Positions 1 to 64,000 of a stretch of 64,000 nt of DNA are shown piece by piece. Positions within the stretch are counted from its first letter, which is position 1, and every line of letters begins with the position of its first letter. Source of the DNA: Scenedesmus sp. PABB004. Taxonomy: Eukaryota. The notes beneath the pieces are model-generated. The model was not told where the DNA came from and did not search any database. It saw only the letters and a list, made by a program, of their open reading frames with translations. Location: NCBI GenBank assembly GCA_014905635.1, contig JABVCE010000017.1:558001-622000 (forward strand). The letters run 5' to 3'. The position numbers and the translations under genes are program-made.

Positions 1-1152
1 GCCCCTCTTCTGCCAGCAGCCCACCGCTGGGCCGCTCCCAGCCGCGCCGTCGCGTCGCCGTCGCCAAAAGCCGAGCGCCAGGGTTCGCCGGCTGGGCCCG
101 CCCGCCCGCGGGCGCGGGGGGCCTCGGGGCTCGTGCCCCACAGTGCTGCTGCTGCCGCGCCGCCGCGTGGGCGCGCTCGCATGGCATGGCCGGGCCATGC
201 AACCGTTGGGAGTTTTGCAACAAACAAATGCTCTCGTTGCTCGCCGCCGGGAAAGACAGGAACCGCCGCTGTCCGCGGGGCCCTCCAGCGCTGCCGCCGC
301 TGCTGCGCGCCGCCCCCCCCGCCCGTCCTGCGTCGACAGACAGACAAGACCCAAAAACCCCGCCCCGCCAGCTGCGCCTCCTCCTCCCCAGCACGAGCAG
401 CAGCGGGCGCGGGCGCAAAGAGGGAGAGCGACAGAGAGAGAGAGAGCGAGGGGGCGACGGCCGCGCCGCCGCCCGCTGCGCGCGGCTGCGACTGTACAGC
501 ATGCGCGCCCGCCGCCGTCAGCCATCCGCCCAGAGCTGCTGCTCGCGCGCTCGCGGCCGCCGCGCGGCCACCACAGGGCGGCCGCGCGCGCGGCCTCTCC
601 GCTGCTGCTGCTGGCCCGACCAGCGCCGCCCTCCGTTGGGGGCGCGCCGCGCTGCGCCGCCGCGCCGCCGCCGCGAATCGCGGCGGCGCGGCGGCGCGCA
701 AGCCCGGCCGCGCGCGCGCGGGGCGCCGCCGCCGCGGCCAAACACGCCGCGGCTGCGCCGCGCCCGCGCGCTGATGCGGCTGCAGGGACGAGAAAAGAAG
801 AGAAAACACGCGCAGCATCTACTGCGCAGCTGTGTGCTGCCGGCCGGCGGAGCGGCGGCGGCCCAGGAGGCCGACCAGCCGCGCCGGGGGGCCGGCCGGC
901 AAATACAAGACGCGTCGTCGCAAGCCACACGCCGGCAGCCGAAACCACGCGGGCGCGGCGGCGCGCTGCCGCCGCCGCCGCCCGCTGGCAGCTGCGCGGC
1001 CAAAAGTACGCATGATGGAGGCCGTTGGTTCCTGATCCCAGGGGCAAGGCAGGCGCGCCCTCGCAAGTGCGTGTGCTAGGGTGTTTGTGTGGGTTCGAGG
1101 GATGCCGGGGCGCCGCCGGGAGGCGCCTGGCTGCAGGCGCCGCGCGGCCCCG

Positions 1153-2527
1153 TCACTGCAGCCCGCCAAACGCGCCGCCGCAGCCGCCGGCCGCGCCGGC
1201 GGTCACCGAGATGGCCAGCGGGCCGCCGAGGCCCTGCAGGCCAGCGAGGCCCGCGTGCTTGGCAGCGAGGCTGTCCAGCGCGGCGCCGTGGGCGAGCAGC
1301 TGGAGGCCGTGCCCCGGCAGGCCGAGCGCCGCGCCGTCGAGCCCCGCGCCGGGGCTGCCGCTGCCGGGCAGGTGGTGGTGCAGCGGCCCGTGGTGGTGGT
1401 GGTGACCGGGCAGCGCCATGGGCGCGCTCGCCGCGGCCGCGGCGAGCGCGCTGTGGTGCTGCTGCACCGCCGCCGCCGCCTGCGCGGCCGCGGCCGCGGC
1501 CGCGTGCTGCTGCGCCTGCGCCGCCGCCGCCTGCTGCTGCATGAGCAGGTGGAGCTGCAGCTGGCTCGCCGACGCGTGCAGCGCGGCCGCCGCGTGGTGG
1601 TGGTGGTGGGCCGCCAGCGGCGCCACGTGCGGCTTGGCCGGCGCGGCGGCCGCGGCGGCCGCGGCGGCCGCCGCGCCCGCGGCCGCCGTCGTGTTCTGCA
1701 CCGCCGCGTCGGCGCACGCCGCCGCGGTCGCGGGGGCGAGGCCCACGCCGGCGGCCGCGTTGTACGCGGCCGCCCACATCGCGTCGCGGTGCTGCTGCAT
1801 GCCCGCGAGCTGCTGGCGCAGCAGCACGGCCCCGACGAGCTCGCTCACGTCGGCGTGCTGCGCCGCGAGCGCCTGGTGCGCCGCCGCGGCGGAGAGGCCG
1901 AGCCCCGCGCCGCCGGCGGCGGCGCCGCCGCCGCACAGCGCGGCGTCGCCCGCCCAGCCGCCCGCCGCCGCCGGCACGCCAAACGCGCCGCCGCCGAGCA
2001 GGCCGCCGGCCGCTGCGGCGTGGTGCAGGTCGAGGCTGCCAAAGGTGTCGCACAGCGGCGACACGCCCGCGGCCGCGCGCAGCGCCGCCGCCTCGACCGC
2101 GATATCCACCGGCGCGGGCAGCAGCCGCCCGCCGCCGGGCGCGGCGCCCGCGCCGCCGCCGCCGAGGCCGCCGCCGAGCGCCGCCGCAAACGCGGCGGCG
2201 CCGCCGCCGCCGGGCGGCAGCGGCAGCCCGGGCGCGCCGAGCGCGCTGCTCAGGCTGCCGAGCGACTCGAGGCCGGTCAGGCCCGAGGCCGCGCTCGTGC
2301 CGCTGGCCTGGCGGGACATGAGCTTGCTGCTCAGCCCCGCCGCGGCGCTCCAGTCGAGCGCGGCCTGTGCGGCGCTCGGCGGCGCGGCGGGCGCGGGCGC
2401 GGCGCCGCCGGGCGACGCCGCCGCGGCGGCCTTGGCCTTGGCCGCGGCGGCGGCCTTGGTGTTGGTGTTGGCGCCGCAGCGCGGCAGCGCAGCCTCCTCG
2501 GCGGGCGCCGGCGGCTCGACGCAGGCT

Positions 2528-2564
<37 letters not shown>

Positions 2565-2927
2565 GGGGTCCGTCGGCGCGGGGCCCCGCCGACCGGCGGC
2601 GGGCGAGAAGTGCGCGCGCGCGAGCCGCCGCGCCGCGCGCCGCGCCGCACCCGGCACCGCACCGTCGTCGCCGAGCAGCGGCGGGTCCTCCGGCGCGACG
2701 TGGCGCACCTCGTCCAGGGTGTGCGCAAAGAAGCAGACCTGGCGGACGCGCGAGCCGGCGCGTGAGCGCGCGCGGGCGCAGAGGCGCGGCGCGCGGGCGC
2801 GGAGGCGCGGCGCGCGGGCGCGGCGCGCGCACGCCGGCGCCGCACCTGGCGCGTGCAGTGCGGCGCGTCCTTGCAGGTCTGCGTGCGGTAGCGGCTGGGA
2901 TGCAGCCACACCTCAAACACGCCTGCA

Positions 2928-2964
<37 letters not shown>

Positions 2965-3908
2965 TCAGTGCGTGCACCCCGGCGGGCGGCGGGCGCGCAC
3001 CGGCGGGCGCGCCGGCGGCGCCGCGCGCCGCGCACCGTGGGCGTAGGGGCAGGCGCTGCCGCGCTTGCACGTGCCCTTGCGGTAGTCGGGGCACGACACG
3101 CCCGTGTACTTGTACACGCGGGGGTCGCGGCGCTGCGCCTTCTCGCCTGCGCGGCGCCGCGCCGGGGCGCGCGCGGGGTCGGCGGGCCGCCACCGCCGCC
3201 GCCCCAGCTGCGCCGCGCCGCCGCCCGCGCGCTGCCCCGCACTGCCGGCGCCCGCGCGCCGCCCCGCGCTGCTGCCCGTGCTGCGCCGCGCCGCGCCGCG
3301 CGCACCCGGGTGGGCAAAGGGGCAGAGCACCCAGTCGTGCGGCTCCTCGTTGCAGCAGGGCTTGATCTTGAAGGCGTAGAGCCTGAACTCGTCGGTCTTA
3401 TACTGCGGCTTGTCGAGCTCGCACGGCTCGCACGGCGCGTCGCCCTGGGGCGCGAGGCAGGCCTCGCCGCCGTCCTGCGCGCGACGCGGCGCGGCGCGGG
3501 CGGCGGCGCGTGGGGCGGTGAGCGTGGGGCGGTGCGCGTGGGCGCGTGGCGTTGCGGGAGCGGCGCGCCGAGCCGCCGAGGGCCGGGAGAGGGCGGGCTG
3601 GTCCCGTGGGGCTGGGCCGCTCGTCGAGCGCGGCCGGGGCCGCCCGGGCCATGCTCACGGCGCGAACGGCGCGGCTCCCGACCACCCGGGCCCCCCGACC
3701 GGCCTGCGGCGCGCCCGGCGCGGCGCGCCGGCCCGCCGCGGCATGGGCCGCCCGCCCGCGCCTCCCGGGCGCGCTGCGCCCCGTGCCTCACCTGGCTGGA
3801 CGCGGAGCCGTCGGAGCCCATCGACGCCGCGCTGGGCAGCCGGGCGAGGCCCGGCTGGCCCGCAGCATCGGCGCCGGCGCCAGCGGCGAGCAGGGCGCTC
3901 AGCTCCAT
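1153..3908 (-). CDS. Plant-type RR-TZF tandem CCCH zinc-finger RNA-binding protein (about 5 exons)
   Basis: Spliced exons read DEFRLYAFKIKPCCNEEPHDWVLCPFAHPG|EKAQRRDPRVYKYTGVSCPDYRKGTCKRGSACPYAHG|VFEVWLHPSRYRTQTCKDAPHCTRQ|VCFFAHTLDEVR, the RR-TZF signature. ATG at 3908, followed by a long Ala/His/Gln-rich tail ending at a stop at 1153. Confidence 0.9.
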
Positions 3909-4773
3909 GGCGCCGGGCGGTCTCTGTCGGCCCGGAGGCGAGCTGGCACTCGGGGCGCACCCGGGCGGCGCTGCGAGCGCGCGGTCCGGCGCGGCCGAGG
4001 CGCGCGCGAGCTCCGGCCGCGGGCGGCGCGGGGCGGGCCGGCCGGGGCTGGAAGAGCTAATCCAGGCAATGGCAATGCTCCCGCCCTGGCGCGGGTCGGG
4101 GGAGGCCGCGGGCCGGCGCGGCCGCGTTGGAGGCGGGCGCCCCCGGGCAACGCCGCTGCGGGGGGCCGGCGCGGGGCGTGGCGTCTTAGCTAGGGCTGGC
4201 GCGCCGCCTGGGCGGTCGGGCGGGGCGGACTGGGCGGGGCAGGGGGATCGCGGCGGGGGGATAGCAAGTGTGCCCCAGATAGTTTGGCACGATTTTTCTG
4301 CTGCGGTTCAGGGTACAAGAGCCACGCCCAGGATACAAGCGCCCCCGCCGCCGGCAGCCAACGCACCACCTCGCGCACGGCCGCGCGCGCGCGGACGCTC
4401 GGCCAGCTGGCCCAGCGCGGCGCCGAGCGCCGAGCTCGGCGCTCGAGCGCCCTAGTCACCGGGCGCCGGCCCGGTGGCGCCCGCCGCCACTGCGGGTGGG
4501 GCGGCGCGCCACGCGCCAGTTCTGCCGGCTGGCCCGGCGCGGCGCCAGGCGCGGCAGCTGCGCCAGCGGCGGTGCCCGCCGCCGCCGGGCAGCCAGGCGC
4601 GGTGCGCAGCGCGCCGAGTGGCTGCGGCGTCGGCGGCTGCAGCCGCTGCCGCCGGGCGCTCATTGAGCCTGCTGCGTGCACGCTGCAGACCCGCGTGGGC
4701 ACGCACCCGGCGCACCAGTCACAGCCCGGCCGGCGAGCCTCGCGCGCTCGCTCCGCTTCGCCCGCGCCTGCGT

Positions 4774-7546
4774 TCACTCCGCCTCGCCCGCCGCCGCCGC
4801 AGCCAGCGCGCGGCACACTGGCTTGTGCGCGCGCCACGCGGCCCTTTGGCAGGCCAGGCTGCAGAAGCGCGCGGGCGCCGCCGACGTGACGCACCCCGCG
4901 CACGTCCGGCCGCGCACCGCCGCCAGCTCGCTGAACGCGCCGTCCAGCGCCGTGCAGCGCGGGTTGTTGCAGCACGCGCGCAGCGGCAGCGCGGCGCACA
5001 CCGCGGCACACAGCTCCTCCGCCTGCGCAGCCAGCACCGGGCCGCGCTCGTGCACGGCAGGCAGCCCGGCCAGGCCGTCGGCCAGGGCGTCGTCCAGCTG
5101 CACGACCAGATCCTCCGACGCCGTGCACAGCTGCTCCTGCTGCGCCAGGAGGCTCCCCAGGCCCGCGCGCGAGGCGTCCGCCTGCAGCGGCCCCAGCGCG
5201 CGCAGGCGCGCGAACAGCAGCGCCGCCGCGTCGCGCAGGTCTGCCAGCATGCTCTGCAGTTCACTTGCCGGCAGCGGCTCGTCAGTGTTGCTGGGCGCGC
5301 CCGCGCCGGCCGCCGGCTGCATCGCCACCAGCGCCTGGCTCAGCAGCTGCGCCAGCACCGCCAGGCCGCGCGCCGCCAGCACCGCCCACAGCGCAGGCGG
5401 CTCGTACGCGAGCTGGCCACCGGCGGCTGCGACAGCTGCCGGCTGCGCGCGCGCCACCGCGTCGCCGACGGCGCAGCCGGTGCGCACCACCGCCAGGCAC
5501 CCGGTCGCCAGCTGTGGCAGCTCCTGCAGCGAGTCGGCCTCGCCTGCTGCAAGCGGGGTGCTGGCCGCCGCGCACTTGAGCGCCGTGAGCAGGCAGGCAC
5601 ACACCTCGCGCTGCAGCCGCAGGCCCGCGCCGCCGCCGGTGGTCATCAGCGCCGGCGCGGCGGCCAGGCTGGAACCGAGGCGACGGATGGCGCCGCACAT
5701 TGCGTGGGCTGTGGACAGGGCGATGCGCGGCACCTGGTTCGCCGCCCAGCACCTGGCCGCGCCCTCCAGCAACCGGCACAGGGTGGCGGGGTCCTGCTGC
5801 GCAAACGCCGCGAGCGCCGCGTCCGCTGCGCGGCGGCAGCAGTGCCGGCGGAGGCGGAGGCAGCGTGAGTGGAGTGAGCGCGCGAGCAGGCAGGGCGCGA
5901 GTGCGCAAGCTCAGCACCCAGGCTTAGCTGCCGCCGGCGCGTCGCGCACCCTCCGTTCCACAGTTCAGCGTCAGGACTTGGCCACAGCCTGCCAGACCGT
6001 GCAAAGCATTTCGTCGCCGGGCAGCCGCCAGCTCGTCCGCGCCCTCTGTGCCCGCCGCCGACGCGGAGCGGGGCATGACGCCCGCCTCTGGCTCCAGCAG
6101 CGCATCGGCGACGCGCCGGGCGAGCGGCAGGAACGCGCACACCACCGCCGCAGCCGCCGCCGCTGCCACCGCCTGGTTGGCCGCCGCTGCACCTTCAGAG
6201 GCTGGCCGGAGGCAGTCCATGATGGTGTCGGCGCAAATCACGCCGGCCACCAGTGCGTCTGGCGTTGACTGCAGCGCGGCGAGCTCCAGCGCCGCTTCCG
6301 CCGCTGCGGCCGCCAGCCCCACGCTGCCGACCGCTGCCAGGCCGCTGGCGCTGGCGCCGCTGCCGGCGCAGCTGGTCGGCGGCGAGACATCAAACAGGCG
6401 GGCAACTGCAGACATGCTGTCCATCACCAGCTCCTCGCTGTGATCGCCCTCGGGCACAGCAGAGGCGTCCAGCTCCAGCGCGCGCAGCAGCGCGGCGTGC
6501 GCCGCCGGCACGACGGGCGCGGCGCCGCCGCCAGAGCCGCCCCGGCCGTCAGCGGCGGCCGGCCGGCCGCGCTGCGCCTTGTGCCGGTGCGCCGCGCGCA
6601 GGGCGAGGTTGGCCAGCAGCAGCTGCTGCACCGCGGGGTCCGCCAGCAGCGACCGCTCCGCCTCTGCGCTCACGAGGCCGTGCTGCTCGGCCAGCACGAC
6701 ACTGTGGGCCATCCACCAGGATGCTCTGCACGCCACGCCAAGAGCGGGAACTACGACGCACACCATGGAGCCGCCGCCGGCCGCCGCGCGCCAGGCGCCG
6801 GCGCGGCGCAGCACGGCGAGCGCCAGCCGCGCGACCGGCTGCACAAGCGGCAGCAGCGGGCCCTGCAGCTCGCCCTCAGGCGGCCAGGCGGTGCGCGCGA
6901 CGTCTGCCGCCGTCAGCAGCGAAGCTGTTGCCATGCACGATGCCGTCAGCTCAGCGCTGCGCCCCTGCTCCTGCTGCCGCCGCCGCCGCTGCTTCTGCTG
7001 GGCCTCCAGCTCTGCGGCGAGGGCGGTGCAGGCCGCGGCCAGTGGCGGCAGCACGCCTGCGGGCGCGCGACGGTCACGGCCTGGTCAGGGGTGGGCCCGG
7101 CAGCTGCTGGCGCGCAGACCGCCAGCCGCCCGCCGCCCGCCGCCCGCCCGCCGCTCACCCGCGCGCTCCACCTCGGCCGCCAGCTCCGCCTTTGGCGCGC
7201 CAAGCATGGTGCGGATGTCAAAGCTGTTCTGAAGTACGCGGCACAGGCCGCCCAACGTCGTGCTGAGGCCCGCGCTGGCGACCGCCGCCGCTAGGCGCGT
7301 CTCCGGCGCCGCCGCCAGCTGCAGCACGCAGGCCAAGGCGTCCCCCAGCCGCGCCTGCACGCCGGGGGCGAGCAGCGCGGCCAGGTCGGCGCAGGGCGAG
7401 CCACTGGCCTCGGCTTCCTCGACCAGGCCGTCGAAATAGGCACGCAGCGGGTCTGCGCCTGCAGCCTCCGCCGCGAGCGCGTCGACGCTGCTCGCGCGCG
7501 CGCAGCGGCCCAGCAGGCCCGCCAGCTCCGCCGTCTCGGGCCGCAT
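4774..7546 (-). CDS. Helical protein with C-terminal MYND-type zinc finger, family copy 1 (3 exons)
   Basis: Starts MRPETAELAG. GT-AG introns at about 7158-7057 and 5949-5826 match the paralogs. C-terminus CCNNPRC...TCAGC...RFCSLACQRAAWRAHKPVC is MYND-like. Frame appears intact. Confidence 0.85.
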
Positions 7547-7859
7547 GAGGCCCGGAGCGAAGGCTCGCGGCGCTGGCGGGGCTGGCGGGGGCCGGCGCGG
7601 CGGCGGCGCGGGGCGGTTGGCGGGGGCCGCTGCCGCGCCGCGCTGCTGCCGCTGCCTGCTCGGCGCAGGGCGGCGCGGCCGGCCGGGCGGGTCAGGCTGA
7701 GGGCGGGCGGCGCGGCCTGTCACCTCAGCGGCGGGCGGCTGAAGCGCGGCGGCACAGCAGCGGCGGGTGACGCTGCGCAACCGCGCTGCCCAGGCAGAAG
7801 CTGGCCCGGGCCGCCACACAGCCGCACCGCTCGTCAACGCGCGCGCGAGCGATCCCAGC

Positions 7860-13703
<5,844 letters not shown>

Positions 13704-14232
13704 CCCGACGGCGGGTTTGAAACTCGGAGGGGAATAAACCCTGGGTGGGGGCAGCACCGAGGCGCTGGTCGGCGGCGGCGGCGGCCGGCCCCCCGTCGCC
13801 CGCGGCCGCGCGTGAGCGCAGCAGCACTGCGCTGGGTCTGAGTGGGCCGGATCGGCGGCCGCGGTTTTCGGCGGTTCGTCTGCGCAGCAGCGATCAGGGC
13901 GGCGCGTGAGCAGCGGGGTCTGGCTGGGCTTGGGGCGCGCGCCGCGGGGGTTTTGCACAACTGAAATCGCTTGCAGCAGTGGCCCGTTCACCAGCCCCCG
14001 CGCACGCCAGGGGCCCCCCTGCACGCTCGCAGACGTCGTCGACAGGCGCTCCCGCTGCTGCTGCGCTCGCCGCGCCGCCGCCGCCGCAGCAGCTCGCGTC
14101 GCGCGCGCGCGCCCAGACCACGCGCATCATCACCTTGCCGTTCGCCGGGACCGCCCGTGGGCGTGGCGACCGCGGGTGCAGCGGGGAGCGCGCGCGCGCT
14201 CGCGTCGCCGCCCGGATAGCGGCGGCGGCAGC

Positions 14233-15547
14233 ATGAGCGCGCCGCTGCCCCCCGTGCAGCTGTCCGACCCGCCGGCGAAGCGCGGGCGCAAGCGTGAGCG
14301 GGGCTCGCGACCGCGCGGCGCAGCGGCGGCGAGCGCGGCAGCGCTGCCGCTGCTGCGGGGCGCGGTCGCGGCCGCGGTGCCCGCCCGGGTGGCTCGCTCA
14401 CTCCCCTGCCCCCTTCCGCCCCTCTGCGACGCAGCCGGCGCGGCGGTGCCGCGCAAGCGCGCCAAGAAGGGCGACGCGGCCAGCGACGGCGGCGGCGGGC
14501 CGCCCGGCGCGGCCGCGGCCGCGGCCGGCGCGGGCGGCGCCGCCGGCGCGGGCGCGACGCCGCCCAAGAAGCCGGGCCGCCCCAAGAGCGGCGGCGCCAA
14601 GGCCGACGGCGGCGCCGGCGGCGGCGGCGGGCAGCGCGGCGGCCGGCCGCGCAAGGACAAGGGCGGCGGCGAGGATGACCTGGAGCTGGTGGCCGACGAG
14701 GCCAAGGGCAAGGGTGAGCTGGGCGCGTGAGCGCGAGGGCAGCGCGGCGCGTGCCCGAGCGCGCGCGGTGGGCGCGTGCCTGAGCGCGCGGTGCGGGCGC
14801 GCGGGCCGGCGGCGGCCCACGCTGCTGCCGCCGCCGGCGCCGCAGGCGACGACGAGCCCGACGAGCGCCTGGGCCGCACGCACGGCGGCGTGTTTGCGCG
14901 CGACCTGCCCTGGATCATGTACGGCTTCGGCGACGCGGAGCGGCCCATCAAGGTGCGCCGCCTGGGGTTCAGGGCTTGTTGTTGTCACCCCCGGGCGGCC
15001 GGGGCGCGCGTGCAGGGCGGGGTGTGGGGGCCGCACCGGGCAGCGGCGGCGGCGGCGGCGTTTGAATTTGGATTGTGCCGCAGGAGACGGTCGACCTGGT
15101 CGAGGACATCGCGGTGGGGTTCATCACCGAGACCGTCCACGCCGCGATGGTCGCCGCGGCGGCGCGGCACCCGCCCGGCGGCGGGGCGCGGCGCGAGGAG
15201 CTGCGCCTGGAGGACCTGCTGCACGCGGTGCGGCGCGACCCGCGCAAGGTCGCGCGCATACAGGTGCGCGGCGCGCGTGCGCGCGCGGGGAGGAAGGGGG
15301 AGAGGGTGGCGCAACGCGGGGCGCCGGCCTGGCGGCACGCTGCGCTGCCATGCCCGCGCCGGCGGCGCGCGCTGGCCCGGCACGCGCGCACGCACGCACG
15401 CCCGCACACACACACACGCCCCGCCGCGCCCCGGCGCCGCCGGCACTGTGCTGCTCGCAGGAGCTCATCCGGCGGCAGCAGGAGATCAAGGACGCGCGCA
15501 AGGTGATGGACGTGGAGGCGGGCGTGGAGGAGCTGCCAGACCTGTGA
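14233..15547 (+). CDS. TAF13: Transcription initiation factor TFIID subunit 13 (TFIID-18kDa histone-fold)
   Basis: FARDLPWIMYGFGD...ETVDLVEDIAVGFITE...LRLEDLLHAVRRDPRKVARIQ|ELIRRQQEIKDARK matches the TAF13 consensus. There is a basic, Gly-rich N-terminal extension. Confidence 0.88.
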
Positions 15548-16012
15548 ACGCCCCGCCGCCGGCGAGGCACCTCCCTGCCTGGGGCCAGCGACTCCACGCC
15601 GGGCCTGCGGCGCGCGGCGGCGTTGGCGCGGCCCCGGCAACCGCTGCGCCGCTGCCCGCGGTCGGCGCGCGCCGCGCGCCGCGTGTGCTGGGCCGCCGGT
15701 CGCCGCGCCCGCGACGGGAGGTCCCGCGCGCTGCGAGCCCTAGCGAGGTGCCGCGGCAGGCCAGGCACTTCCAGGCCAGGCAGCGGCGCGCCGCAGCGAA
15801 GGCCCGCGGCCGGCCTGCATCGCGTTTGAACCGCAGCCGACCACACCGGCCGACGGACCCCAGCCCCACACGGCCCTCGCGCGCCCGCCGTGCCCGCGCG
15901 CCGAGCGGCACCGGCAGCAGCGGCGGCGGCAGCAGCGCCCTGCCGCGCGCCGCGTGGTCCCGCCCGGCCCCGCCAGCCCTCGCCAGCGCCTCTCGATTGA
16001 TCCCCAGGCAGC

Positions 16013-18818
16013 ATGCCGCCCGAGACCGCGGCCCTAGCGGGCTGGCTGGCCCGCTGCGCGCGCGCGAGCAGCGTCGGCGCGCTCGCGGCGGAGGCGGACG
16101 CCGCGGAGCCGATGCGTGCGCATTTCGACGGCCTGGTCGAGGAAGCCGACGCCAGGGGCTCGCCCTGCGCCGACCTGGCCGCGCTGCTGGCCGCCGGCGT
16201 GCAGGCGCGGCTGGCGCAGGCCGTGGCGCGCGCGCTGGAGCTCCTGACGGCGCCAGCGACACGCCCGGCGGCGGCGGCGGCGGGCACCAGGGGCTCCAGC
16301 ATGACGCTTTATTGCCTTATATGCGTGCTGAGGAGCAGCTTTTGCATCCGTGCCACGCTTGGTGCGCCGATTGTGGAGCTGGCGGCCGAGGTGGAGCGCG
16401 CGGGTGAGCGGCGTGCGAGCGGCGGGCGGCGGGTGCTGGCGGTCTGCGCGCCAGCAGCTGCCGGGCCCACCCCTGACCAGATTGTGACTGTCGCGCCGCA
16501 GGCATGCTGCCGCCGCTGGCCGCGGCCTGCACTGCCCTCGCCGCGGAGCTGGAGGCCCAGCAGCAGCAGCAGCGGCGGCGGCAGCAGCAGCAGCAGCGGC
16601 GGCGGCAGCAGCAGCAGCAGCGGCAGGCGGGCAGTGCTGAGCTGTTTGCGCTGAGCACGACGGCAGGTGCGCTGCTGATGGCAGCACACACTGCTTATGA
16701 CGCCTGGCGACACAGCCAGCTGGAGGGCCCGCTGCTGCCGCTGGCGCAGCCGGCGGCGCGGCTGGCGCTCGCAGTGCTGCGCTGCGCCGGCGCCTGGCGC
16801 GCGGCGGCAGGCGGCAGCTCAAGCATGGGCACCCTGGTGCAGTTAACTGTCACTGAGGCGCGCATAGGGGCCTGGGGGGCAGCCCAGAGTGTCGTGCTGG
16901 CCCAGGAGCAATGCCGCGGGACTGCTGAGGCGCTGGGAGCACTGCTGTCAGACCCCGCAGTGCAGCAGCTGCTGCTGGCCAACCTCGCCCTGCGCGCGGC
17001 GCACCGGCACGAGGCGCAGCGCGGCCGGCCGGCTGCCGCCGACGGCCGCGTCGGCTCCAGCGGCGGCGGCGCGCCCGTCGTGCCGGCGCGGCACGCCGCG
17101 CTGCTGCGCGCGCTGGAGCTGGACGCCTCTGCGGTGCCCCAGGCAGAGAACAGCGAGAGGCTTGTGGAGTGTAGCATTGCTGCAGTCGGTTCGCTGTTTG
17201 CTGTCTCGCCGCCGACCAGCTGTGGCGGCAGCACTGGCGCCAGCGCCAGCGGCCTGCCAGCGGTCGGCGCGGGGCTGGCGGCCGCAGCGGCGGAGGTGGC
17301 GCTGGAGCTGGCCGCGCTGCAGCCAACGCCAGACGTGCTGGTGGCCGGCGTGATTTGCGCCGGCACCATCATGGACTGCCTCCGGCCAGCCTGCCACGGT
17401 GGGGCCTGGGACGACCAGGCGGCGGCAGACGCGGCGTCGGCGACGGTGGTGCGCGCGTTCCTGCCGCTCGCCCGGCCCACCGCCGCCGCGCTGCTGGAGC
17501 CAGAGGCGGGCAGCCCGCCCCGCGCGGCGGCTGCAGCTGCGGGCACAGACGGCGTGGACGAGCTGGCGGCTGCCCGGGCGCAGCGCACTCTGGCCGGTCT
17601 GAAGGCCTGTGGCCGAATCCTGCTGTGGCCCAACGGAGCGGAGGGTGCGTGGCGTGCCGCGCTGGCGGCAGCTCGCCCGGCCGAGTGGCGCACAGTCCGC
17701 CTCCCTGTCTGCGCGCTCGCTCACGCTGCCGCCGCCGCCGACACTGCTGCCGCCACGCAGCGGACGCAGCGCTGGAGGCGTTTGCGCGGCAGGACCCCTC
17801 CACCCTGTGCCGGCTGCTGGAGGGCTCGGCCAGGAGCTGGGCGGGCATTGACGTGTCGCGCTCTGCCCTGAGCGCAGCCTACTCTGTGTGCCGTGCCATC
17901 AGCCGCCTCGAGCCCAGCCTGGTGGACGCGCCGGCGCTGACGACCACCAGCGGCGGCGCGGGCCTGCGGCTGCAGCGTGAGGTGTTTGCCTGCCTGCTCA
18001 CGGCCCTCAAGTGCGCGGCGGCCGGCGCCCCGCTCACAGCGGCCGAGGCCAACCCCCTTCAGCAGCTGCTGGCACTGGCGGGCGGGTGCCTGGAGGTGGT
18101 GAGCACCGGCTGCACCATTGGCGACGCGGTGGCGCACGTGCAGCCGGCAGCCGTGGCAGCCGCCGGCGGCCAGCTCGCGTACGAGCCGCCCGCGCTGTGG
18201 GCGGTGCTGGCGGCACGCGGCGTGGCGGTGCTGGCGCAGCTGCTGGGCCAGGTGCTGGCTGCGCCACGGCCCACATTAGGCGCGGGCGCCCATCGCGACG
18301 CTGGTGCGGCAGGCGAGCTGGTGCTGCTGGTGACTGCTGGCGCCGTGGTGGCGGACCTGCGCGACGTGGCGACGCTGCTGGGCGCGCGCCTGCGCGCGCT
18401 GGGGCCGCTGCCGGCGGACCCCTAGCGCACGAGCCTGGAGCTCCTGCTGGCGCAGCAGGAGCAGCTGTGCACGGCGTCGGAGGATCTGGTCGTGCAGCTG
18501 GACGGCGCCCTGGCCGACGGCCTGGCCGGGCTGCCCGCCGTGCACGAGCGCGGCCCCGCGCTGGCCGCGCAGGCGGAGGAGCTGTGTGCCGCGGTGTGCG
18601 CCGCACTGCCGCTGCGCGCGTGCTGCAACAACCCGCGCTGCACGGCGCTGACCGACGCGCTCAGCGAGCTGGCGGCGGTGCGCGGCCGGACGTGCGCGGG
18701 GTGCGTCAAGTCGGCGGCGCCCGCGCACTTCTGCAGCTTGGCTTGCCAGAGGGCTGCGTGGCGCGCGCACAAGCCGGTGTGCCGCGCGCTGGCCGCGACG
18801 GCGGATGAGGCGGCGTGA
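16013..18818 (+). pseudogene. MYND-family copy 2 with in-frame TAG before the zinc finger (pseudogene or truncated allele)
   Basis: Same 3-exon structure (intron 1 at 16404-16501). TAG at 18423-18425 where the paralogs have a Ser codon (TCG in copies 3-5, TCC in copy 1). The frame then continues to an intact MYND-like finger and TGA at 18816-18818. Confidence 0.75.
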
Positions 18819-19379
18819 ACGGGGGTCGCGCGGCCTTTACAACGACTGGAAACAGTCCGCGCGCGCACGTCAGCTGCCCCCCCCCCTCCGCCGCCGCTCC
18901 CCCAGGCGCAGCCGCGCAAGCGCAGCGCAGCGATCCTGCCGCGCACGCGCCGCACGCGCGCTGCCCACGCTGTTGGCGCCGCCGCTGGCGTCACCTGACA
19001 GTGCCGGCTCGCCGGGGAGCGCGGCGGGCGCGCGCCTGCGAGCAGCTGCGCTGGGCGTGCCGCGCACCGGCGTTGCACTGGCAACGCCATGCGCGCCGGC
19101 GCCCGCAGGTCCCCGCGCCGCCGCCAGCAGCCAATGCCGCCGCGCCGCCCGCCGCTGCGTGCGCGCTGCTGGAGCTGCCGCTGCCAGCGCCGCCGCCGCG
19201 ACTGCACCACACCCGCGCTCCATGCCCTTCTGACTGCTGGCCGCGCAACAGGCGGCCCGGGCCGCAAGAGCTGCGCGCCGCTGCCGCCAGCCAATCCAGC
19301 CTGCTCAGTCCCGTTGGTCCCAAGACCAGCAGCGGGCGCTCCCGATACTGCCGCTGTCACTCTGCCAAGCGGGCACGGC

Positions 19380-19790
19380 GCTGCGCGGCGCAGCTGCTGC
19401 AGCGCTCTTGCGCGCGCCGCCGCCGCCACTGCGCGCGCCGCCGCCGCACCGCCGCCGCCGCTGCGCGCGCCGCCGCTGCGCGCCGCCACCGTCGTTGCAG
19501 CGCGCCGCCGCTGCGTGCGCCGCCGCGCGCCGCCGCCGTCGTTGCTGCACGCCGCCGCCGCTGCGCGCGCGCCGCCGCTGCGCGCGCGCCGCCGCCGCTG
19601 ATGCACGCGCCGCCGCTGCCGCGCGCGCCGCCGCCACCGCGCGCGCCGCCGCTGCGCGCGCCGCCGCGGGCGCCGCCGCCGTTGCGCGCGCGCTGCCGCA
19701 GCGCGAGCCGCCGCGCGCCGTTGCCGCCTCTCGCCGCCGCGCGCGCCTTCGCAGCTGGGCGGCGCGAGCGGCGGCAGCGCCGCCGCACCC
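19380..19790. repeat. Low-complexity GCC/GCG-rich degenerate tandem repeat
   Basis: Repeated gcgcgcgccgccgccg(ctg)-like units between two convergent genes. Confidence 0.6.
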
Positions 19791-19803
19791 ACGGGGCCCT
19801 GGT

Positions 19804-20916
19804 TCACTCGGCCGAAGCAGCCTGCGGGCGCGAGAGGGAGGAGGAGCGGGCAAGGGGTCAAGGAGACGCGGCAGGGAGCGGCAGCAGCGGCGGCGGCGGC
19901 GGCGCTGGCCCTCGCGCCCAGCACGCCTCCCACGCACGCCCCGCGTGCGGGCCCGCTCCCGCCTGCGCGCGCACCTGGCCGTCGCCGTCGGGCTGGGCGG
20001 CCTCCGCCTCCTCGCCGCCGGCGGCGGCCGCGGGCTCGTCGCCCGCGTCCGGCTCGTCGCCGGCCGCCGTGCGCTGGCGCTTGGCGCCCGGCTCGCCCTC
20101 CAGCTCGGGCGCCTCGTGCCCGCCCGCGGCGGCGGCGTCGTCGTCGCCCGCCGGGTCGGCGGCGGGCGCGGCCGCGTCCGCGGCGTCGCCGGCGGGCGGG
20201 TCGGCGCCGTCGGCGGCGGGCGGGTCGGCGGCCTCGGCCGCGGCGGCCGGCGCGTCGCCGGGCGCCGCGGCGGTCGCGTCGGCGCTGGCCGCCGGCTCGG
20301 CGGCCGCGGGCGCGGCCGCGGCGGGCGCGGCCGCGGCGGCCATCACGGCCGCGGCGGCGTAGGGGTCGGACGCGACCGCGTGCGCGTGCCCGGCCGCCGC
20401 GGCCGTGGCCGCGGCGGCGGCGTAGTACGCGGCCGCGTAGTCGGTGGTGGAGGCGGTGTAGGCGGACGGCACCGCGGCCGCCGCGCCGCCCGCGCCGTGG
20501 CTGAAGCGGCACGCGTCGCCGCGGAAGCAGCGGCCGCGCGTGAAGTCGGCGCAGACCTCGTGGCCGCCCGTCTGCACGGCCGGCGCGCCCGCCACGTCGT
20601 GGCTGAAGCGGCAGGCGTCGCCGCGGAAGCAGCGCCCGCGCGTGTAGTCCATGCAGACCTCGTGCCCCGGCGGCATCTGCTGCACCGGCGGCGCGCCCGG
20701 CACGTCGTGGCTGTAGCGGCACGCGTCGCCGCGGAAGCAGCGCCCGCGCGTGTAGTCCATGCAGACGGGCAGGCCCGACGTCGGCGCGCCGTAGCCGCCG
20801 GCGGCGGGGGCACCGTAGCCGCCCGCGCCGCCGGCGGCGCCGTAGCCCGCGTACGCGCCGTAACCGGCCGCGCCGTAGCCGGCGCCGTAGCCGGCGGCAC
20901 CCGGGTAGTAAGACAT
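19804..20916 (-). CDS. Protein with three tandem C-x8-C-x5-C-x3-H-like CCCH fingers (putative RNA-binding)
   Basis: MSYYPGAAGYG... then three near-identical VC(M/A)D(Y/F)TRGRCFRGDACR(Y/F)SH units and an acidic tail with KRQR. The final intron leads to a short exon AASAE and a stop at 19804. Confidence 0.85.
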
Positions 20917-21392
20917 GTTCGCGAGGCGCGAGGGGCGGGGAGGCGGCTGATGCTGGGGGCCGCTGCCGGCGCGTGCGCTGGGCCGCGGCGCTTGCGCTGC
21001 GCTGCGGACGGGTCGCGGTGAAGAGGAGGCCCGACGGCAAGGCCGAGCGGGGGCTGTGGGCGCGCTGTCCGAGCCGGGGAGGGGCCGACGCTGCTGGAGA
21101 CGCCGATCACGGCGCGCGTGCGATGGAGAGGCGCAGAATGTCCCGGGCGGCGGCGGGGCGCGGGCACATGAGGCGCGGCCGCAGCGGCAGGCGAAGCTTC
21201 GGCATCGCTGAACCCCCGTCGTTGTTGAAGCGCTGGTATCGCGAGCGCATCCGGTCGCCACACTGCTGCTCGCCTGCCGGCGGCAGCGGCGGCAGCAAGC
21301 GGCGGCAGCAAGCGGCAGCGGCGGCAGCAAGCGGCGCCCCCCCACTGCCGCGGTCCCAGCCCGGGCGTGGCTCTGGCGGCGCTCCCCCCGGC

Positions 21393-24178
21393 ATGCGGCC
21401 CGAGACGGCCGCCGTGGCGGGCTGGCTGGGCCGCTGCGCGTGCGCGAGCAGCGCCGACGCGCTCGCGGCGGCGGACGCCCACGTCGCCGGCGCCGGGCAG
21501 CTGATGCGCGCCTATTTCGCCGACCTGGTCGAGGCCGCCGAGGCCAGGGGCTCGCCCTGCGCCGACCTGGCCGCGCTGCTGGCCCCAAGCGTGCAGGCGC
21601 GGCTGGCGCAGGCCGTGGCGCGCGGCCTGGCGCTGGCGGCTGCGCTGGCGCGTGCGCCGGCGACGGAGGGCAGCGTGCGCTTCGCCAAGTCGCTGTCCAG
21701 CCTGTGCAGCGTGCTGAAGAACAGCTTTTGCATCCGCACCATCCTTGGCGAGCCAAGGGCAGGGCTGGCGGCCGAGGCCGCGCTCGCTGGTGAGCGGCGG
21801 TTCGCGGTGGTCGGTCTGCGCCGGCAGCTGCTGCGCCCGCCCCCGACCACGCCGCTGCCGCTGCGCGCGCGCGCGCAGGCGTGCTGCCGCCGCTGGCCGC
21901 CGCCTGCGCCGCCCTCGCCGCGGAGCTGGAGCGGCAGCACCAGCGGCAGGCGGGCAGCGCTGAGCTGGCGGCGGCATCGTGCGCGGCAGCTGGGCTGCTG
22001 CGGGCGGAACGTGCCGTGCGCACCGTCTGGCCGCCTAACGGCCAGCTGCAGGGCCCGCTGCTGCCGCTGGCGCAGCCGACCGCGCGCCTGGCGCTCGCCG
22101 TGCTGCGCCGCGCCGGCTCGTGGCGGGCGGGCGGCGGGTTTCGGGGGCTCAGACGTGGAGCCGGCTCTTGCCCAGGCGCGCGCAGTGGCCTGGTGGACAG
22201 CCCAGAGTGTGGTGGCAGCCCGCCGCAGCGGCTGCGTGAGCGCAGAGGCAGAGCGCGCGCTGCTGGCAGACCCCGCGGTGCAGCAGCTGCTGCTGGCGGA
22301 GCTCGCGCTGCGCGCGGCGCACCGGCACAAGGCGCAGCGCGGCCGGCCGGCCGCCGCCGACGGCCGCGCCCGCTCCGGCGGCAGCGGCGGCGCGCCCGAC
22401 GTGCCGGCCCTGCACGCCGCGCTGCTGCGCGCGCTGGAGCTGGACGCCAGCGCGGTGCCCCCGGGCGATCACAGTGAGGGGCTAGTGATTGAGAGCATCT
22501 CTGCAGTTGGCCACATGTTCCATATCTCGCCGCCGACCAATTGCGCCGGCAGCGGCGCCAGGGCCAGCACCGACGCCAGCGGCCCGCCATCGGTCGGCGG
22601 CGCGGGGCTGGCGGCTGCAGCCGCGGAAGCGGCGCTGGAGCTGGTGGCGCTGCGGCCAACGCAAGACGTGCTGGCTGCTGGCGCCGTGTGCGCCGGCACC
22701 GCCATGCGCTGCCTCGGGCCACCCTCTCCGGCGGCGACCGACCCGGCAGCGTCGGCGATTGCGGCTGCGGCAGTGCTGCGCGCGTTCCTGCCGCTCGCTC
22801 GGCCCGTCGCCGCCGCGCTGCTGGAGCCAGAGGCGGGCGTCACGCCCCGCTCGGCGACGGCAGGCACACAGGGCGCGGACGAGCTGGCGGCTGCCCGGCG
22901 ACAAAATGCTGTGTGCGGTCTGGTGGGCTGTGCCCACGTCCTGCTGTGCAGCAACGGAGCGCAGGGTGCGCTGCGTACTGCGCTGGCGGCAGCTCGCCCG
23001 GCCGAGGGGCGCACAGTCCGCCTCCCTGTCTGCGCGCTCGCTCACGCTGCCTCTGCCGCCGACACTGCTGCCGCCGTGCAGCGGACGCGGCGCTGGCGGT
23101 GTTTGCGCGGCAGGACCCCTCCACCCTGTGCCGGCTGCTGGAGGGCTCGGCCAGGAGCTGGGCGGGCATTGACGTGTCGCGCTCTGCCCTGAGCGCAGCC
23201 TACTCTGTGTGCCGTGCCATCAGCCGCCTCGAGCCCAGCCTGGTGGACGCGCCGGCGCTGACGACCACCAGCGGCGGCGCGGGCCTGCGGCTGCAGCGTG
23301 AGGTGTTTGCCTGCCTGCTCACGGCCCTCAAGTGCGCGGCGGCCGGCGCCCCGCTCACAGCGGCCGAGGCCAACCCCCTTCAGCAGCTGCTGGCACTGGC
23401 GGGCGGGTGCCTGGAGGTGGTGAGCACCGGCTGCGCCATCGGCGACGCCGTGGCGCATGCGCAGCCGGCTGCTGTCGCAGCCGCCGGTGGCCAGCTCGCG
23501 TACGAGCCGCCCGCGCTGTGGGCGGTGCTGGCGGCACGCGGCGTGGCGGTGATGGCACAGCTGCTGAGCCAGGCGCTGGTGGCGCTGCAGCCGGCGGCCA
23601 GCGCGGCCGTGCCCACCGACGCTGGTGTGCCTGGCGAGCTAGAGCGGCTGGTGAATGCTGCCGCCGTGGTGGCGCACCTGCACGACGCGGTGGCGCTGCT
23701 GGGCGAGCGCCTGGGCGAGCTGGGGTCGCTGCCGGCGGACGCCTCGCGCGCGGGCCTGGAGCTCCTGCTGGCGCAGCAGAAGCAGCTGGACACAGCGGCG
23801 GCGGAGCTGGCCGACCAGCTGGACGGCGCCCTGGCCGACGGCCTGGCCGGGCTGCCCGCCGTGCACGAGCGCGGCCCCGCGCTGGCCGCGCAGGCGGAGG
23901 AGCTGTGCGCCGCGGTGTGCGCCGCGCTGCCGCTGCGCGCGTGCTGCAACAACCCACGCTGCGCGGCGCTGACCGGCGCGCACAGCGAGCTGTCGGCGGT
24001 GCGCGGCCGGGCGTGCGGGGGGTGCGTCAAGTCGGCGGCGCCTGCACGCTTCTGCGGCGTGGCCTGCCAGAGGGCTGTGTGGCGCGCGCACAAGCCGGTG
24101 TGCGCCGCGCTGGCTGCGGCGGCGGCGGCGACTGGCGGCGCGGCAGCCGCGCTGCCGCGTGCGGGCGAGGCGGAGTGA
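21393..24178 (+). CDS. MYND-family copy 3 (apparent 1-nt frameshift near 22130, real or assembly error)
   Basis: MRPETAAVAGWLGRC, same exon pattern, MYND-like C-terminus. Homology switches frame at tggcgggcgggcggcgggtttc (about 22121-22142). Confidence 0.78.
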
Positions 24179-24440
24179 GTGAGCGCGCGCGGCCGGGCTG
24201 TGGCTGACGCGTGCGTCGTCTGCTGGTTTGATGCAACGGCGGAGCAGGGCCTGCGGTTCGGGCGCGGCACGGTGCGGCGCCGCCGCTGCGGTTTGGCAAC
24301 CACTGCCGCCGCCTGCTTGGCGCCCCACTCAGCGGTCAGCGCTGCCCCTCACGCTCCGCGTGGCGCACACGACTCCCCGCTACCACCGGCGCCCCGCTGC
24401 GCCGCGGCAGGCGCGTTCCCGCCAGCACTCGCGTCGCATC

Positions 24441-27400
24441 ATGGCGCCCAGCTGCGCCGACGTGGACGAGTTCCTGGACAGCGTGAGCGAGGTGTCGCGG
24501 ATCATCGACTGCCTGCGCTCGGGCGCGCTGTCGCCGGAGTTCGTCGACCGCAAGCTCGCCGCCCAGGGCGGCGCCCCGCGCCGCGCCGCCGCGCCGCCGG
24601 GCGCCGCCCGCGACGCCGGGCCGGCCCGCGCCGGCGGCGGCGGCGCAGGCGGCGAGCCTGCGGACGCGGCTGGGCGCGCGGCGGCGGAGGAGGCGCGGCG
24701 CGCGGAGCTCGCGCGCAAGGTGGACGAGCTCAAGGCCTCGCGCGCGCGCAAGCTCGCCGCGCGCGCGCGCTACGACGCCCACGTCTCTGCGGCGGCGGCG
24801 GCGACGGGTGGCGACGCACACGCGCCCGGCGGCACCGGCAGCGACGCGGTCCTGCAGGGCGGCGCGCTGCAGAGCGCGCGCCGCGCGGCGGCCGGCGCCG
24901 CAGCGGCGGGCGCCGCTGCCGGCGCGACCGATTACGCCGCGTGGGAGCTGTGGTGCCCCAGCGACGACGAGGACGAGCTCTTTGCCTCGCTCACGCCCGA
25001 CACGCCCGCCTTTCACGCGATGGAGGCAGACATCAACGCCCGCCACGCGCGGTGCGCCGCCGCCAGCGCGCGCAACCGCCCTGCAAGCACGCCGCCGCAC
25101 CGCGCCGCGCCGGGGCGCGCCCCAGGCTGCCGTGCCCGGCGCGCCGCCCGCGCCGCACAGCATGGTGGAGCAGCGCCAGGTCGCCGAGCGCGCGCGGCAG
25201 GCGGGCAACGCGGCGTTCGCGGGCGGCCAGTGGGGCGAGGCGCTGCGCTGCTATGAGGCGGGCCTGGAGGCGCAGCGGCACAGCGCCGCGCTGCACGCCA
25301 ACGCCGCGGCGGCGGCGCTGAAGCTCGGCTGCCACGTGCAGGCGCTCGAGCACTGCAGCAAGGCGCGGCACGATGCGGCGCACGGGGCGGCGCACGCGCC
25401 GGCGCCGGCCAGCGGCGCCGGGCGTTCCGCGCGGCGGGCGCGCCTCCGCCGAGCGCGGCCGCGCGCGCCTCCCGCCGCCGCCCCTCTCGCCGGCAGGTCC
25501 TGCACATCAACGAGCTGCTGCACAACGCGCCGCGCCACCCGCTGTCCATCAAAGCGCTGCAGCGCCGCGCGGTCGCGCACCAGGTGCGCCGGCTTCCCTC
25601 CCCCTCCCCGCCGCACGCAGCGCACGACGCTGGCACACGCGGCACGGCGCCGCCGCCCGCACCCGGCCCGGCCGCCGGCGGCCGCCCCGACCGCCGGCCG
25701 TCGCCGCAGGCGCTCGAGCAGCACAGCAAGGCGGTGGCAGACCTGGAGGCGGCGCTGGCCATGCTGCCGGGCGACGCCGAGGTGCGGGGCGCCGCAGCCC
25801 GGGCGCGCGCAGCGGCGAGTGCGGGGCGGGGGCTGCGCCGCCCGGGGCCCGGGCGGGGCGCCCACCAGAAACGACCCGCCGCCGCCGGCGCAGCTGACGG
25901 CGCAGCTGGGCCGCGCGCGCGCGCTGCGTGAGGAGGCCAAGGCGGCAAAGCGCCTCAAGGGCCAGGTGCGGCAGGGCAGCGCGGCGGCGCTCAGCGGCGC
26001 TCGGCGGCGCCGCAGGTCGCCGACCGGACGCCCCACGGCGCGCGCAGGTCGCGAGCGGCGACGCCAGCCTGCCGGCACTGCCGGCTCTGCAGCGGGTTGA
26101 GCGCGCCGCGGCGGCGCTGGCGGCGCTCGCGCGCACGGACGGCCCCGCGCTCGCGGCGGCCTGCGGCGAGCTGGCAGGTGGGGCTCGCGGAACGCGCGGC
26201 CGGCGCTGGCGTGGCCCGGCCTGGTCTGATCGCGCGCCCCGCGCTCGTCCGCGCGCGTAGAGCTGATGCGCGGCGACGAGCGCTGCTGCGTGTACTTCCG
26301 AGCATGCGGCGGCGTCGCGGCGCTGGCCAAGCAGGCGCGGCGCGACGCGGGCGCGGGCCGGTGCGCCGCGCGGCGCAGCACGGCGTGCCGAGCCGGCCGC
26401 GGCCGCCGCCTGCAGGTGGTTGCGCTGGCGGGCGCACAGCCCGCCGAGGGCGGCGCCAACGCCGACGACGCCGCGCTGGCGGCCGCGCTGCGCCTGCTGG
26501 CGGCCGCGTGTGCGGGCGCTGCCGCGACGACGTGGGAGGCGCTGGGCGAGGGCCCGGCGGCGGCGCTGCTGGGCCAGGCGCAGGCAGCCGCGCTGGACGT
26601 CGCGGCGCGCCCGTGCTGCGGCGGCGGCAGCAGCGCGCAGGCGGCGCCCGCCGCGCTCTGCCTGCTGCGTGATGCGGTGCGGGAGAGCGCCGGCGCACGG
26701 GCAGCGGTCGCGCGCGTGCTGCTGCTGCCGCCCGGCGACGCCGCGGCTGCCGGCCAGCGGCGCAGCGAGGCGGCGGGGCCGAGCCGCCTGGCGCGGCTGT
26801 GGGAGCGCTGCTGCAGCGCTGACTGGCCGCCGACCGGGCACGCACACGTGAGCGTGCAGCGCAGGGCGGCGGCGGGGCCAGCCGGGGATCCAGGGTCGAG
26901 GGCGGCAGGGCAGCACACAGCGCGCACGGCTGGGCAGCAAGAGCTCCCCGCACCCCTCCGTCCCTCCGTCCCGCAGGAGGATGCACTGGAGCTGCTGGCC
27001 GCCGGCGTGCGGGCGCCGCCCGTGGCCAAGGCGCTCGGCACGCTGCTCGCGGCGCGCGGCACGCCCGCCGCCGCGCCGCTGCTCGCGCTGCTCCCGAGCG
27101 CAGGCGCCGCGCCCGGCCGCGGTGTTGGCGCGAATCCGGAGCGTCGCCGCCTGGCGCCGGCGGTGTACGGTCTGCTGCTGAGTATGAGCGCAGCGCCCGC
27201 CCTCGCGGGCGCGCTCGCGCGCGACGCCGGGCTGCTGCGCCGCGCCTGCGCCGCGGCGGGCCTGCCGGCGCCGGGCGCGCCCGGCTGCCGCGGCGGGGGC
27301 GCGTCCGACGGCGCCGGCGACGCGCGCGCCGGCGCCGGCGCCGCCGCGCTGGACCTGCTGACCAATCTGTCGGCCGAGCCGAGCGCACAGGCGGCGCTCG

Positions 27401-28170
27401 CCGCGCCGTCCCAGCTCGCCGCGCTGCTGGAGCTGGCGGCGCCGGGCGGCGACGCCGGTGGGGAGGGCAAGGGCCCGCGGCTGCCGCCGCGCGGCGCGGC
27501 GCGCGTGCGCGCGCAGCCCACGGAGCCCCCGCACGACGCGGCCGGCGGGCTGCGCGCCGCGCGCGCGGCGTGCCTGCTCGCGCGCGCCGCGCGGCAGCCG
27601 GGCGCGGCGCCGGAGCTGCTGCGCCTGGGCGCGCTGGAGCGGCTCTCGCGCGCGCTGGGCGCGCTGCTGGCGCGCGCCGAGGGAGGGCGCGGCGGCGACG
27701 ACGACGCGACCGCCGCCGCGTGGGCGGCGTCGGCCGTGCAGGCGCTGGCGCAGCTGACGGCCGCGCCCGACGCCTGCGCGGGCTGCGGCGAGGCCGCCGG
27801 GGCCGCGGCGATCGACGCCTGCGTTGGGCTGCTGCGCGCCGCCGACGTCGGCGCGCGCCCCGCGCCCGACGCGCCCGGCGCGTGCGGCGGCGCCGAGCCA
27901 GGGCCCGCCGCGCCGGCGCTCGCCGTCGGCGCGGCGGCCGCCGGCAACGCCGCGCTCTGCCTCGGCCACTTTGCCGCCGCGCCGCGCTGGCGCCCCGCGC
28001 TCGCGCGCGCCGGCGCGGTGGGGCCGCTGCTCGCGGCCGCGCGGCGCGGCGGCGCGGCGGCGCGCAACGCTGGCATCGCGCTCGCGCGCGCGGCGGCCGA
28101 CCCGGGCGTGCTGGCGTCGCTGCGTGACGCGCGCGGGCTGGAGATGATCGCCGCGCACGTGCGGCCGTGA
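24441..28170 (+). CDS. TTC12: TTC12-like protein: N-terminal helix, TPR motifs and ARM-repeat C-terminus
   Basis: N-terminal DVDEFLDSVSEVSRII. TPR motifs AERARQAGNAAFAGGQWGEALRCYEAGL, ALHANAAAAALKLG, KALQRRA and AVADLEAALAMLP. The ARM-like end GNAALCLG...RNAGIALARAA..LRDARGLEMI resembles the TTC12 C-terminus. Confidence 0.7.
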
Positions 28171-28464
28171 CGGGGCGGCGGCGGCGCCAGGGCGCGGTGG
28201 CGTCGTCGGGGGCCTGCCGGGCGCAGCAGCGGTTGCTGCGGTTCGGGCGAACCACGTTCGTGACGCCCGTCGCCCGTCGCTCTCGCGCGCCCCGCGCGGC
28301 GACGCCGGCCCGCTCCCCACCGTGGCCACGCACGCTAAGAGGCAGCTCGAGCTGCTGACGAGAGCACCGCGCAGCTTCGCAGCAGCAGCAGCAGCACACC
28401 GGCGCGCATGCCGCACGGCGGCGACAGCTAGGCGCCCGCCCGGGCTGGGCGTCGAGAGGGCGCC

Positions 28465-31400
28465 ATGTTTGGGCAGCCGAGCTTCGGTGGTGCGCCTGTC
28501 GGGCGCGGGCGGGCCTTTCGCTGGCGGGTGGCGCCGATCGCGACTGCTCACCCCGCCCTCGCTCGCTCGCAGGCTTCGGGCAGGCGCAGAGCCAGCCCGC
28601 ATTCGGCTCGACACCCGCGTCATCGCCCTTCGGCGGCAGCTCCGCCTTTGGCGCGGCGGTGAGGCGCGCCGGCCATCAGCGGTCCCTGGCGCCGCGCCCG
28701 GGGCGCGGCGGGCCGTGGCAGCGCATCAGGGCGCTATGATCGCGTGCAGCGCCCGCCCTGGCGCGCGGCCGCGCCGCCTGAGCCCGCGCTCCGCCCGCGC
28801 CTCGCAGCCATCGCCGTTCGGCGCCACCCCCGGCGGCAGCGTGTTCGGGGCGTCGCAGGTGAGCGGCGTGGCGGCAGAGGCGCCGCCAGATCCACGCCCA
28901 GCCGGCGCCGGCGGACCCGGCGGCGCGCGGGCGGCGCGGCGCGATCGACAACCGCTGCCGCCGCTGCTGCGCCCGCGCGCGCGCGCAGCCGGCCTTTGGC
29001 GCCGCCGCGTCGACGCCCGCGTTCGGGGCGCAGAGCCAGGGCGGCATGTTTGGCGGCAGCGCGTTCGGGGTGAGAGAGCAGGCGCCCCACCGCGGCGCCA
29101 GCGGCAGCGCGGCGCGCGGCTCCGACCCCCGCTGCCCCGCCGCGCGCAGGCCAAGCCCGCAGGCGGCTTTGCGTTTGGGGGCGCCGCCGCCACGCCGTCG
29201 CCCTTTGGCGCGCCCTCGCAGGCGCGCGGCCGCGGCGGGGGCAGGCGCGCGCGGCCGCTCGCCTGGCGCCGGCGCGGCGCGGCGCCCCCGAACCCCGCCC
29301 GCCGCCCGCACCGCCGCCGACCCGCAGCCCGCGTTTGGCGCCGCGGCGAGCACGCCGGCGTTTGGCGGCTTTGGCGGCGCCAGCACGCCCGCCTTTGGCG
29401 CCGCGAGCAGCGCACCCGCGTTTGGCGCGCCCGCCGCGGCGACGCCGTCGTTCGGCGGCTTTGGCGCGCCCGCCGCGGCGGCGCCCGCGTTTGGCGCGTC
29501 GCCCGCGGCCGCCGCGCCCGCGTTTGGCACGCCCGGCTCGGCAGGCTCGGCGTTCGGCGCGCCCGCGTCGGGCGGCTTCGGCGCGCCCGCGGCGGCGGCG
29601 CAGCAGGCGCGTGCACGCCCCGCGCGCGCGCGCGCGCCCGCGCCACCCTCTCCCTCCCTCTCCCTCTCCCTCCCTCCCTCTCCCTCGCCCGCCCTCGCCC
29701 GCCCTGCGCCCGCGCTCACCTCGCGCCCTGCACGCGCCCCCGCCCTGCAGAACATGGGCAGCCGCGTCGCGCCATACTCAAAGCACCAGGACAAGGACAC
29801 GAGCAGCAGCAGCAGCAGCGCGCCGACGACCGTCTACTACGCAACCATCACAGCGCTGCCCGTGTATCAGACCAAGAGCGTGGAGGAGCTGCGCTGGGAG
29901 GACTACAGCGCGGGTGACGCGGCGGCGCGCGGCGCGGCGCGGCGGAGGAGCCCGCGCGGCGCGGCGGAGGAGCGCACGCGCGCGGCCGCTCACGCGCCTG
30001 CCCCGCCGGCGCTGCCCCGCCGCCGCCGCGCCCGTGTGCCCGTGTGCCCGGCAGGCATCAAGAACGCGAGCAGCGCGCCGCCGCCGGCGGCCGCGCCCGC
30101 GGCGGGCGGCGCGTTTGGCGGCGCCGCGGGCGGCGCGTTTGGCGGCTTCGGCGGCGCCAGCGCCGGCGCCGGCGGTGTGTTTGGCGCGGCGAGCGGGTCG
30201 TCGCCGTTTGGGGCGAGCTCGAGTGCGCGCCGCGGCCGGCGGCACGGCGCCCGCGCCGCCGACTGCGCGCGCACCCTGACGCGCGCGCTGACGCGCGTCC
30301 CCGCGCGCGCCCCGCCCGCGCCGCCGCAGCGCCCGCGTTCGGCGCCACGTCGACGCCCGCATTTGGCGGCGGCTTTGGCGCGACGCCCGCGGCGAGCGCG
30401 CCGGCGTTTGGCGGCTTTGGCACGCCCGCCGCCGCCGCGCCCGCGGCCGGAGGCGGGCTCTTTGGCGCGGCGGCCAGCAGCGGCGGCTTCAGCTTTGGCG
30501 GCGCGAGCACGCCCGCCTTTGGCGCCGCGAGCAGCGCGCCCGCGTTTGGCGGTGCGCGGCGCGGCGCGCGGGCCGCGGCCGGCCCGCAGGCGCTGCCCTC
30601 GCGCCCGCCGCGCGCCGCCCCTCACGCCGCCGCCTGCGCACCGCCCCTCACGCCGCCTCCCCGCCCCTGCCCCCGCAGCTGCCTCGACGCCGTCGCTCTT
30701 CGGCGGCGGCGCCTTTGGCGCAGCGAGCAGCGGCGGCGGGCTGTTTGGCGCGTCGCCGGCGCCCGCGTTTGGCGCGGCGAGCGGCAGCAGCCCTTTTGGC
30801 GCGAGCAGCAGCCCCGCGTTCGGCACGCCCAGCAGCAGCCCGTTCGGCGCCTCGACGCCCGCGGCAGGCGCGCGCCGCACGCTCGCAGCGCCGCGCCCGC
30901 TGCGTCGCGCCCGCGCGCGCCCGCGCGCTCACGTCGCCGCCCGCGCCGCCCGCGCCGCGCAGGCGCGGGGGCCTTTGGCGCGCCCGCGGCCGGCGGCTTC
31001 AGCTTTGGGACGCCCGGCGCCGCCGCCAAGCCGGCGGGCGGGGGGTTCAGCTTCAGCAGCAGCCCCGCGAGCGGCGGGCTCTTTGGCGCGCCCGCGAGCA
31101 CGGGTGCGGCCGGCGCCCGCGAGCCGCGCCCGCGCCGCCGCCGGCGCGGGCGCGTCCCCGCCCCGCGCGCGCCGCGCGCCGCGCGCGCCGCTCGCCCTGC
31201 CCACGCGCGCCGGCCGCCCGCCGCAGGCTCGCTCTTTGGCGCGAGCACCACGGGCGCGTTTGGCAGCTCGTTTGGCGCCGCGAGCCAGCCGGCCGGCGGG
31301 TCGCTGTTTGGCGGCAGCACAGGTGTGCGCGCGCGCGTGCGGCGTGGGCAGCCGCGGCCCGCGCGCCAGCAGCGGCGCCGCACCGCGCCGCGCTGCGCGG

Positions 31401-34400
31401 CCCGGTGCCCTGCCCCACCCGCCCGCCGTCCGCGCGCGCCCAGGTGGCCTCTTCGGCGCCAGCCAGCCCGCGGCCGGCGGCGGCTTGTTTGGCGCGGCGG
31501 CGCCCGCCGCAGCGCCAGGTGCGCGCCGCGCTGCCCGGCGCGCTGCACGCGGCGGCTGCGCGCGCGGTCAGCAGAGGCGCTTTGACGCGCCCGCCGCGCG
31601 CGCCGCCGCCGCCGCGCCCACGCCGTCCCGCCGCCCCCGCCGCCAACCGCACCACGCCGCCGCCGCGCCGCAGCTTTTGGCGGCTTTGGCGCGCCCGCGG
31701 CGGGCGCGGCGCCCGCGGCGGCGCCGGCGGGCATCAACCAGCAGCCCTACGGCGCCCTCGCCCCGCTGCCGACGGTCACCGTCCCGGAGCACAAGGTGCG
31801 TGGCGCAGCCACGCGAGCGTCGCACGTCACAGCGTCACGTGATGACGCTTGGACGGCCGCGGGGCGCGCGGCGCTGGCTTTTGGCCCGCCCTGACCATCT
31901 GCCCCGACCATCCGTCGCCGTCCCCCCAAACCCCAAAACCCCGAACCGCCAGGTCGGCATCACGCAGCGCCCCGTGCGCGGCGCGGTGACGAGCATGCGC
32001 CCGAGCCCGCTGCTCACGCTGCGGACCAACACGCCCAAGTTTGGGCTCGGCGGCGGCGGCGCGGCCGCGGCCGCGGCGCGCAGCGGCGGCGCCGGCGCGC
32101 TCGCGGGCGCGACGGGTGCGCCGCGCCGCGCGCCACGGCTCCCTCCGTCCAGCCGCGCCTCTCGCTGTCCCGCGCCGCGCCTCGAAATGCAAGAAAACTG
32201 ACAGAGAAATGACGCATCCGCGCGCGCGCAGGGAGCGGCTCGCCGTACAGCCTCAACCTGGGCGCGAGCCCCGGCGGCGCCGGCGGCAGCCCCGGCGCGG
32301 CGCTGCTGCTGCCGGTGCGGGACAACCCCCACAGGCTCTTCATTCGCTCCCCGCCGCCCGCGACGACGCCCGCGGCGGGGAGCAGCCTCAGCCCCGCGAC
32401 CGGCGGCGGCAAGGGCGGCGGCGGCGGCGAGGAGGGGACGCCGATGCGGTGAGCGGCGCGCGCGCGCGGGCGCGGCGGCGGCTGCGGCTGCGGCGGCGGC
32501 GGCCGGCCGGCGCTGCGCGCGGCGGCGCTCACGCGGCCGCCCGCCTGCCCGCGCCGCGCCGCGCCGCGCGGGCGCAGCACGCCGCCGCCGCGGCGCTTCA
32601 CGCCCTCGCCCGGCGGCGAGCCCGCGCCGCCGGCGAGCAACGGCGGCGCCGCCGCGCCCGACGGCGGCCGCGGCGGCGAGGCGAGCCCGGCGCCGCCGCC
32701 GTCCGGCGGCGGCGCCGACGGCGCCGCGGAGCACGGCGCCGCCGCCGACGCGCCGCGCCTCGGCGGCTTGAAGGCACTCGGGTACTCCACAGAGCCGCCC
32801 ATCAGCGAGCTGCAGGTGCCCGCGCCCGCCCGCCCGCCCGCGCCGCCCGCGCGCCCGTGCCCGCACGCCCGCGGCCCACGCCACCCGCGCCGCGCCGCCG
32901 CCGCCGCGCAGGCGCTCGCGCGGTCGAGCCCCGGCGCGCTGTCGCGGCTGGCCGGCTTTGCGGTGCGCCGCGAGGGCTACGGCTCGCTCGAATGGCTCGT
33001 GCCCGTCGACGTGGCGGGCGTGGACCTGGAGGACGTGGTCCAGATCGAGCGCGGTGCGTTGTTGTTGCCCCGGCTCGTCGTTTTGTCTGGTTTTAGTGTT
33101 TCTGTGTGCTTTTCTTGTGTGTTTGTGTGTGTGGACGAGCTCAGCCTCACAACAGACGCCTGAGCGTCGCCGCGGCCCGCCGCCTGCCCCTCGCATCCCC
33201 CTCAACTCCCCTCTGCCCCTCTGCCCTGCCCAGGCGAGGTGTCGGTGTACGTCTCCTCCGGCGCCGCCAAGCCGCCGGTCGGCGCGGGGCTCAACGGCCC
33301 CTGCCGCGTCAGCCTGAGCGGCGTGTTCCGCAAGGCCCGCGGCGGCGGCGCCGCCAACGGCGGCGACGCGGCCGGGCCCGACGCCGCCGCGGCGGCGGCG
33401 GGCTTCCGGCGGCGCCTGGCCAAGTACTGCAGCGAGATGGGCGCCCGCTTCGTGAGCTACGACCCCGCCGACGGCCTGTGGGTGTTCGAGGTGCGCGCCG
33501 CGGCCGCGCGGCTGTTGTGGCTGGTCGCGCCCCAGCGGGCGGGGGCGCGCCGCGCGCCGCGCGCCAGCCGGCGGCCCAGCAAACGCGCGCTCACGCACGA
33601 GCTCACACGCACGCACGCACGAGCTCACACGCACGCACGCGCACACGCGCGCACGCGCGCGTGCCGCGCCCAGGTGGAGCACTTCAGCCGCTACGCCGCG
33701 CCCATGGACGAGGACAGCGACGACCCCGACAGCCAGCCCGGCAGCGGCGGCGGCGGCGGCAGCGGCGGCGGCTACGGCGGCAGCGACGGCGACGGCGACG
33801 ACGAGCCGATGCAGGGCGACGGCGGCCCGCCCGCGGGCAAGCTCGTCGCGGCGGCGCCGGCGGAGCCGGAGCTCACGTTTGGCTGCGCGCCGCGCGGCGG
33901 GTCGGTTGGCGAGGACGACGCCGACGGCGGCGGCGGCGACGTCACGCAGCTGCAGCGCGGCGAGCCGCTCGGCGACGGCATCGGCGACGGCGACGGCGAG
34001 GCGGCGGCCGGCCTCGGCGGCCTGCCGCTGCAGCACGCGCTGCCCGCGCTGCTGGGCCACAGCCCGGAGGGCCTCTTCGCGCTGCGGGGCGCTTTTTTTT
34101 AGTCGGGGCGGGGCGCCCAGCGCCCCCGGCGCGCGCGCGCTGAGCCTCGCCGCGGCCAGCGCGGCGGGCGGGCGCGGCGCGGCGGGGTATGGCGGGGGCG
34201 CCCCGGGCGCGGGGTTTGGGGACGGCGTCGGCGCCGGCGAGGGCGCCTTCGCTGGCGCCGGTGACGTCGACGAGGAGATGGGCGGCGGCGGCGGCGGCAT
34301 CGAGCTGCGGCTGCCGCAGGGCCTGGGCGGCGCCGCGCCGCAGCACAACTGGCAGCGCCCGCGGCCCGCGCTGCTGCAGCAGCCGGCGGCGGCGCGCGAC

Positions 34401-34955
34401 GGCTCCCCCGCGCGGCGGCGGGAGCAGCAGCTGGCGGTCTGGGGCGGCGGCGGTGACGCGGACGGCGACGTGGACAGCGGCGCGCGCGCCGAGCGCGGCG
34501 CGCTCGTCGTCGCGCCGCTCACGCCGCGCGCGCTGGCGCAGCAGCGCCGCCGCGCCGAGGCGGCGGGCGGCGGCGGCGCCGGCGCGCCGCCGGCGCTGCT
34601 GCCGCCGGCCGCGGCGGTCGCCGCGAGCGGCGTGGTGGTGGACGCGAGCCTGATGCTGGGGCGATCCTTCCGGGTGGGCTGGGGCCCCGGCGGCGCGCTC
34701 GCGGTGCCGCTGAACCCAGGGCTCGGCGGCGCCGGCAGCGCGGCGGACGAGAGCGGGCTGCCGTGCGTGGAGCTGCGCCGCGTGTTGCCGGTCGCGGCGC
34801 TGGCCGGCGCGGGCGGCGGCGGCGCGGAGGAGGAGGGCGGCCCCTCGCCCGCGCCGCTGGCCGGCGCCGCGGCGGCGGCCGCCGGCGCGGCGCTGCGGCA
34901 GCGCGTCGTCTCGGCGCTGGAGATCCAGCTCGAGGCGAGCGGCCCCGAGGGCGGC

Positions 34956-34995
<40 letters not shown>

Positions 34996-35060
34996 AGCCC
35001 TCCGACGCGGCGGGCGGCGACGGCGCGGAGGGGATGCAGGGCGTGGAGCAGCCGGCGGGT

Positions 35061-35111
<51 letters not shown>

Positions 35112-35333
35112 CCGCAGTGGGCTCTGCGCGTCGACCGGCGGCAGCTCGCCGCGTTTGCCGAGGCGCAGGCGGCCGCGCTCGAGCGCGCCGCCGCGGCGGC
35201 GGCGGCGGCGACGACGGCGTGCCCGCGGCGGCGGCGGGCTGCGGGCGGCACGCGCGGGAGGTGTGGGGCCTCGTAGGGGTGCTGTTTGAGCACGTGGACG
35301 GCGAGGACGACGCCAGCGACGCCGCCAACAACA

Positions 35334-35376
<43 letters not shown>

Positions 35377-37819
35377 GCTGATGATGCTGCGCGCCGGCGG
35401 CGACGGCGACGGCGGCGACAGCGATGCACGGGAAGCCGCCGAGCGCGGCGGCAGCCGGCTCGCGCTCGCCGGCATGCGGCGCAAGGCCGCGCTGTCGCGC
35501 TGGCTCGCCCGCAAGCTGCGCCCGCGCGTGGAGGCGCGGCTGCGCGCGCTGCAGGGCCCGGCGGGCCTCGCCGGCGCGGGGCTCGGCGGCGCCGCGGGCA
35601 GTGGCGGCGGCGGCGGCGGCGGCGAGGCCGAGGCGCTGCTGTGGTCGCTGCTGCTGCTCGTGTCGTCGCGCCAGTTTGCGGCGGCGGTCGCGCTCGCCGT
35701 CGCGGCGGGCGACGCGCGGCTCGCCACGCTGCTCGCGGCGGCGGGCCAGGCGGCCGGCGGCGCCGGCGCGGGCGCCGTCGCGCAGCAGGCGCAGGCCTGG
35801 GCGCGCGCGGGGCTGCTGCCCGGCCGGCTCTCGCGCCCGCGGCGCCTGCTGCTCGCGCTGCTCGCCGCCGCCGCGCCGGCGCCGGGCGGCGCCGGCGGCG
35901 TGGGCAGCCCGGACGGCCTCGTCGGCGTCGCCACTGCGTTGCGCCTCGACTGGGCGGCCGCGTACGGACTCTGGCTCTGGTGAGCGAGCGGGCCCCGCCC
36001 GGGGCGCCCGCCCGCCCCGCGCCGCCGCGCGTCGCCCCCGCTCGCCGTCCGTCGCTCGACCCCGCGCCGCGCGCGCGCGCCGCCGCGTCGCCCCGCCCCG
36101 CAGGTTTGGCGTGCCCTTCACCGAGCCCATCGCCGCAACGACGGCGGCGTTCACGGCGGCGCTCACGCGCGCGGCGGACCTGCCGCGCCCGCTGCCGCCG
36201 CACGCGGCGCCGCGCGGCGCCGGCGCGCGCGCCGGCCCCGCGGGCGCGGCGGTCGCGGACACGCAGTTCTGCCTGCTGCAGCTCGCGGCGCTCGGGCCGC
36301 ACGGCCTCGGCGCCGGGCTGCTGGACGCGTGTGACGGCGCGCAGGGCGGCGCGCAGGGCGGCGCGCAGGGCGGCGGCGGCATCGGGGCGCTGCTGGGCCG
36401 GCTGCTGCGCGTCGCGGGGCACACCCCAAACCCGCTGGACTACGGCGGCGCGTGGCAGCTGCTGGCGCTGCTGCAGAGCGTGGGCGCGCTGCCGCGGCGG
36501 CGCGACGAGTGTAAGCCGCCAGCGGCGCCGCGCCGCCGCGCCGCGCCACGCACCGCCTCAGCGCCGCGCCGCCGCGCCGGGCGGCCGCCCTCCTGACGCT
36601 GCGCGCGCCGCCGCGGCGCCGTCGCCGCGCCCGCAGACGAGGAGCTGGCGGTGCGCGTCGGCGCGTCGGCCATCGCGCAGCTGCTGCTGCTGGGAGGCGA
36701 CGCGGCGCCGTGGGCGGCGTTTGTCGCGCTGCACCTGCCCGACGCGGCGCTGAGCCCCGGCTGCCGTGGCGCGGCGCTGCGCGAGCTGCTGCAGCTGACG
36801 GCGCCCGACTGGGCGGAGCGGCCGCACCTCGTCGGCTGGCTGCGCGGCACGCTGCGCCTGCCGCTGCCCTGGCTCCACGGCGCGCAGGGCACCTGGGCCG
36901 GCTACTGCCGCCGCCCCAGCCTGCAGCTGCTGCACCTGCTGGCCGCCGGCGACTGGCCCGCCGCGCACGACGTCGCGTGCCGCACCGTGGCGCCGCTGCT
37001 CGCGCTCGCGGCGGCCGCGCCGGGCGGCGCGTCGCCGGCCGCGGCCGCCGCCGCCGTCGCGCGGCGGCGCGGCAGCGGCGTGGGCGCGGGTCCCGGCGGC
37101 GCGGCCGAGGCGGCGGTCGCCGAGCTGGTCGCGGCGGCGGCCGACTTCCTGGACGCCGCGGGCGACGAGGCGGCCGCGGCAGCGCGCGCCGACGCGGCCG
37201 CCGCCGCCGACGACGGCGCGCCCTGGTGGGCGAAGCCCGCCGAGCTGGCGGGCGAGCCCTCCGCGGCCGCCGCAGCCGCGGCGTACGTCGCTGCCGTCGC
37301 CGCGGGCGGCGCGCCGGGCGGCGCGGGCCGCGCGCTCGCCGCGCTGTGCCGCGTGCTCGGCGCCGCGCGCGGCGCGCTCGGCCCGCGTGGCAGCTCGGCG
37401 CGGGCGTGTACGGCGCGTGGGCGGGCGCGTTCCTGGACGCCGACGGCGGCCTGCGCGACCCCGCGGGCGCCGCGGGCGCCGGCGACGCCGGTCTCGCGGG
37501 CGACGCGGCGGAGCGCTGCCTCCACCTCGCCGACCTGCTGGCGCGCGCGGGCGACGGCGCCGGCGCCGGCGCCGCCGCGTGGTGGGGCGGCCCGCTGCAG
37601 CGCCTCGTCGCGGCGCGCATGACCGCCGACGCGGGACGCGCGCTCGTGCGGCTCGGCGCGGCCGCCGGCGGCGGCGCCGGCGGCGCCGCGCCGCTGCTCG
37701 CGCCGCTCGCGGCGGGCGGCTTCAGCGGCGGCGGCCTGCCCGGCGGCGGCGGCCTCCTGTTGGGCGGGCAGGGCGGGCCGGGGCTGCTGGCTGGCGCCGC
37801 GGCGGGCGTCGGGGTGTGA
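28465..37819 (+). CDS. NUP98: Nuclear pore NUP98-NUP96 precursor (FG repeats, GLEBS, autoproteolytic domain, Nup96)
   Basis: MFGQPSFG start and many FG-repeat exons. GLEBS motif TITALPVYQTKSVEELRWEDY. Autoprotease domain GYSTEPPISEL...FVSYDPADGLWVFE|VEHFSRY with the HF/S site at 33680-33688. Nup96 motif DASLMLGRSFRVGWGPGG. Apparent frameshifts at about 34095, 35220 and 37385. Confidence 0.92.
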
Positions 37820-37992
37820 GCGCGGCGCGGAGGGCCGGCCACTTACGCGCTGCACGACGCGCTGAAACCGCGCGAGCGCGCCGCCATCGAGCCCGCGGGG
37901 AGTTTGATCAGGCCGGCCCTCTTGGCTCGCGTACAGGCAACGAGCGCGCACGCACGCACGACGCGCACGCGCTCGCCGCCGGCCGGCCAGCG

Positions 37993-39149
37993 ATGACCAG
38001 CGCCGCCGCGGCCGTGGACGGCGAGCCCGGCATCAAACGCTCGCCGAGCTTGCACACGCTCGCGCACTCGCTCAGGGCCACCAGCGTCACCGCGCCGGAC
38101 GTGGGCACCAAGGTCTGCCGCAGCAGCGCCGGCGGGCTGCGCGGCCGCAAGCCCCCCAGGGGCGCCGCGCCTCGCCCGGCAGCCCCGGCAACCGCGGCAG
38201 CCCCGGCAACCGCGCCGCACGCTCCGTGGGCGGCGTGCCCGCGGGCGCGACCGCGGCGGCGGCGCCGGCAGTTGCCGCTGCTCGCGCGCCGCTGCTCGCG
38301 CGGCTGCGGCCGACGCGCCGCCGCGCGGCGGGGTCGCAGGAGTTTGTGGCGTGCTGCGAGGAGATACTGCCGTTCTTCGACCACCTGGGCCCCGTGTTTG
38401 CCGTCGCGCGGGGCGAGTTTGAGGCGAAGCTCGACGTCCTGCAGGCGCAGGCCGCGGCGGCGCCGCGCCTCGCGGCCGTCGTCGCGGCCGACCGCGCCGC
38501 GCAGCGTGCCACGGTCAAGAACAGCGCGACGCGCAACCTGCACCGGCTCACCGCGGCCATCCTGTTCGTCAAGCTGCTCTTCGAGCGGCTCGTGGCAACA
38601 GACGCGGAGCCCGACGCAGGCGGCGGCGGCGGCGGCGGCGGCGGCGCGACGCTGCGCGAGGCAGCGAGCGCAGCGTGCGCGCCGCGCCGCGCCACCTGCA
38701 GCCCGAACGGCGCTGGCCGCGGGCCACCACCCGCCGGCGCGCGCCGGCGCCCAGGCCCGCCCGCGCGCCCGCGCAGGTACGAGGCGGCGCTCGCGCCCTT
38801 CCACACAGCCATCGTGCGCGGCGTGGTGCGCGCGGGGCTGCTGACGCTGCCGACCCGGGAGGCCTTCATCGCCGCCATTGGTGCGGCGCGGGGCGCGGGG
38901 CGGGGCGGGGCTGGGCGCGCGGGGCCGCCCGCGCCGGCGTGGCGCTCCGGCGGGAGCCGCGCGACCGCGCCGCCGCCGCGTGCCGCCCCCTGCGCCGCCG
39001 TCCCCTGCGCGGCAGGCGAGAGCGAGGACAGCGCGGCGGAGCGCGCGCGCGAGGTCGTGTCGCACTGCGCCGCCGTGCACGCGGCGGTGAGCGGCCTCCT
39101 CGGGGGCATCGACATGCCCGCCAGCAGCGTGTGGCTCTGGCCGCGGTGA
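37993..39149 (+). CDS. Glycolipid transfer protein family, ACD11/CPTP-like
   Basis: EFVACCEEILPFFDHLGPVFAVARGEFEAKL, KNSATRNLHRL and YEAALAPFHTAIVRGVVRAGLLTLPTREAF are GLTP-fold motifs. About 4 exons. Confidence 0.85.
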
Positions 39150-39653
39150 CCGCGTGCGCCTGGCAGCTCAGCGCGCGCGGCGCCGCCCCCCGGCCACCGC
39201 TCCCGCCGCTGCCGCTGTCCAGGCAGTCAGCCTCTTGCTTGCCCGCCGCCCGCGGCCGTCGCGCGCCGCGCGCCGCGCGTGCTGGGCCGCGGTCGCTCCG
39301 CCCACGACAAGCGGCACCGCGAGCCGCGGCCTGGCGAGGTGCAGCGGCAGGCCAGGCACCCCCCAGGACAGCCCGGCCGGCGCGGCGCGCGCCGCAGCGA
39401 GGGCCCGCGCCGCCGGCCTGCACCCCGCGCCTGCACCGCGGCCGTCCGCCCGCCGCCCCGTCGCTGCCGCTGACCACACCGGCCTGTGGGCCCCAGCCCC
39501 GTCGCGGCCTCGCGCGCCCGCCCTGCCCGCGCGCCGAGCAGCAGCAGCATCGGCGGCAGCGGCGGTGGTGCTCCGAGCACCGCTGCGCGCCCCCGCGGTC
39601 CCGTCGGCCCGCGCCAGCCCTCGCCAGCGCCTCTCGCTTGAGGCACAGGCATC

Positions 39654-42418
39654 ATGAGGCCCGAGACCGCGGAGCTGGAGGGCTGGCTGGGCCGCTGCGC
39701 GCGCGCGAGCAGCGTGGACGCGCTCGCGGCGGACGGCGTCGCCGGGGAGTCGCTGCGCGCCTACTTTGCCGGCCTGTCGAAGGCAGCCACAGCCAGTGGC
39801 TCGCCCTGCGCCGACCTGGCCGCGCTGCTGGCCGCCGGCGTGCAGGCGCGGCTGATCCAGGCCGTGGTCCGCGCGCTGGCGCTGGTGGCGGCGGCGCCGG
39901 CGACGCAGGTGGCGCTGGTGAACAGCATAGACTTCGCCGGCACGCTCAATGCCCTGTGCAGCGTTCAGCAGCAGAGCCATGAGATGCGCGCCATGCTTGG
40001 CGCGCCGAAGGCGGAGCTGGCGGCCGAGGTGGAGCGCGCGGGTGAGCGGCGGGCGGGCGGCGGGCGGCGGGCGTTGGCGGCCTGCGCGCCAGCAGCTGCC
40101 GGGCCTACCCCTGCCCAGACGGTGACCATCGCGCCCGCACAGGCATGCTGCCGCCGCTGGCCGCGGCCTGCGCCGCCCACGCCGCGGAGCTGGAGGCCCA
40201 GCAGCGGCGGCGGCAGCAGCAGCAGCTGCTGCGGCAGAGGTGCGCCGCTGAGCTGATTGCACTGAGCATGGCGGCAGGTGCGCTGCTGATGGCAGCAGAC
40301 ACCGCGTGTGACGCCTGGCCACAAGACCACCAGCTGGAGGGCCCGCTGCTGCCGCTGGCGCAGCCGGCCGCGCGGCTGGCGCTCGCGGTGCTACGCTGCG
40401 CCGGCGCCTTGCGCGCGGCGGCCAGTGGCATGCTGTCATTTGCGGTGCCTCTGGTGCAAAACGCGTTGACATATGCTCACATTGCAGCCTGGTGGACAGC
40501 CCAGAGTACCCTGGCCCAGCAGCCTGGCCGCGAGACTGCAGAGACGCTGCTGGCAGACCCAGCGGTGCAGCAGCTGCTGCTGGCCAACCTTGCCCTGCGC
40601 GCGGCGCACCGGCACGAGGCGCAGCGCGGCCGGCCGGCTGCCGCCGACGGTGGCGCCGGCTCTGCCGGCGGCAGCGCGCCCGTCGTGCCGGCCCGGCACG
40701 CCGCGCTGCTGCGCGCGCTGGGGCTGGATGCCTCTGCTGTGCCCCCGGGTGAGCACAATGAGAACCTGGTGGAGTGTAGCATCGCTGCAGTAGATATGCT
40801 GTTTGATGTCTCGCCGCCGACCGGCTGCGGCGGCAGCCTGCCGCAGCCACGCGGCGCGGGGCTGGCGGCCGCGGCGGCGGAGGTGGCACTGGAGCTGGTG
40901 GCTCTGCAGCCGACTTGGCGCTTGCTGGTGGCCGGCGTGAAGTGCGCCGGCACCATCAAAAACTGCCTCCGGCCAGCCTCCGAGGATGGGGCGTGGGACA
41001 ACCAGGCGGCGGCAGACGCAGCGTCGGCGGCGGTGCTGCGCGCGTTCCTGCCGCTCGCCCGGCCCGTCGCCGCCGCGCTGCTGGAGCCGGAGGCGGGCGT
41101 CGCGCCCCTCACGGCGGCGGCAGCCGCGCGCACAGACGGCGCGGACGAGCTCGAGGCTGACCGGCACAATGCTGAGAACGGTCTGGCGGGCTGTGCCCAA
41201 GTCCTGCTGCTGAGCAATGGAGCAGAGGGTGCGTGGTGTGCTGCGCTGGCGGCAGCTGGCCTGGTCGCTGAGGGGCGCACACCTCCCTGTCTGCGCGCTC
41301 GCTGACTCTGCCGCCGCCGCCGACACTGCTGCCGCTGCGCAGCGGACGCAGCGCTGGCGACGTTTGCGCGCCAGGACCCCTCCACGCTGTGCCGGCTGCT
41401 CGAGGGCTCAGCCAGGAGCTGGGCGGGCAAGGAGAGCCCGCGGGACGCCCTGGGCGCAGCCCACGCAGCGTGCAACGCCATCAGGCGGCTCGGGCCCAGC
41501 CTGGCAGCCGCGGCGGCGCTGGCGACAACCCAGGGCGGCGCGGGCCTGCGGCTGCAGCGCGAGGTGTTTGCCTGCCTGCTCACGGCCCTCAAGTGCGCGG
41601 CGGTTGGCGTGGGACCGGCGGCAGCCGCCCTTGGCAGGCATGAGCAGCTGCTGGCACTGGCGAGGTCGTGCCTGGACGTGGTGCGCGCCGGTTGTGCTGT
41701 CGGCGACGCGGTGGCGCGCGCGCAGCCGGCAGCTGTCGCAGCCGCCGGCGGCCAGCTCGCGTACGAGCCGCCCGCGCTGTGGGCGGTGCTGGCGGCGCGC
41801 GGCCTGGCGGTGATGGCGCAGCTGCTGAGCCAGCCGCTGGCGGCGCTCGAGCCGGCGGCTGGCGTGGCCTTGCCGAGCGATGCTGGCGCGCCTGGCGAGC
41901 TGGAGCTGCTGGAGACTGCTGCCGGCGTGCTGGCGCACCTGCACAGCGCAGCGGTGCTGCTGGGCACTCGCCTGCGCGCGCTGGGGCCGCTGCCGGCGGA
42001 CGCCTCGCGCGCGGGCCTGGAGCGCCTGCTGGCGCAGCAGGAGCAGCTGTGCACGGCGTCGGCTGAGCTGTTCACGCAGCTGTATGGTGACGACGCCCTG
42101 GACGACGACGATGCGGCCTCGCTCGCCACAGCGCAGGAGCAAGGCCCCGCGCTGGTCGCGCAGGCGGAGGAGCTGTGCAGCGCGGTGTGCGCCACGCTGC
42201 CGCTGCGCGCGTGCTGCAACAACCTGCGCTGCGTCGCGCTGGCCGGCGCGCTCAGCGAGCTGGCGGCGGTGCGCGGCCGGACGTGCGCGGGGTGCGTCAC
42301 GTCGGCCGCGCCCGCCCGCTTCTGCAGCCTGGCTTGCCAGAGGGCTGCGTGGCGCGCGCACAAGCCGGTGTGCCGCGCGCTGGCCGCGGCGGCGGCGGGC
42401 GCGCCGGGCGCCGAGTGA
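39654..42418 (+). CDS. MYND-family copy 4 (3 exons, apparently intact)
   Basis: MRPETAELEGWLGRC start, conserved intron positions, CCNNLRC...CAGC...FCSLACQRAAWRAHKPVC. Confidence 0.85.
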
Positions 42419-42659
42419 GGCGGAGTGAGCGGGTCGTTTGGCGGCGGCCGGGGCCCCTGTGCATGCTGAGTGGTTGTGGTGGCGGCGGCTGCAACTGTGA
42501 GTTGAGCGGGCCGCGGCCGGCCATCGCGCAACACCCTGTCCGCCGCACCGGCGCCGGAGCCTGCGTGCAGCGCGCGCTGTGCCGCCGCCGGCGGCGACGC
42601 CGCCACGCGCCCGGCAACAGCCCCAGCTCCAGAGCGAGTCACGGCGGCAGGGCGCTCCG

Positions 42660-43030
42660 CGCAGGTACGAGGCGGCGCTCGCGCCCTTCCACACAGCCAT
42701 CGTGCGCGGCGTGGTGCGCGCGGGGCTGCTGACGCTGCCGACCCGGGAGGCCTTCATCGCCGCCATTGGTGCGGCGCGGGGCGCGGCGGGGCGGGGCTGG
42801 GCGCGCGGGGCCGCCCGCGCCGGCGTGGCGCTCCGGCGAGAGCAACCGCGCCGCCGCCGCGTGCCGCCCCCTGCGCCGCCGTCCCCTGCGCGGCAGGCGA
42901 GAGCGAGGACAGCGCGGCGGAGCGCGCGCGCGAGGTCGTGTCGCACTGCGCCGCCGTGCACGCGGCGGTGAGCGGCCTCCTCGGGGGCATCGACATGCCC
43001 GCCAGCAGCGTGTGGCTCTGGCCGCGGTGA
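42660..43030 (+). pseudogene. Orphan duplicate of the last two exons of the GLTP/ACD11-like gene
   Basis: Near-identical to 38772-39149 (YEAALAPFH...WLWPR*) but the upstream exons are missing. Confidence 0.9.
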
Positions 43031-43420
43031 CCGCGTGCGCCTGGCAGCTCAGCGCGCGCGGCGCCGCCCCCCGGCCACCGCTCCCGCCGCTGCCGCTGTC
43101 CAGGCAGTCAGCCTCTTGCTTGCCCGCCGCCCGCGGCCGTCGCGCGCCGCGCGCCGCGCGTGCTGGGCCGCGGTCGCTCCGCCCACGACAAGCGGCACCG
43201 CGAGCCGCGGCCTGGCGAGGTGCAGCGGCAGGCCAGGCACCCCCCAGGACAGCCCGGCCGGCGCGGCGCGCGCCGCAGCGAGGGCCCGCGCCGCCGGCCT
43301 GCACCCCGCGCCTGCACCGCGGCCGTCCGCCCGCCGCCCCGTCGCTGCCGCTGACCACACCGGCCTGTGGGCCCCAGCCCCGTCGCGGCCTCGCGCGCCC
43401 GCCCTGCCCGCGCGCCGAGC
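42660..43420 (+). repeat. Second copy of a direct repeat of about 770 bp (first copy 38772-39538)
   Basis: By-eye alignment is near-identical with an offset of about 3.88 kb. It covers the GLTP 3' exons and the MYND upstream region. Confidence 0.92.
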
Positions 43421-43541
43421 GGCAGCATCGGCGGCTGCAGCGGCGGCAGCAGCGACAGCAGCGCCCGCCGCCGCCGCCCCGCCCAGCCCCGTCAGCCGTC
43501 GCCAGCCCTCGCCAGCGCCTCTCGCTTGAGGCCTAGGCATC

Positions 43542-46334
43542 ATGAGGCCTGAGACCGCGGCGCTGGCGGCCTGGCTGGGCCGCTGCGCGCGAGCGAGCAG
43601 CGTCAACGCGCTCGCGGCGGAGGGCGCCGCGGCGCAGCTGCGCGCCTATTTTGCCGGCCTGTCGAAGGCGGCCACCGGCAGTGGCTCGCTCTCCGCCGAC
43701 CTGGCCGCGCTGCTGGCCGCCGGCGTGCAGGCGCGAGCCGCGCAGGCCGTGGCGCGCGCGCTGGAGCAGCTGGCGGCGCGCCCGGCGGCGGCGGCGGGCA
43801 GCGAGGGCTTTGCCATCACGCTCAATGCCCTGTGCGACGTGCTGCAAAAGAGCCATGACATGCGCACCAGGCTTGGTGCGCCCGACACGGAGCTGGCGGC
43901 CGAGGTGGAGCGCGCGGGTGAGCGGCGTGCGAGCGCCGGGCAGCGGCAGTTGTCGGTCTGCGCGCCAGCAGCTGCCGGGCCCACCCCTGACCAGACCGTG
44001 ACCGTCGCGCCCGCAGGCATGCTGCCGCCGCTGGCCGCGGCCTGCACTGCCCTCGCTGCGGAGCTGGAGCAGCACCACCAGCGGCGGCGGCAGCAGCGGC
44101 AGCAGCCACAGCGGCATCGGCAGGGCGCCGGTGATGAGCTGATGGCACTGACCTTGACGGCAGGTGCGCTGCTGACGGCAGCACACACTGCTTTTTACGC
44201 CTGGTCGCAGCTGGAGGGCCCGCTGCTGCTGCTGGCGCAGCCGGCCGCGCGCCTGGCGCTCGCCGTGCTGCGCCGCGCCGGCGCCTCTCGCGCGGCGGCC
44301 GACGGCAGCTCAAGAATGGGCGCCGTGGTGCATTTAGCTGTCGCCAGGGCGCGCACCTGGGCCTGGGGGGCAGCCCAGGGTTTCGTGCAGGCCCAGGGGC
44401 GCGGCCGCGTGAGCGCAGACGCACAGCGCGCGCTGCTGTCAGACCCCGCAGTGCAGCAGCTGCTGCTGGCAGAGCTCGCCCTGTGCGCGGCGCACCGGCA
44501 CGAGGCGCAGCGCGGCCGGCCGGCTGCGGCCGACGGTGGCGCCAGCTCGGGCGGCGGCGGCCCGCCCGTCGTGTCGGCGCGGCACGCCGCGCTGCTGCGC
44601 GCGCTGGAGCTGGATGCCTCTGCGGTGCTCCAGGCAGAGCACAGCGAGGCGCTGGTGACGGACAGCATCTCTGCAGTTGCCCAGCTGTTTGATGTCTCGC
44701 CGCCGACCAGCTGCGGCGGCAGCCTGCCGCAGCCACGCGGCGCCGCGCTGGCTGCCGCGGCGGCGGAGGTGGCGCTGGAGCTGGTGGCGCTGCAGCCGAC
44801 GCGCCGCGTGCTGCTGGCTGGCGTGGTCTGCGCCGGCGCCATCGTAAACCGCCTCCTGCAAGCCTCGGAGGGTGGGGCGCAGGACAAACAGGCGGCGGCA
44901 GAGGCAGCGTCGGCGGCGGTGGTGCGTACGTTCCTGCCGCTCGCCCGGCCCACCGCCGCCGCGCTGCTGGAGCCGGAGGCGGGCAGCTCGCCCCACGCTG
45001 CGGCTGCAGCTGCGAGCACAGAGGGCGTGGACGAGCTCGAGGCTGACCGGCAGCGGCGCAATGCTTTGCGCGGTCTGGAGGTGGGCTGTGGCCCAGTCCT
45101 GCTGCTGAGCAATGGGGCAGAGGGTCCGTGGTGTGCTGCGCTGGCGGCAGCTGGCCTGGTCGCTGAGTGCGCACACTCGCAGTCTGCCTCGCGCCCTCGC
45201 TCACACCGCCTCTGCCGCCGCCAACACTGCTGCCGCCGCGCAGCGGACGCGGCGCTGGCGGTGTTTGCGCGGCAGGACCCCTCCACGCTGTGCCGGCTAC
45301 TGGAGGGCGCGGCCAGGAGCTGGGCGGGCTGGGAGGAGCCGCATGGCGCCCTGAGCGCAGCCCACGCAGTGTGCGACGCCATCAGGCGGCTCGGCCCCAG
45401 CCTGGCAGCCGCGCCGGCGCTGGCGACAACTGGCGGCGGCGCGGGCCTGCGTCTGCAGCGCGAGGTGTTTGCCTGCCTGCTCACGGCGCTCAAGTGTGTA
45501 GCAGAGGCCGCACCGCTCGCAGCGGCCGAGGCCGACTCGCTGCAGCGGCTGCGGGCGCTGGCGAGCGGATGCATGGCCGTGGTGCTCTCCGGCTGCGATG
45601 TCGGCGACGCGGTGGCGCACGCGCAGCCGGCAGCCGTGGCGGCCGCCGGCGGCCAGCTCGCGTACGAGCCGCCCGCGCTGTGGGCGGTGCTGGCGGCGCG
45701 CGGCCTGGCGGTGCTGGCGCAGCTGCTGAGCCAGGCGCTGGTGGTGCTGCAGCCGGTGGCCGACACGGCCGCGCCCAGCGACGCTGGTGCGCCTTGTGGG
45801 GTGGCGTCGCTGGATATCGCGGTGTTTGTGCTGGCGCACCTGCACGACGCGGCGACGCTGCTGGGCGAGCGCCTGCGCGCGCTGGGGCCGCTGCCGGCGG
45901 ACGCCTCGGGCGCGGGCCTGGAGCGCCTGCTGGCGCAGCAGGAGCAGCTGTGCACAGCGGTGGCGCAGCTGGCCGCGCAGCTGGACGGTGCCCTCGCCGA
46001 CGACGATGCGGCCTCGCTCGCCACAGCGCAGGAGCGCGGCCCCGCGCTGGCCGCGCAGGCGGAGGAGCTGTGCGCCGCGGTGTGCGCCGCGCTGCCGCTG
46101 CGCGCGTGCTGCAACAACCCGCGCTGCACGGCGCTGACCGGCGCGCACAGCGAGCTGGCGGCGGTGCGCGGCTGGACGTGCGCGGGGTGCGTCACGTCGG
46201 CCGCGCCCGCGCGCTTCTGCGGCGTGGCCTGCCAGGCAGCCGCGTGGCGCGCGCACAAGCCGGTGTGCCGCGCGCTGGCCGCGGGTGTGGCGGCGACTGG
46301 CGGCGCGGCCGCGCGTGCGGGCGAGGCGGAGTGA
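43542..46334 (+). CDS. MYND-family copy 5 (3 exons, apparently intact)
   Basis: MRPETAALAAWLGRC start, introns at 43918-44016 and 45124-45243, MYND-like finger, ends RAGEAE*. Confidence 0.85.
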   Translation: MRPETAALAAWLGRCARASSVNALAAEGAAAQLRAYFAGLSKAATGSGSLSADLAALLAAGVQARAAQAVARALEQLAARPAAAAGSEGFAITLNALCDVLQKSHDMRTRLGAPDTELAAEVERAGERRASAGQRQLSVCAPAAAGPTPDQTVTVAPAGMLPPLAAACTALAAELEQHHQRRRQQRQQPQRHRQGAGDELMALTLTAGALLTAAHTAFYAWSQLEGPLLLLAQPAARLALAVLRRAGASRAAADGSSRMGAVVHLAVARARTWAWGAAQGFVQAQGRGRVSADAQRALLSDPAVQQLLLAELALCAAHRHEAQRGRPAAADGGASSGGGGPPVVSARHAALLRALELDASAVLQAEHSEALVTDSISAVAQLFDVSPPTSCGGSLPQPRGAALAAAAAEVALELVALQPTRRVLLAGVVCAGAIVNRLLQASEGGAQDKQAAAEAASAAVVRTFLPLARPTAAALLEPEAGSSPHAAAAAASTEGVDELEADRQRRNALRGLEVGCGPVLLLSNGAEGPWCAALAAAGLVAECAHSQSASRPRSHRLCRRQHCCRRAADAALAVFARQDPSTLCRLLEGAARSWAGWEEPHGALSAAHAVCDAIRRLGPSLAAAPALATTGGGAGLRLQREVFACLLTALKCVAEAAPLAAAEADSLQRLRALASGCMAVVLSGCDVGDAVAHAQPAAVAAAGGQLAYEPPALWAVLAARGLAVLAQLLSQALVVLQPVADTAAPSDAGAPCGVASLDIAVFVLAHLHDAATLLGERLRALGPLPADASGAGLERLLAQQEQLCTAVAQLAAQLDGALADDDAASLATAQERGPALAAQAEELCAAVCAALPLRACCNNPRCTALTGAHSELAAVRGWTCAGCVTSAAPARFCGVACQAAAWRAHKPVCRALAAGVAATGGAAARAGEAE

Positions 46335-46929
46335 GTGAGCGCGCGTGGCTTGTCGGCCGGGCTGTGTCTGACGCGCGCGGCGTCTGCTGGCGGCAGAGGC
46401 GCGCGCGGCGCGGGCGCGGCGGTGAGGCGGGGGCGGCGGCACGGCGTCGACAGGGCGCAGCTCGAGTGCGGATGGCATGGGGTTGAGGGGCGCAGGTCTC
46501 GCGCGTGACAACCGGTTGTCCGCCCCGAGCGCCCCTCCCCGCATCAGACAGCCCCGACACCGATGCAGCCCCATCTGGCACCTACCCGGCACGTTATCAC
46601 TCAAATCCCTGAACCCGTTCAACCGCAGTGCTGCGGGGCATGTTGCAGCCCGGCGGCCTCCCTGCCCCGGCCGTCATGGCGCGTTGAGCAATCTCGCCAG
46701 TCGCTGCCCTGCCCAGCTTGACAGGGCTCGAGCCCCGGCTCAGCGGGGCGGGGCCGCGCCGCGCTGGCGCGCCGTCGCCTCGCGCGGCCGCGGCGGCGGC
46801 GGGGAACAAAGTGCCGGAGCTTGCTCAGCAGGGCCGCCCCGCCCAGCCTGAGGCCCGCGCCTGCTCAATGCCTGCTGCAAGCCGCCGGTCGCGCCGGTGC
46901 GCAGCCGCTCGCGTGCTGGGCGCCGCCGC

Positions 46930-47425
46930 TCAGCCGCTGCTGGGCTTGAGGTGGCTGCCCGCGTGCTTGGGGTGGTGCGGCAGCTCCGGCACCGCGGTCG
47001 AGGTCGCGACGCAGTCCAGCTCGATCTGCGCCGATCCCTTCTTGGCCTCCTTGGCGAGCGCCCAGTCGGCACTGTCAAAGCACTTCTTCTCCTGCGCCGC
47101 GCCGCGGCGACAGCAGCAGCGCGGCGGCGTGGTGTGTCGGCGGCTGGCGGCAGCGGCGCGCAAGCGGCCAGCCGGACGGGGAGCGCGTAAACGGTCGCGC
47201 TGGCCTCCTCGAGTGCTGCACCGGGCTGACGGGGCCGCCGTTTCTGCTGGGCGCTGGCGAGCTGTCGGCAGATGTCGTTTGGGGGCTCCTCGCGCCGCCC
47301 CGTCCCGCCGCGCCGCGGCGCCGCGTGCGCGTGCTGCGGGAGCTGCGCCGGACCTTGGTGATGAGGCGGGGCTTGGGCTTGAGGCCGCCAAACTTGGCCC
47401 GCGCCAGCGCGTCCGCCTCCTCCAT
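46930..47425 (-). CDS. ENSA: Endosulfine / ARPP-19 family (Greatwall substrate, PP2A-B55 inhibitor)
   Basis: MEEADALARAKFGGLKPKPRLITK|EKKCFDSADWAL carries the FDS(A/G)D(W/Y) signature. One GT-AG intron. The start codon is uncertain because the frame is open further upstream. Confidence 0.85.
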
Positions 47426-48428
47426 GCCCGCGAGCGCGCAGGGAGGGGTGGGGCACGCCGCAGGGACCTCCGGGACGTCCTCGCGCCGAGCGCGACCCGG
47501 AGCAGAGCTGGTGCGGGCGGCGGAGCGGGCGGAGCGGGCACCGGCGGCAGCTGTCGACGGCGTCCGGCGGCGTGCGTGTGTGTGTGGTGCGTGCCTCACG
47601 AAGGCGTGTGGACGCGGGGCACGGCGGTGCGCGCGTGTCACCAGCAGCACCTTCAAACGCCGCCGGGAACCGCCGACGTCACACAAACGCCCGGCGCCTG
47701 AATCGTCGTCGCACGCATGCGCATGCGAGTGCGCCCCTCCCTCTCCAGCCAGACCAGACCAGTGTTGTGGTGTTGCGAAACCGACGGCGCGCCAGCGAAA
47801 GGGGTCAGTCATGCGATGCTGCGGAGGCCTCGGATGCGGCAGGCGCACGCGGCGCGGGGCGCCCCACCGGTGGGGCGCGCGAGTGAGGCAGTGCGCGGCG
47901 GGCCGCGCCCACGCACGTGGGCGGGCGCGCATGCGTTGGCCGGCACCAGAGAGCGAGTGTGCGGGGGGGCAAGCGCGGGCGGACCACGCGGTGTGGGGAA
48001 GCATCTCAGTGCGCTGCTAGTGGCACACACCAGCGCGCGCGCGCGCGCGCGCGCGCCAACAGTGCAGGGCCAAGGGCGGCGCCGGCGCGCGCAGGGGGCA
48101 GCAGCCGCCGCCACCAATCTCAGGACCTCAGGACCGACCGACCGACCAGGACCCACCCGCCCGCCAGTGCCAGTGCGCCCCCCTCGGCACACATGCGCGT
48201 TTATCCCAGCGTGCAGCACGCGCCGCTCGGCGCGGGGCAAGGCAGCAGAGTACCAGCTGTCCACCACCAGCTCAGCGCAGGGCTTTCCCTCCCTCCCTCC
48301 CTCCCTCCCTCCAGGCGCGGCGCGGCGCGGCGCGGCGCGGCGCCCTCCCCCCGCCCCCTCTCCGGCCGAGCGAAGCGGCGGCGGCGGCGGCGGCGGCGAC
48401 CTCGCCGCCGGGGCGCGCGCGCCGGGCC

Positions 48429-50633
48429 TCAGCCCGCCGCGGGCGCGCCCATGCTCGGCGCGCCCACGCTGTCGACCAGGAGGATACCTTCCGCCATCGC
48501 CAGCTCCGTCACGGCGTCCGACGCCGCCGCCGCCTGCGCCGCCGCGAGCGCCGCCGCCGCGGCGGGGGCGCTGGGCGCGCCGCCGCCGCCGGGCGCGCCG
48601 CCGGGGGCGCGTGGCCCAGCACGCTGTGCCGCCCTGCCGGCTGCGCGGGCACGCCCGGCCAGGACGGCGCCGGCGCGGCCTGCAGCTGCGCGAGCAGCGC
48701 GGCGTGGTGCTGCTGCCAGCGCTGCTGCGGCGGGGGCGGCGCCGCCGCTGCCGCCGCGCCGGCGGGCCAGCCCGCGCGGCCCGCGGCGGCGTCGCCGGTG
48801 GTCGAGCCGCGCGGCTGCAGCGCGGCGCCGGGCGGGCTCGTCGCCCAGCCGGCGCCGGCGCCGCCGCCGGTGCCGCCGCCGAGCGCAGCGGACGGCACAA
48901 AGCCGCCGGCGCCGGGCGCCGCGCCGCGGCGCAGGCCCACGCTCCCGCCCTCCAGCGTGGCGACGGGGGCGCCGCCAGGCGCCGCCGCGGCGCTGCCGCT
49001 GGCATAGGCGTGGCCCGGCGACACGCTGCTGGCCGACAGGCTGCTCCAAATCTCTTGGAAGAGGCCCGCCGAAGCCGCGTCGAATGCACAGCCGCCGCCG
49101 CCGCCGCCGCCGCCGTACGCGAGCAGCGCGGGCGCGCTGCACGCGATGGGCTGCTGCCGCGCCGCGAGCTGCTCGCGCAGCGCCGCAAGCAGCGCGCCCT
49201 GCCCGCCGCCGGCGGCGGGCGGCGCCTGGGGCGCGAGCCCCGCCGGCGCTGGGGGCCCGCAGTCGGGCGGCGCGCCCGCGCACAGCGGCAGCGACGACGC
49301 GTGCAGCCGCGGCGCGCCCGTGGCGGGCGCCCTGCCGCCCGCGGCGCTGCCCGGGCGGACCAGGCCGTTCACCGCCGCCGCGAGGCTGCGCAGCAGCTTG
49401 TGCCCCCGCTTGCCCTTGCCGCCGCTGCCGCTGCCGCTGCCGCTGCCGCTGCCGCTGCCGCTGCCGCTGCCGCTGCCGCCCGGCGGCGCGTCGCCGCTGC
49501 CGCCGCCCGGCGCCTGCTGCTGCCGCGGCTCGTCATACAGCAGCGCGCCGGGCGCGTCGAGCGCCATGGGCTGTGCGGCGCCGCCGCGGCCGGCGTGCGG
49601 CGCGGACGGCGCGGAGCGCAGCTCGCCCAGGCGGTCGCTCTCCTCCCAGCCCTCGAAACCCTCGTAGCCCTCGCCCAGGCCCTGCCCGCCGACGCCGCCC
49701 GGCGCGCTCGCGAAGCGGCGGCCGCCGCCGCCCGACGCGCCGCTGAGCAGGCCGCTCACCAGGCCGTCCACCAGGCCGCCGTCAAAGGCCTGCTCGTCGC
49801 CGTCGCTGCCGCCGCCGGCCGGCTCGGAGCCCAGCAGACGCGCCGAGAGGTGGACGTTGGCCGCGAGCGCGGCGGCGGCGAGCGCGGCGGCCGAGGCGGT
49901 GTCGACGTCGTCGCCGCTGCCCTGCCGCCGGAGCTTGCCGGGGCGGCCGCCGGGCTCGCCGCCGGCGGCGCCGCCGCCGCCGCACGCCGGCCCCGCGAGT
50001 GCCGCGGGCGCGCCGGCCGGGCCGGCCGGCGCCGCCGGCGGGCCGCCGCCGGCGCTCGCGGCGGCACGCGCGGCGGCGCCCCCGCCGCCGCCGCCGCCCG
50101 CGCTGCTCTTGCGCACATAGCAGGCGCCGGCGTAGCGCTTTACCGCGCCGCCGCCGCTGCTGCCGGCGGCGCCGCCGGAGAGGACGGCGTTGCCGGTGCT
50201 GCTGTTGCCATCGGGGCGGGCGCCGCCGCCGCGCAGCGGGCCCGACGGCTCGAGCGTCTCCACCAGGTCCAGCTCCATCGCCGGCGACGCGACCGCGTGC
50301 CAGTGGCGGTGGTGGTGCGCGCCCGCGCTGCTGCCGCCGTGGGCGGCGCCGCCCGGCGCCGCGGGCGCGGCCCCGCTCGCCGACGCGTGCCCCGCGGACG
50401 CGTGCGCCGCCGACGCGGCCGCCGCCGACGCGGCGTGCCCCGACCCGGGCGCGTGCTGCCCCGAGCCGTGCTGGCTCGCGAGAGACGATGACAGCACCGC
50501 CGGCGGCGGGCGGGCCAGCGCGCTCGAGGAGAAGCCCAGGAGCGTGCGCTGCGCAGCGGGCGGGCTGAGCGCGTGCGCGCCGCCAGAGTAGCTGACCGTG
50601 CGCGACGGCTCGGACAGCGCCGGCAGCGCGCCT

Positions 50634-50688
<55 letters not shown>

Positions 50689-52139
50689 GCGGCGGCGGCG
50701 GCGGGTGAGCCGGCGCGGGCGCGGCCGGGCCCCGCGCGCGGGCTCTGCGGCGTGCGGGCCCGCGCGCGCGGCGCGATGCTCACCCGGCAGCTGCAGGTCT
50801 TCCAGCGTGAGCGGCCGCGGCTTGGGCCCCGGCGTCGTCACGAGCGGCGTGCTGCTGCTGCTGCACAGCGTCACGCGCACGCCCTCGCACGCCTCGCACT
50901 CCTGCGCGTCCTCGCAGCCGCACAGGCGCGGCAGCAGGACCTCCCCCGGCATGAGCCCCACGCTCGGGGCGCCGCGCAGCGGCGCGACCGGCGCGCTCTG
51001 CGTGCCCGGCAGCAGCGGGGGCGCCGCGAGCAGGCCGCCGCCGCCGCCGAGCGACGCCGAGGCGGTGCGCGCGAGGCCGCCGCCGGGCGGCGCCGGCGCC
51101 GGCGCGCCGTCGGGCGGCGGCTGCTGCAGCAGGTGCAGCGGCACGACTGCCGCCGCGCCAGGGGGTGCGTCGGGCGCCCTCGGCAGGTTGCTGTCCGCGC
51201 TGTCGTGCGCGGCGCCGCCGCCGCCGCCGGGGCGCGGGCCGCAGACCTCGCCGCCGCCGCCAGTCGCGGTCGCGGCGGGGCCGCCGCCGCCGGTCGTGAG
51301 CGTGAGCGCGCCCGACGGCGGCCCGCCGCCCGTGAGCGTGGCGGTCTGCAGCTGCGCGATGATCTGCAGCAGCTGCTGGTTCTCCCGCTTCAGGTCGTCC
51401 ACCTGCGTCGTCAGCACAGCACACGCGCGCGGTGTGCGCAGGGGTGAGAGCTTGAGAGAGCTCGCGTGCGGGGCGGCGAGCGGCGGCGCGAGCCGCGCGG
51501 CGGCTGGCGTGCGCCGGCGGGGCGCGCCTGCAACTTGAAGGCGCTGAGCAGGGTGTTCTTGCGCTCGCGCACGCGCCGCGCGGCCTCCCGGTTCTTGAGC
51601 CGCCTGCGCGGCGCGCCGAGCGGCGGCGCGTGCGGCGGCGGCGTGAGGGCGGCGGCGGGGCGGGGCAGGGGCGCTGCAGGGCCGGCGGGGCGGGGGCGCC
51701 AGCGGGGCGGCCCGCCCGCGCTCCGCCCGGCGCGCTCGGCAGCAGCGGCCCGCACCCACCGCCCCTGGCCCCCGTGCCGGCCCGACGGGTGCCGAGGTGC
51801 CATAGGGCAGCGCACTGCACGCCCGGGCGCCACGGCGGGGCATCCCGCGCGCCTCCCGCCCCCGAATCCGCCGCGGAGCTGCGGCGATGCGCGCGCGCCC
51901 CGCGCCCCGCGCCCCGGCCGCCCGGCACGCCGCGCGCCCACCAGTGCGCCCGGGGGGTCGATCATCCCTCCCGCGCGCGCGCCTCACCGCAGTGCGACCT
52001 TGCGCTCGTCATCCTCGCGCGCCTTGCCGCCCCGGCGCGGAGCGCCGCTGCTGCGCATCGTGGAGCCGCCATCATCGTCGTCCGAAACGTAGGACGCGTC
52101 GCTGCGCGCCGGCGCCTTGCCACGGGGCTTCTTCACCAT
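48429..52139 (-). CDS. bZIP transcription factor with a long low-complexity C-terminus
   Basis: ERKVALR|RLKNREAARRVRERKNTLLSAFKLQ|VDDLKRENQQLLQIIAQL gives the basic region plus leucine zipper. The 3' end is uncertain, with a probable frame break near 48600. Confidence 0.8.
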
Positions 52140-52429
52140 CGCCCCGCCACACGGCGCCGCCTGGGCGCGTCGAGCGCCGCGAGCGCGGCCAGAGATCGAC
52201 GCTCCCTGCCGCAACGCTGTGCGCGCCGCCTGGCCGCGGTCGCGCGCGGATCCAGCGGGTGCAAGCCTGGGCGCCGAGTGTCAGCTGCTGCGTGGCCTTG
52301 GCGTGCGCACTACTCTAGTCTCCCCCAGCCCACTTCCGGGGCCCGACAGCCCGCGTGCCTTGGGCGGTTCGGCGGCGGCGGCGGTTGCGGGGGCGGCGGG
52401 TGGGCGGTCGGTTGCCGAGGTTCCGCGCT

Positions 52430-53035
52430 GTGCCCTGCGCGGCCGCGCATCGGCGCCGCGCGCCGCGCGCGTGCCGGCGCGCCGCGCGCGCCTCCGCCGC
52501 GGCCGCGGCCGCCGCGTCGGCGCGGCGCCCGAGCTGCCGCGCGTGGCGCTTGGCCTTCAGCACCGCGCTCGCCGCGCCGCGGCGCTGCCGAGCACGCCGA
52601 GCGTGCCCGGCAGCGGCCCGGGCGGGCCGCCGCGCGCGTCGTCGCCGCCGCCAAAGCCATAGCCAAAGCCGCCGTACCCCCGCCGCGGCCGAGCTTGAGC
52701 CTGCTCCGCTGCACGCCGAGCGGGCCGCGGCCGGTGCGCGGCGCGCCGCCCTGGGCGTTCCGCGGCCGCCGCCGGCACCGCGAGGCTGGCCGCAAACCCG
52801 TCGCGCGGCTTGTGCGCCGCCGCGCTCACCGCCGCGAGCGTCTCTGCCGCGGCCAGCGCGGCGGCGTCCTCGCTGAGCCGCTGCTCGCTGCCCGCCTGCG
52901 CCGGCGGCGGCGGCGCGCTGCCGCTGCCGACGCCGCCGCGCGGCGGGCCCGGGCCCGCGCCCGCGTGCCGCGCCTGCTGCGCCTGCTGCACCTGCTGCGC
53001 GAGCTGTGCCAGGGCCAGGCCCGGGTGCGCCGCCG
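52430..53035 (-). pseudogene. Inverted partial copy of the gene segment at 63428-64000
   Basis: Both copies encode AHPGL..AQQVQQAQQARHAGAG...EQRLSEDAAALAAAETLAAVSAAAHKPRDGFAASLAVP and YGGFGYGFGGGDD. No 5' part of the gene is present here. Confidence 0.85.
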
Positions 53036-53793
53036 CCCGCAGCTCCCGCCCCGGCGGTGGCGCGGCTCTGCAGCCAAGGCAGAACACCGCGCCGAGGGCG
53101 TGCGGGGCAGGGCGCCCCCGCCGCCCGCGCGCTACCCGACGCCGACGACCGACGCCGCCGGCGACCGTGACCCCGGTCGCACGCGCGCCCTGCCCGGCGG
53201 TGCCCCGGACCCCACAGCCAAAGACGTGTCAGCGTCGCAGCACCCAACACGCGCCCGCGCTACGCCCGGCGGCGTCGGGCACGGTACAGAGGAGAGGGTG
53301 CTGCTCATAAGTGAGCTGGATGAGCAGTGCAGGCGAATTTGCGGTTAGGCAGTCAGTCGGGCGTCGCTGGCTGGCAGCGCAGCGTCACTGGGGACTGACA
53401 GCAGCAGGGCAGGCAGGTTCATGATCCATCGCGCCCGCTCCAATGCTCCCTCGCATCCAGAAGCATTCCTCAATCCTTCCGTGCGCCAGCGCTGGCCTCG
53501 GGGCACGCGCTCCAAGCAGCTTGGAGCCGACCTGCCGGAGGCGCCTGCGGCAGCCTCAGCGCCGGCGAGGGAGACGCGCTCCCGCGCTCCGTGGCTTCTT
53601 CCAGGCGCTGGGACGGCTCAGCTGGTCCGCGCGCGCGCGCGCGCGCCCAGCAAGGCGCGGCAGCCTGGCGAACAGCAGCCGGCCAACCCGCGCGGACTGC
53701 CGTCCCCGCGCAGTCCGCGGGCCTGCCGCGCTCTCCAGCAGCTCAGCGGCTGACAGCAGCGCTCAGCGCCCCGGGCCACGCACTCGCGAGCGC

Positions 53794-54890
53794 TCACACT
53801 GAAGTTCCGCCACGCCGCCGCTGCCGCGCAGGCGCCCGCCCCCGCGACGCAGGCGCGTGCCGTCGGACGACGCCAGCATGTCCGACCCTGAGCCCTGCCA
53901 CGCCGCTCAGGCCGGCCCTGGTCCGCGTTCGGGCGCCGCTGAGGCCAACGCGCGCGCCCCGGAGGTGGACCTGCGCATGGCGGGCGTCGAGCTGGGCGAG
54001 CTGCGCGGCCGGGCTCTCCAGGTGCGCCAGCAGGACGCCCGCGGCCGTGGGGCTCAGCGCATTGAAGGCGAGCGCGGCCGCGTCGGCCAGCTCGTCCGGC
54101 TGCAGGCGCGGCAGCAGCGCCTTGAGCTCCGCCTGCGGCACACCAGCGCGGCGCGTCGGCGCGCGGGGCGAGGGCGCGCACGCGCAGCCCCCGCGCGCGC
54201 GCGGCGGCCGTCCTGCAAGCGGCGCGGCGCGGCGCACCGCGCTGAAGCCAAGCTCGGGGCGGCGCGTGGAGCAGATCGCCTCGGTCAGCGCGGGCAGGCC
54301 GCTCCGGTGGCTGACCACCCACGACTCCACGCCCGGCACGCGCGCCGCGACCGCGTCTGCCAGCTGCGCGGCGGTGATGCTCACGCCGGCGTCGCACAGC
54401 GCGGCGGCGAGGTCGGGCGGCACGCGCGGCGTGCCGACGAGCACCCCCGCCAGCGCCGCGACGGGGCCCGGCCCCGCGGTGATCGCGAGCCAGCGCGCGG
54501 CGGCCGCGCAGCGTGCGTAGCCCGGAGAGCCGTGCACGCCCGCGGCGCGGCGCACGAGCGGCGGCAGCAGCTGCGCCGGGCTCGCGCGCACGAGCAGCCT
54601 GCGGAGCGTGCGGCGGGCGGGTGGCGTGCGGTGGGCGGCGGGCGCCGAGTCGCGGGCGGTGGGCGCCGAGCGGCGGGGCGGTGGCGCGGCCGGCGGCCGC
54701 GGCGCGCGCAGCAGCAGCAGCGCGCCGTCGCGCTGCGCCGCCTCGCCGCGCGCGCACCGGACGCGCCGCCACGCCCTCAGCGAGGCGCAGCTGACGACGG
54801 CGAGCAGCTCAACGGGCGCCCCGCGGTCGCACAGGATGCGGAGGACCTCATACTCGCCATCGCGCCGCGCCCGCGCTGGAGGCGCTTGGA
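53794..54890 (-). CDS. Hypothetical helical protein, 5' end unresolved
   Basis: Coding-like stretches: EYEVLRILCDRGAPVELL, DLAAALCDAGVSITAAQLADAVAARVPGVESWVV, and a spliced exon AELKALLPRLQPDELADAAALAFN. Confidence 0.45.
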
Positions 54891-55006
54891 GGGCGAGGCG
54901 CAGGTTTGCTTGCGTTGCGCTGCGCGGCGTGCGAGGAAAAGCCCACTCCCCCCCCCCCCCTCCCTCCCTCCCCCCCCCCCCCCCCCCGATCTTCAGCGAG
55001 CGTCCT

Positions 55007-55730
55007 TCAGGCCCTGCGGCTCTTGGCCGCCGCGCCGCCGCCGGCGGCCGCCTTCTTGCCACCGGCCGCGGGCTTCTTGGCGCCCGCCTTGCCGCCGCCG
55101 CCCGCGGCCGGCTTGCTCGGCCCGCCCGCGACGGCGAGCAGCAGCGCCGCGAGCAGCAGGGCGGGCAGGCCCATGATGTTGTACACCACGAGCTGCAGCG
55201 CGACCGGGTCGGCCAGGCCCGCCAGCGCGGGGCGGTCCGCGACAAACCGCCCCACGACCGCCGTGCCGCACGTCGGTGCCGGCCGCCGCGCCCCGCCGCG
55301 CCGGGCGCCGGGCGCCGGGCGCCGGGCGCTTTGCGCCGCCGCACCTGCCGCGTCGGCGCCCTTTGCGCCGCCGGCGCCGCCGCCGGTCTGCGCGGCCTTG
55401 AGCGCCGCGCGCACGCGGCGCGCGCCTCGCCGTAGAGGTTGATGAGCTTGTCGTGCACGGGGAGCGCGGCCTCGGCCCCGTCGCCTGGGGGGGGGGGGGG
55501 GGGCGCCGCACAGCGCGGCGCGGCGTTACGAGGTATGTGTGTGCGTGTGTGTGTGGGCGGGGGGGGAGGGAGGGGCGGCGGCGGCGCAGCCGGGCGGGCG
55601 CACCCGTGTCCATGGCGTTCTCCAGCGTCACGCTCAGCTCCTCGGCCGCGTGCAGCGGCACGCGCACGCGCTTAGGGGTTGGCGGTTGGCGGCGCCCGCG
55701 GCGCCCACGTCCAACCTGGCGCTGTCCATC
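55007..55730 (-). CDS. Small hypothetical protein with a C-terminal transmembrane segment and Lys-rich tail
   Basis: Exon-like pieces RVRVPLHAAEELSVTLENAMDT, DGAEAALPVHDKLINLYGE and LQLVVYNIMGLPALLLAALLLAVAG...KKPAAGGKK...KSRRA*. The start is unresolved. Confidence 0.5.
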
Positions 55731-55978
55731 TTGCTCACCAACCGGCCGCCCCGCCGCGCCGCCGCCGCTGCTGCTGCTGCGCGGGCCCGCCCGCTCGCGT
55801 GGGCAGCGGAGCGCTGCGTGCCTGCGGGGGGCTGCTGCGTGTGCGGAGGGCGGTGTAGGGAAACACCGGCCTGACCACCCGGCCACGTGGCTTGTCCTGC
55901 GCCGCGGTTTGCGGTTTGAGCCGATCACGCCCGTGAGCGCCGGGCGCAGGCGTCGGGGTCGGCGGCGGTCGAACTGAC

Positions 55979-56020
55979 TGCTGCAGGCATGTTCGGCCTG
56001 CTGCAGGCATGTTCGGCCTG
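55979..56020. repeat. Short tandem duplication of an about 20-nt unit (ctgctgcaggcatgttcggc x2)
   Basis: Directly visible. Confidence 0.8.
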
Positions 56021-56305
56021 CAGCCTGCTTCCAATTATTTGTGGTGATATCGCGGAGCTGCCTGGCACGCTGTGCGGGCGCCCACGACCCCGTCCGCGGT
56101 CGGTCGGCCGGTTGCCAGCACGCAGCTGGCCGGCGGCAGCAGCGGCAGCAGCGGTGCAGGGCAGGGCAGTGCGCCTCCCCGTGCGCGTGGCGCCGCTGGT
56201 GGGCGTAAAATGAAGAGCAGGAAGGCAGGCAGGCAGGCAGGCAGGCAGGCACGGGTGATGATGCATGAGAGAAAGAGAAAGGAAGGCAGCGCGCATCGGG
56301 GCGCC

Positions 56306-58523
56306 TCAGGGCGCAACGGCGCCCTCCCGCAGCAGCAGCATGAAGCCGATGCCGCAGGCGACGCGGCTCGCGGCGCCCACGTCGCTGGCGGCGGGCAGCA
56401 CGCCCGGGAGCTGCACCGCGACCACGCCCTGCCCCGGCGGCGCGCCCCATGCGTGCACTGCGTGCTGCGGCGGCCGGCCCCGAGTGAGCGCCACGGCCGC
56501 GTGCGTCGTGCTGCCGCACGCGACGGCGACCACGCCCGCCAGCGGCAGGCGCGGCTCGCTCGGAGGAGGAGGGCACGGCGGGACAGGGCCCAGCCGCGAC
56601 GTGCGCAGCTCCTCCAGCGGCGTGCCGTGAGTGAAGAGCGGCATCACGCGGCCCGTGCCGTGCAGCGTGCCGTCTAGCGCGACGGCGAGCGTGCACGGGC
56701 GGCCCGCGGCCACCTGAGCGGGCGCGGCGGCGGAGAGAGGTGGGAGGGAAAGGGGGTGAGGCACAAGGGCGCAGGAGGAGCGCGCGGGGCGGGGGCAGGC
56801 AGCGGCGGGCAGCTCACCTTTGCTCGCACGGAAGCCGGGGGCACCTCGACCGGCACGCTCAAGGTCAAGGTCATTTACCCCGTATGCTCGCGCACATCGG
56901 GCCCGCGCCCCTTAAGGACGGTAGCTGGTCCTCTTGACCGTGCAGCCACGCCGCGCAGGCCCTACCGGGCCACAGGGGCAGCGGGGGAAAACCAGCGCAA
57001 ACCCCGCCTCAACGCCGCTCTGGTCGTTGAGCGGCGTCCCGAGCCCGAGCTTGCCCAGCGCGGCATGCCCGCACACGTACATCGCGCCGTCCTCTGCCAG
57101 CAGCACCGTGTGCTCGTAGCCGGCCGCGATCTGTCCGCGCGCAGCGGCGGGCGGCCGCCGGTTGAGCGGCGGCGCCAGGCGGCGCGCGCGCGTGCGAGGG
57201 GCAAGGAGGGGCAGCGGCGCGCGCGCGCGCGCACACCTGCTTGATGCGGGGCAGGCCCGGCACCAGCGTCGGCTCACCGACGCACACCGGCGTGACGCCG
57301 CCGCGGCGGCCGGGCTGCAGCCTGTCGAGGCCCAGGCCGAGCTGGCCGCTCACGTTGGAGCCGGCCGCGAGCACCTCGCCGGCCGCGCGTCAGGTAGACC
57401 GTGTGGTTTGCACCGGCCGCGACGCTCGCGACGCCCGTGAGGCCCGGCACCAGCGTGGGCATGTCTGGGGCGCGCGAGCGCGGGGGCGGGCGGGCGCGCG
57501 CGCGGCGGGGTGAGCTAGCTGAGCTGGCGACGCGAGGCGGCGGCGCGCGGTGCGGCGGCGGCGGCGCGTCCCGCGCGCGCGTGCGCACCTGCCGCGACGT
57601 CGTCCTCGCCGAGCCCCAGCTGACCGTAGTCGCCGGAGCCCCACCCGCAGACGCTGCCGTCATCGAGCACGGCAGCGAGGTGGTGCCCGCCCACGGCGGC
57701 GTCGACCACGCGCCGGCCGGCGGGGAAGCCCTCGACGCGCAAGACGCCGGCGCCGGGGCCGGGGCCGCCCACGTAGAGGCCCCCGCTCGCAGTCCAGACC
57801 AGCCAGCGCTCCGCCGCGCTGCCCGCCGCCACCCCGATCGGGCGCTCGCCCTGCGTGGCGGCGGCGGGCGTGTGTGTGCGCGCGCCGGCCGGGCAGCGGC
57901 GCGCGCAGCGGCGCGCGCAGCGGCGCCAAGCCTGCCCGCGACGCACCGGCGGCAGCTGCACCTGCACGGGCGCCGTGCCCAGGGCGCCGTAGGTGAGCCA
58001 GAGCGTCAGCAGCGCCTGCGGCGCCGGCTCCGCGCCGGCCGCCGGCGGCGGCGCAGCGCCCGCCGCGGAGCCGGCCGCCGCGGGCAGCGCCCCGCCTCCG
58101 CCCGCCGGCAGCGCCAGCTGCGCGCCCGCCGGCAGCGCCAGCCGCGGCAGGCCCGCGAGGGACGCCGCCAGCGCCGGCGCCACGGCCGGCTGCCCGGGGG
58201 GCGGAAGGTCGGGCACGACGACCGTGACGGTCACCACGGTCTCGTCGCCGTCCTCGCTCACCTCATAGCCGTCCAGACTGTCGCTAGCGACGTCCTCCGC
58301 CAGCTGCTCCCACTCCAGGCAGAGCTGCTGTTGCGGGCCGGCGCCCCGGAAGAACGCAAACGGGCCGCCGTGCAGCGTGCGCGGGCCGCGCGCGCGCGCC
58401 TTCCGCACGGCGCCTTCGGCCACTTTTTTTGTTCACGGCGAAGTCCGCGCCGTCCGGGAAGTTGACCTCCGCGCTCCCGGTCTTGCCGGTGGAGTCGCGC
58501 AGGACGATCTTGCTCACGCGCAT
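56306..58523 (-). CDS. RCC1/BLIP-II beta-propeller repeat protein
   Basis: RCC1 repeats VVDAAVGGHHLAAVLDDGSVCGWGSGDYGQLGLG, VASVAAGANHTVYL..GEVLAAGSNVSGQLGLG and QIAAGYEHTVLLAEDGAMYVCGHAALGKLGLG. ATG at 58523. Apparent 1-nt frameshifts at about 58427 (homopolymer) and 57385. Confidence 0.8.
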
Positions 58524-58930
58524 GCTGCTGTCGGCGGGGGCGCGGCGTGAGCGATCACGGCGGCGGCAAGCGAGCCTTGCTGCGCAAACGGCGGGTGGAG
58601 AGGATCGCCCGTAGAGGAGCGTGGGCGCGGGCGCGGGGGGTCGCCGCACAGCGCTGGCCGGGCAGCACTGCAGCCGGCGCGCGGCGGCGGCAGCAGCGGC
58701 CGCGCGCTGCGCGCCGTGCGACGCCAGTGGCCCGGGTGCGCCGGCGCGCCGCTCGGCCGGCTGCGTGATCCGCCGGCGGAGCGCCCGGGGAGGCCAGGCG
58801 GGCCCCGCCGGCGGCCCCCCGGCCCCTCGCAGGGCTGGCTGGACGGGGCGGCCGCCCACGCGCGACAGAGCTCGGCGCGCCATCCGCCGGCCCCCGGCCC
58901 CGCCGGCGGGCCCCGCCGGCGGGCCCCGCC

Positions 58931-58961
<31 letters not shown>

Positions 58962-59087
58962 GCGCCCCGCCCGCGCAGCAGCCGCAGGAAGCAGCCGCGG
59001 CCCCGCTCTGTTGGGGCAGCGGCGTGAGGCTGCTCGCGAGCCCCACGTTGAACAGCCGCAGGCTCGTCAGGCCAGAGTGGGCGTGCA

Positions 59088-59860
59088 CAGTGGTGTCAGC
59101 GTTGGTAATCTAGCAATCTGGCTACTCTGTGGAGTAAACTTTTGCGGGCCGGTAATCTGCAGTGCGGGGCTGTCTCAATCTGGCACAGCAGGCCGGCGGT
59201 TGCGCCGCCCTGGCCCAGATTGAGCGCCTGCGGGCTCATAATTTCATGGTGGACGGGGACCGCGACGGGGACCCCGTCGCGGAGACCCTCACGAGCCACG
59301 AAAACTACACAGAGTGGGCGTGCAGGCGCGAGGGGGAGCTCTACATATTCCGGCTCGAGGCCGTGCTGACCGACCCCGGGCACCCCGCGTCGGTGCGCGT
59401 CCACGCCGTGCTCAAGGGCACGGTGGGCGACGCCCACCTGCGCGACTACTTCAAAAAGCACACGACCGCCGCCGGCGTGTGGGCCGCGCTCAAGGATTAC
59501 CACGCGCGCATGGCGGCCGCCTGCGTCGTCAGCGAACCTCGACGCGCTCGTGGAGCATCACTACGACCCGCGCGCCGGCATGGACGCGTACATCGCCCGC
59601 GCCGAGTCCCTCCGCGAGGCGCTCGCCCACGGGGGCCACGTGCTCGACGACGCCCAGATGGCGCACCACCTGCTCCGCGGCCTCAGGCGCGCGCCGGAGT
59701 ACGCGCGCGTGTGGCAGACGGTCGAGCTGAGCCTCAAACCCGAGCGGATGACGCTGGACAAGCTCCGCACCACCCTCCAGTGCGTCGCGTTTTACGAGGG
59801 GGAGCGCCACCGCCGCGAGGAGGAGGAGCGGCGCGCCGCGGCGCACGGGGGCGGGCGCGC
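59088..59860 (+). mobile_element. Ty1/copia-type gag (Retrotran_gag_2/UBN2-like) sequence with no pol
   Basis: From ATG 59246: ETLTSHENYTEW...KHTTAAGVWAALKDYH, a frameshift near 59530, then MDAYIARAESLREAL...DDAQMAHHLLRGL..PEYARV...MTLDKLRTTL, matching copia gag spacing. PBS-like CA-G-TGGTGTCAG at 59088-59099. Confidence 0.7.
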
Positions 59861-60577
59861 GGCCGACGCCGGCGGAACGGCCGGCGGGGCTGACCTGCGC
59901 CCGCCCCGCCGGCGCGCGCGCGCGCTTGGCCAGCGCGTGCGACCGGCGGGGGCCGGCGCACCCCGGGCGAGCGCCGCGCTGCTGCGGCCGGCGGCGCCTC
60001 GCGCGCGCCCGCCGCGGCGCGCGCGCAGGACGCGGGGGCCAGAGCCGGCGCAGGCCGGGGCGGCCGGGCGCGCGGGCGGCGCGCCGGCTGCGGCCGGCGA
60101 CCCTGGGCACGCCCGCGCCGGGCGCGCCGACGGGGAGCCCGCGCTAGTGCTGGCGGGCGAGCGTGCGGCACGCCGGCCGCGGCGCGCGCGCAGCGCTCAA
60201 GCGGCGAGCCGGCGCCGGCCGCGGCAGCCGGACGCGCGGGCAGGCTGCCGCTGCGACAGCCGGCGCGCCCGCGCCGGTCGCGCCGGGGGGAGCCGAGGCG
60301 ACGGTGCTGGCGGGCAAGAGTGCTGGTTGGCGCCGGCGGCCCCACGGTGCCCCGGGTGGTGTGAGCTTGGCGGGCCTGACCAGCTCCCGTCCCGCCACCG
60401 CACAACGACAGCATTTGCGCGCGCGAATGCTGCTTTTAGCTGCTCCCTCGCCCCGGCCTCGCGAGCTCGGCCCGCCCTCAAAAATTGGTGCAGGAATGGC
60501 CACTTTTTGGACCGCGGTTTGAGGTATGTTGTTGATATCACTGTCGCATCCGTGGTGAGGGCATGATTACCCACTCG

Positions 60578-60650
60578 TCCTCTATAGCTCAGTCGGTAGA
60601 GCGCACGGCTGTTAACCGTGAGGTCGGCGGTTCGAGCCCGTCTGGAGGAG
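60578..60650 (+). tRNA. trnN-GUU: tRNA-Asn(GTT)
   Basis: 73-nt cloverleaf: acceptor TCCTCTA/TGGAGGA, D arm GCTC/GAGC, anticodon stem CACGG/CCGTG with loop CTGTTAA, T loop TTCGAGC. CCA is not encoded. Confidence 0.97.
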
Positions 60651-60652
60651 CA

Positions 60653-60659
60653 TTTTTTT
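60653..60659 (+). terminator. RNA polymerase III oligo-dT terminator
   Basis: T7 run 2 nt after the tRNA discriminator base. Confidence 0.85.
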
Positions 60660-61089
60660 CTCTCTCTCTCTCCTCCGCGCGCGCCCGCTGACGGCTCCCT
60701 GGGCAGCGGAGGGGTCGGATCGAGGAGGCGGGGAGGTGCGGCGCGGCCCGGACACGCGTTCCGGGACGCCCCGGGCATCGGCATTGCTGGGCGGACTGCG
60801 CCGAGACAAATTCGGGCGTGCGCTGCCGGGTTCGGGTCGGAGCAGTTACATTTTTGCAATGTCACAATGGGATATGATGATGGGGGTGCATGGGTTGCGC
60901 GGCGCAGCCGGTCAACTGGTGAGGCCGCGGCACATGGGCGCAGCGCGGGCGCCGCCGCCGCCGGCGCGCTCACACGCCGCGCCTGCTGACCTTGCCGCTC
61001 GCCTGCTTGGCCTCGTGCTCGAGCCGCGCGCGAGCGCACACGCGGCGGCAGACCTCCGCGGGCAGCTCCAGGCGCTTGCCCGCGCGTGC

Positions 61090-61633
61090 GTCTGTCCTTG
61101 TTTTTACTACCTACTTGGGAGGCGCTGGCCGACTTTGCGGCGCTGGCCGACTTTGCGGCGACCGCTTACGTGCCCCGCGCTGCCCGTACGCCCGACCTGA
61201 CGGGCCAGCCCTTTCTGGCTTGGTGCACTCCCCGCGTCGCGGGGAGTGGCTTGGTTGTTATTCGGCGATGAGGATGGTGGCATTCTCCCAGCACTCCCGC
61301 GCGCGCGGGTTGCGCGCTCGCGGGCACGCGCGACCCGCGGTCACCGGCTGCCGCCGACACTGAAATACTGCTACTGCCCAGCAGCGAGCGATCGGTCAAG
61401 GTGTGTGCGCGGAGACAGCACTGAGTGTGTGCAGGTGACGCTTTTGGGCGTGAGCGCGGCCACGGGCGGCAGCTGCGCGTGAGTGACTGTCTATACCAAA
61501 GTGATGGGGTCCGTGTTTGCGCCGTAGGCGCTTGTTCACCCCTGGTAACGCCCTTCTCTCGTCTGTCCTTTTTCGCGCTTGTTCACCCCTGGTAACGCCC
61601 TTCTGCTCTGTCTGTCCTTGTTTTTACTACCTA
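61090..61633. mobile_element. Putative small non-autonomous element bounded by 24-bp direct repeats
   Basis: gtctgtccttgtttttactaccta at 61090-61113 and 61610-61633, internal tandem repeats, and lower GC than the flanks. Confidence 0.45.
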
Positions 61634-62420
61634 TCTATGCACATCTGTGTACCAACGACCATCCCCGCGGCCGGGAGCGGGCGCCAGGCCACTGCACGCA
61701 GCAGCCGCGACCCGCGGCGGCCGGGCGCGCTGCGCGCCGCGCGGGCGCGCGCGCCCGGTCTGCCTGGCCGCGCGCACGTCGATGAGCTGCTTTGCCGGTG
61801 GATGCAACCATCACCCGCCTCGGCCGGGAGCAGCCGCGCCGCCGCCGCCACTGCAGCGGGCGGGCGGTGCCGCTCGCGCGGCGCGCAGCGTGCGTGCTGC
61901 ACGCGCGCGCGCGCGCGCCACTTCCATCACCATCGACTGCCAGTCGACCTGCCGCATGGCCCCGCCGTCCATCATCAGCACCCTTGTGGCGGCGGCGCGC
62001 GCGGGCAACAACGCCGCCCGCTGCCGCCCGGCGCCCTGAGCCCTGGCCGCGGGCCGCCGCCGCGTGCGCCGCGGCGCTGCCCGCTGCCAGCCGTGCTGTA
62101 ACACGGCCCAGCGGCCGCAGACCCCGGCCACAGCAGACCGCCGAGCGCGGAGCCAACCGCGGGTGCCCCTGCTCGCTCGCGCAGCCCCGCTCGGCGCGCG
62201 CGCTCGGCGCCCGCGCTCGCGTGTCCACGGCACCCACGCCCGCGCTCTGCAGGTGAGCAGGCGGGGCGCGCCGGCGCTGCAGCAGCAGAGGCGCGGGGGC
62301 CCTGCTGCCGGGCCCGCTCTCGCGCCCGCCCGCCCGCGCTGGGCGTCCCGCGCGCCCCTCCGCGCGCCCACGGCCCGGCCCCGCCCGCTGCGCGCGCAGC
62401 AGCGCCACAGCGGCGGCTCC

Positions 62421-64000
62421 ATGAGCCAGAGCGGCGCGAGCGGCGCGAGCGGCGGCTCGGGCGCGCCGCCGCCCGGGGGCGTCGCCGCCGCCGCTGCGGC
62501 GGACGGCGGGCCCGCGGGCTCGCACGACAGCGAGCAGCAGCAGGAGCAGCAGCACCACAGCGGCGGCACGCCCGCAGCGGTGGCGGCGGCCGCGCAGCTG
62601 CTGCCGTCGCCGGCGCCGCCGCAGCAGCACCAGCAGCAGCACCAGCAGCACCAGCAGCAGCACCACCACCAGCAGCAGCAGCAGCAGTCGCCGCTGGCGC
62701 CGCTGGCGCTGCCGGCGCCGGCGGCGCGGGCGCAGCCGCACGAACAGCGGCTGCGCCAGCAGCAGCAGCAGGCCGGGGCGCTCGCGCTGCTGGAGAGCCT
62801 CCGCGCGCTGCTTCCCACCGCGCTGCGCGCGGCGGCGCAGCCGGGCGCCGCCGCCGCGCCCGCGGCCGCGCCCGCAGACGGCGCCAGCTCGCCGCCGCAG
62901 CTTGCGCGCCTGCCGCCGCCGCACACCGACTCGTCCGGCTCTGCCGCGGCGGCGGCGGCGGCGGCGCGCGGCGGCGCGCGCGGCGCGCGCGGCGGCGGCG
63001 GGGGCGACGGTGGCGGCGGCGGTTGCATCGGCGGCGGCCCCGCGTCCGCCGGCGCGCGCTGCGCGGCGGGTCGGCTGCTCAACTCGCTGCTGGGCGCGGT
63101 GGAGGGGGAGCTGCTGCTGGCGGCCGACCTGCCCGCCGCCGCGCTCGTGGCGCGGCACCGCCAGCAGCTGCTGGCAGACCTGCTCGTGCTGCAGGGCGCC
63201 AGCGACCTGGCGCCGCACGCGCACGCGCACGCGCAGCAGCGCCCGGCCGCGGCGCCCGCGGCGGGCGGCGGCGCCTTCGGCGGCGCGGCGGCGGCGATGC
63301 TGGCGGCGCTGCAGCGGGGCCTGGCGGCGGCGCCCGGTGCGGCGGCGGCGGCGGCGGCGGCCGACCCCGCAACGCCGCAGAGCCGCGCCGCCGCCGGGTG
63401 GGGGCCGCGGGCGGCGGCGGCGGCGGCGCGCACCCGGGCCTGGTGCAGCTCGACGCGTTTGCCCGCGCGCTCGCGCAGCAGGTGCAGCAGGCGCAGCAGG
63501 CACGGCACGCGGGCGCGGGGCGGGGCCCGCCGCGCGGCGGCGTCGGCAGCGGCAGCGCGCCGCCGCCGGCGCAGGCGGGCAGCGAGCAGCGGCTCAGCGA
63601 GGACGCCGCCGCGCTGGCCGCGGCAGAGACGCTCGCGGCGGTGAGCGCGGCGGCGCACAAGCCGCGCGACGGGTTTGCGGCCAGCCTCGCGGTGCCGGCG
63701 GCGGCCGCGGAGCGCCTCGCGCAGGGCGGCGCGCCGCGCTCGGGCCGCGGCCCGCTCGGCGTGCAGCGGAGCGGGCTCAAGCTCGGCCGCGGCGGGGTGT
63801 ACGGCGGCTTTGGCTATGGCTTTGGCGGCGGCGACGACGCGCGCGGCGGCCCGCCCGAGCCGCCGCGGGCACGCTCGGCGCGCTAGGCAGCGCCGCGGCG
63901 CGGCGCGAGCGCGCGGTGCTGCAGGCCAAGCGCCGCGCGCGGCAGCTCGAGCGCCGCGCCGACGCGGCGGCCGCGGCCGCGGCGGAGGCGCGCGCGGAGC
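62421..64000 (+). CDS. Hypothetical Gln/Ala-rich protein, probably continuing past the window (apparent frame breaks near 63395 and 63860)
   Basis: MSQSGASG..., poly-Q, and helical segments ALALLESLRALLP and LLNSLLGAVEGELLLAADL. An intron-like gtgagc donor lies upstream at 62253. The last frame reads RERAVLQAKRRARQLERRAD. Confidence 0.5.

Follow-up and report, generated by a model that had tools for sequence, protein, structure and literature searches.

The very GC-rich green alga Scenedesmus sp. PABB004 harbours a family of genes whose products are predicted to join an all-alpha, solenoid-like body to a C-terminal MYND-like zinc finger. Five members lie in the stretch analysed here, a window of 64,000 nucleotides (contig JABVCE010000017.1, positions 558,001 to 622,000). 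The account favoured here, with a little better than even confidence, is that of a lineage-specific adaptor family that evolves by birth and death and by gene conversion, and in which one face of the body is constrained while the other is free to change at a near-neutral rate. The data can be explained without invoking selection for diversity. An immune-like recognition role, suggested in a first-pass annotation of the window, is possible.

The five three-exon paralogs of that annotation are confirmed by tblastn, self-blastn and gene models built on splice sites (Table 1). Pieces of c1 used as tblastn queries give strong matches at five loci only within the window, and all ten paralog pairs can be aligned by self-blastn over 2.8–3.7 kb, with 77–86% nucleotide identity. 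Two GT..AG introns of 89–102 and 114–124 nt are common to all five copies and occupy identical phases. The c1 model was built on the conserved donors G/GTGAGC and G/GTGCG and on acceptors CAG/ (the slash marks the junction), and its frame stays open until a TGA at 4776–4774. Both introns of c5 are in frame and devoid of stops, so that 43530–46334 reads as a single open reading frame. The three intact copies (c1, c4 and c5) encode proteins of 848–857 amino acids. A microsatellite is located at 8760–8880.

Table 1. Features of the family in the 64-kb window (positions count from the first letter of the window)
Feature	Positions	Strand	Details
Paralog c1	4774–7546	-	intact, 848 aa; ATG at 7546; exons 7546–7159, 7056–5950, 5825–4774
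Paralog c2	16013–18818	+	premature in-frame TAG; ATG at 16013; exons 16013–16403, 16502–17644, 17761–18818
Paralog c3	21393–24178	+	+1 frameshift; ATG at 21393; exons 21393–21789, 21879–22965, 23082–24178
Paralog c4	39654–42418	+	intact, 849 aa; ATG at 39654; exons 39654–40041, 40143–41228, 41343–42418
Paralog c5	43542–46334	+	intact, 857 aa; ATG at 43542; exons 43542–43917, 44017–45123, 45244–46334
MYND-like finger coding stretch, c5	46107–46268	+	CCNNPRC...CxxC...CxxxC...HxxxC
MYND-like finger, other copies	4813–4974 (-), 18621–18782, 23942–24103, 42212–42373		
Variable segment quoted in the first-pass annotation, c5	43809–43862	+	part of variable helix 88–110 of the model
Equivalents of that segment	7214–7267 (-), 16295–16348, 21681–21734, 39933–39986		
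Putative conversion tract, c2	17780–18113	+	334 bp, exactly identical to c3 23101–23434; covers two variable patches
c4 upstream flank	38792–39491	+	repeated upstream of c5 at 42680–43372; the repeat includes a duplicate of the final GLTP exon
GLTP Pfam matches	37908–39146; 42501–42968		

The other two copies are broken, a feature that the first-pass annotation overlooked. The TAG of c2 lies at 18423–18425 and corresponds to codon 733 of 863, upstream of the MYND-like finger. The public protein P0155 ('GULLO1') includes c2 exactly, fused with two adjoining genes, and its gene model removes the TAG-bearing stretch by splicing. The frameshift of c3 falls inside a variable patch, within 22124–22187, where a G-rich run carries one surplus G: exons 1 and 2 add up to 1484 nt and leave a remainder of 2 on division by three, as against 1 in the other four copies. 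The reading frame is otherwise open, and the frameshift may be an assembly error. One metagenome run aligned to 15200–24400 yielded only short pieces, 90–95% alike and with many chimeric joints, which probably derive from other GC-rich organisms and carry no information on the TAG or the frameshift.

Counted via protein matches, the genome of PABB004 holds at least 12 family loci, nine of which are on one 795,618-bp contig. Besides the five copies described above, the contig of the window bears P0001, P0002, P0005 and P0157; P0003, P0004 and P0156 are found on three others. The public annotation joins family genes to their neighbours as fusion proteins: further copies adjoin housekeeping genes too, which led the annotators to fuse them. 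Damage may affect up to five of the 12 copies known, being visible in the DNA for c2 and c3 and deduced from gene models only for P0004, P0005 and P0157. The copies c4 and c5 form a tandem duplicate unit. The upstream repeat that they share shows two mismatches and seven gap columns over 700 bp, with an exact match of 576 bp, and identity falls sharply to 70–92% approximately 160 bp ahead of the ATG. This duplicate, the number of loci and the two broken copies out of five bear out the proposal of birth-and-death evolution.

The least probable of the accounts considered, and a very unlikely one, would make the genes cargo of a mobile or selfish element that inserts copies between housekeeping genes. 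The copies do stand in both orientations between unrelated genes, further copies also adjoin housekeeping genes, and each shares 135–400 bp of common upstream sequence. However, homology stops within approximately 70 bp past the stop codon, self-blastn reveals no long flanking repeats, and the 229 flanking open reading frames scanned contain no transposase or reverse transcriptase match. The retained introns argue against retroposition, and the c4/c5 unit includes a fragment of the GLTP gene, as in ordinary tandem duplication.

Once duplicated, the copies have exchanged sequence. The tract of 334 bp that is identical in c2 and c3 displays window distances of 0.00–0.01, whereas the two genes are approximately 81% identical elsewhere, and it is taken as a recent gene conversion. 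When the alignment is divided into 13 segments, eight different best trees are obtained and the closest paralog pair shifts along the gene. The paralogs are strongly mosaic via gene conversion. Because eight topologies fit the 13 segments, a PAML-style test on a single tree was set aside.

The two AlphaFold models, which were made with shallow alignments and without zinc, are all-alpha, with pLDDT values of 66.8 and 69.2 and pTM values of 0.62 and 0.71. They comprise approximately 23 predicted helices of 14–31 residues each. The highly variable positions map for the most part to confident helices (121 of 161) and to their predicted exposed faces, rather than to loops or to scattered sites. The variability moment is significant in nine of the 23 helices, and in all nine the moment points 125–178 degrees away from the hydrophobic moment. 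The earlier proposal of an alpha-solenoid with one variable face is in keeping with these models: the fold is predicted to be solenoid-like, and alternate helices vary on their exposed face, so that the variable residues would sit opposite the hydrophobic side. The placement of these helices on a common face is deduced from the geometry of solenoids, not from the coordinates.

The predicted all-alpha, solenoid-like fold recalls HEAT, ARM and TPR solenoids and designed helical repeats, which populate the top structural rows. Unlike these, the PABB004 family has no sequence repeat motif, and its structural matches are at background. None of the PDB matches obtained with Foldseek attains E 0.001, and their TM-scores are around 0.1; the best-ranked of these sub-significant matches are to Ctr9, TTC7, importin-beta and transportins. 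VIA places designed helical repeats at the head of its list, with Z scores of 14–15, and by the tool's own note a Z of around 14 is background for helical models. Pfam recognizes no repeat family in the helical body at E up to 1, only MYND-type fingers, and an all-against-all hhalign comparison of 11 hairpin units detected no similarity between hairpins (55 comparisons, probability no higher than 5.4%).

Conserved blocks alternate with divergent segments across ten paralogs. The blocks listed in the first-pass annotation are visible by eye in the alignment, and the five variable strings of 18 amino acids that it quoted are all present letter for letter. Its description of the alternation as regular holds for helices, where 20 of 21 positions are turning points (permutation P=0.0011, lag-1 r=-0.67), but not for the spacing from patch to patch. 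A strict period of that spacing was rejected (CV 0.81); regularity sits at the level of the helix, and variability has a spectral peak at 61–71 residues. Each variable helix occurs in 8–10 distinct variants among the ten paralogs. Helix 88–110 occurs in ten, with a mean entropy of 1.63 and an entropy moment that is 3.5 times the null and directed 168 degrees from the hydrophobic moment. The patches are richer in A/T, as noticed before: GC is 0.667 (GC3 0.81) in the most variable columns and 0.785 (GC3 0.92) in the invariant ones. The variable residues are polar and include few aromatics, and arginine reaches 11% in the most variable class.

The arginine content, together with the predicted solenoid-like fold and its single variable helix per hairpin, might evoke PPR- or OPR-type RNA binders, whose variable helix positions would read organellar transcripts. 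In Chlamydomonas reinhardtii, the NCL (NCC-like) cluster of OPR genes encodes lineage-specific, rapidly duplicating helical-repeat proteins whose role is unknown, according to the part of Craig et al. 2021 (PMC8226300) that deals with it, and it illustrates how quickly such green-algal families may expand and diversify. The PABB004 genes resemble that cluster in being clustered, lineage-specific, fast-duplicating and helical. NCL proteins are OPR-repeat RNA binders, whereas the PABB004 proteins have a MYND finger, no sequence repeat and no OPR or PPR match. The failure to detect a Pfam repeat or similarity between hairpins counts against an RNA-binding role, as does a unit of approximately 65–70 amino acids, with a structural period of about 61–71, compared with 35–40. 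The N-terminus is modelled as helical from residue 3, which by eye does not resemble a transit peptide, and a MYND module at the C-terminus is suggestive of protein binding. This role is accordingly rated as highly improbable.

The finger itself is a constant C-terminal MYND-like module, and in that respect the first-pass annotation stands; its score, which that annotation overlooked, stays under the Pfam threshold. Against the zf-MYND profile (PF01753), c5 scores 16.9 bits and c1 18.8 bits, below the gathering cut-off of 22.7, and the match spans only positions 12–39 of the 39 in the profile. Precomputed Pfam annotation lists PF01753 for the paralog P0004, and the MYND domains of DEAF1 and ETO in the PDB match the finger at E 0.11–0.57. 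The CxxC, CxxxC and HxxxC motifs are kept in all five window copies and in four of the five other aligned paralogs, being lost in P0005. The first putative zinc pair reads CCNNPRC (Cx4C or Cx5C), compared with the CxxC of zf-MYND. Neither AlphaFold model recovers the MYND fold, and the pLDDT of the finger is below 50.

MYND fingers dock on proline-rich motifs, PxLxP-type peptides. A helical-repeat body joined to a MYND finger is found in yeast Mub1 and in animal ZMYND10, ZMYND12 and SMYD. The PABB004 proteins share with such adaptors a C-terminal Cys/His module on a body predicted to be all-alpha, and differ in their first knuckle, in a score below the cut-off and in a body that belongs to no Pfam family. 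To our knowledge, multiple copies, mosaic structure and fast evolution have not been described for Mub1, ZMYND10, ZMYND12 or SMYD.

The proposal that the family evolves as immune, allorecognition or conflict genes do implies positive selection, and this part of the first-pass annotation is not supported. Pairwise maximum likelihood places omega at 0.20–0.40 in columns invariant in other paralogs, significantly below 1 in ten of ten pairs. The estimate is 0.76–1.02 in columns with at least three residues and 0.82–1.99 in columns with at least four, so that dN/dS is not uniformly low (0.2–0.4 in conserved against approximately 0.8–2 in variable columns). In the variable columns none of the ten pairs has an omega significantly above 1. 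The columns were chosen from other paralogs, which share ancestry and are not fully independent, and five sequences confer little power on all these tests. Constraint is also apparent in the exons, where all of the approximately 33 indel blocks keep the frame; four of 13 intron indels are multiples of three.

Among site models with segment-specific trees, M2a is preferred over M1a (LRT 55, p=1e-12) and assigns 10% of sites an omega of 4.3, but this class is lost when sites may differ in their overall rate, with three rate classes (LRT 1.07, p=0.59). The model that fits best puts 38% of sites at omega 0.09 and 62% at omega 1, with three rate classes, and a class above 1 improves it by 0.5 lnL. 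Two observations count against a neutral reading: by NG86, dN exceeds dS in the variable columns of ten out of ten pairs (omega 1.2–1.6), and dN in these columns, 0.40–0.58, is approximately twice the intron distance of 0.11–0.34. Synonymous divergence is likewise roughly doubled in the variable patches, even at codons for the same amino acid (0.26–0.29 versus 0.14), a pattern that selection against conversion tracts which homogenise the patches would equally produce. Adaptive diversification is neither supported nor refuted by these results, and none of the three outcomes that the first-pass annotation named as refuting its idea was observed; its interpretation as a whole is partly supported.

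These data bear on the main rival of the near-neutral account: a diversified recognition system, in which the variable row would be a binding face under diversifying selection and the MYND finger would couple it to a common downstream partner. New specificities would arise by mutation and by the shuffling of cassettes through gene conversion, with broken copies as donors. This possibility is a serious one, even if we doubt it. The predicted confinement of variability to the exposed face of one helix per hairpin, the many variants of each variable helix, the M2a and NG86 values, and a synonymous divergence that is deeper in the patches than in introns and conserved blocks would all suit it. The same holds for the c2/c3 tract, which moves two patches between genes, and for the clustering, the turnover in copy number and the lack of a detected ortholog in Tetradesmus. 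Set against this are the loss of the omega class above 1 under rate variation, the absence of any pair with a significant excess, the ordinary polar surface type of the variable residues, with few aromatics, and the number of possibly damaged copies. A bolder form of the idea, an algal recognition family in which around ten hypervariable helices are reassorted among a dozen or more clustered paralogs by conversion, broken donors included, is judged unlikely. If true, each cell would own a set of different binding surfaces, all coupled to the same invariant MYND finger: a helical analogue, in a unicellular green alga, of cassette-based immune or allorecognition receptors.

The helical MYND-finger family is known so far only from Scenedesmus sp. 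PABB004, as far as database comparisons of its sequence go. Word-based and profile searches found no relative of the helical part outside this alga; the word-based searches assigned scores only to the 8000 candidates with the most words in common, and the alanine-rich composition of the protein limits their sensitivity. In the profile search, 148 of the 150 matches listed concern only the N-terminal part, which comes from fused public proteins, and one of these, P0006, is an aspartate carbamoyltransferase. The family part of the profile is matched, among those listed, only by P0005 and P0133, and weaker relatives of the scaffold may rank below them. A protein of Tetradesmus obliquus, A0A383VT77, has in common with the family only the C-terminal 93 amino acids, with 57% identity, and no one-to-one ortholog was found in these searches of limited sensitivity. 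The best 30 ESM Atlas clusters consist of large Chlorophyta proteins with zf-MYND (score 0.92–0.93) and offer a lead. MYND-type zinc-finger orthogroups are among the most extreme expansions noted by Craig et al. 2021, where the passage concerned assigns them no function (PMC8226300), and Calhoun et al. 2021 note, in Scenedesmus sp. NREL 46B-D3, families with MYND fingers that are specific to a species or genus (PMC7955037). The anatomy described here does not appear in the passages of the two papers that treat these families, and alignment beyond PABB004 extends to the C-terminal module only.

In the favoured account of a near-neutral adaptor family, every second helix and the finger module are under purifying selection, and the intervening helices change at roughly the neutral rate on the face exposed to solvent. 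Local duplication makes copies, gene conversion swaps tracts among them so that each gene is a mosaic of its paralogs, and copies decay, two of the five in the window being broken. The proteins would act as protein–protein adaptors: by analogy with other MYND fingers, the finger may bind a proline-rich motif in a partner common to the paralogs, and the conserved row of helices would constitute a common functional surface. The variable row would be an unconstrained outer surface, which may or may not give individual paralogs their own specificity.

In chlorophycean algae, few unexplained gene expansions are as large as those of MYND-finger families, whose protein architecture and mode of evolution are not known to have been described before. 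The PABB004 family offers a clear anatomy, in which the finger and one row of helices are constant and the other row is free, and a clear evolutionary mode, in which genes duplicate, become mosaic by conversion and decay. Should the free row not be a selected binding face, the family would be a clean natural example of how gene conversion, an extreme GC content and unequal rates among sites can mimic positive selection in standard site tests. Should it be one, the family would represent a novel type of diversified receptor in a unicellular alga.

The G+C content of the window is ∼80%, and hundreds of codons are stop-free in all six frames: runs of 300–1500 codons occur on both strands and there are 272 ORFs of at least 150 aa. 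As every frame is open at this composition, neither ORF length nor an open frame is evidence of coding here. The five paralogs proposed by the first-pass annotation (c1–c5) are real: tblastn with three pieces of c1 as queries recovers five strong loci in the window, self-blastn aligns all ten pairs at 77–86% identity over 2.8–3.7 kb, and DNA alignment of the five loci places the ATGs and two introns per copy, with conserved donors (G/GTGAGC and G/GTGCG) and acceptors (CAG/). Spliced c1, c4 and c5 encode 848, 849 and 857 aa, respectively; both introns of c5 are in frame, so that 43530–46334 reads as a single ORF. An in-frame TAG lies upstream of the finger in c2, and c3 carries one surplus base, downstream of which the frame is open. 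Exon indels are all frame-keeping except for the c3 lesion and intron indels are not, which indicates that coding function has been under selection.

All database relatives found are proteins of Scenedesmus sp. PABB004. Seven further paralogs in its protein set bring the family to at least 12 loci; most are annotated as fusions with neighbours named CYL3, PYRB2, ASC1-like, PIG-K and FH6. In the protein models the finger is scrambled in P0005 and P0157, and P0004 lacks ∼85 aa. The public protein P0155 ('GULLO1', 1663 aa) includes c2 without a mismatch, preceded by gulonolactone-oxidase and TAF13 parts; of these two, a Pfam scan of window ORFs recovered the latter, directly upstream of c2. Its gene model merges what are independent genes for gulonolactone oxidase, TAF13 and the c2 protein. 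The model removes the TAG-bearing stretch of c2 as an intron, and this intron is an invention of the annotation. Gene fusions may in part underlie the low gene count of the PABB004 annotation, given in the genome report as only 7,092 gene models for 39.8 Mb at 78.5% GC (PMC12571836). The family is undescribed and is masked in the public annotation by such fusions. No relatives of the scaffold, the helical body of the protein, were found outside PABB004 in searches of limited reach, the exhaustive profile being contaminated by fused neighbour domains.

Neighbouring genes were assigned from Pfam matches in flanking ORFs. Most of the space separating c3 from c4 is not empty: a large part of it is taken up by the Nup98-96 gene. 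The two CCCH finger genes show no mutual match of 150 bp or more in self-blastn at E 1e-20. Elsewhere in the window lie an inverted repeat of ∼630 bp (89% identity), unrelated to the family and reaching the window end, and a long (GT)n microsatellite, which ORF translations read as His-Thr or Cys-Val runs.

Positions of features within the window and location of further family members
Feature	Position	Strand	Basis or remark
CCCH finger gene	ORF 2968–3654	-	Pfam; adjoins c1
c1	4774–7546	-	ATG at 7546
P0155 gene model	7743–18818	+	includes c2
(GT)n microsatellite	about 8720–8880		
TAF13	ORF 15066–15503		Pfam; upstream of c2
c2	16013–18818	+	ATG at 16013
TAG in c2	18423–18425		
Second CCCH finger gene	about 20.5–20.8 kb	-	Pfam; adjoins c3
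c3	21393–24178	+	ATG at 21393
Surplus base in c3	within 22124–22187		
Nup98-96 nucleoporin	29918–36000	+	Pfam: FG repeats, autopeptidase S59, Nup96 domains
GLTP	ORF 37908–39146		Pfam; match about 38.3–38.6 kb
Last GLTP exon, original	near 38.7–38.9 kb		
c4	39654–42418	+	ATG at 39654
Last GLTP exon, copy	42645–42770	+	within repeat 42680–43372; upstream of c5
c5	43542–46334	+	ATG at 43542
Inverted repeat	52479–53074 and 63374–64000		
RCC1 repeats	57–58.4 kb		Pfam
P0001, P0002, P0005, P0157	same 795,618-bp contig as c1–c5		protein set
P0003, P0004, P0156	three other contigs		protein set

The AlphaFold2 model of the c5 read-through, whose two intron-encoded stretches appear as low-confidence loops, consists entirely of helices (pLDDT 66.8, pTM 0.62); c1 exon 3 alone gives pLDDT 69.2 and pTM 0.71. 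Foldseek returned nothing at E 0.001 or better, its top rows being TPR and HEAT solenoids, all weaker than this value, and VIA matches are designed helical repeats, with Z at the background level of helical models. No sequence similarity was found among the hairpins. When column entropy from ten paralogs is mapped onto the predicted model, 121 of the 161 highly variable positions fall in confident helices and are thus not confined to loops. Variability is autocorrelated at lags of 3, 4 and 7 residues, the pattern that a single helix face would give, and its moment is significant in 9 of 23 helices, in all nine directed away from the hydrophobic moment. The residues found at variable positions are polar (R, D, S, Q, E, T, N); A and L make up most of the conserved ones.

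The regular alternation of conserved blocks and divergent patches reported at first pass holds at the level of helices. Leaving out helices shorter than 14 residues and those in intron-encoded or low-confidence stretches, conserved and variable helices take turns over nearly the whole protein (20 of 21 turning points, P=0.0011; lag-1 r = -0.67, P=0.0004), with a spectral peak at 61–71 residues, equivalent to one hairpin. Conserved helices have a mean pairwise identity of 0.69–0.89 and mostly 1–3 variants (up to 7), variable helices 0.39–0.64 and 7–10 variants among up to 10 paralogs. By geometry rather than from coordinates, the variable helices of a two-layer solenoid would share one face. 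The patches are also richer in A/T, as had been noticed: invariant columns have a GC of 0.785 and a GC3 of 0.92, the most variable columns only 0.667 and 0.81. The original observation is real, and the structure behind it richer than a first reading could reveal.

The copies are mosaics, attributed to gene conversion, in which the nearest pair differs from segment to segment; c2 and c3 have in common an exact tract of 334 bp that carries two variable patches. c4 and c5 form a tandem unit, whose 700-bp upstream flanks are 99.7% identical as against 70–92% for the gene bodies, with a sharp boundary ∼160 bp before the ATG. The tandem duplication also brought along a gene fragment, the last GLTP exon, which is repeated within the flank.

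Whole-gene dN/dS by NG86 is 0.81–1.04; by variability class, columns being classed by the five other paralogs, it is 0.53, 0.90, 1.22 and 1.63. Because GC3 is extreme, GY94-F3x4 was fitted by pairwise maximum likelihood: omega is 0.49–0.67 overall, 0.20–0.40 in invariant columns, 0.76–1.02 in columns with at least three residues and 0.82–1.99 in those with at least four, and in no pair of c1–c5 is it significantly greater than 1. One tree does not fit the gene (8 best topologies over 13 segments), and site models were consequently run with segment-specific trees, in a purpose-written implementation that left branch lengths free only in overall scale. Omega under M0 is 0.57; M2a (lnL -7405.9) places 10% of sites at omega 4.3, against -7433.5 for M1a. 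Three overall rate classes improve M1a well beyond this (-7376.6), and a class at omega >1 added to these brings no gain (-7376.1, p=0.59), so that the site-wise signal of positive selection disappears.

Synonymous divergence climbs from each variability class to the next, even where the compared codons encode one amino acid (0.136, 0.179, 0.255, 0.288), intron distances as a neutral yardstick being 0.11–0.34. Taken with the nonsynonymous results, this means that the patches evolve faster at synonymous and nonsynonymous sites alike. The faster synonymous change may reflect gene conversion that evens out conserved blocks and introns more strongly than the patches, whether because diverged sequence resists conversion or because selection purges homogenised patches; alternatively, constraint may act on synonymous sites of the conserved blocks. 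The tests run do not demonstrate positive selection.

The only Pfam matches of the protein at E up to 1 are MYND-type fingers, namely zf-MYND and the MYND-like zf-C6H2. The latter scores 16.8 bits (cut-off 30); zf-MYND is likewise under threshold and aligned over the second half of its profile only. The C-terminal finger has a first knuckle CCNNPRC, and neither AlphaFold2 model recovers its fold. It weakly matches solved MYND domains (E 0.11–0.57). A Tetradesmus obliquus 'MYND-type domain-containing protein' is 57% identical to the C-terminal 93 aa, with no alignment to the family beyond them, and ESM Atlas neighbours, a lead only, are large Chlorophyta proteins with zf-MYND.

Among titles and abstract openings, no published description of this family was found. 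Reports on Chlamydomonas relatives (PMC8226300) and another Scenedesmus (PMC7955037) mention expansions of MYND-finger orthogroups that lack a known function, and the NCL cluster is the nearest described parallel. The tests run decide neither for nor against the immune-like role suggested at first pass. The family members are likely to be protein adaptors in which the finger and one face are constant and another face is free to vary.

Follow-up and report, generated by a model that had tools for sequence, protein, structure and literature searches.

MYND-finger genes in the window

The window, i.e. the whole stretch of 64,000 nucleotides of Scenedesmus sp. PABB004 DNA that was analysed, harbors five copies of a gene family with three exons per gene (about 390, 1100 and 1070 bp). 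The family-wide set used below comprises 24 copies in the genome, a count that is to be read as "at least 24". The copies of the window and the features around them are the following.

4774-7546, minus strand: copy 1, three exons, intact 848-aa model with a terminal MYND finger
16013-18818, plus strand: copy 2, exons 16013-16403, 16502-17644 and 17761-18818
18423-18425, plus strand: in-frame TAG in copy 2, unique to it among the 24 copies
19978-20916, minus strand: gene for a CCCH zinc-finger protein, located in the single-copy DNA that separates copies 2 and 3
21393-24178, plus strand: copy 3, exons 21393-21789, 21879-22965 and 23082-24178, with a +1 shift in exon 2
approximately 22115-22140, plus strand: net +1 frameshift of copy 3, in a G/C-rich run, either a real lesion or a sequencing error
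38769-39539, plus strand: block 5′ of copy 4, containing the final exons of a GLTP gene
39654-42418, plus strand: copy 4, intact 849-aa model
42657-43420, plus strand: second copy of this block, 5′ of copy 5, containing a partial GLTP gene
43542-46334, plus strand: copy 5, intact 857-aa model

The copy 2 model ends at 732 aa, short of the MYND finger, and copy 5 is also open in frame through both introns (930 aa). The stop in copy 2 and the frameshift in copy 3 had been overlooked in an earlier, sequence-only reading of the window. The blocks upstream of copies 4 and 5 are near-identical, with exact runs of 576, 130 and 54 bp. A recent tandem duplication was considered as the origin of the likeness between copies 4 and 5 and rejected: their coding sequences are 84% identical, and no 100-column window exceeds 94%.

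An identical tract in copies 2 and 3

When we compared the sequences of copies 2 and 3, we found 0 differences in 334 bases, in a tract preceded by a very similar intron.

17645-17760, plus strand: intron 2 of copy 2, matching intron 2 of copy 3 at 107 of 116 positions without gaps
17780-18113, plus strand: 334-bp tract in exon 3 of copy 2, identical to copy 3
22966-23081, plus strand: intron 2 of copy 3
23101-23434, plus strand: 334-bp tract in copy 3, identical to copy 2

The sequence-only reading had reported about 320 bp of identity here. There is indeed no difference across its 324 bases, and it is the ends that have to be moved, the true start lying 10 bases earlier and the partner end at 23434 instead of 23433. 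In copy 2 the tract covers four predicted helices, two of them conserved and two variable (exon-3 residues about 6-117). The remaining nine of the ten window pairs show 57-80 differences per 334 tract bases, and among the 276 pairs of the 24 copies the next-lowest divergence of the tract is 8.7%, with a median of 19%. The tract was rightly said to include otherwise hypervariable patches (17-24% divergent in other pairs) and to join copies that differ strongly elsewhere, since 350 of 1529 bases differ 5′ of intron 2; 3′ of the tract, 91 of 704 bases do. Intron 2, described earlier as near-identical, differs at 9 of 116 positions (92% identity), and the scored copy 2/3 tract reaches back into it, to 17652 in copy 2. 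Silent third positions differ at 0 of 111 sites inside the tract, compared with 41 of 298 before and 18 of 177 after it, and seven of the tract bases are private to copies 2 and 3, being absent from the other 22 copies. The run score of the tract is 54, whereas the maximum was 10.0 in 200 permutations and 12.6 and 16.7 in two sets of 100 clonal simulations, the second with exaggerated rate clustering.

An assembly or polishing artefact, in which the consensus of one copy was overwritten by the other, would account for the perfect identity, and the many single-base indels in the family do suggest an imperfect consensus. However, the patches of the tract that diverge by 17-24% in other pairs are those least prone to cross-mapping, the more similar C-terminal parts of copies 2 and 3 still differ at 29 sites, and differences directly abut both tract ends (17776 and 17779; 18114 and 18119). 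We regard such an artefact as unlikely.

A genome search placed the tract in two locations only, with no third holder. The spacer between the two copies (18830-21390) gave one full-length genome match among the 40 scored. Since this spacer is single-copy, we rejected the idea that one unequal crossover had produced the tract, and the arrangement fits patch copying, that is gene conversion, and not duplication. In conflicting segment trees, the tract falls with copy 1 (83%), and the segment of the intron falls with the C2 copy. Taken together, the identity and the single-copy spacer support a recent ectopic gene conversion between copies 2 and 3; one genome gives no means of separating it from a double crossover. 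A conversion tract between neighbouring paralogs is an ordinary event, and this particular one may be neutral, because both partners look broken.

Mosaic ancestry of the five copies

Mosaic ancestry across the family, which had been claimed along with the tract, was recovered by the per-segment trees proposed for checking it: no single tree fits. The whole-gene tree is rejected by each of the 8 segments, and the log-likelihood gain summed over them is 309, whereas 25 clonal simulations never exceeded 19. The PHI statistic of the five window copies is z = -13.8 (5% false positives in clonal simulations), and it is still z = -9.3 when intron 2 and the tract are left out. The family-wide mosaicism persists when the tract is removed, which also speaks against an assembly artefact. 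The partner patches that had been named hold when compared against all 24 copies, and others were added.

16816-16887, plus strand: GSS.MG patch in copy 2, most similar to copy 5 (83%, next 68%)
17161-17187, plus strand: LVECSIAAV patch in copy 2, most similar to copy 4 (89%, next 70%)
17401-17442, plus strand: GAWD patch in copy 2, most similar to copy 4 (93%, next 83%)
18114-18258, plus strand: stretch of copy 2 to the right of the tract, with the copy at G000:C10:631 kb as its nearest match (4 differences, against 10-23 for the others)
18447-18586, plus strand: overlapping copy 2 patches, 18447-18556 with copy 1 and 18495-18586 with copy 3 (92 bp exact)
24127-24235, plus strand: end of copy 3 with its 3′ flank, most similar to copy 5 (73%, next 47%)

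Against the same 24 copies, TASEDLVVQLD is shared by copies 1 and 2 at 100% (next 82%) and DDDAASLATAQE by copies 4 and 5 at 97% (next 81%). The latter patch is weak evidence of mosaicism, because the whole-gene tree joins copies 4 and 5 as sisters (62% support).

Parallel amino-acid change, together with rate variation on one tree, could mimic a mosaic, since selection on the same sites can create homoplasy, and PHI restricted to silent sites indeed gave no significant signal among the five copies of the window (p 0.24, with 54 informative sites). The signal was significant for 11 copies (p 0.001) and for all 24 (p 0.002), however, and clonal simulations with clustered rates stayed far below the observed values. 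Nor can parallel change produce 334 identical bases with 111 silent sites next to an intron of 92% identity; for the long tracts it is rejected. As a general account we find it extremely unlikely, although some of the shortest patches (27-40 bp) may have arisen in this way.

Exchange among the 24 copies

We detected 25 significant tracts among the 24 copies, mostly between neighbouring copies and involving 23 of them, with no single recipient. The shortest tract spans 41 columns and the longest 640; tract ends fall at scattered places, mostly away from exon borders. The tracts of other pairs show graded ages, the observed against the expected differences being 15 against 93 over 640 columns, 0 against 39 over 158, 2 against 27 over 149 and 8 against 39 over 204, and the differences inside them are mostly substitutions; a collapse during assembly cannot yield such imperfect long tracts. 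A tract was found in 16 of the 153 same-contig pairs; these 16 have a median separation of 22 kb against 88 kb for the rest, an effect of distance that is confounded because neighbours are closer kin and pairs are non-independent. All copies are full genes scattered among housekeeping genes (TAF13, CCCH, GLTP), and intron positions and splice sites are preserved in nearly all of them. Of the 24 gene models, 14 are broken; in several of them the cause is one or more 1-base indels, possibly errors of the assembly. We did not retain a transposon origin, there being no match to a transposase-like domain and the introns being kept. Among 50 candidates from independent metagenome assemblies, we found 2 distant MYND-only loci.

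Programmed cassette conversion, as in VSG, vlsE and pilin systems, has fixed boundaries, a silent donor archive and one expressed recipient locus. "Cassette-like shuffling" had been proposed for the window, and the exchange of segments that generates mosaics stands; the cassette mechanism finds no support, as the ends vary and the tract has no third holder. Whole variable helices are moved by tracts, and the 14 broken-looking copies could be donors for a dedicated system that feeds expressed copies, as in antigenic variation; we saw no fragment array of donor cassettes. Tract ends are slightly clustered (16 close pairs against 9.6 expected, p 0.035), but this is largely one event counted in several pairs. 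The wide range of lengths without fixed boundaries, the two holders of the copy 2/3 tract, the exchange mainly between neighbours, the participation of nearly every copy and the full-gene setting of all copies argue against such a system, and we judge it highly improbable.

Helical proteins with a C-terminal MYND finger

The family proteins are, according to structure models covering exons 2 and 3, all-helical and armadillo-like, about 850 aa long, with a conserved C-terminal MYND finger. In 17 exon-3 sequences, C289, C294, C312, C315, C325, C329, W334 and H337 are invariant and C341 nearly so. Eight Cys/His positions with a C-x3-CQ-x3-W-x2-H-x3-C end are present, which we take to be the zinc ligands from the usual MYND spacing. 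All 17 sequences match zf-MYND (PF01753) at E <= 0.1; the window proteins score 16-17 bits, under the Pfam gathering score of 22.7, and in the genome search zf-MYND was above the cut-off at the loci of copies 1 and 4. A Pfam search over the 930-aa frame of copy 5 matched zf-MYND alone and no ARM repeat.

The exon-2 model is all-helical (pLDDT 78) and resembles KAP3 (Z 12.6, rmsd 3.6, 212 aligned), the armadillo domain of APC (Z 11.8, rmsd 4.7, 232 aligned) and beta-catenin (Z 10.9), values that, being below 13, lie under the level called clear for helical repeats and may reflect just a common arrangement. The best matches of the exon-3 model are designed helical repeats (Z 16.0), its MYND part having a pLDDT below 50. 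Foldseek found nothing for exon 3 in the PDB at E <= 0.001, and a PDB sequence search gave weak MYND/C6H2 finger matches (E 0.08-0.33). In the Atlas, the whole protein fell with Chlorophyta zf-MYND clusters (0.92-0.93, recognition below its threshold) and exon 2 had no usable match; the automatic name "phytol kinase" was not adopted. The N-terminal two thirds showed no clear match beyond near-identical family members.

Selection on predicted helices

Codon models assign about 12% of codons a dN/dS near 4, in a family whose codon bias (GC3 87%) lowers dS, and about 55% are under purifying selection (omega 0.15). With per-segment trees, the comparison of M2a with M1a gave a 2dL of 427 (F61) and 409 (F3x4). 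Five neutral controls with heavy recombination gave 1.8-17.9, four of the five above 11, so that recombination itself yields small false signals of selection. Under both frequency models, 43 of 791 codons exceed the threshold. They are sited on alternate predicted helices at i+3/4/7 spacing, a one-face pattern that is significant for some helices only. Of the exon-2 helices, five have 5-6 selected sites apiece, and on the four main ones between them no site exceeds 0.95; in the MYND region 0 of 63 sites are selected. In a held-out clade, at the codons most variable in the other clade, positions 1 and 2 differ at 0.42 and third positions at 0.335; family-wide divergence is 0.30 for introns and 0.21 for four-fold sites. 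At a patterned set of residues the family evolves with unusual speed, in a way similar to plant immune receptors. Much of its variation is point substitution under positive selection, then reassorted by conversion.

Neutral turnover of largely non-functional repeats, with conversion as a by-product and relaxed variable patches, would agree with the broken look of copies 2 and 3 and of over half of the models, and with the Ala-rich, low-complexity proteins. It may hold for the single copy 2/3 event. For the family we consider it decidedly unlikely, given the large share of codons under purifying selection, the introns and splice sites conserved in nearly all copies, and a replacement divergence at variable codons that, in the held-out clade, exceeds that of introns and four-fold sites.

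Comparison with known gene families

Intergenic conversion among paralogs and clustered variable residues are described for Arabidopsis RPP8 and other highly variable NLRs (PMC6771003, PMC8226289). As these accounts present them, plant NLR clusters share with the MYND family paralog conversion, solenoid-clustered variability and diversity above neutral expectation, and here too diversifying selection is clustered on the predicted solenoid. The algal proteins differ in combining a helical solenoid with MYND, in a single-celled organism, and have no Pfam match to NB-ARC/NACHT, LRR or TIR. By this analogy, the MYND family evolves as plant NLR clusters do, on what appears to be a different scaffold.

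Fission-yeast Mub1 has an Armadillo-type domain and zf-MYND (PMC8645331), and budding-yeast Mub1 is reported as a substrate adaptor of the E3 ligase Ubr2 (PMC12505455). The likeness, a helical ARM-type body followed by a MYND finger, is one of architecture alone and suggests an adaptor role for the MYND family; Mub1 is described in these sources as one conserved gene, whereas the MYND family is expanded and variable. The Chlamydomonas NCL genes (OPR-RAP), which act on chloroplast RNA and in which single substitutions change the target (PMC8226300, PMC8635915), are depicted there as green-algal, lineage-specific, clustered helical-repeat genes with recurrent duplication, like ours, but they have OPR repeats and a RAP domain, neither of which was matched by Pfam in the MYND family. 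In the brown-algal ROCO-LRR and NB-ARC-TPR candidate receptors and the Podospora HNWD NLRs, repeats are near-identical or one per exon and are shuffled as units (PMC13449251). These systems, as portrayed in that source, share birth and death, paralog exchange and a few hypervariable selected positions per repeat with the MYND family, which differs from the brown-algal receptors in its three large exons, its lack of near-identical internal repeats and its free tract ends.

MYND expansions have been listed, without function, in Edaphochlamys debaryana and a Scenedesmus strain (PMC8226300, PMC7955037); the passages that mention these orthogroups describe no conversion, selection pattern or fold. 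Chlorophyte MYND orthogroups share the C-terminal helix-plus-MYND module (923 clusters at E <= 0.001), which is also found in Tetradesmus obliquus A0A383VT77. In the open-licence literature, we found no description of conversion or positive selection in an algal MYND family.

A birth-and-death family with a putative recognition solenoid

Conversion in a birth-and-death family that encodes a variable recognition solenoid is, as a whole, a probable explanation of these observations. Its genetic part we hold to be quite likely. In the repair of copy 2 or copy 3, the adjacent copy, which lies at a distance of 5.3 kb and points the same way, would have served as template. The tract would result from one among many conversions in this family of 24 or more copies, the copying presumably being performed by ordinary homology-directed repair, without dedicated machinery. 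Point mutation under diversifying selection would make new surface residues, which conversion would pass from copy to copy as blocks the size of one or a few helices. We infer a variable recognition or adaptor role for the family, in which the variable helices of the armadillo-like solenoid would bind changing targets and the constant MYND finger would link them to a fixed cellular partner in the manner of a substrate adaptor. That biological conflict drives such a recognition role is a tentative suggestion, one that we would not favour over its contrary.

The significance lies in the family that the tract exposes, beyond the tract itself. The MYND expansion joins the hallmarks of recognition families, i.e. 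clustering, turnover, exchange and strong selection on solenoid residues beside a constant domain. The family, with its named residues, offers a concrete candidate for how single-celled green algae recognise viruses and other invaders, and the 334-bp block is a natural two-helix swap for locating specificity. A broader and more doubtful possibility is that chlorophytes possess a class of variable intracellular recognition proteins, with an armadillo-like solenoid, an arms-race binding face on its alternate helices and a constant MYND finger that hands foreign proteins to a degradation or signalling partner. If this is true, the captured proteins could be those of giant viruses or parasites, and the repertoire would be renewed by point selection and helix-sized conversion among clustered copies. 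Functionally, such a class would correspond to the NLR clusters of plants, though built on an unrelated scaffold, and it would account for the repeated, unannotated MYND expansions in green algae.

The MYND gene family

The window (GC about 78%, with short GT-AG introns) holds five copies of a 2.8-kb MYND gene, set among unremarkable genes that include TAF13, GLTP and a CCCH finger gene:

4774..7546 (-), copy 1
16013..18818 (+), copy 2, with intron 2 at 17645..17760
21393..24178 (+), copy 3, with intron 2 at 22966..23081
39654..42418 (+), copy 4
43542..46334 (+), copy 5

A family search of the whole assembly (40 Mb, 80 contigs) scored 40 of 208 candidates and returned at least 56 matches. Twenty stretches were extracted, and the analysis covered 24 near-full-length copies, of which 18 lie at 413-772 kb on C10, the window's own contig; the fragment or distant loci L003, L015, L019 and L020 were excluded. 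All 24 have three exons and the same intron positions, and the gene model is intact through the MYND finger in 10 and broken in 14. The closest database proteins carry Scenedesmus sp. labels, a farther relative being a Tetradesmus obliquus MYND protein, which places the source among green algae of Sphaeropleales type. The public models of close family members (P0002-P0005) are fused to unrelated neighbours and bear the neighbours' names (CYL3, PYRB2, ASC1-like), a possible reason for the family having been overlooked. More distant helical-plus-MYND genes, 32-59% identical to exon 3, occur on contigs C8, C32, C46, C76 and C20, several of them clustered on C8, and are probably older subfamilies.

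Several copies have individual peculiarities. The start of exon 2 in copy 2 (16550-16625) is a CAG/CGG-rich poly-Gln/Arg stretch, whose length across copies runs from near zero to more than 20 residues. Neither intron of copy 5 interrupts the reading frame, so that an open frame of 930 aa runs through the gene (43542-46331); intron retention, if it occurs, would yield a longer isoform. A copy on contig C2 at about 1515 kb (L012:4690-4916) is without its first ~180 coding bases; upstream of it lies a 66-bp patch that matches the 3′ flank of copy 4 (42524-42589) at 89% identity, which suggests that this C2 copy derives from a tandem array. Elsewhere in the window, 52479-53074 and 63374-64000 form an inverted pair, another duplicated sequence of patchy identity (89%, with a 154-bp exact stretch), and long CA/TG dinucleotide repeats lie in opposite orientations at 8725-8880 and 10713-10918.

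An identical tract in copies 2 and 3

A sequence-only reading of the window had described about 320 bp as identical between copies 2 and 3, across otherwise variable sequence, behind a near-identical intron and in genes strongly different elsewhere. Each of these points was borne out. Positions 17780-18113 in exon 3 of copy 2 match 23101-23434 of copy 3 with no difference in 334 bp, while the remaining nine window pairs differ there at 57-80 bases and the next-lowest divergence among all 276 pairs is 8.7%. The intron 2 sequences align gap-free with 9 differences in 116 positions, and the two copies are 23% divergent upstream of that intron and 13% downstream of the tract. At silent third positions, 0 of 111 differ within the tract, against 41 of 298 before it and 18 of 177 after it, and seven tract bases are private to these two among the analysed copies. 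The GENECONV-type check that the reading had proposed gave a run score of 54, compared with null maxima of 10.0 (200 permutations), 12.6 and 16.7 (100 clonal simulations each). Only two of 25 genomic matches (copies 2 and 3) carry the tract, the next match being 84% identical.

The DNA between the two copies has one full-length match in the genome search, and hence none was gained or lost there. Judged from sequence, the pattern is that of conversion or double crossover; it is not the one that a duplication or a single unequal crossover would leave. The tract probably began inside intron 2: a rate-aware scan places its start at 17652, and at the ten differences left of 17780 every state also occurs in other copies. 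To its right, copy 2 switches closest partner to a copy at 631 kb on C10.

The identity could instead have arisen in assembly, and because 14 of the 24 models are broken, several through single-base indels, we keep a small probability for this explanation. However, cross-mapping would be expected to even out the closest-matching regions before any others, and yet copies 2 and 3 still differ at 29 sites in their C-terminal parts while a variable region is identical. Differences also abut the tract at both ends, and other pairs have long tracts that contain substitutions (e.g. 15 in 640 columns). Ten strains of Scenedesmaceae are reported to be diploid (PMC13315243); a mixture of haplotypes could contribute noise here but would not account for two loci being identical. 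The tract is thus present in the assembly and most likely reflects a true recent gene conversion.

Both partners appear to carry lesions. In copy 2 a TAG at 18423-18425, absent from all other copies, truncates the product before its final helices and MYND finger, and in copy 3 the frame shifts within exon 2, upstream of the tract. If both are real, the conversion produced no new full-length protein; broken copies such as these can, we infer, still be used as donors.

Near-identical blocks of about 770 bp (38769-39539 and 42657-43420; 576, 130 and 54 bp exact) also lie upstream of copies 4 and 5, whose coding regions, unlike the blocks, are just 84% identical. They take in the final exons of GLTP, the adjacent gene, and at their left end there is only a short GC-rich match, at the 3′ end of an intron. 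This looks like a second recent exchange, from the copy 4 upstream region to copy 5, or an old duplicate refreshed.

Mosaic ancestry across the family

Our own implementation of PHI gave 5% false positives in 40 clonal simulations. For the five window copies its z value was -13.8. Removing intron 2 and the tract left -9.3, removing copy 3 left -8.6, and removing copy 2 left just -2.8, which makes copy 2 the most mosaic. In trees of 12 copies, all eight segments rejected the whole-gene tree (AU p 0.02 to 9e-6), with a summed log-likelihood gain of 309, whereas none of 25 clonal simulations exceeded 19. Silent-site PHI was significant for 11 copies (p 0.001) and for 24 (p 0.002), whereas the five window copies, with 54 informative sites, gave no significant signal (p 0.24); the shortest patches may therefore owe something to parallel replacement. 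The earlier claim that the closest partner changes along the gene held, every named patch partner being the best match among the 24 copies; the patch shared by copies 4 and 5, though its partner was confirmed, follows the baseline tree and adds little. Mosaicism of the family is therefore supported.

A scan that allowed for column-wise rates, with the largest of 60 nulls as threshold, found 25 tracts (41-640 columns, median 95) in 23 of 276 pairs. The longest join neighbours 3-34 kb apart, in either orientation. Tract-bearing pairs number 16 of 153 on C10 (median 22 kb apart vs 88 kb) and 7 of 123 across different contigs, a distance effect that is suggestive only, since neighbours are also closer kin. 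The top-scoring tract (L006:2489-3163 and L005:7124-7783, at about 495 and 488 kb on C10) joins inverted neighbours whose models are both broken, with 15 differences in 640 columns and 238 bp exact.

The proposal of cassette-like shuffling was not supported. Tract ends are scattered, and their slight clustering (16 vs 9.6, p 0.035) is mostly due to individual events that were scored in several pairs at once; the 25 genomic matches include no third holder of the 334-bp tract; and no single recipient was seen, 23 of the 24 copies bearing tracts. A cassette system is thus not supported, and exchange is layered and opportunistic.

Selection and predicted protein architecture

Codon models were fitted to 791 codons of intact exons (20, 19 and 17 copies), each of 14 segments having its own tree, after the poly-Q stretch, ragged tail and gappy columns had been dropped. 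M2a was favoured over M1a (2dL 427 with F61, 409 with F3x4), placing 10-12% of sites in a class with omega 3.9-4.0 and about 55% in one with omega 0.15. Recombination gives a small false signal, insufficient for the observed value, since five neutral controls with a new tree every 14 codons reached only 1.8-17.9. A held-out test that used no tree took the most variable tenth of codons in one clade; in the other clade these differed by 0.42 at positions 1+2 vs 0.335 at their own third positions. Family-wide divergence, for comparison, is 0.30 in introns and 0.21 at four-fold sites.

Exons 2 and 3 were folded one at a time, on the basis of 19 and 17 aligned copies, and both came out all-helical (pLDDT 78 and 76). 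The closest structures were armadillo solenoids for exon 2 (KAP3, Z 12.6; APC-ARM, 11.8) and designed helical repeats for exon 3 (Z 16.0), scores that may mean a common arrangement only. Forty-three selected sites pass under both codon-frequency models. In exon 2 they fall on predicted helices 37-63, 98-128, 210-226, 262-285 and 337-362, and helices 70-94, 143-166, 240-258 and 288-317 have no site above 0.95. Selected-site autocorrelation peaks at lags 3, 4 and 7, and the one-face moment is significant in four of the main variable helices (exon 1 85-108, exon 2 98-128 and 210-226, exon 3 32-54) but not in other variable helices, e.g. exon 2 37-63 and 337-362. Thirteen sites with posterior >0.5 lie in the 334-bp tract, which thus transfers two variable helices together.

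None of the 63 MYND-region positions is selected. Eight Cys/His positions are conserved at the C-terminus, and zf-MYND matches all 17 sequences, the window proteins scoring under the Pfam cut-off. An exon 3 profile search found 923 clusters at E <= 0.001, chiefly via the final helices and finger, several being proteins of 900-1000 aa whose sole Pfam hit is a terminal MYND.

Mechanism and comparison with known systems

The analyses demonstrate that copies duplicate locally and exchange sequence, that a scaffold is under purifying selection and that alternate predicted helices are under diversifying selection. The tracts would have been copied by ordinary homology-directed repair, and the variable face was presumably made by selection rather than by a dedicated shuffling machine. 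MYND fingers bind proline-rich motifs of co-repressors. The predicted solenoid may bind changing targets while the constant finger recruits a fixed partner, an adaptor idea drawn by analogy from yeast Mub1, which combines a domain of Armadillo type with a zf-MYND (PMC8645331) and is a substrate adaptor of Ubr2 (PMC12505455).

Plant NLR clusters (PMC6771003, PMC8226289) evolve similarly, but the MYND family is not NLR. Brown-algal exon-shuffled receptors and fungal HNWD genes (PMC13449251) and Chlamydomonas NCL genes (PMC8226300, PMC8635915) are, by their descriptions, unlike it. MYND expansions are mentioned in Edaphochlamys debaryana (PMC8226300) and in a Scenedesmus strain (PMC7955037), in passages that give no function. 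The conversion process itself is well known; the open-licence literature searched gave no account of either conversion or selection in an algal MYND family. As modelled, the family appears to be an undescribed one, combining an armadillo-like solenoid and a MYND finger with an NLR-like evolutionary signature, and it merits follow-up.
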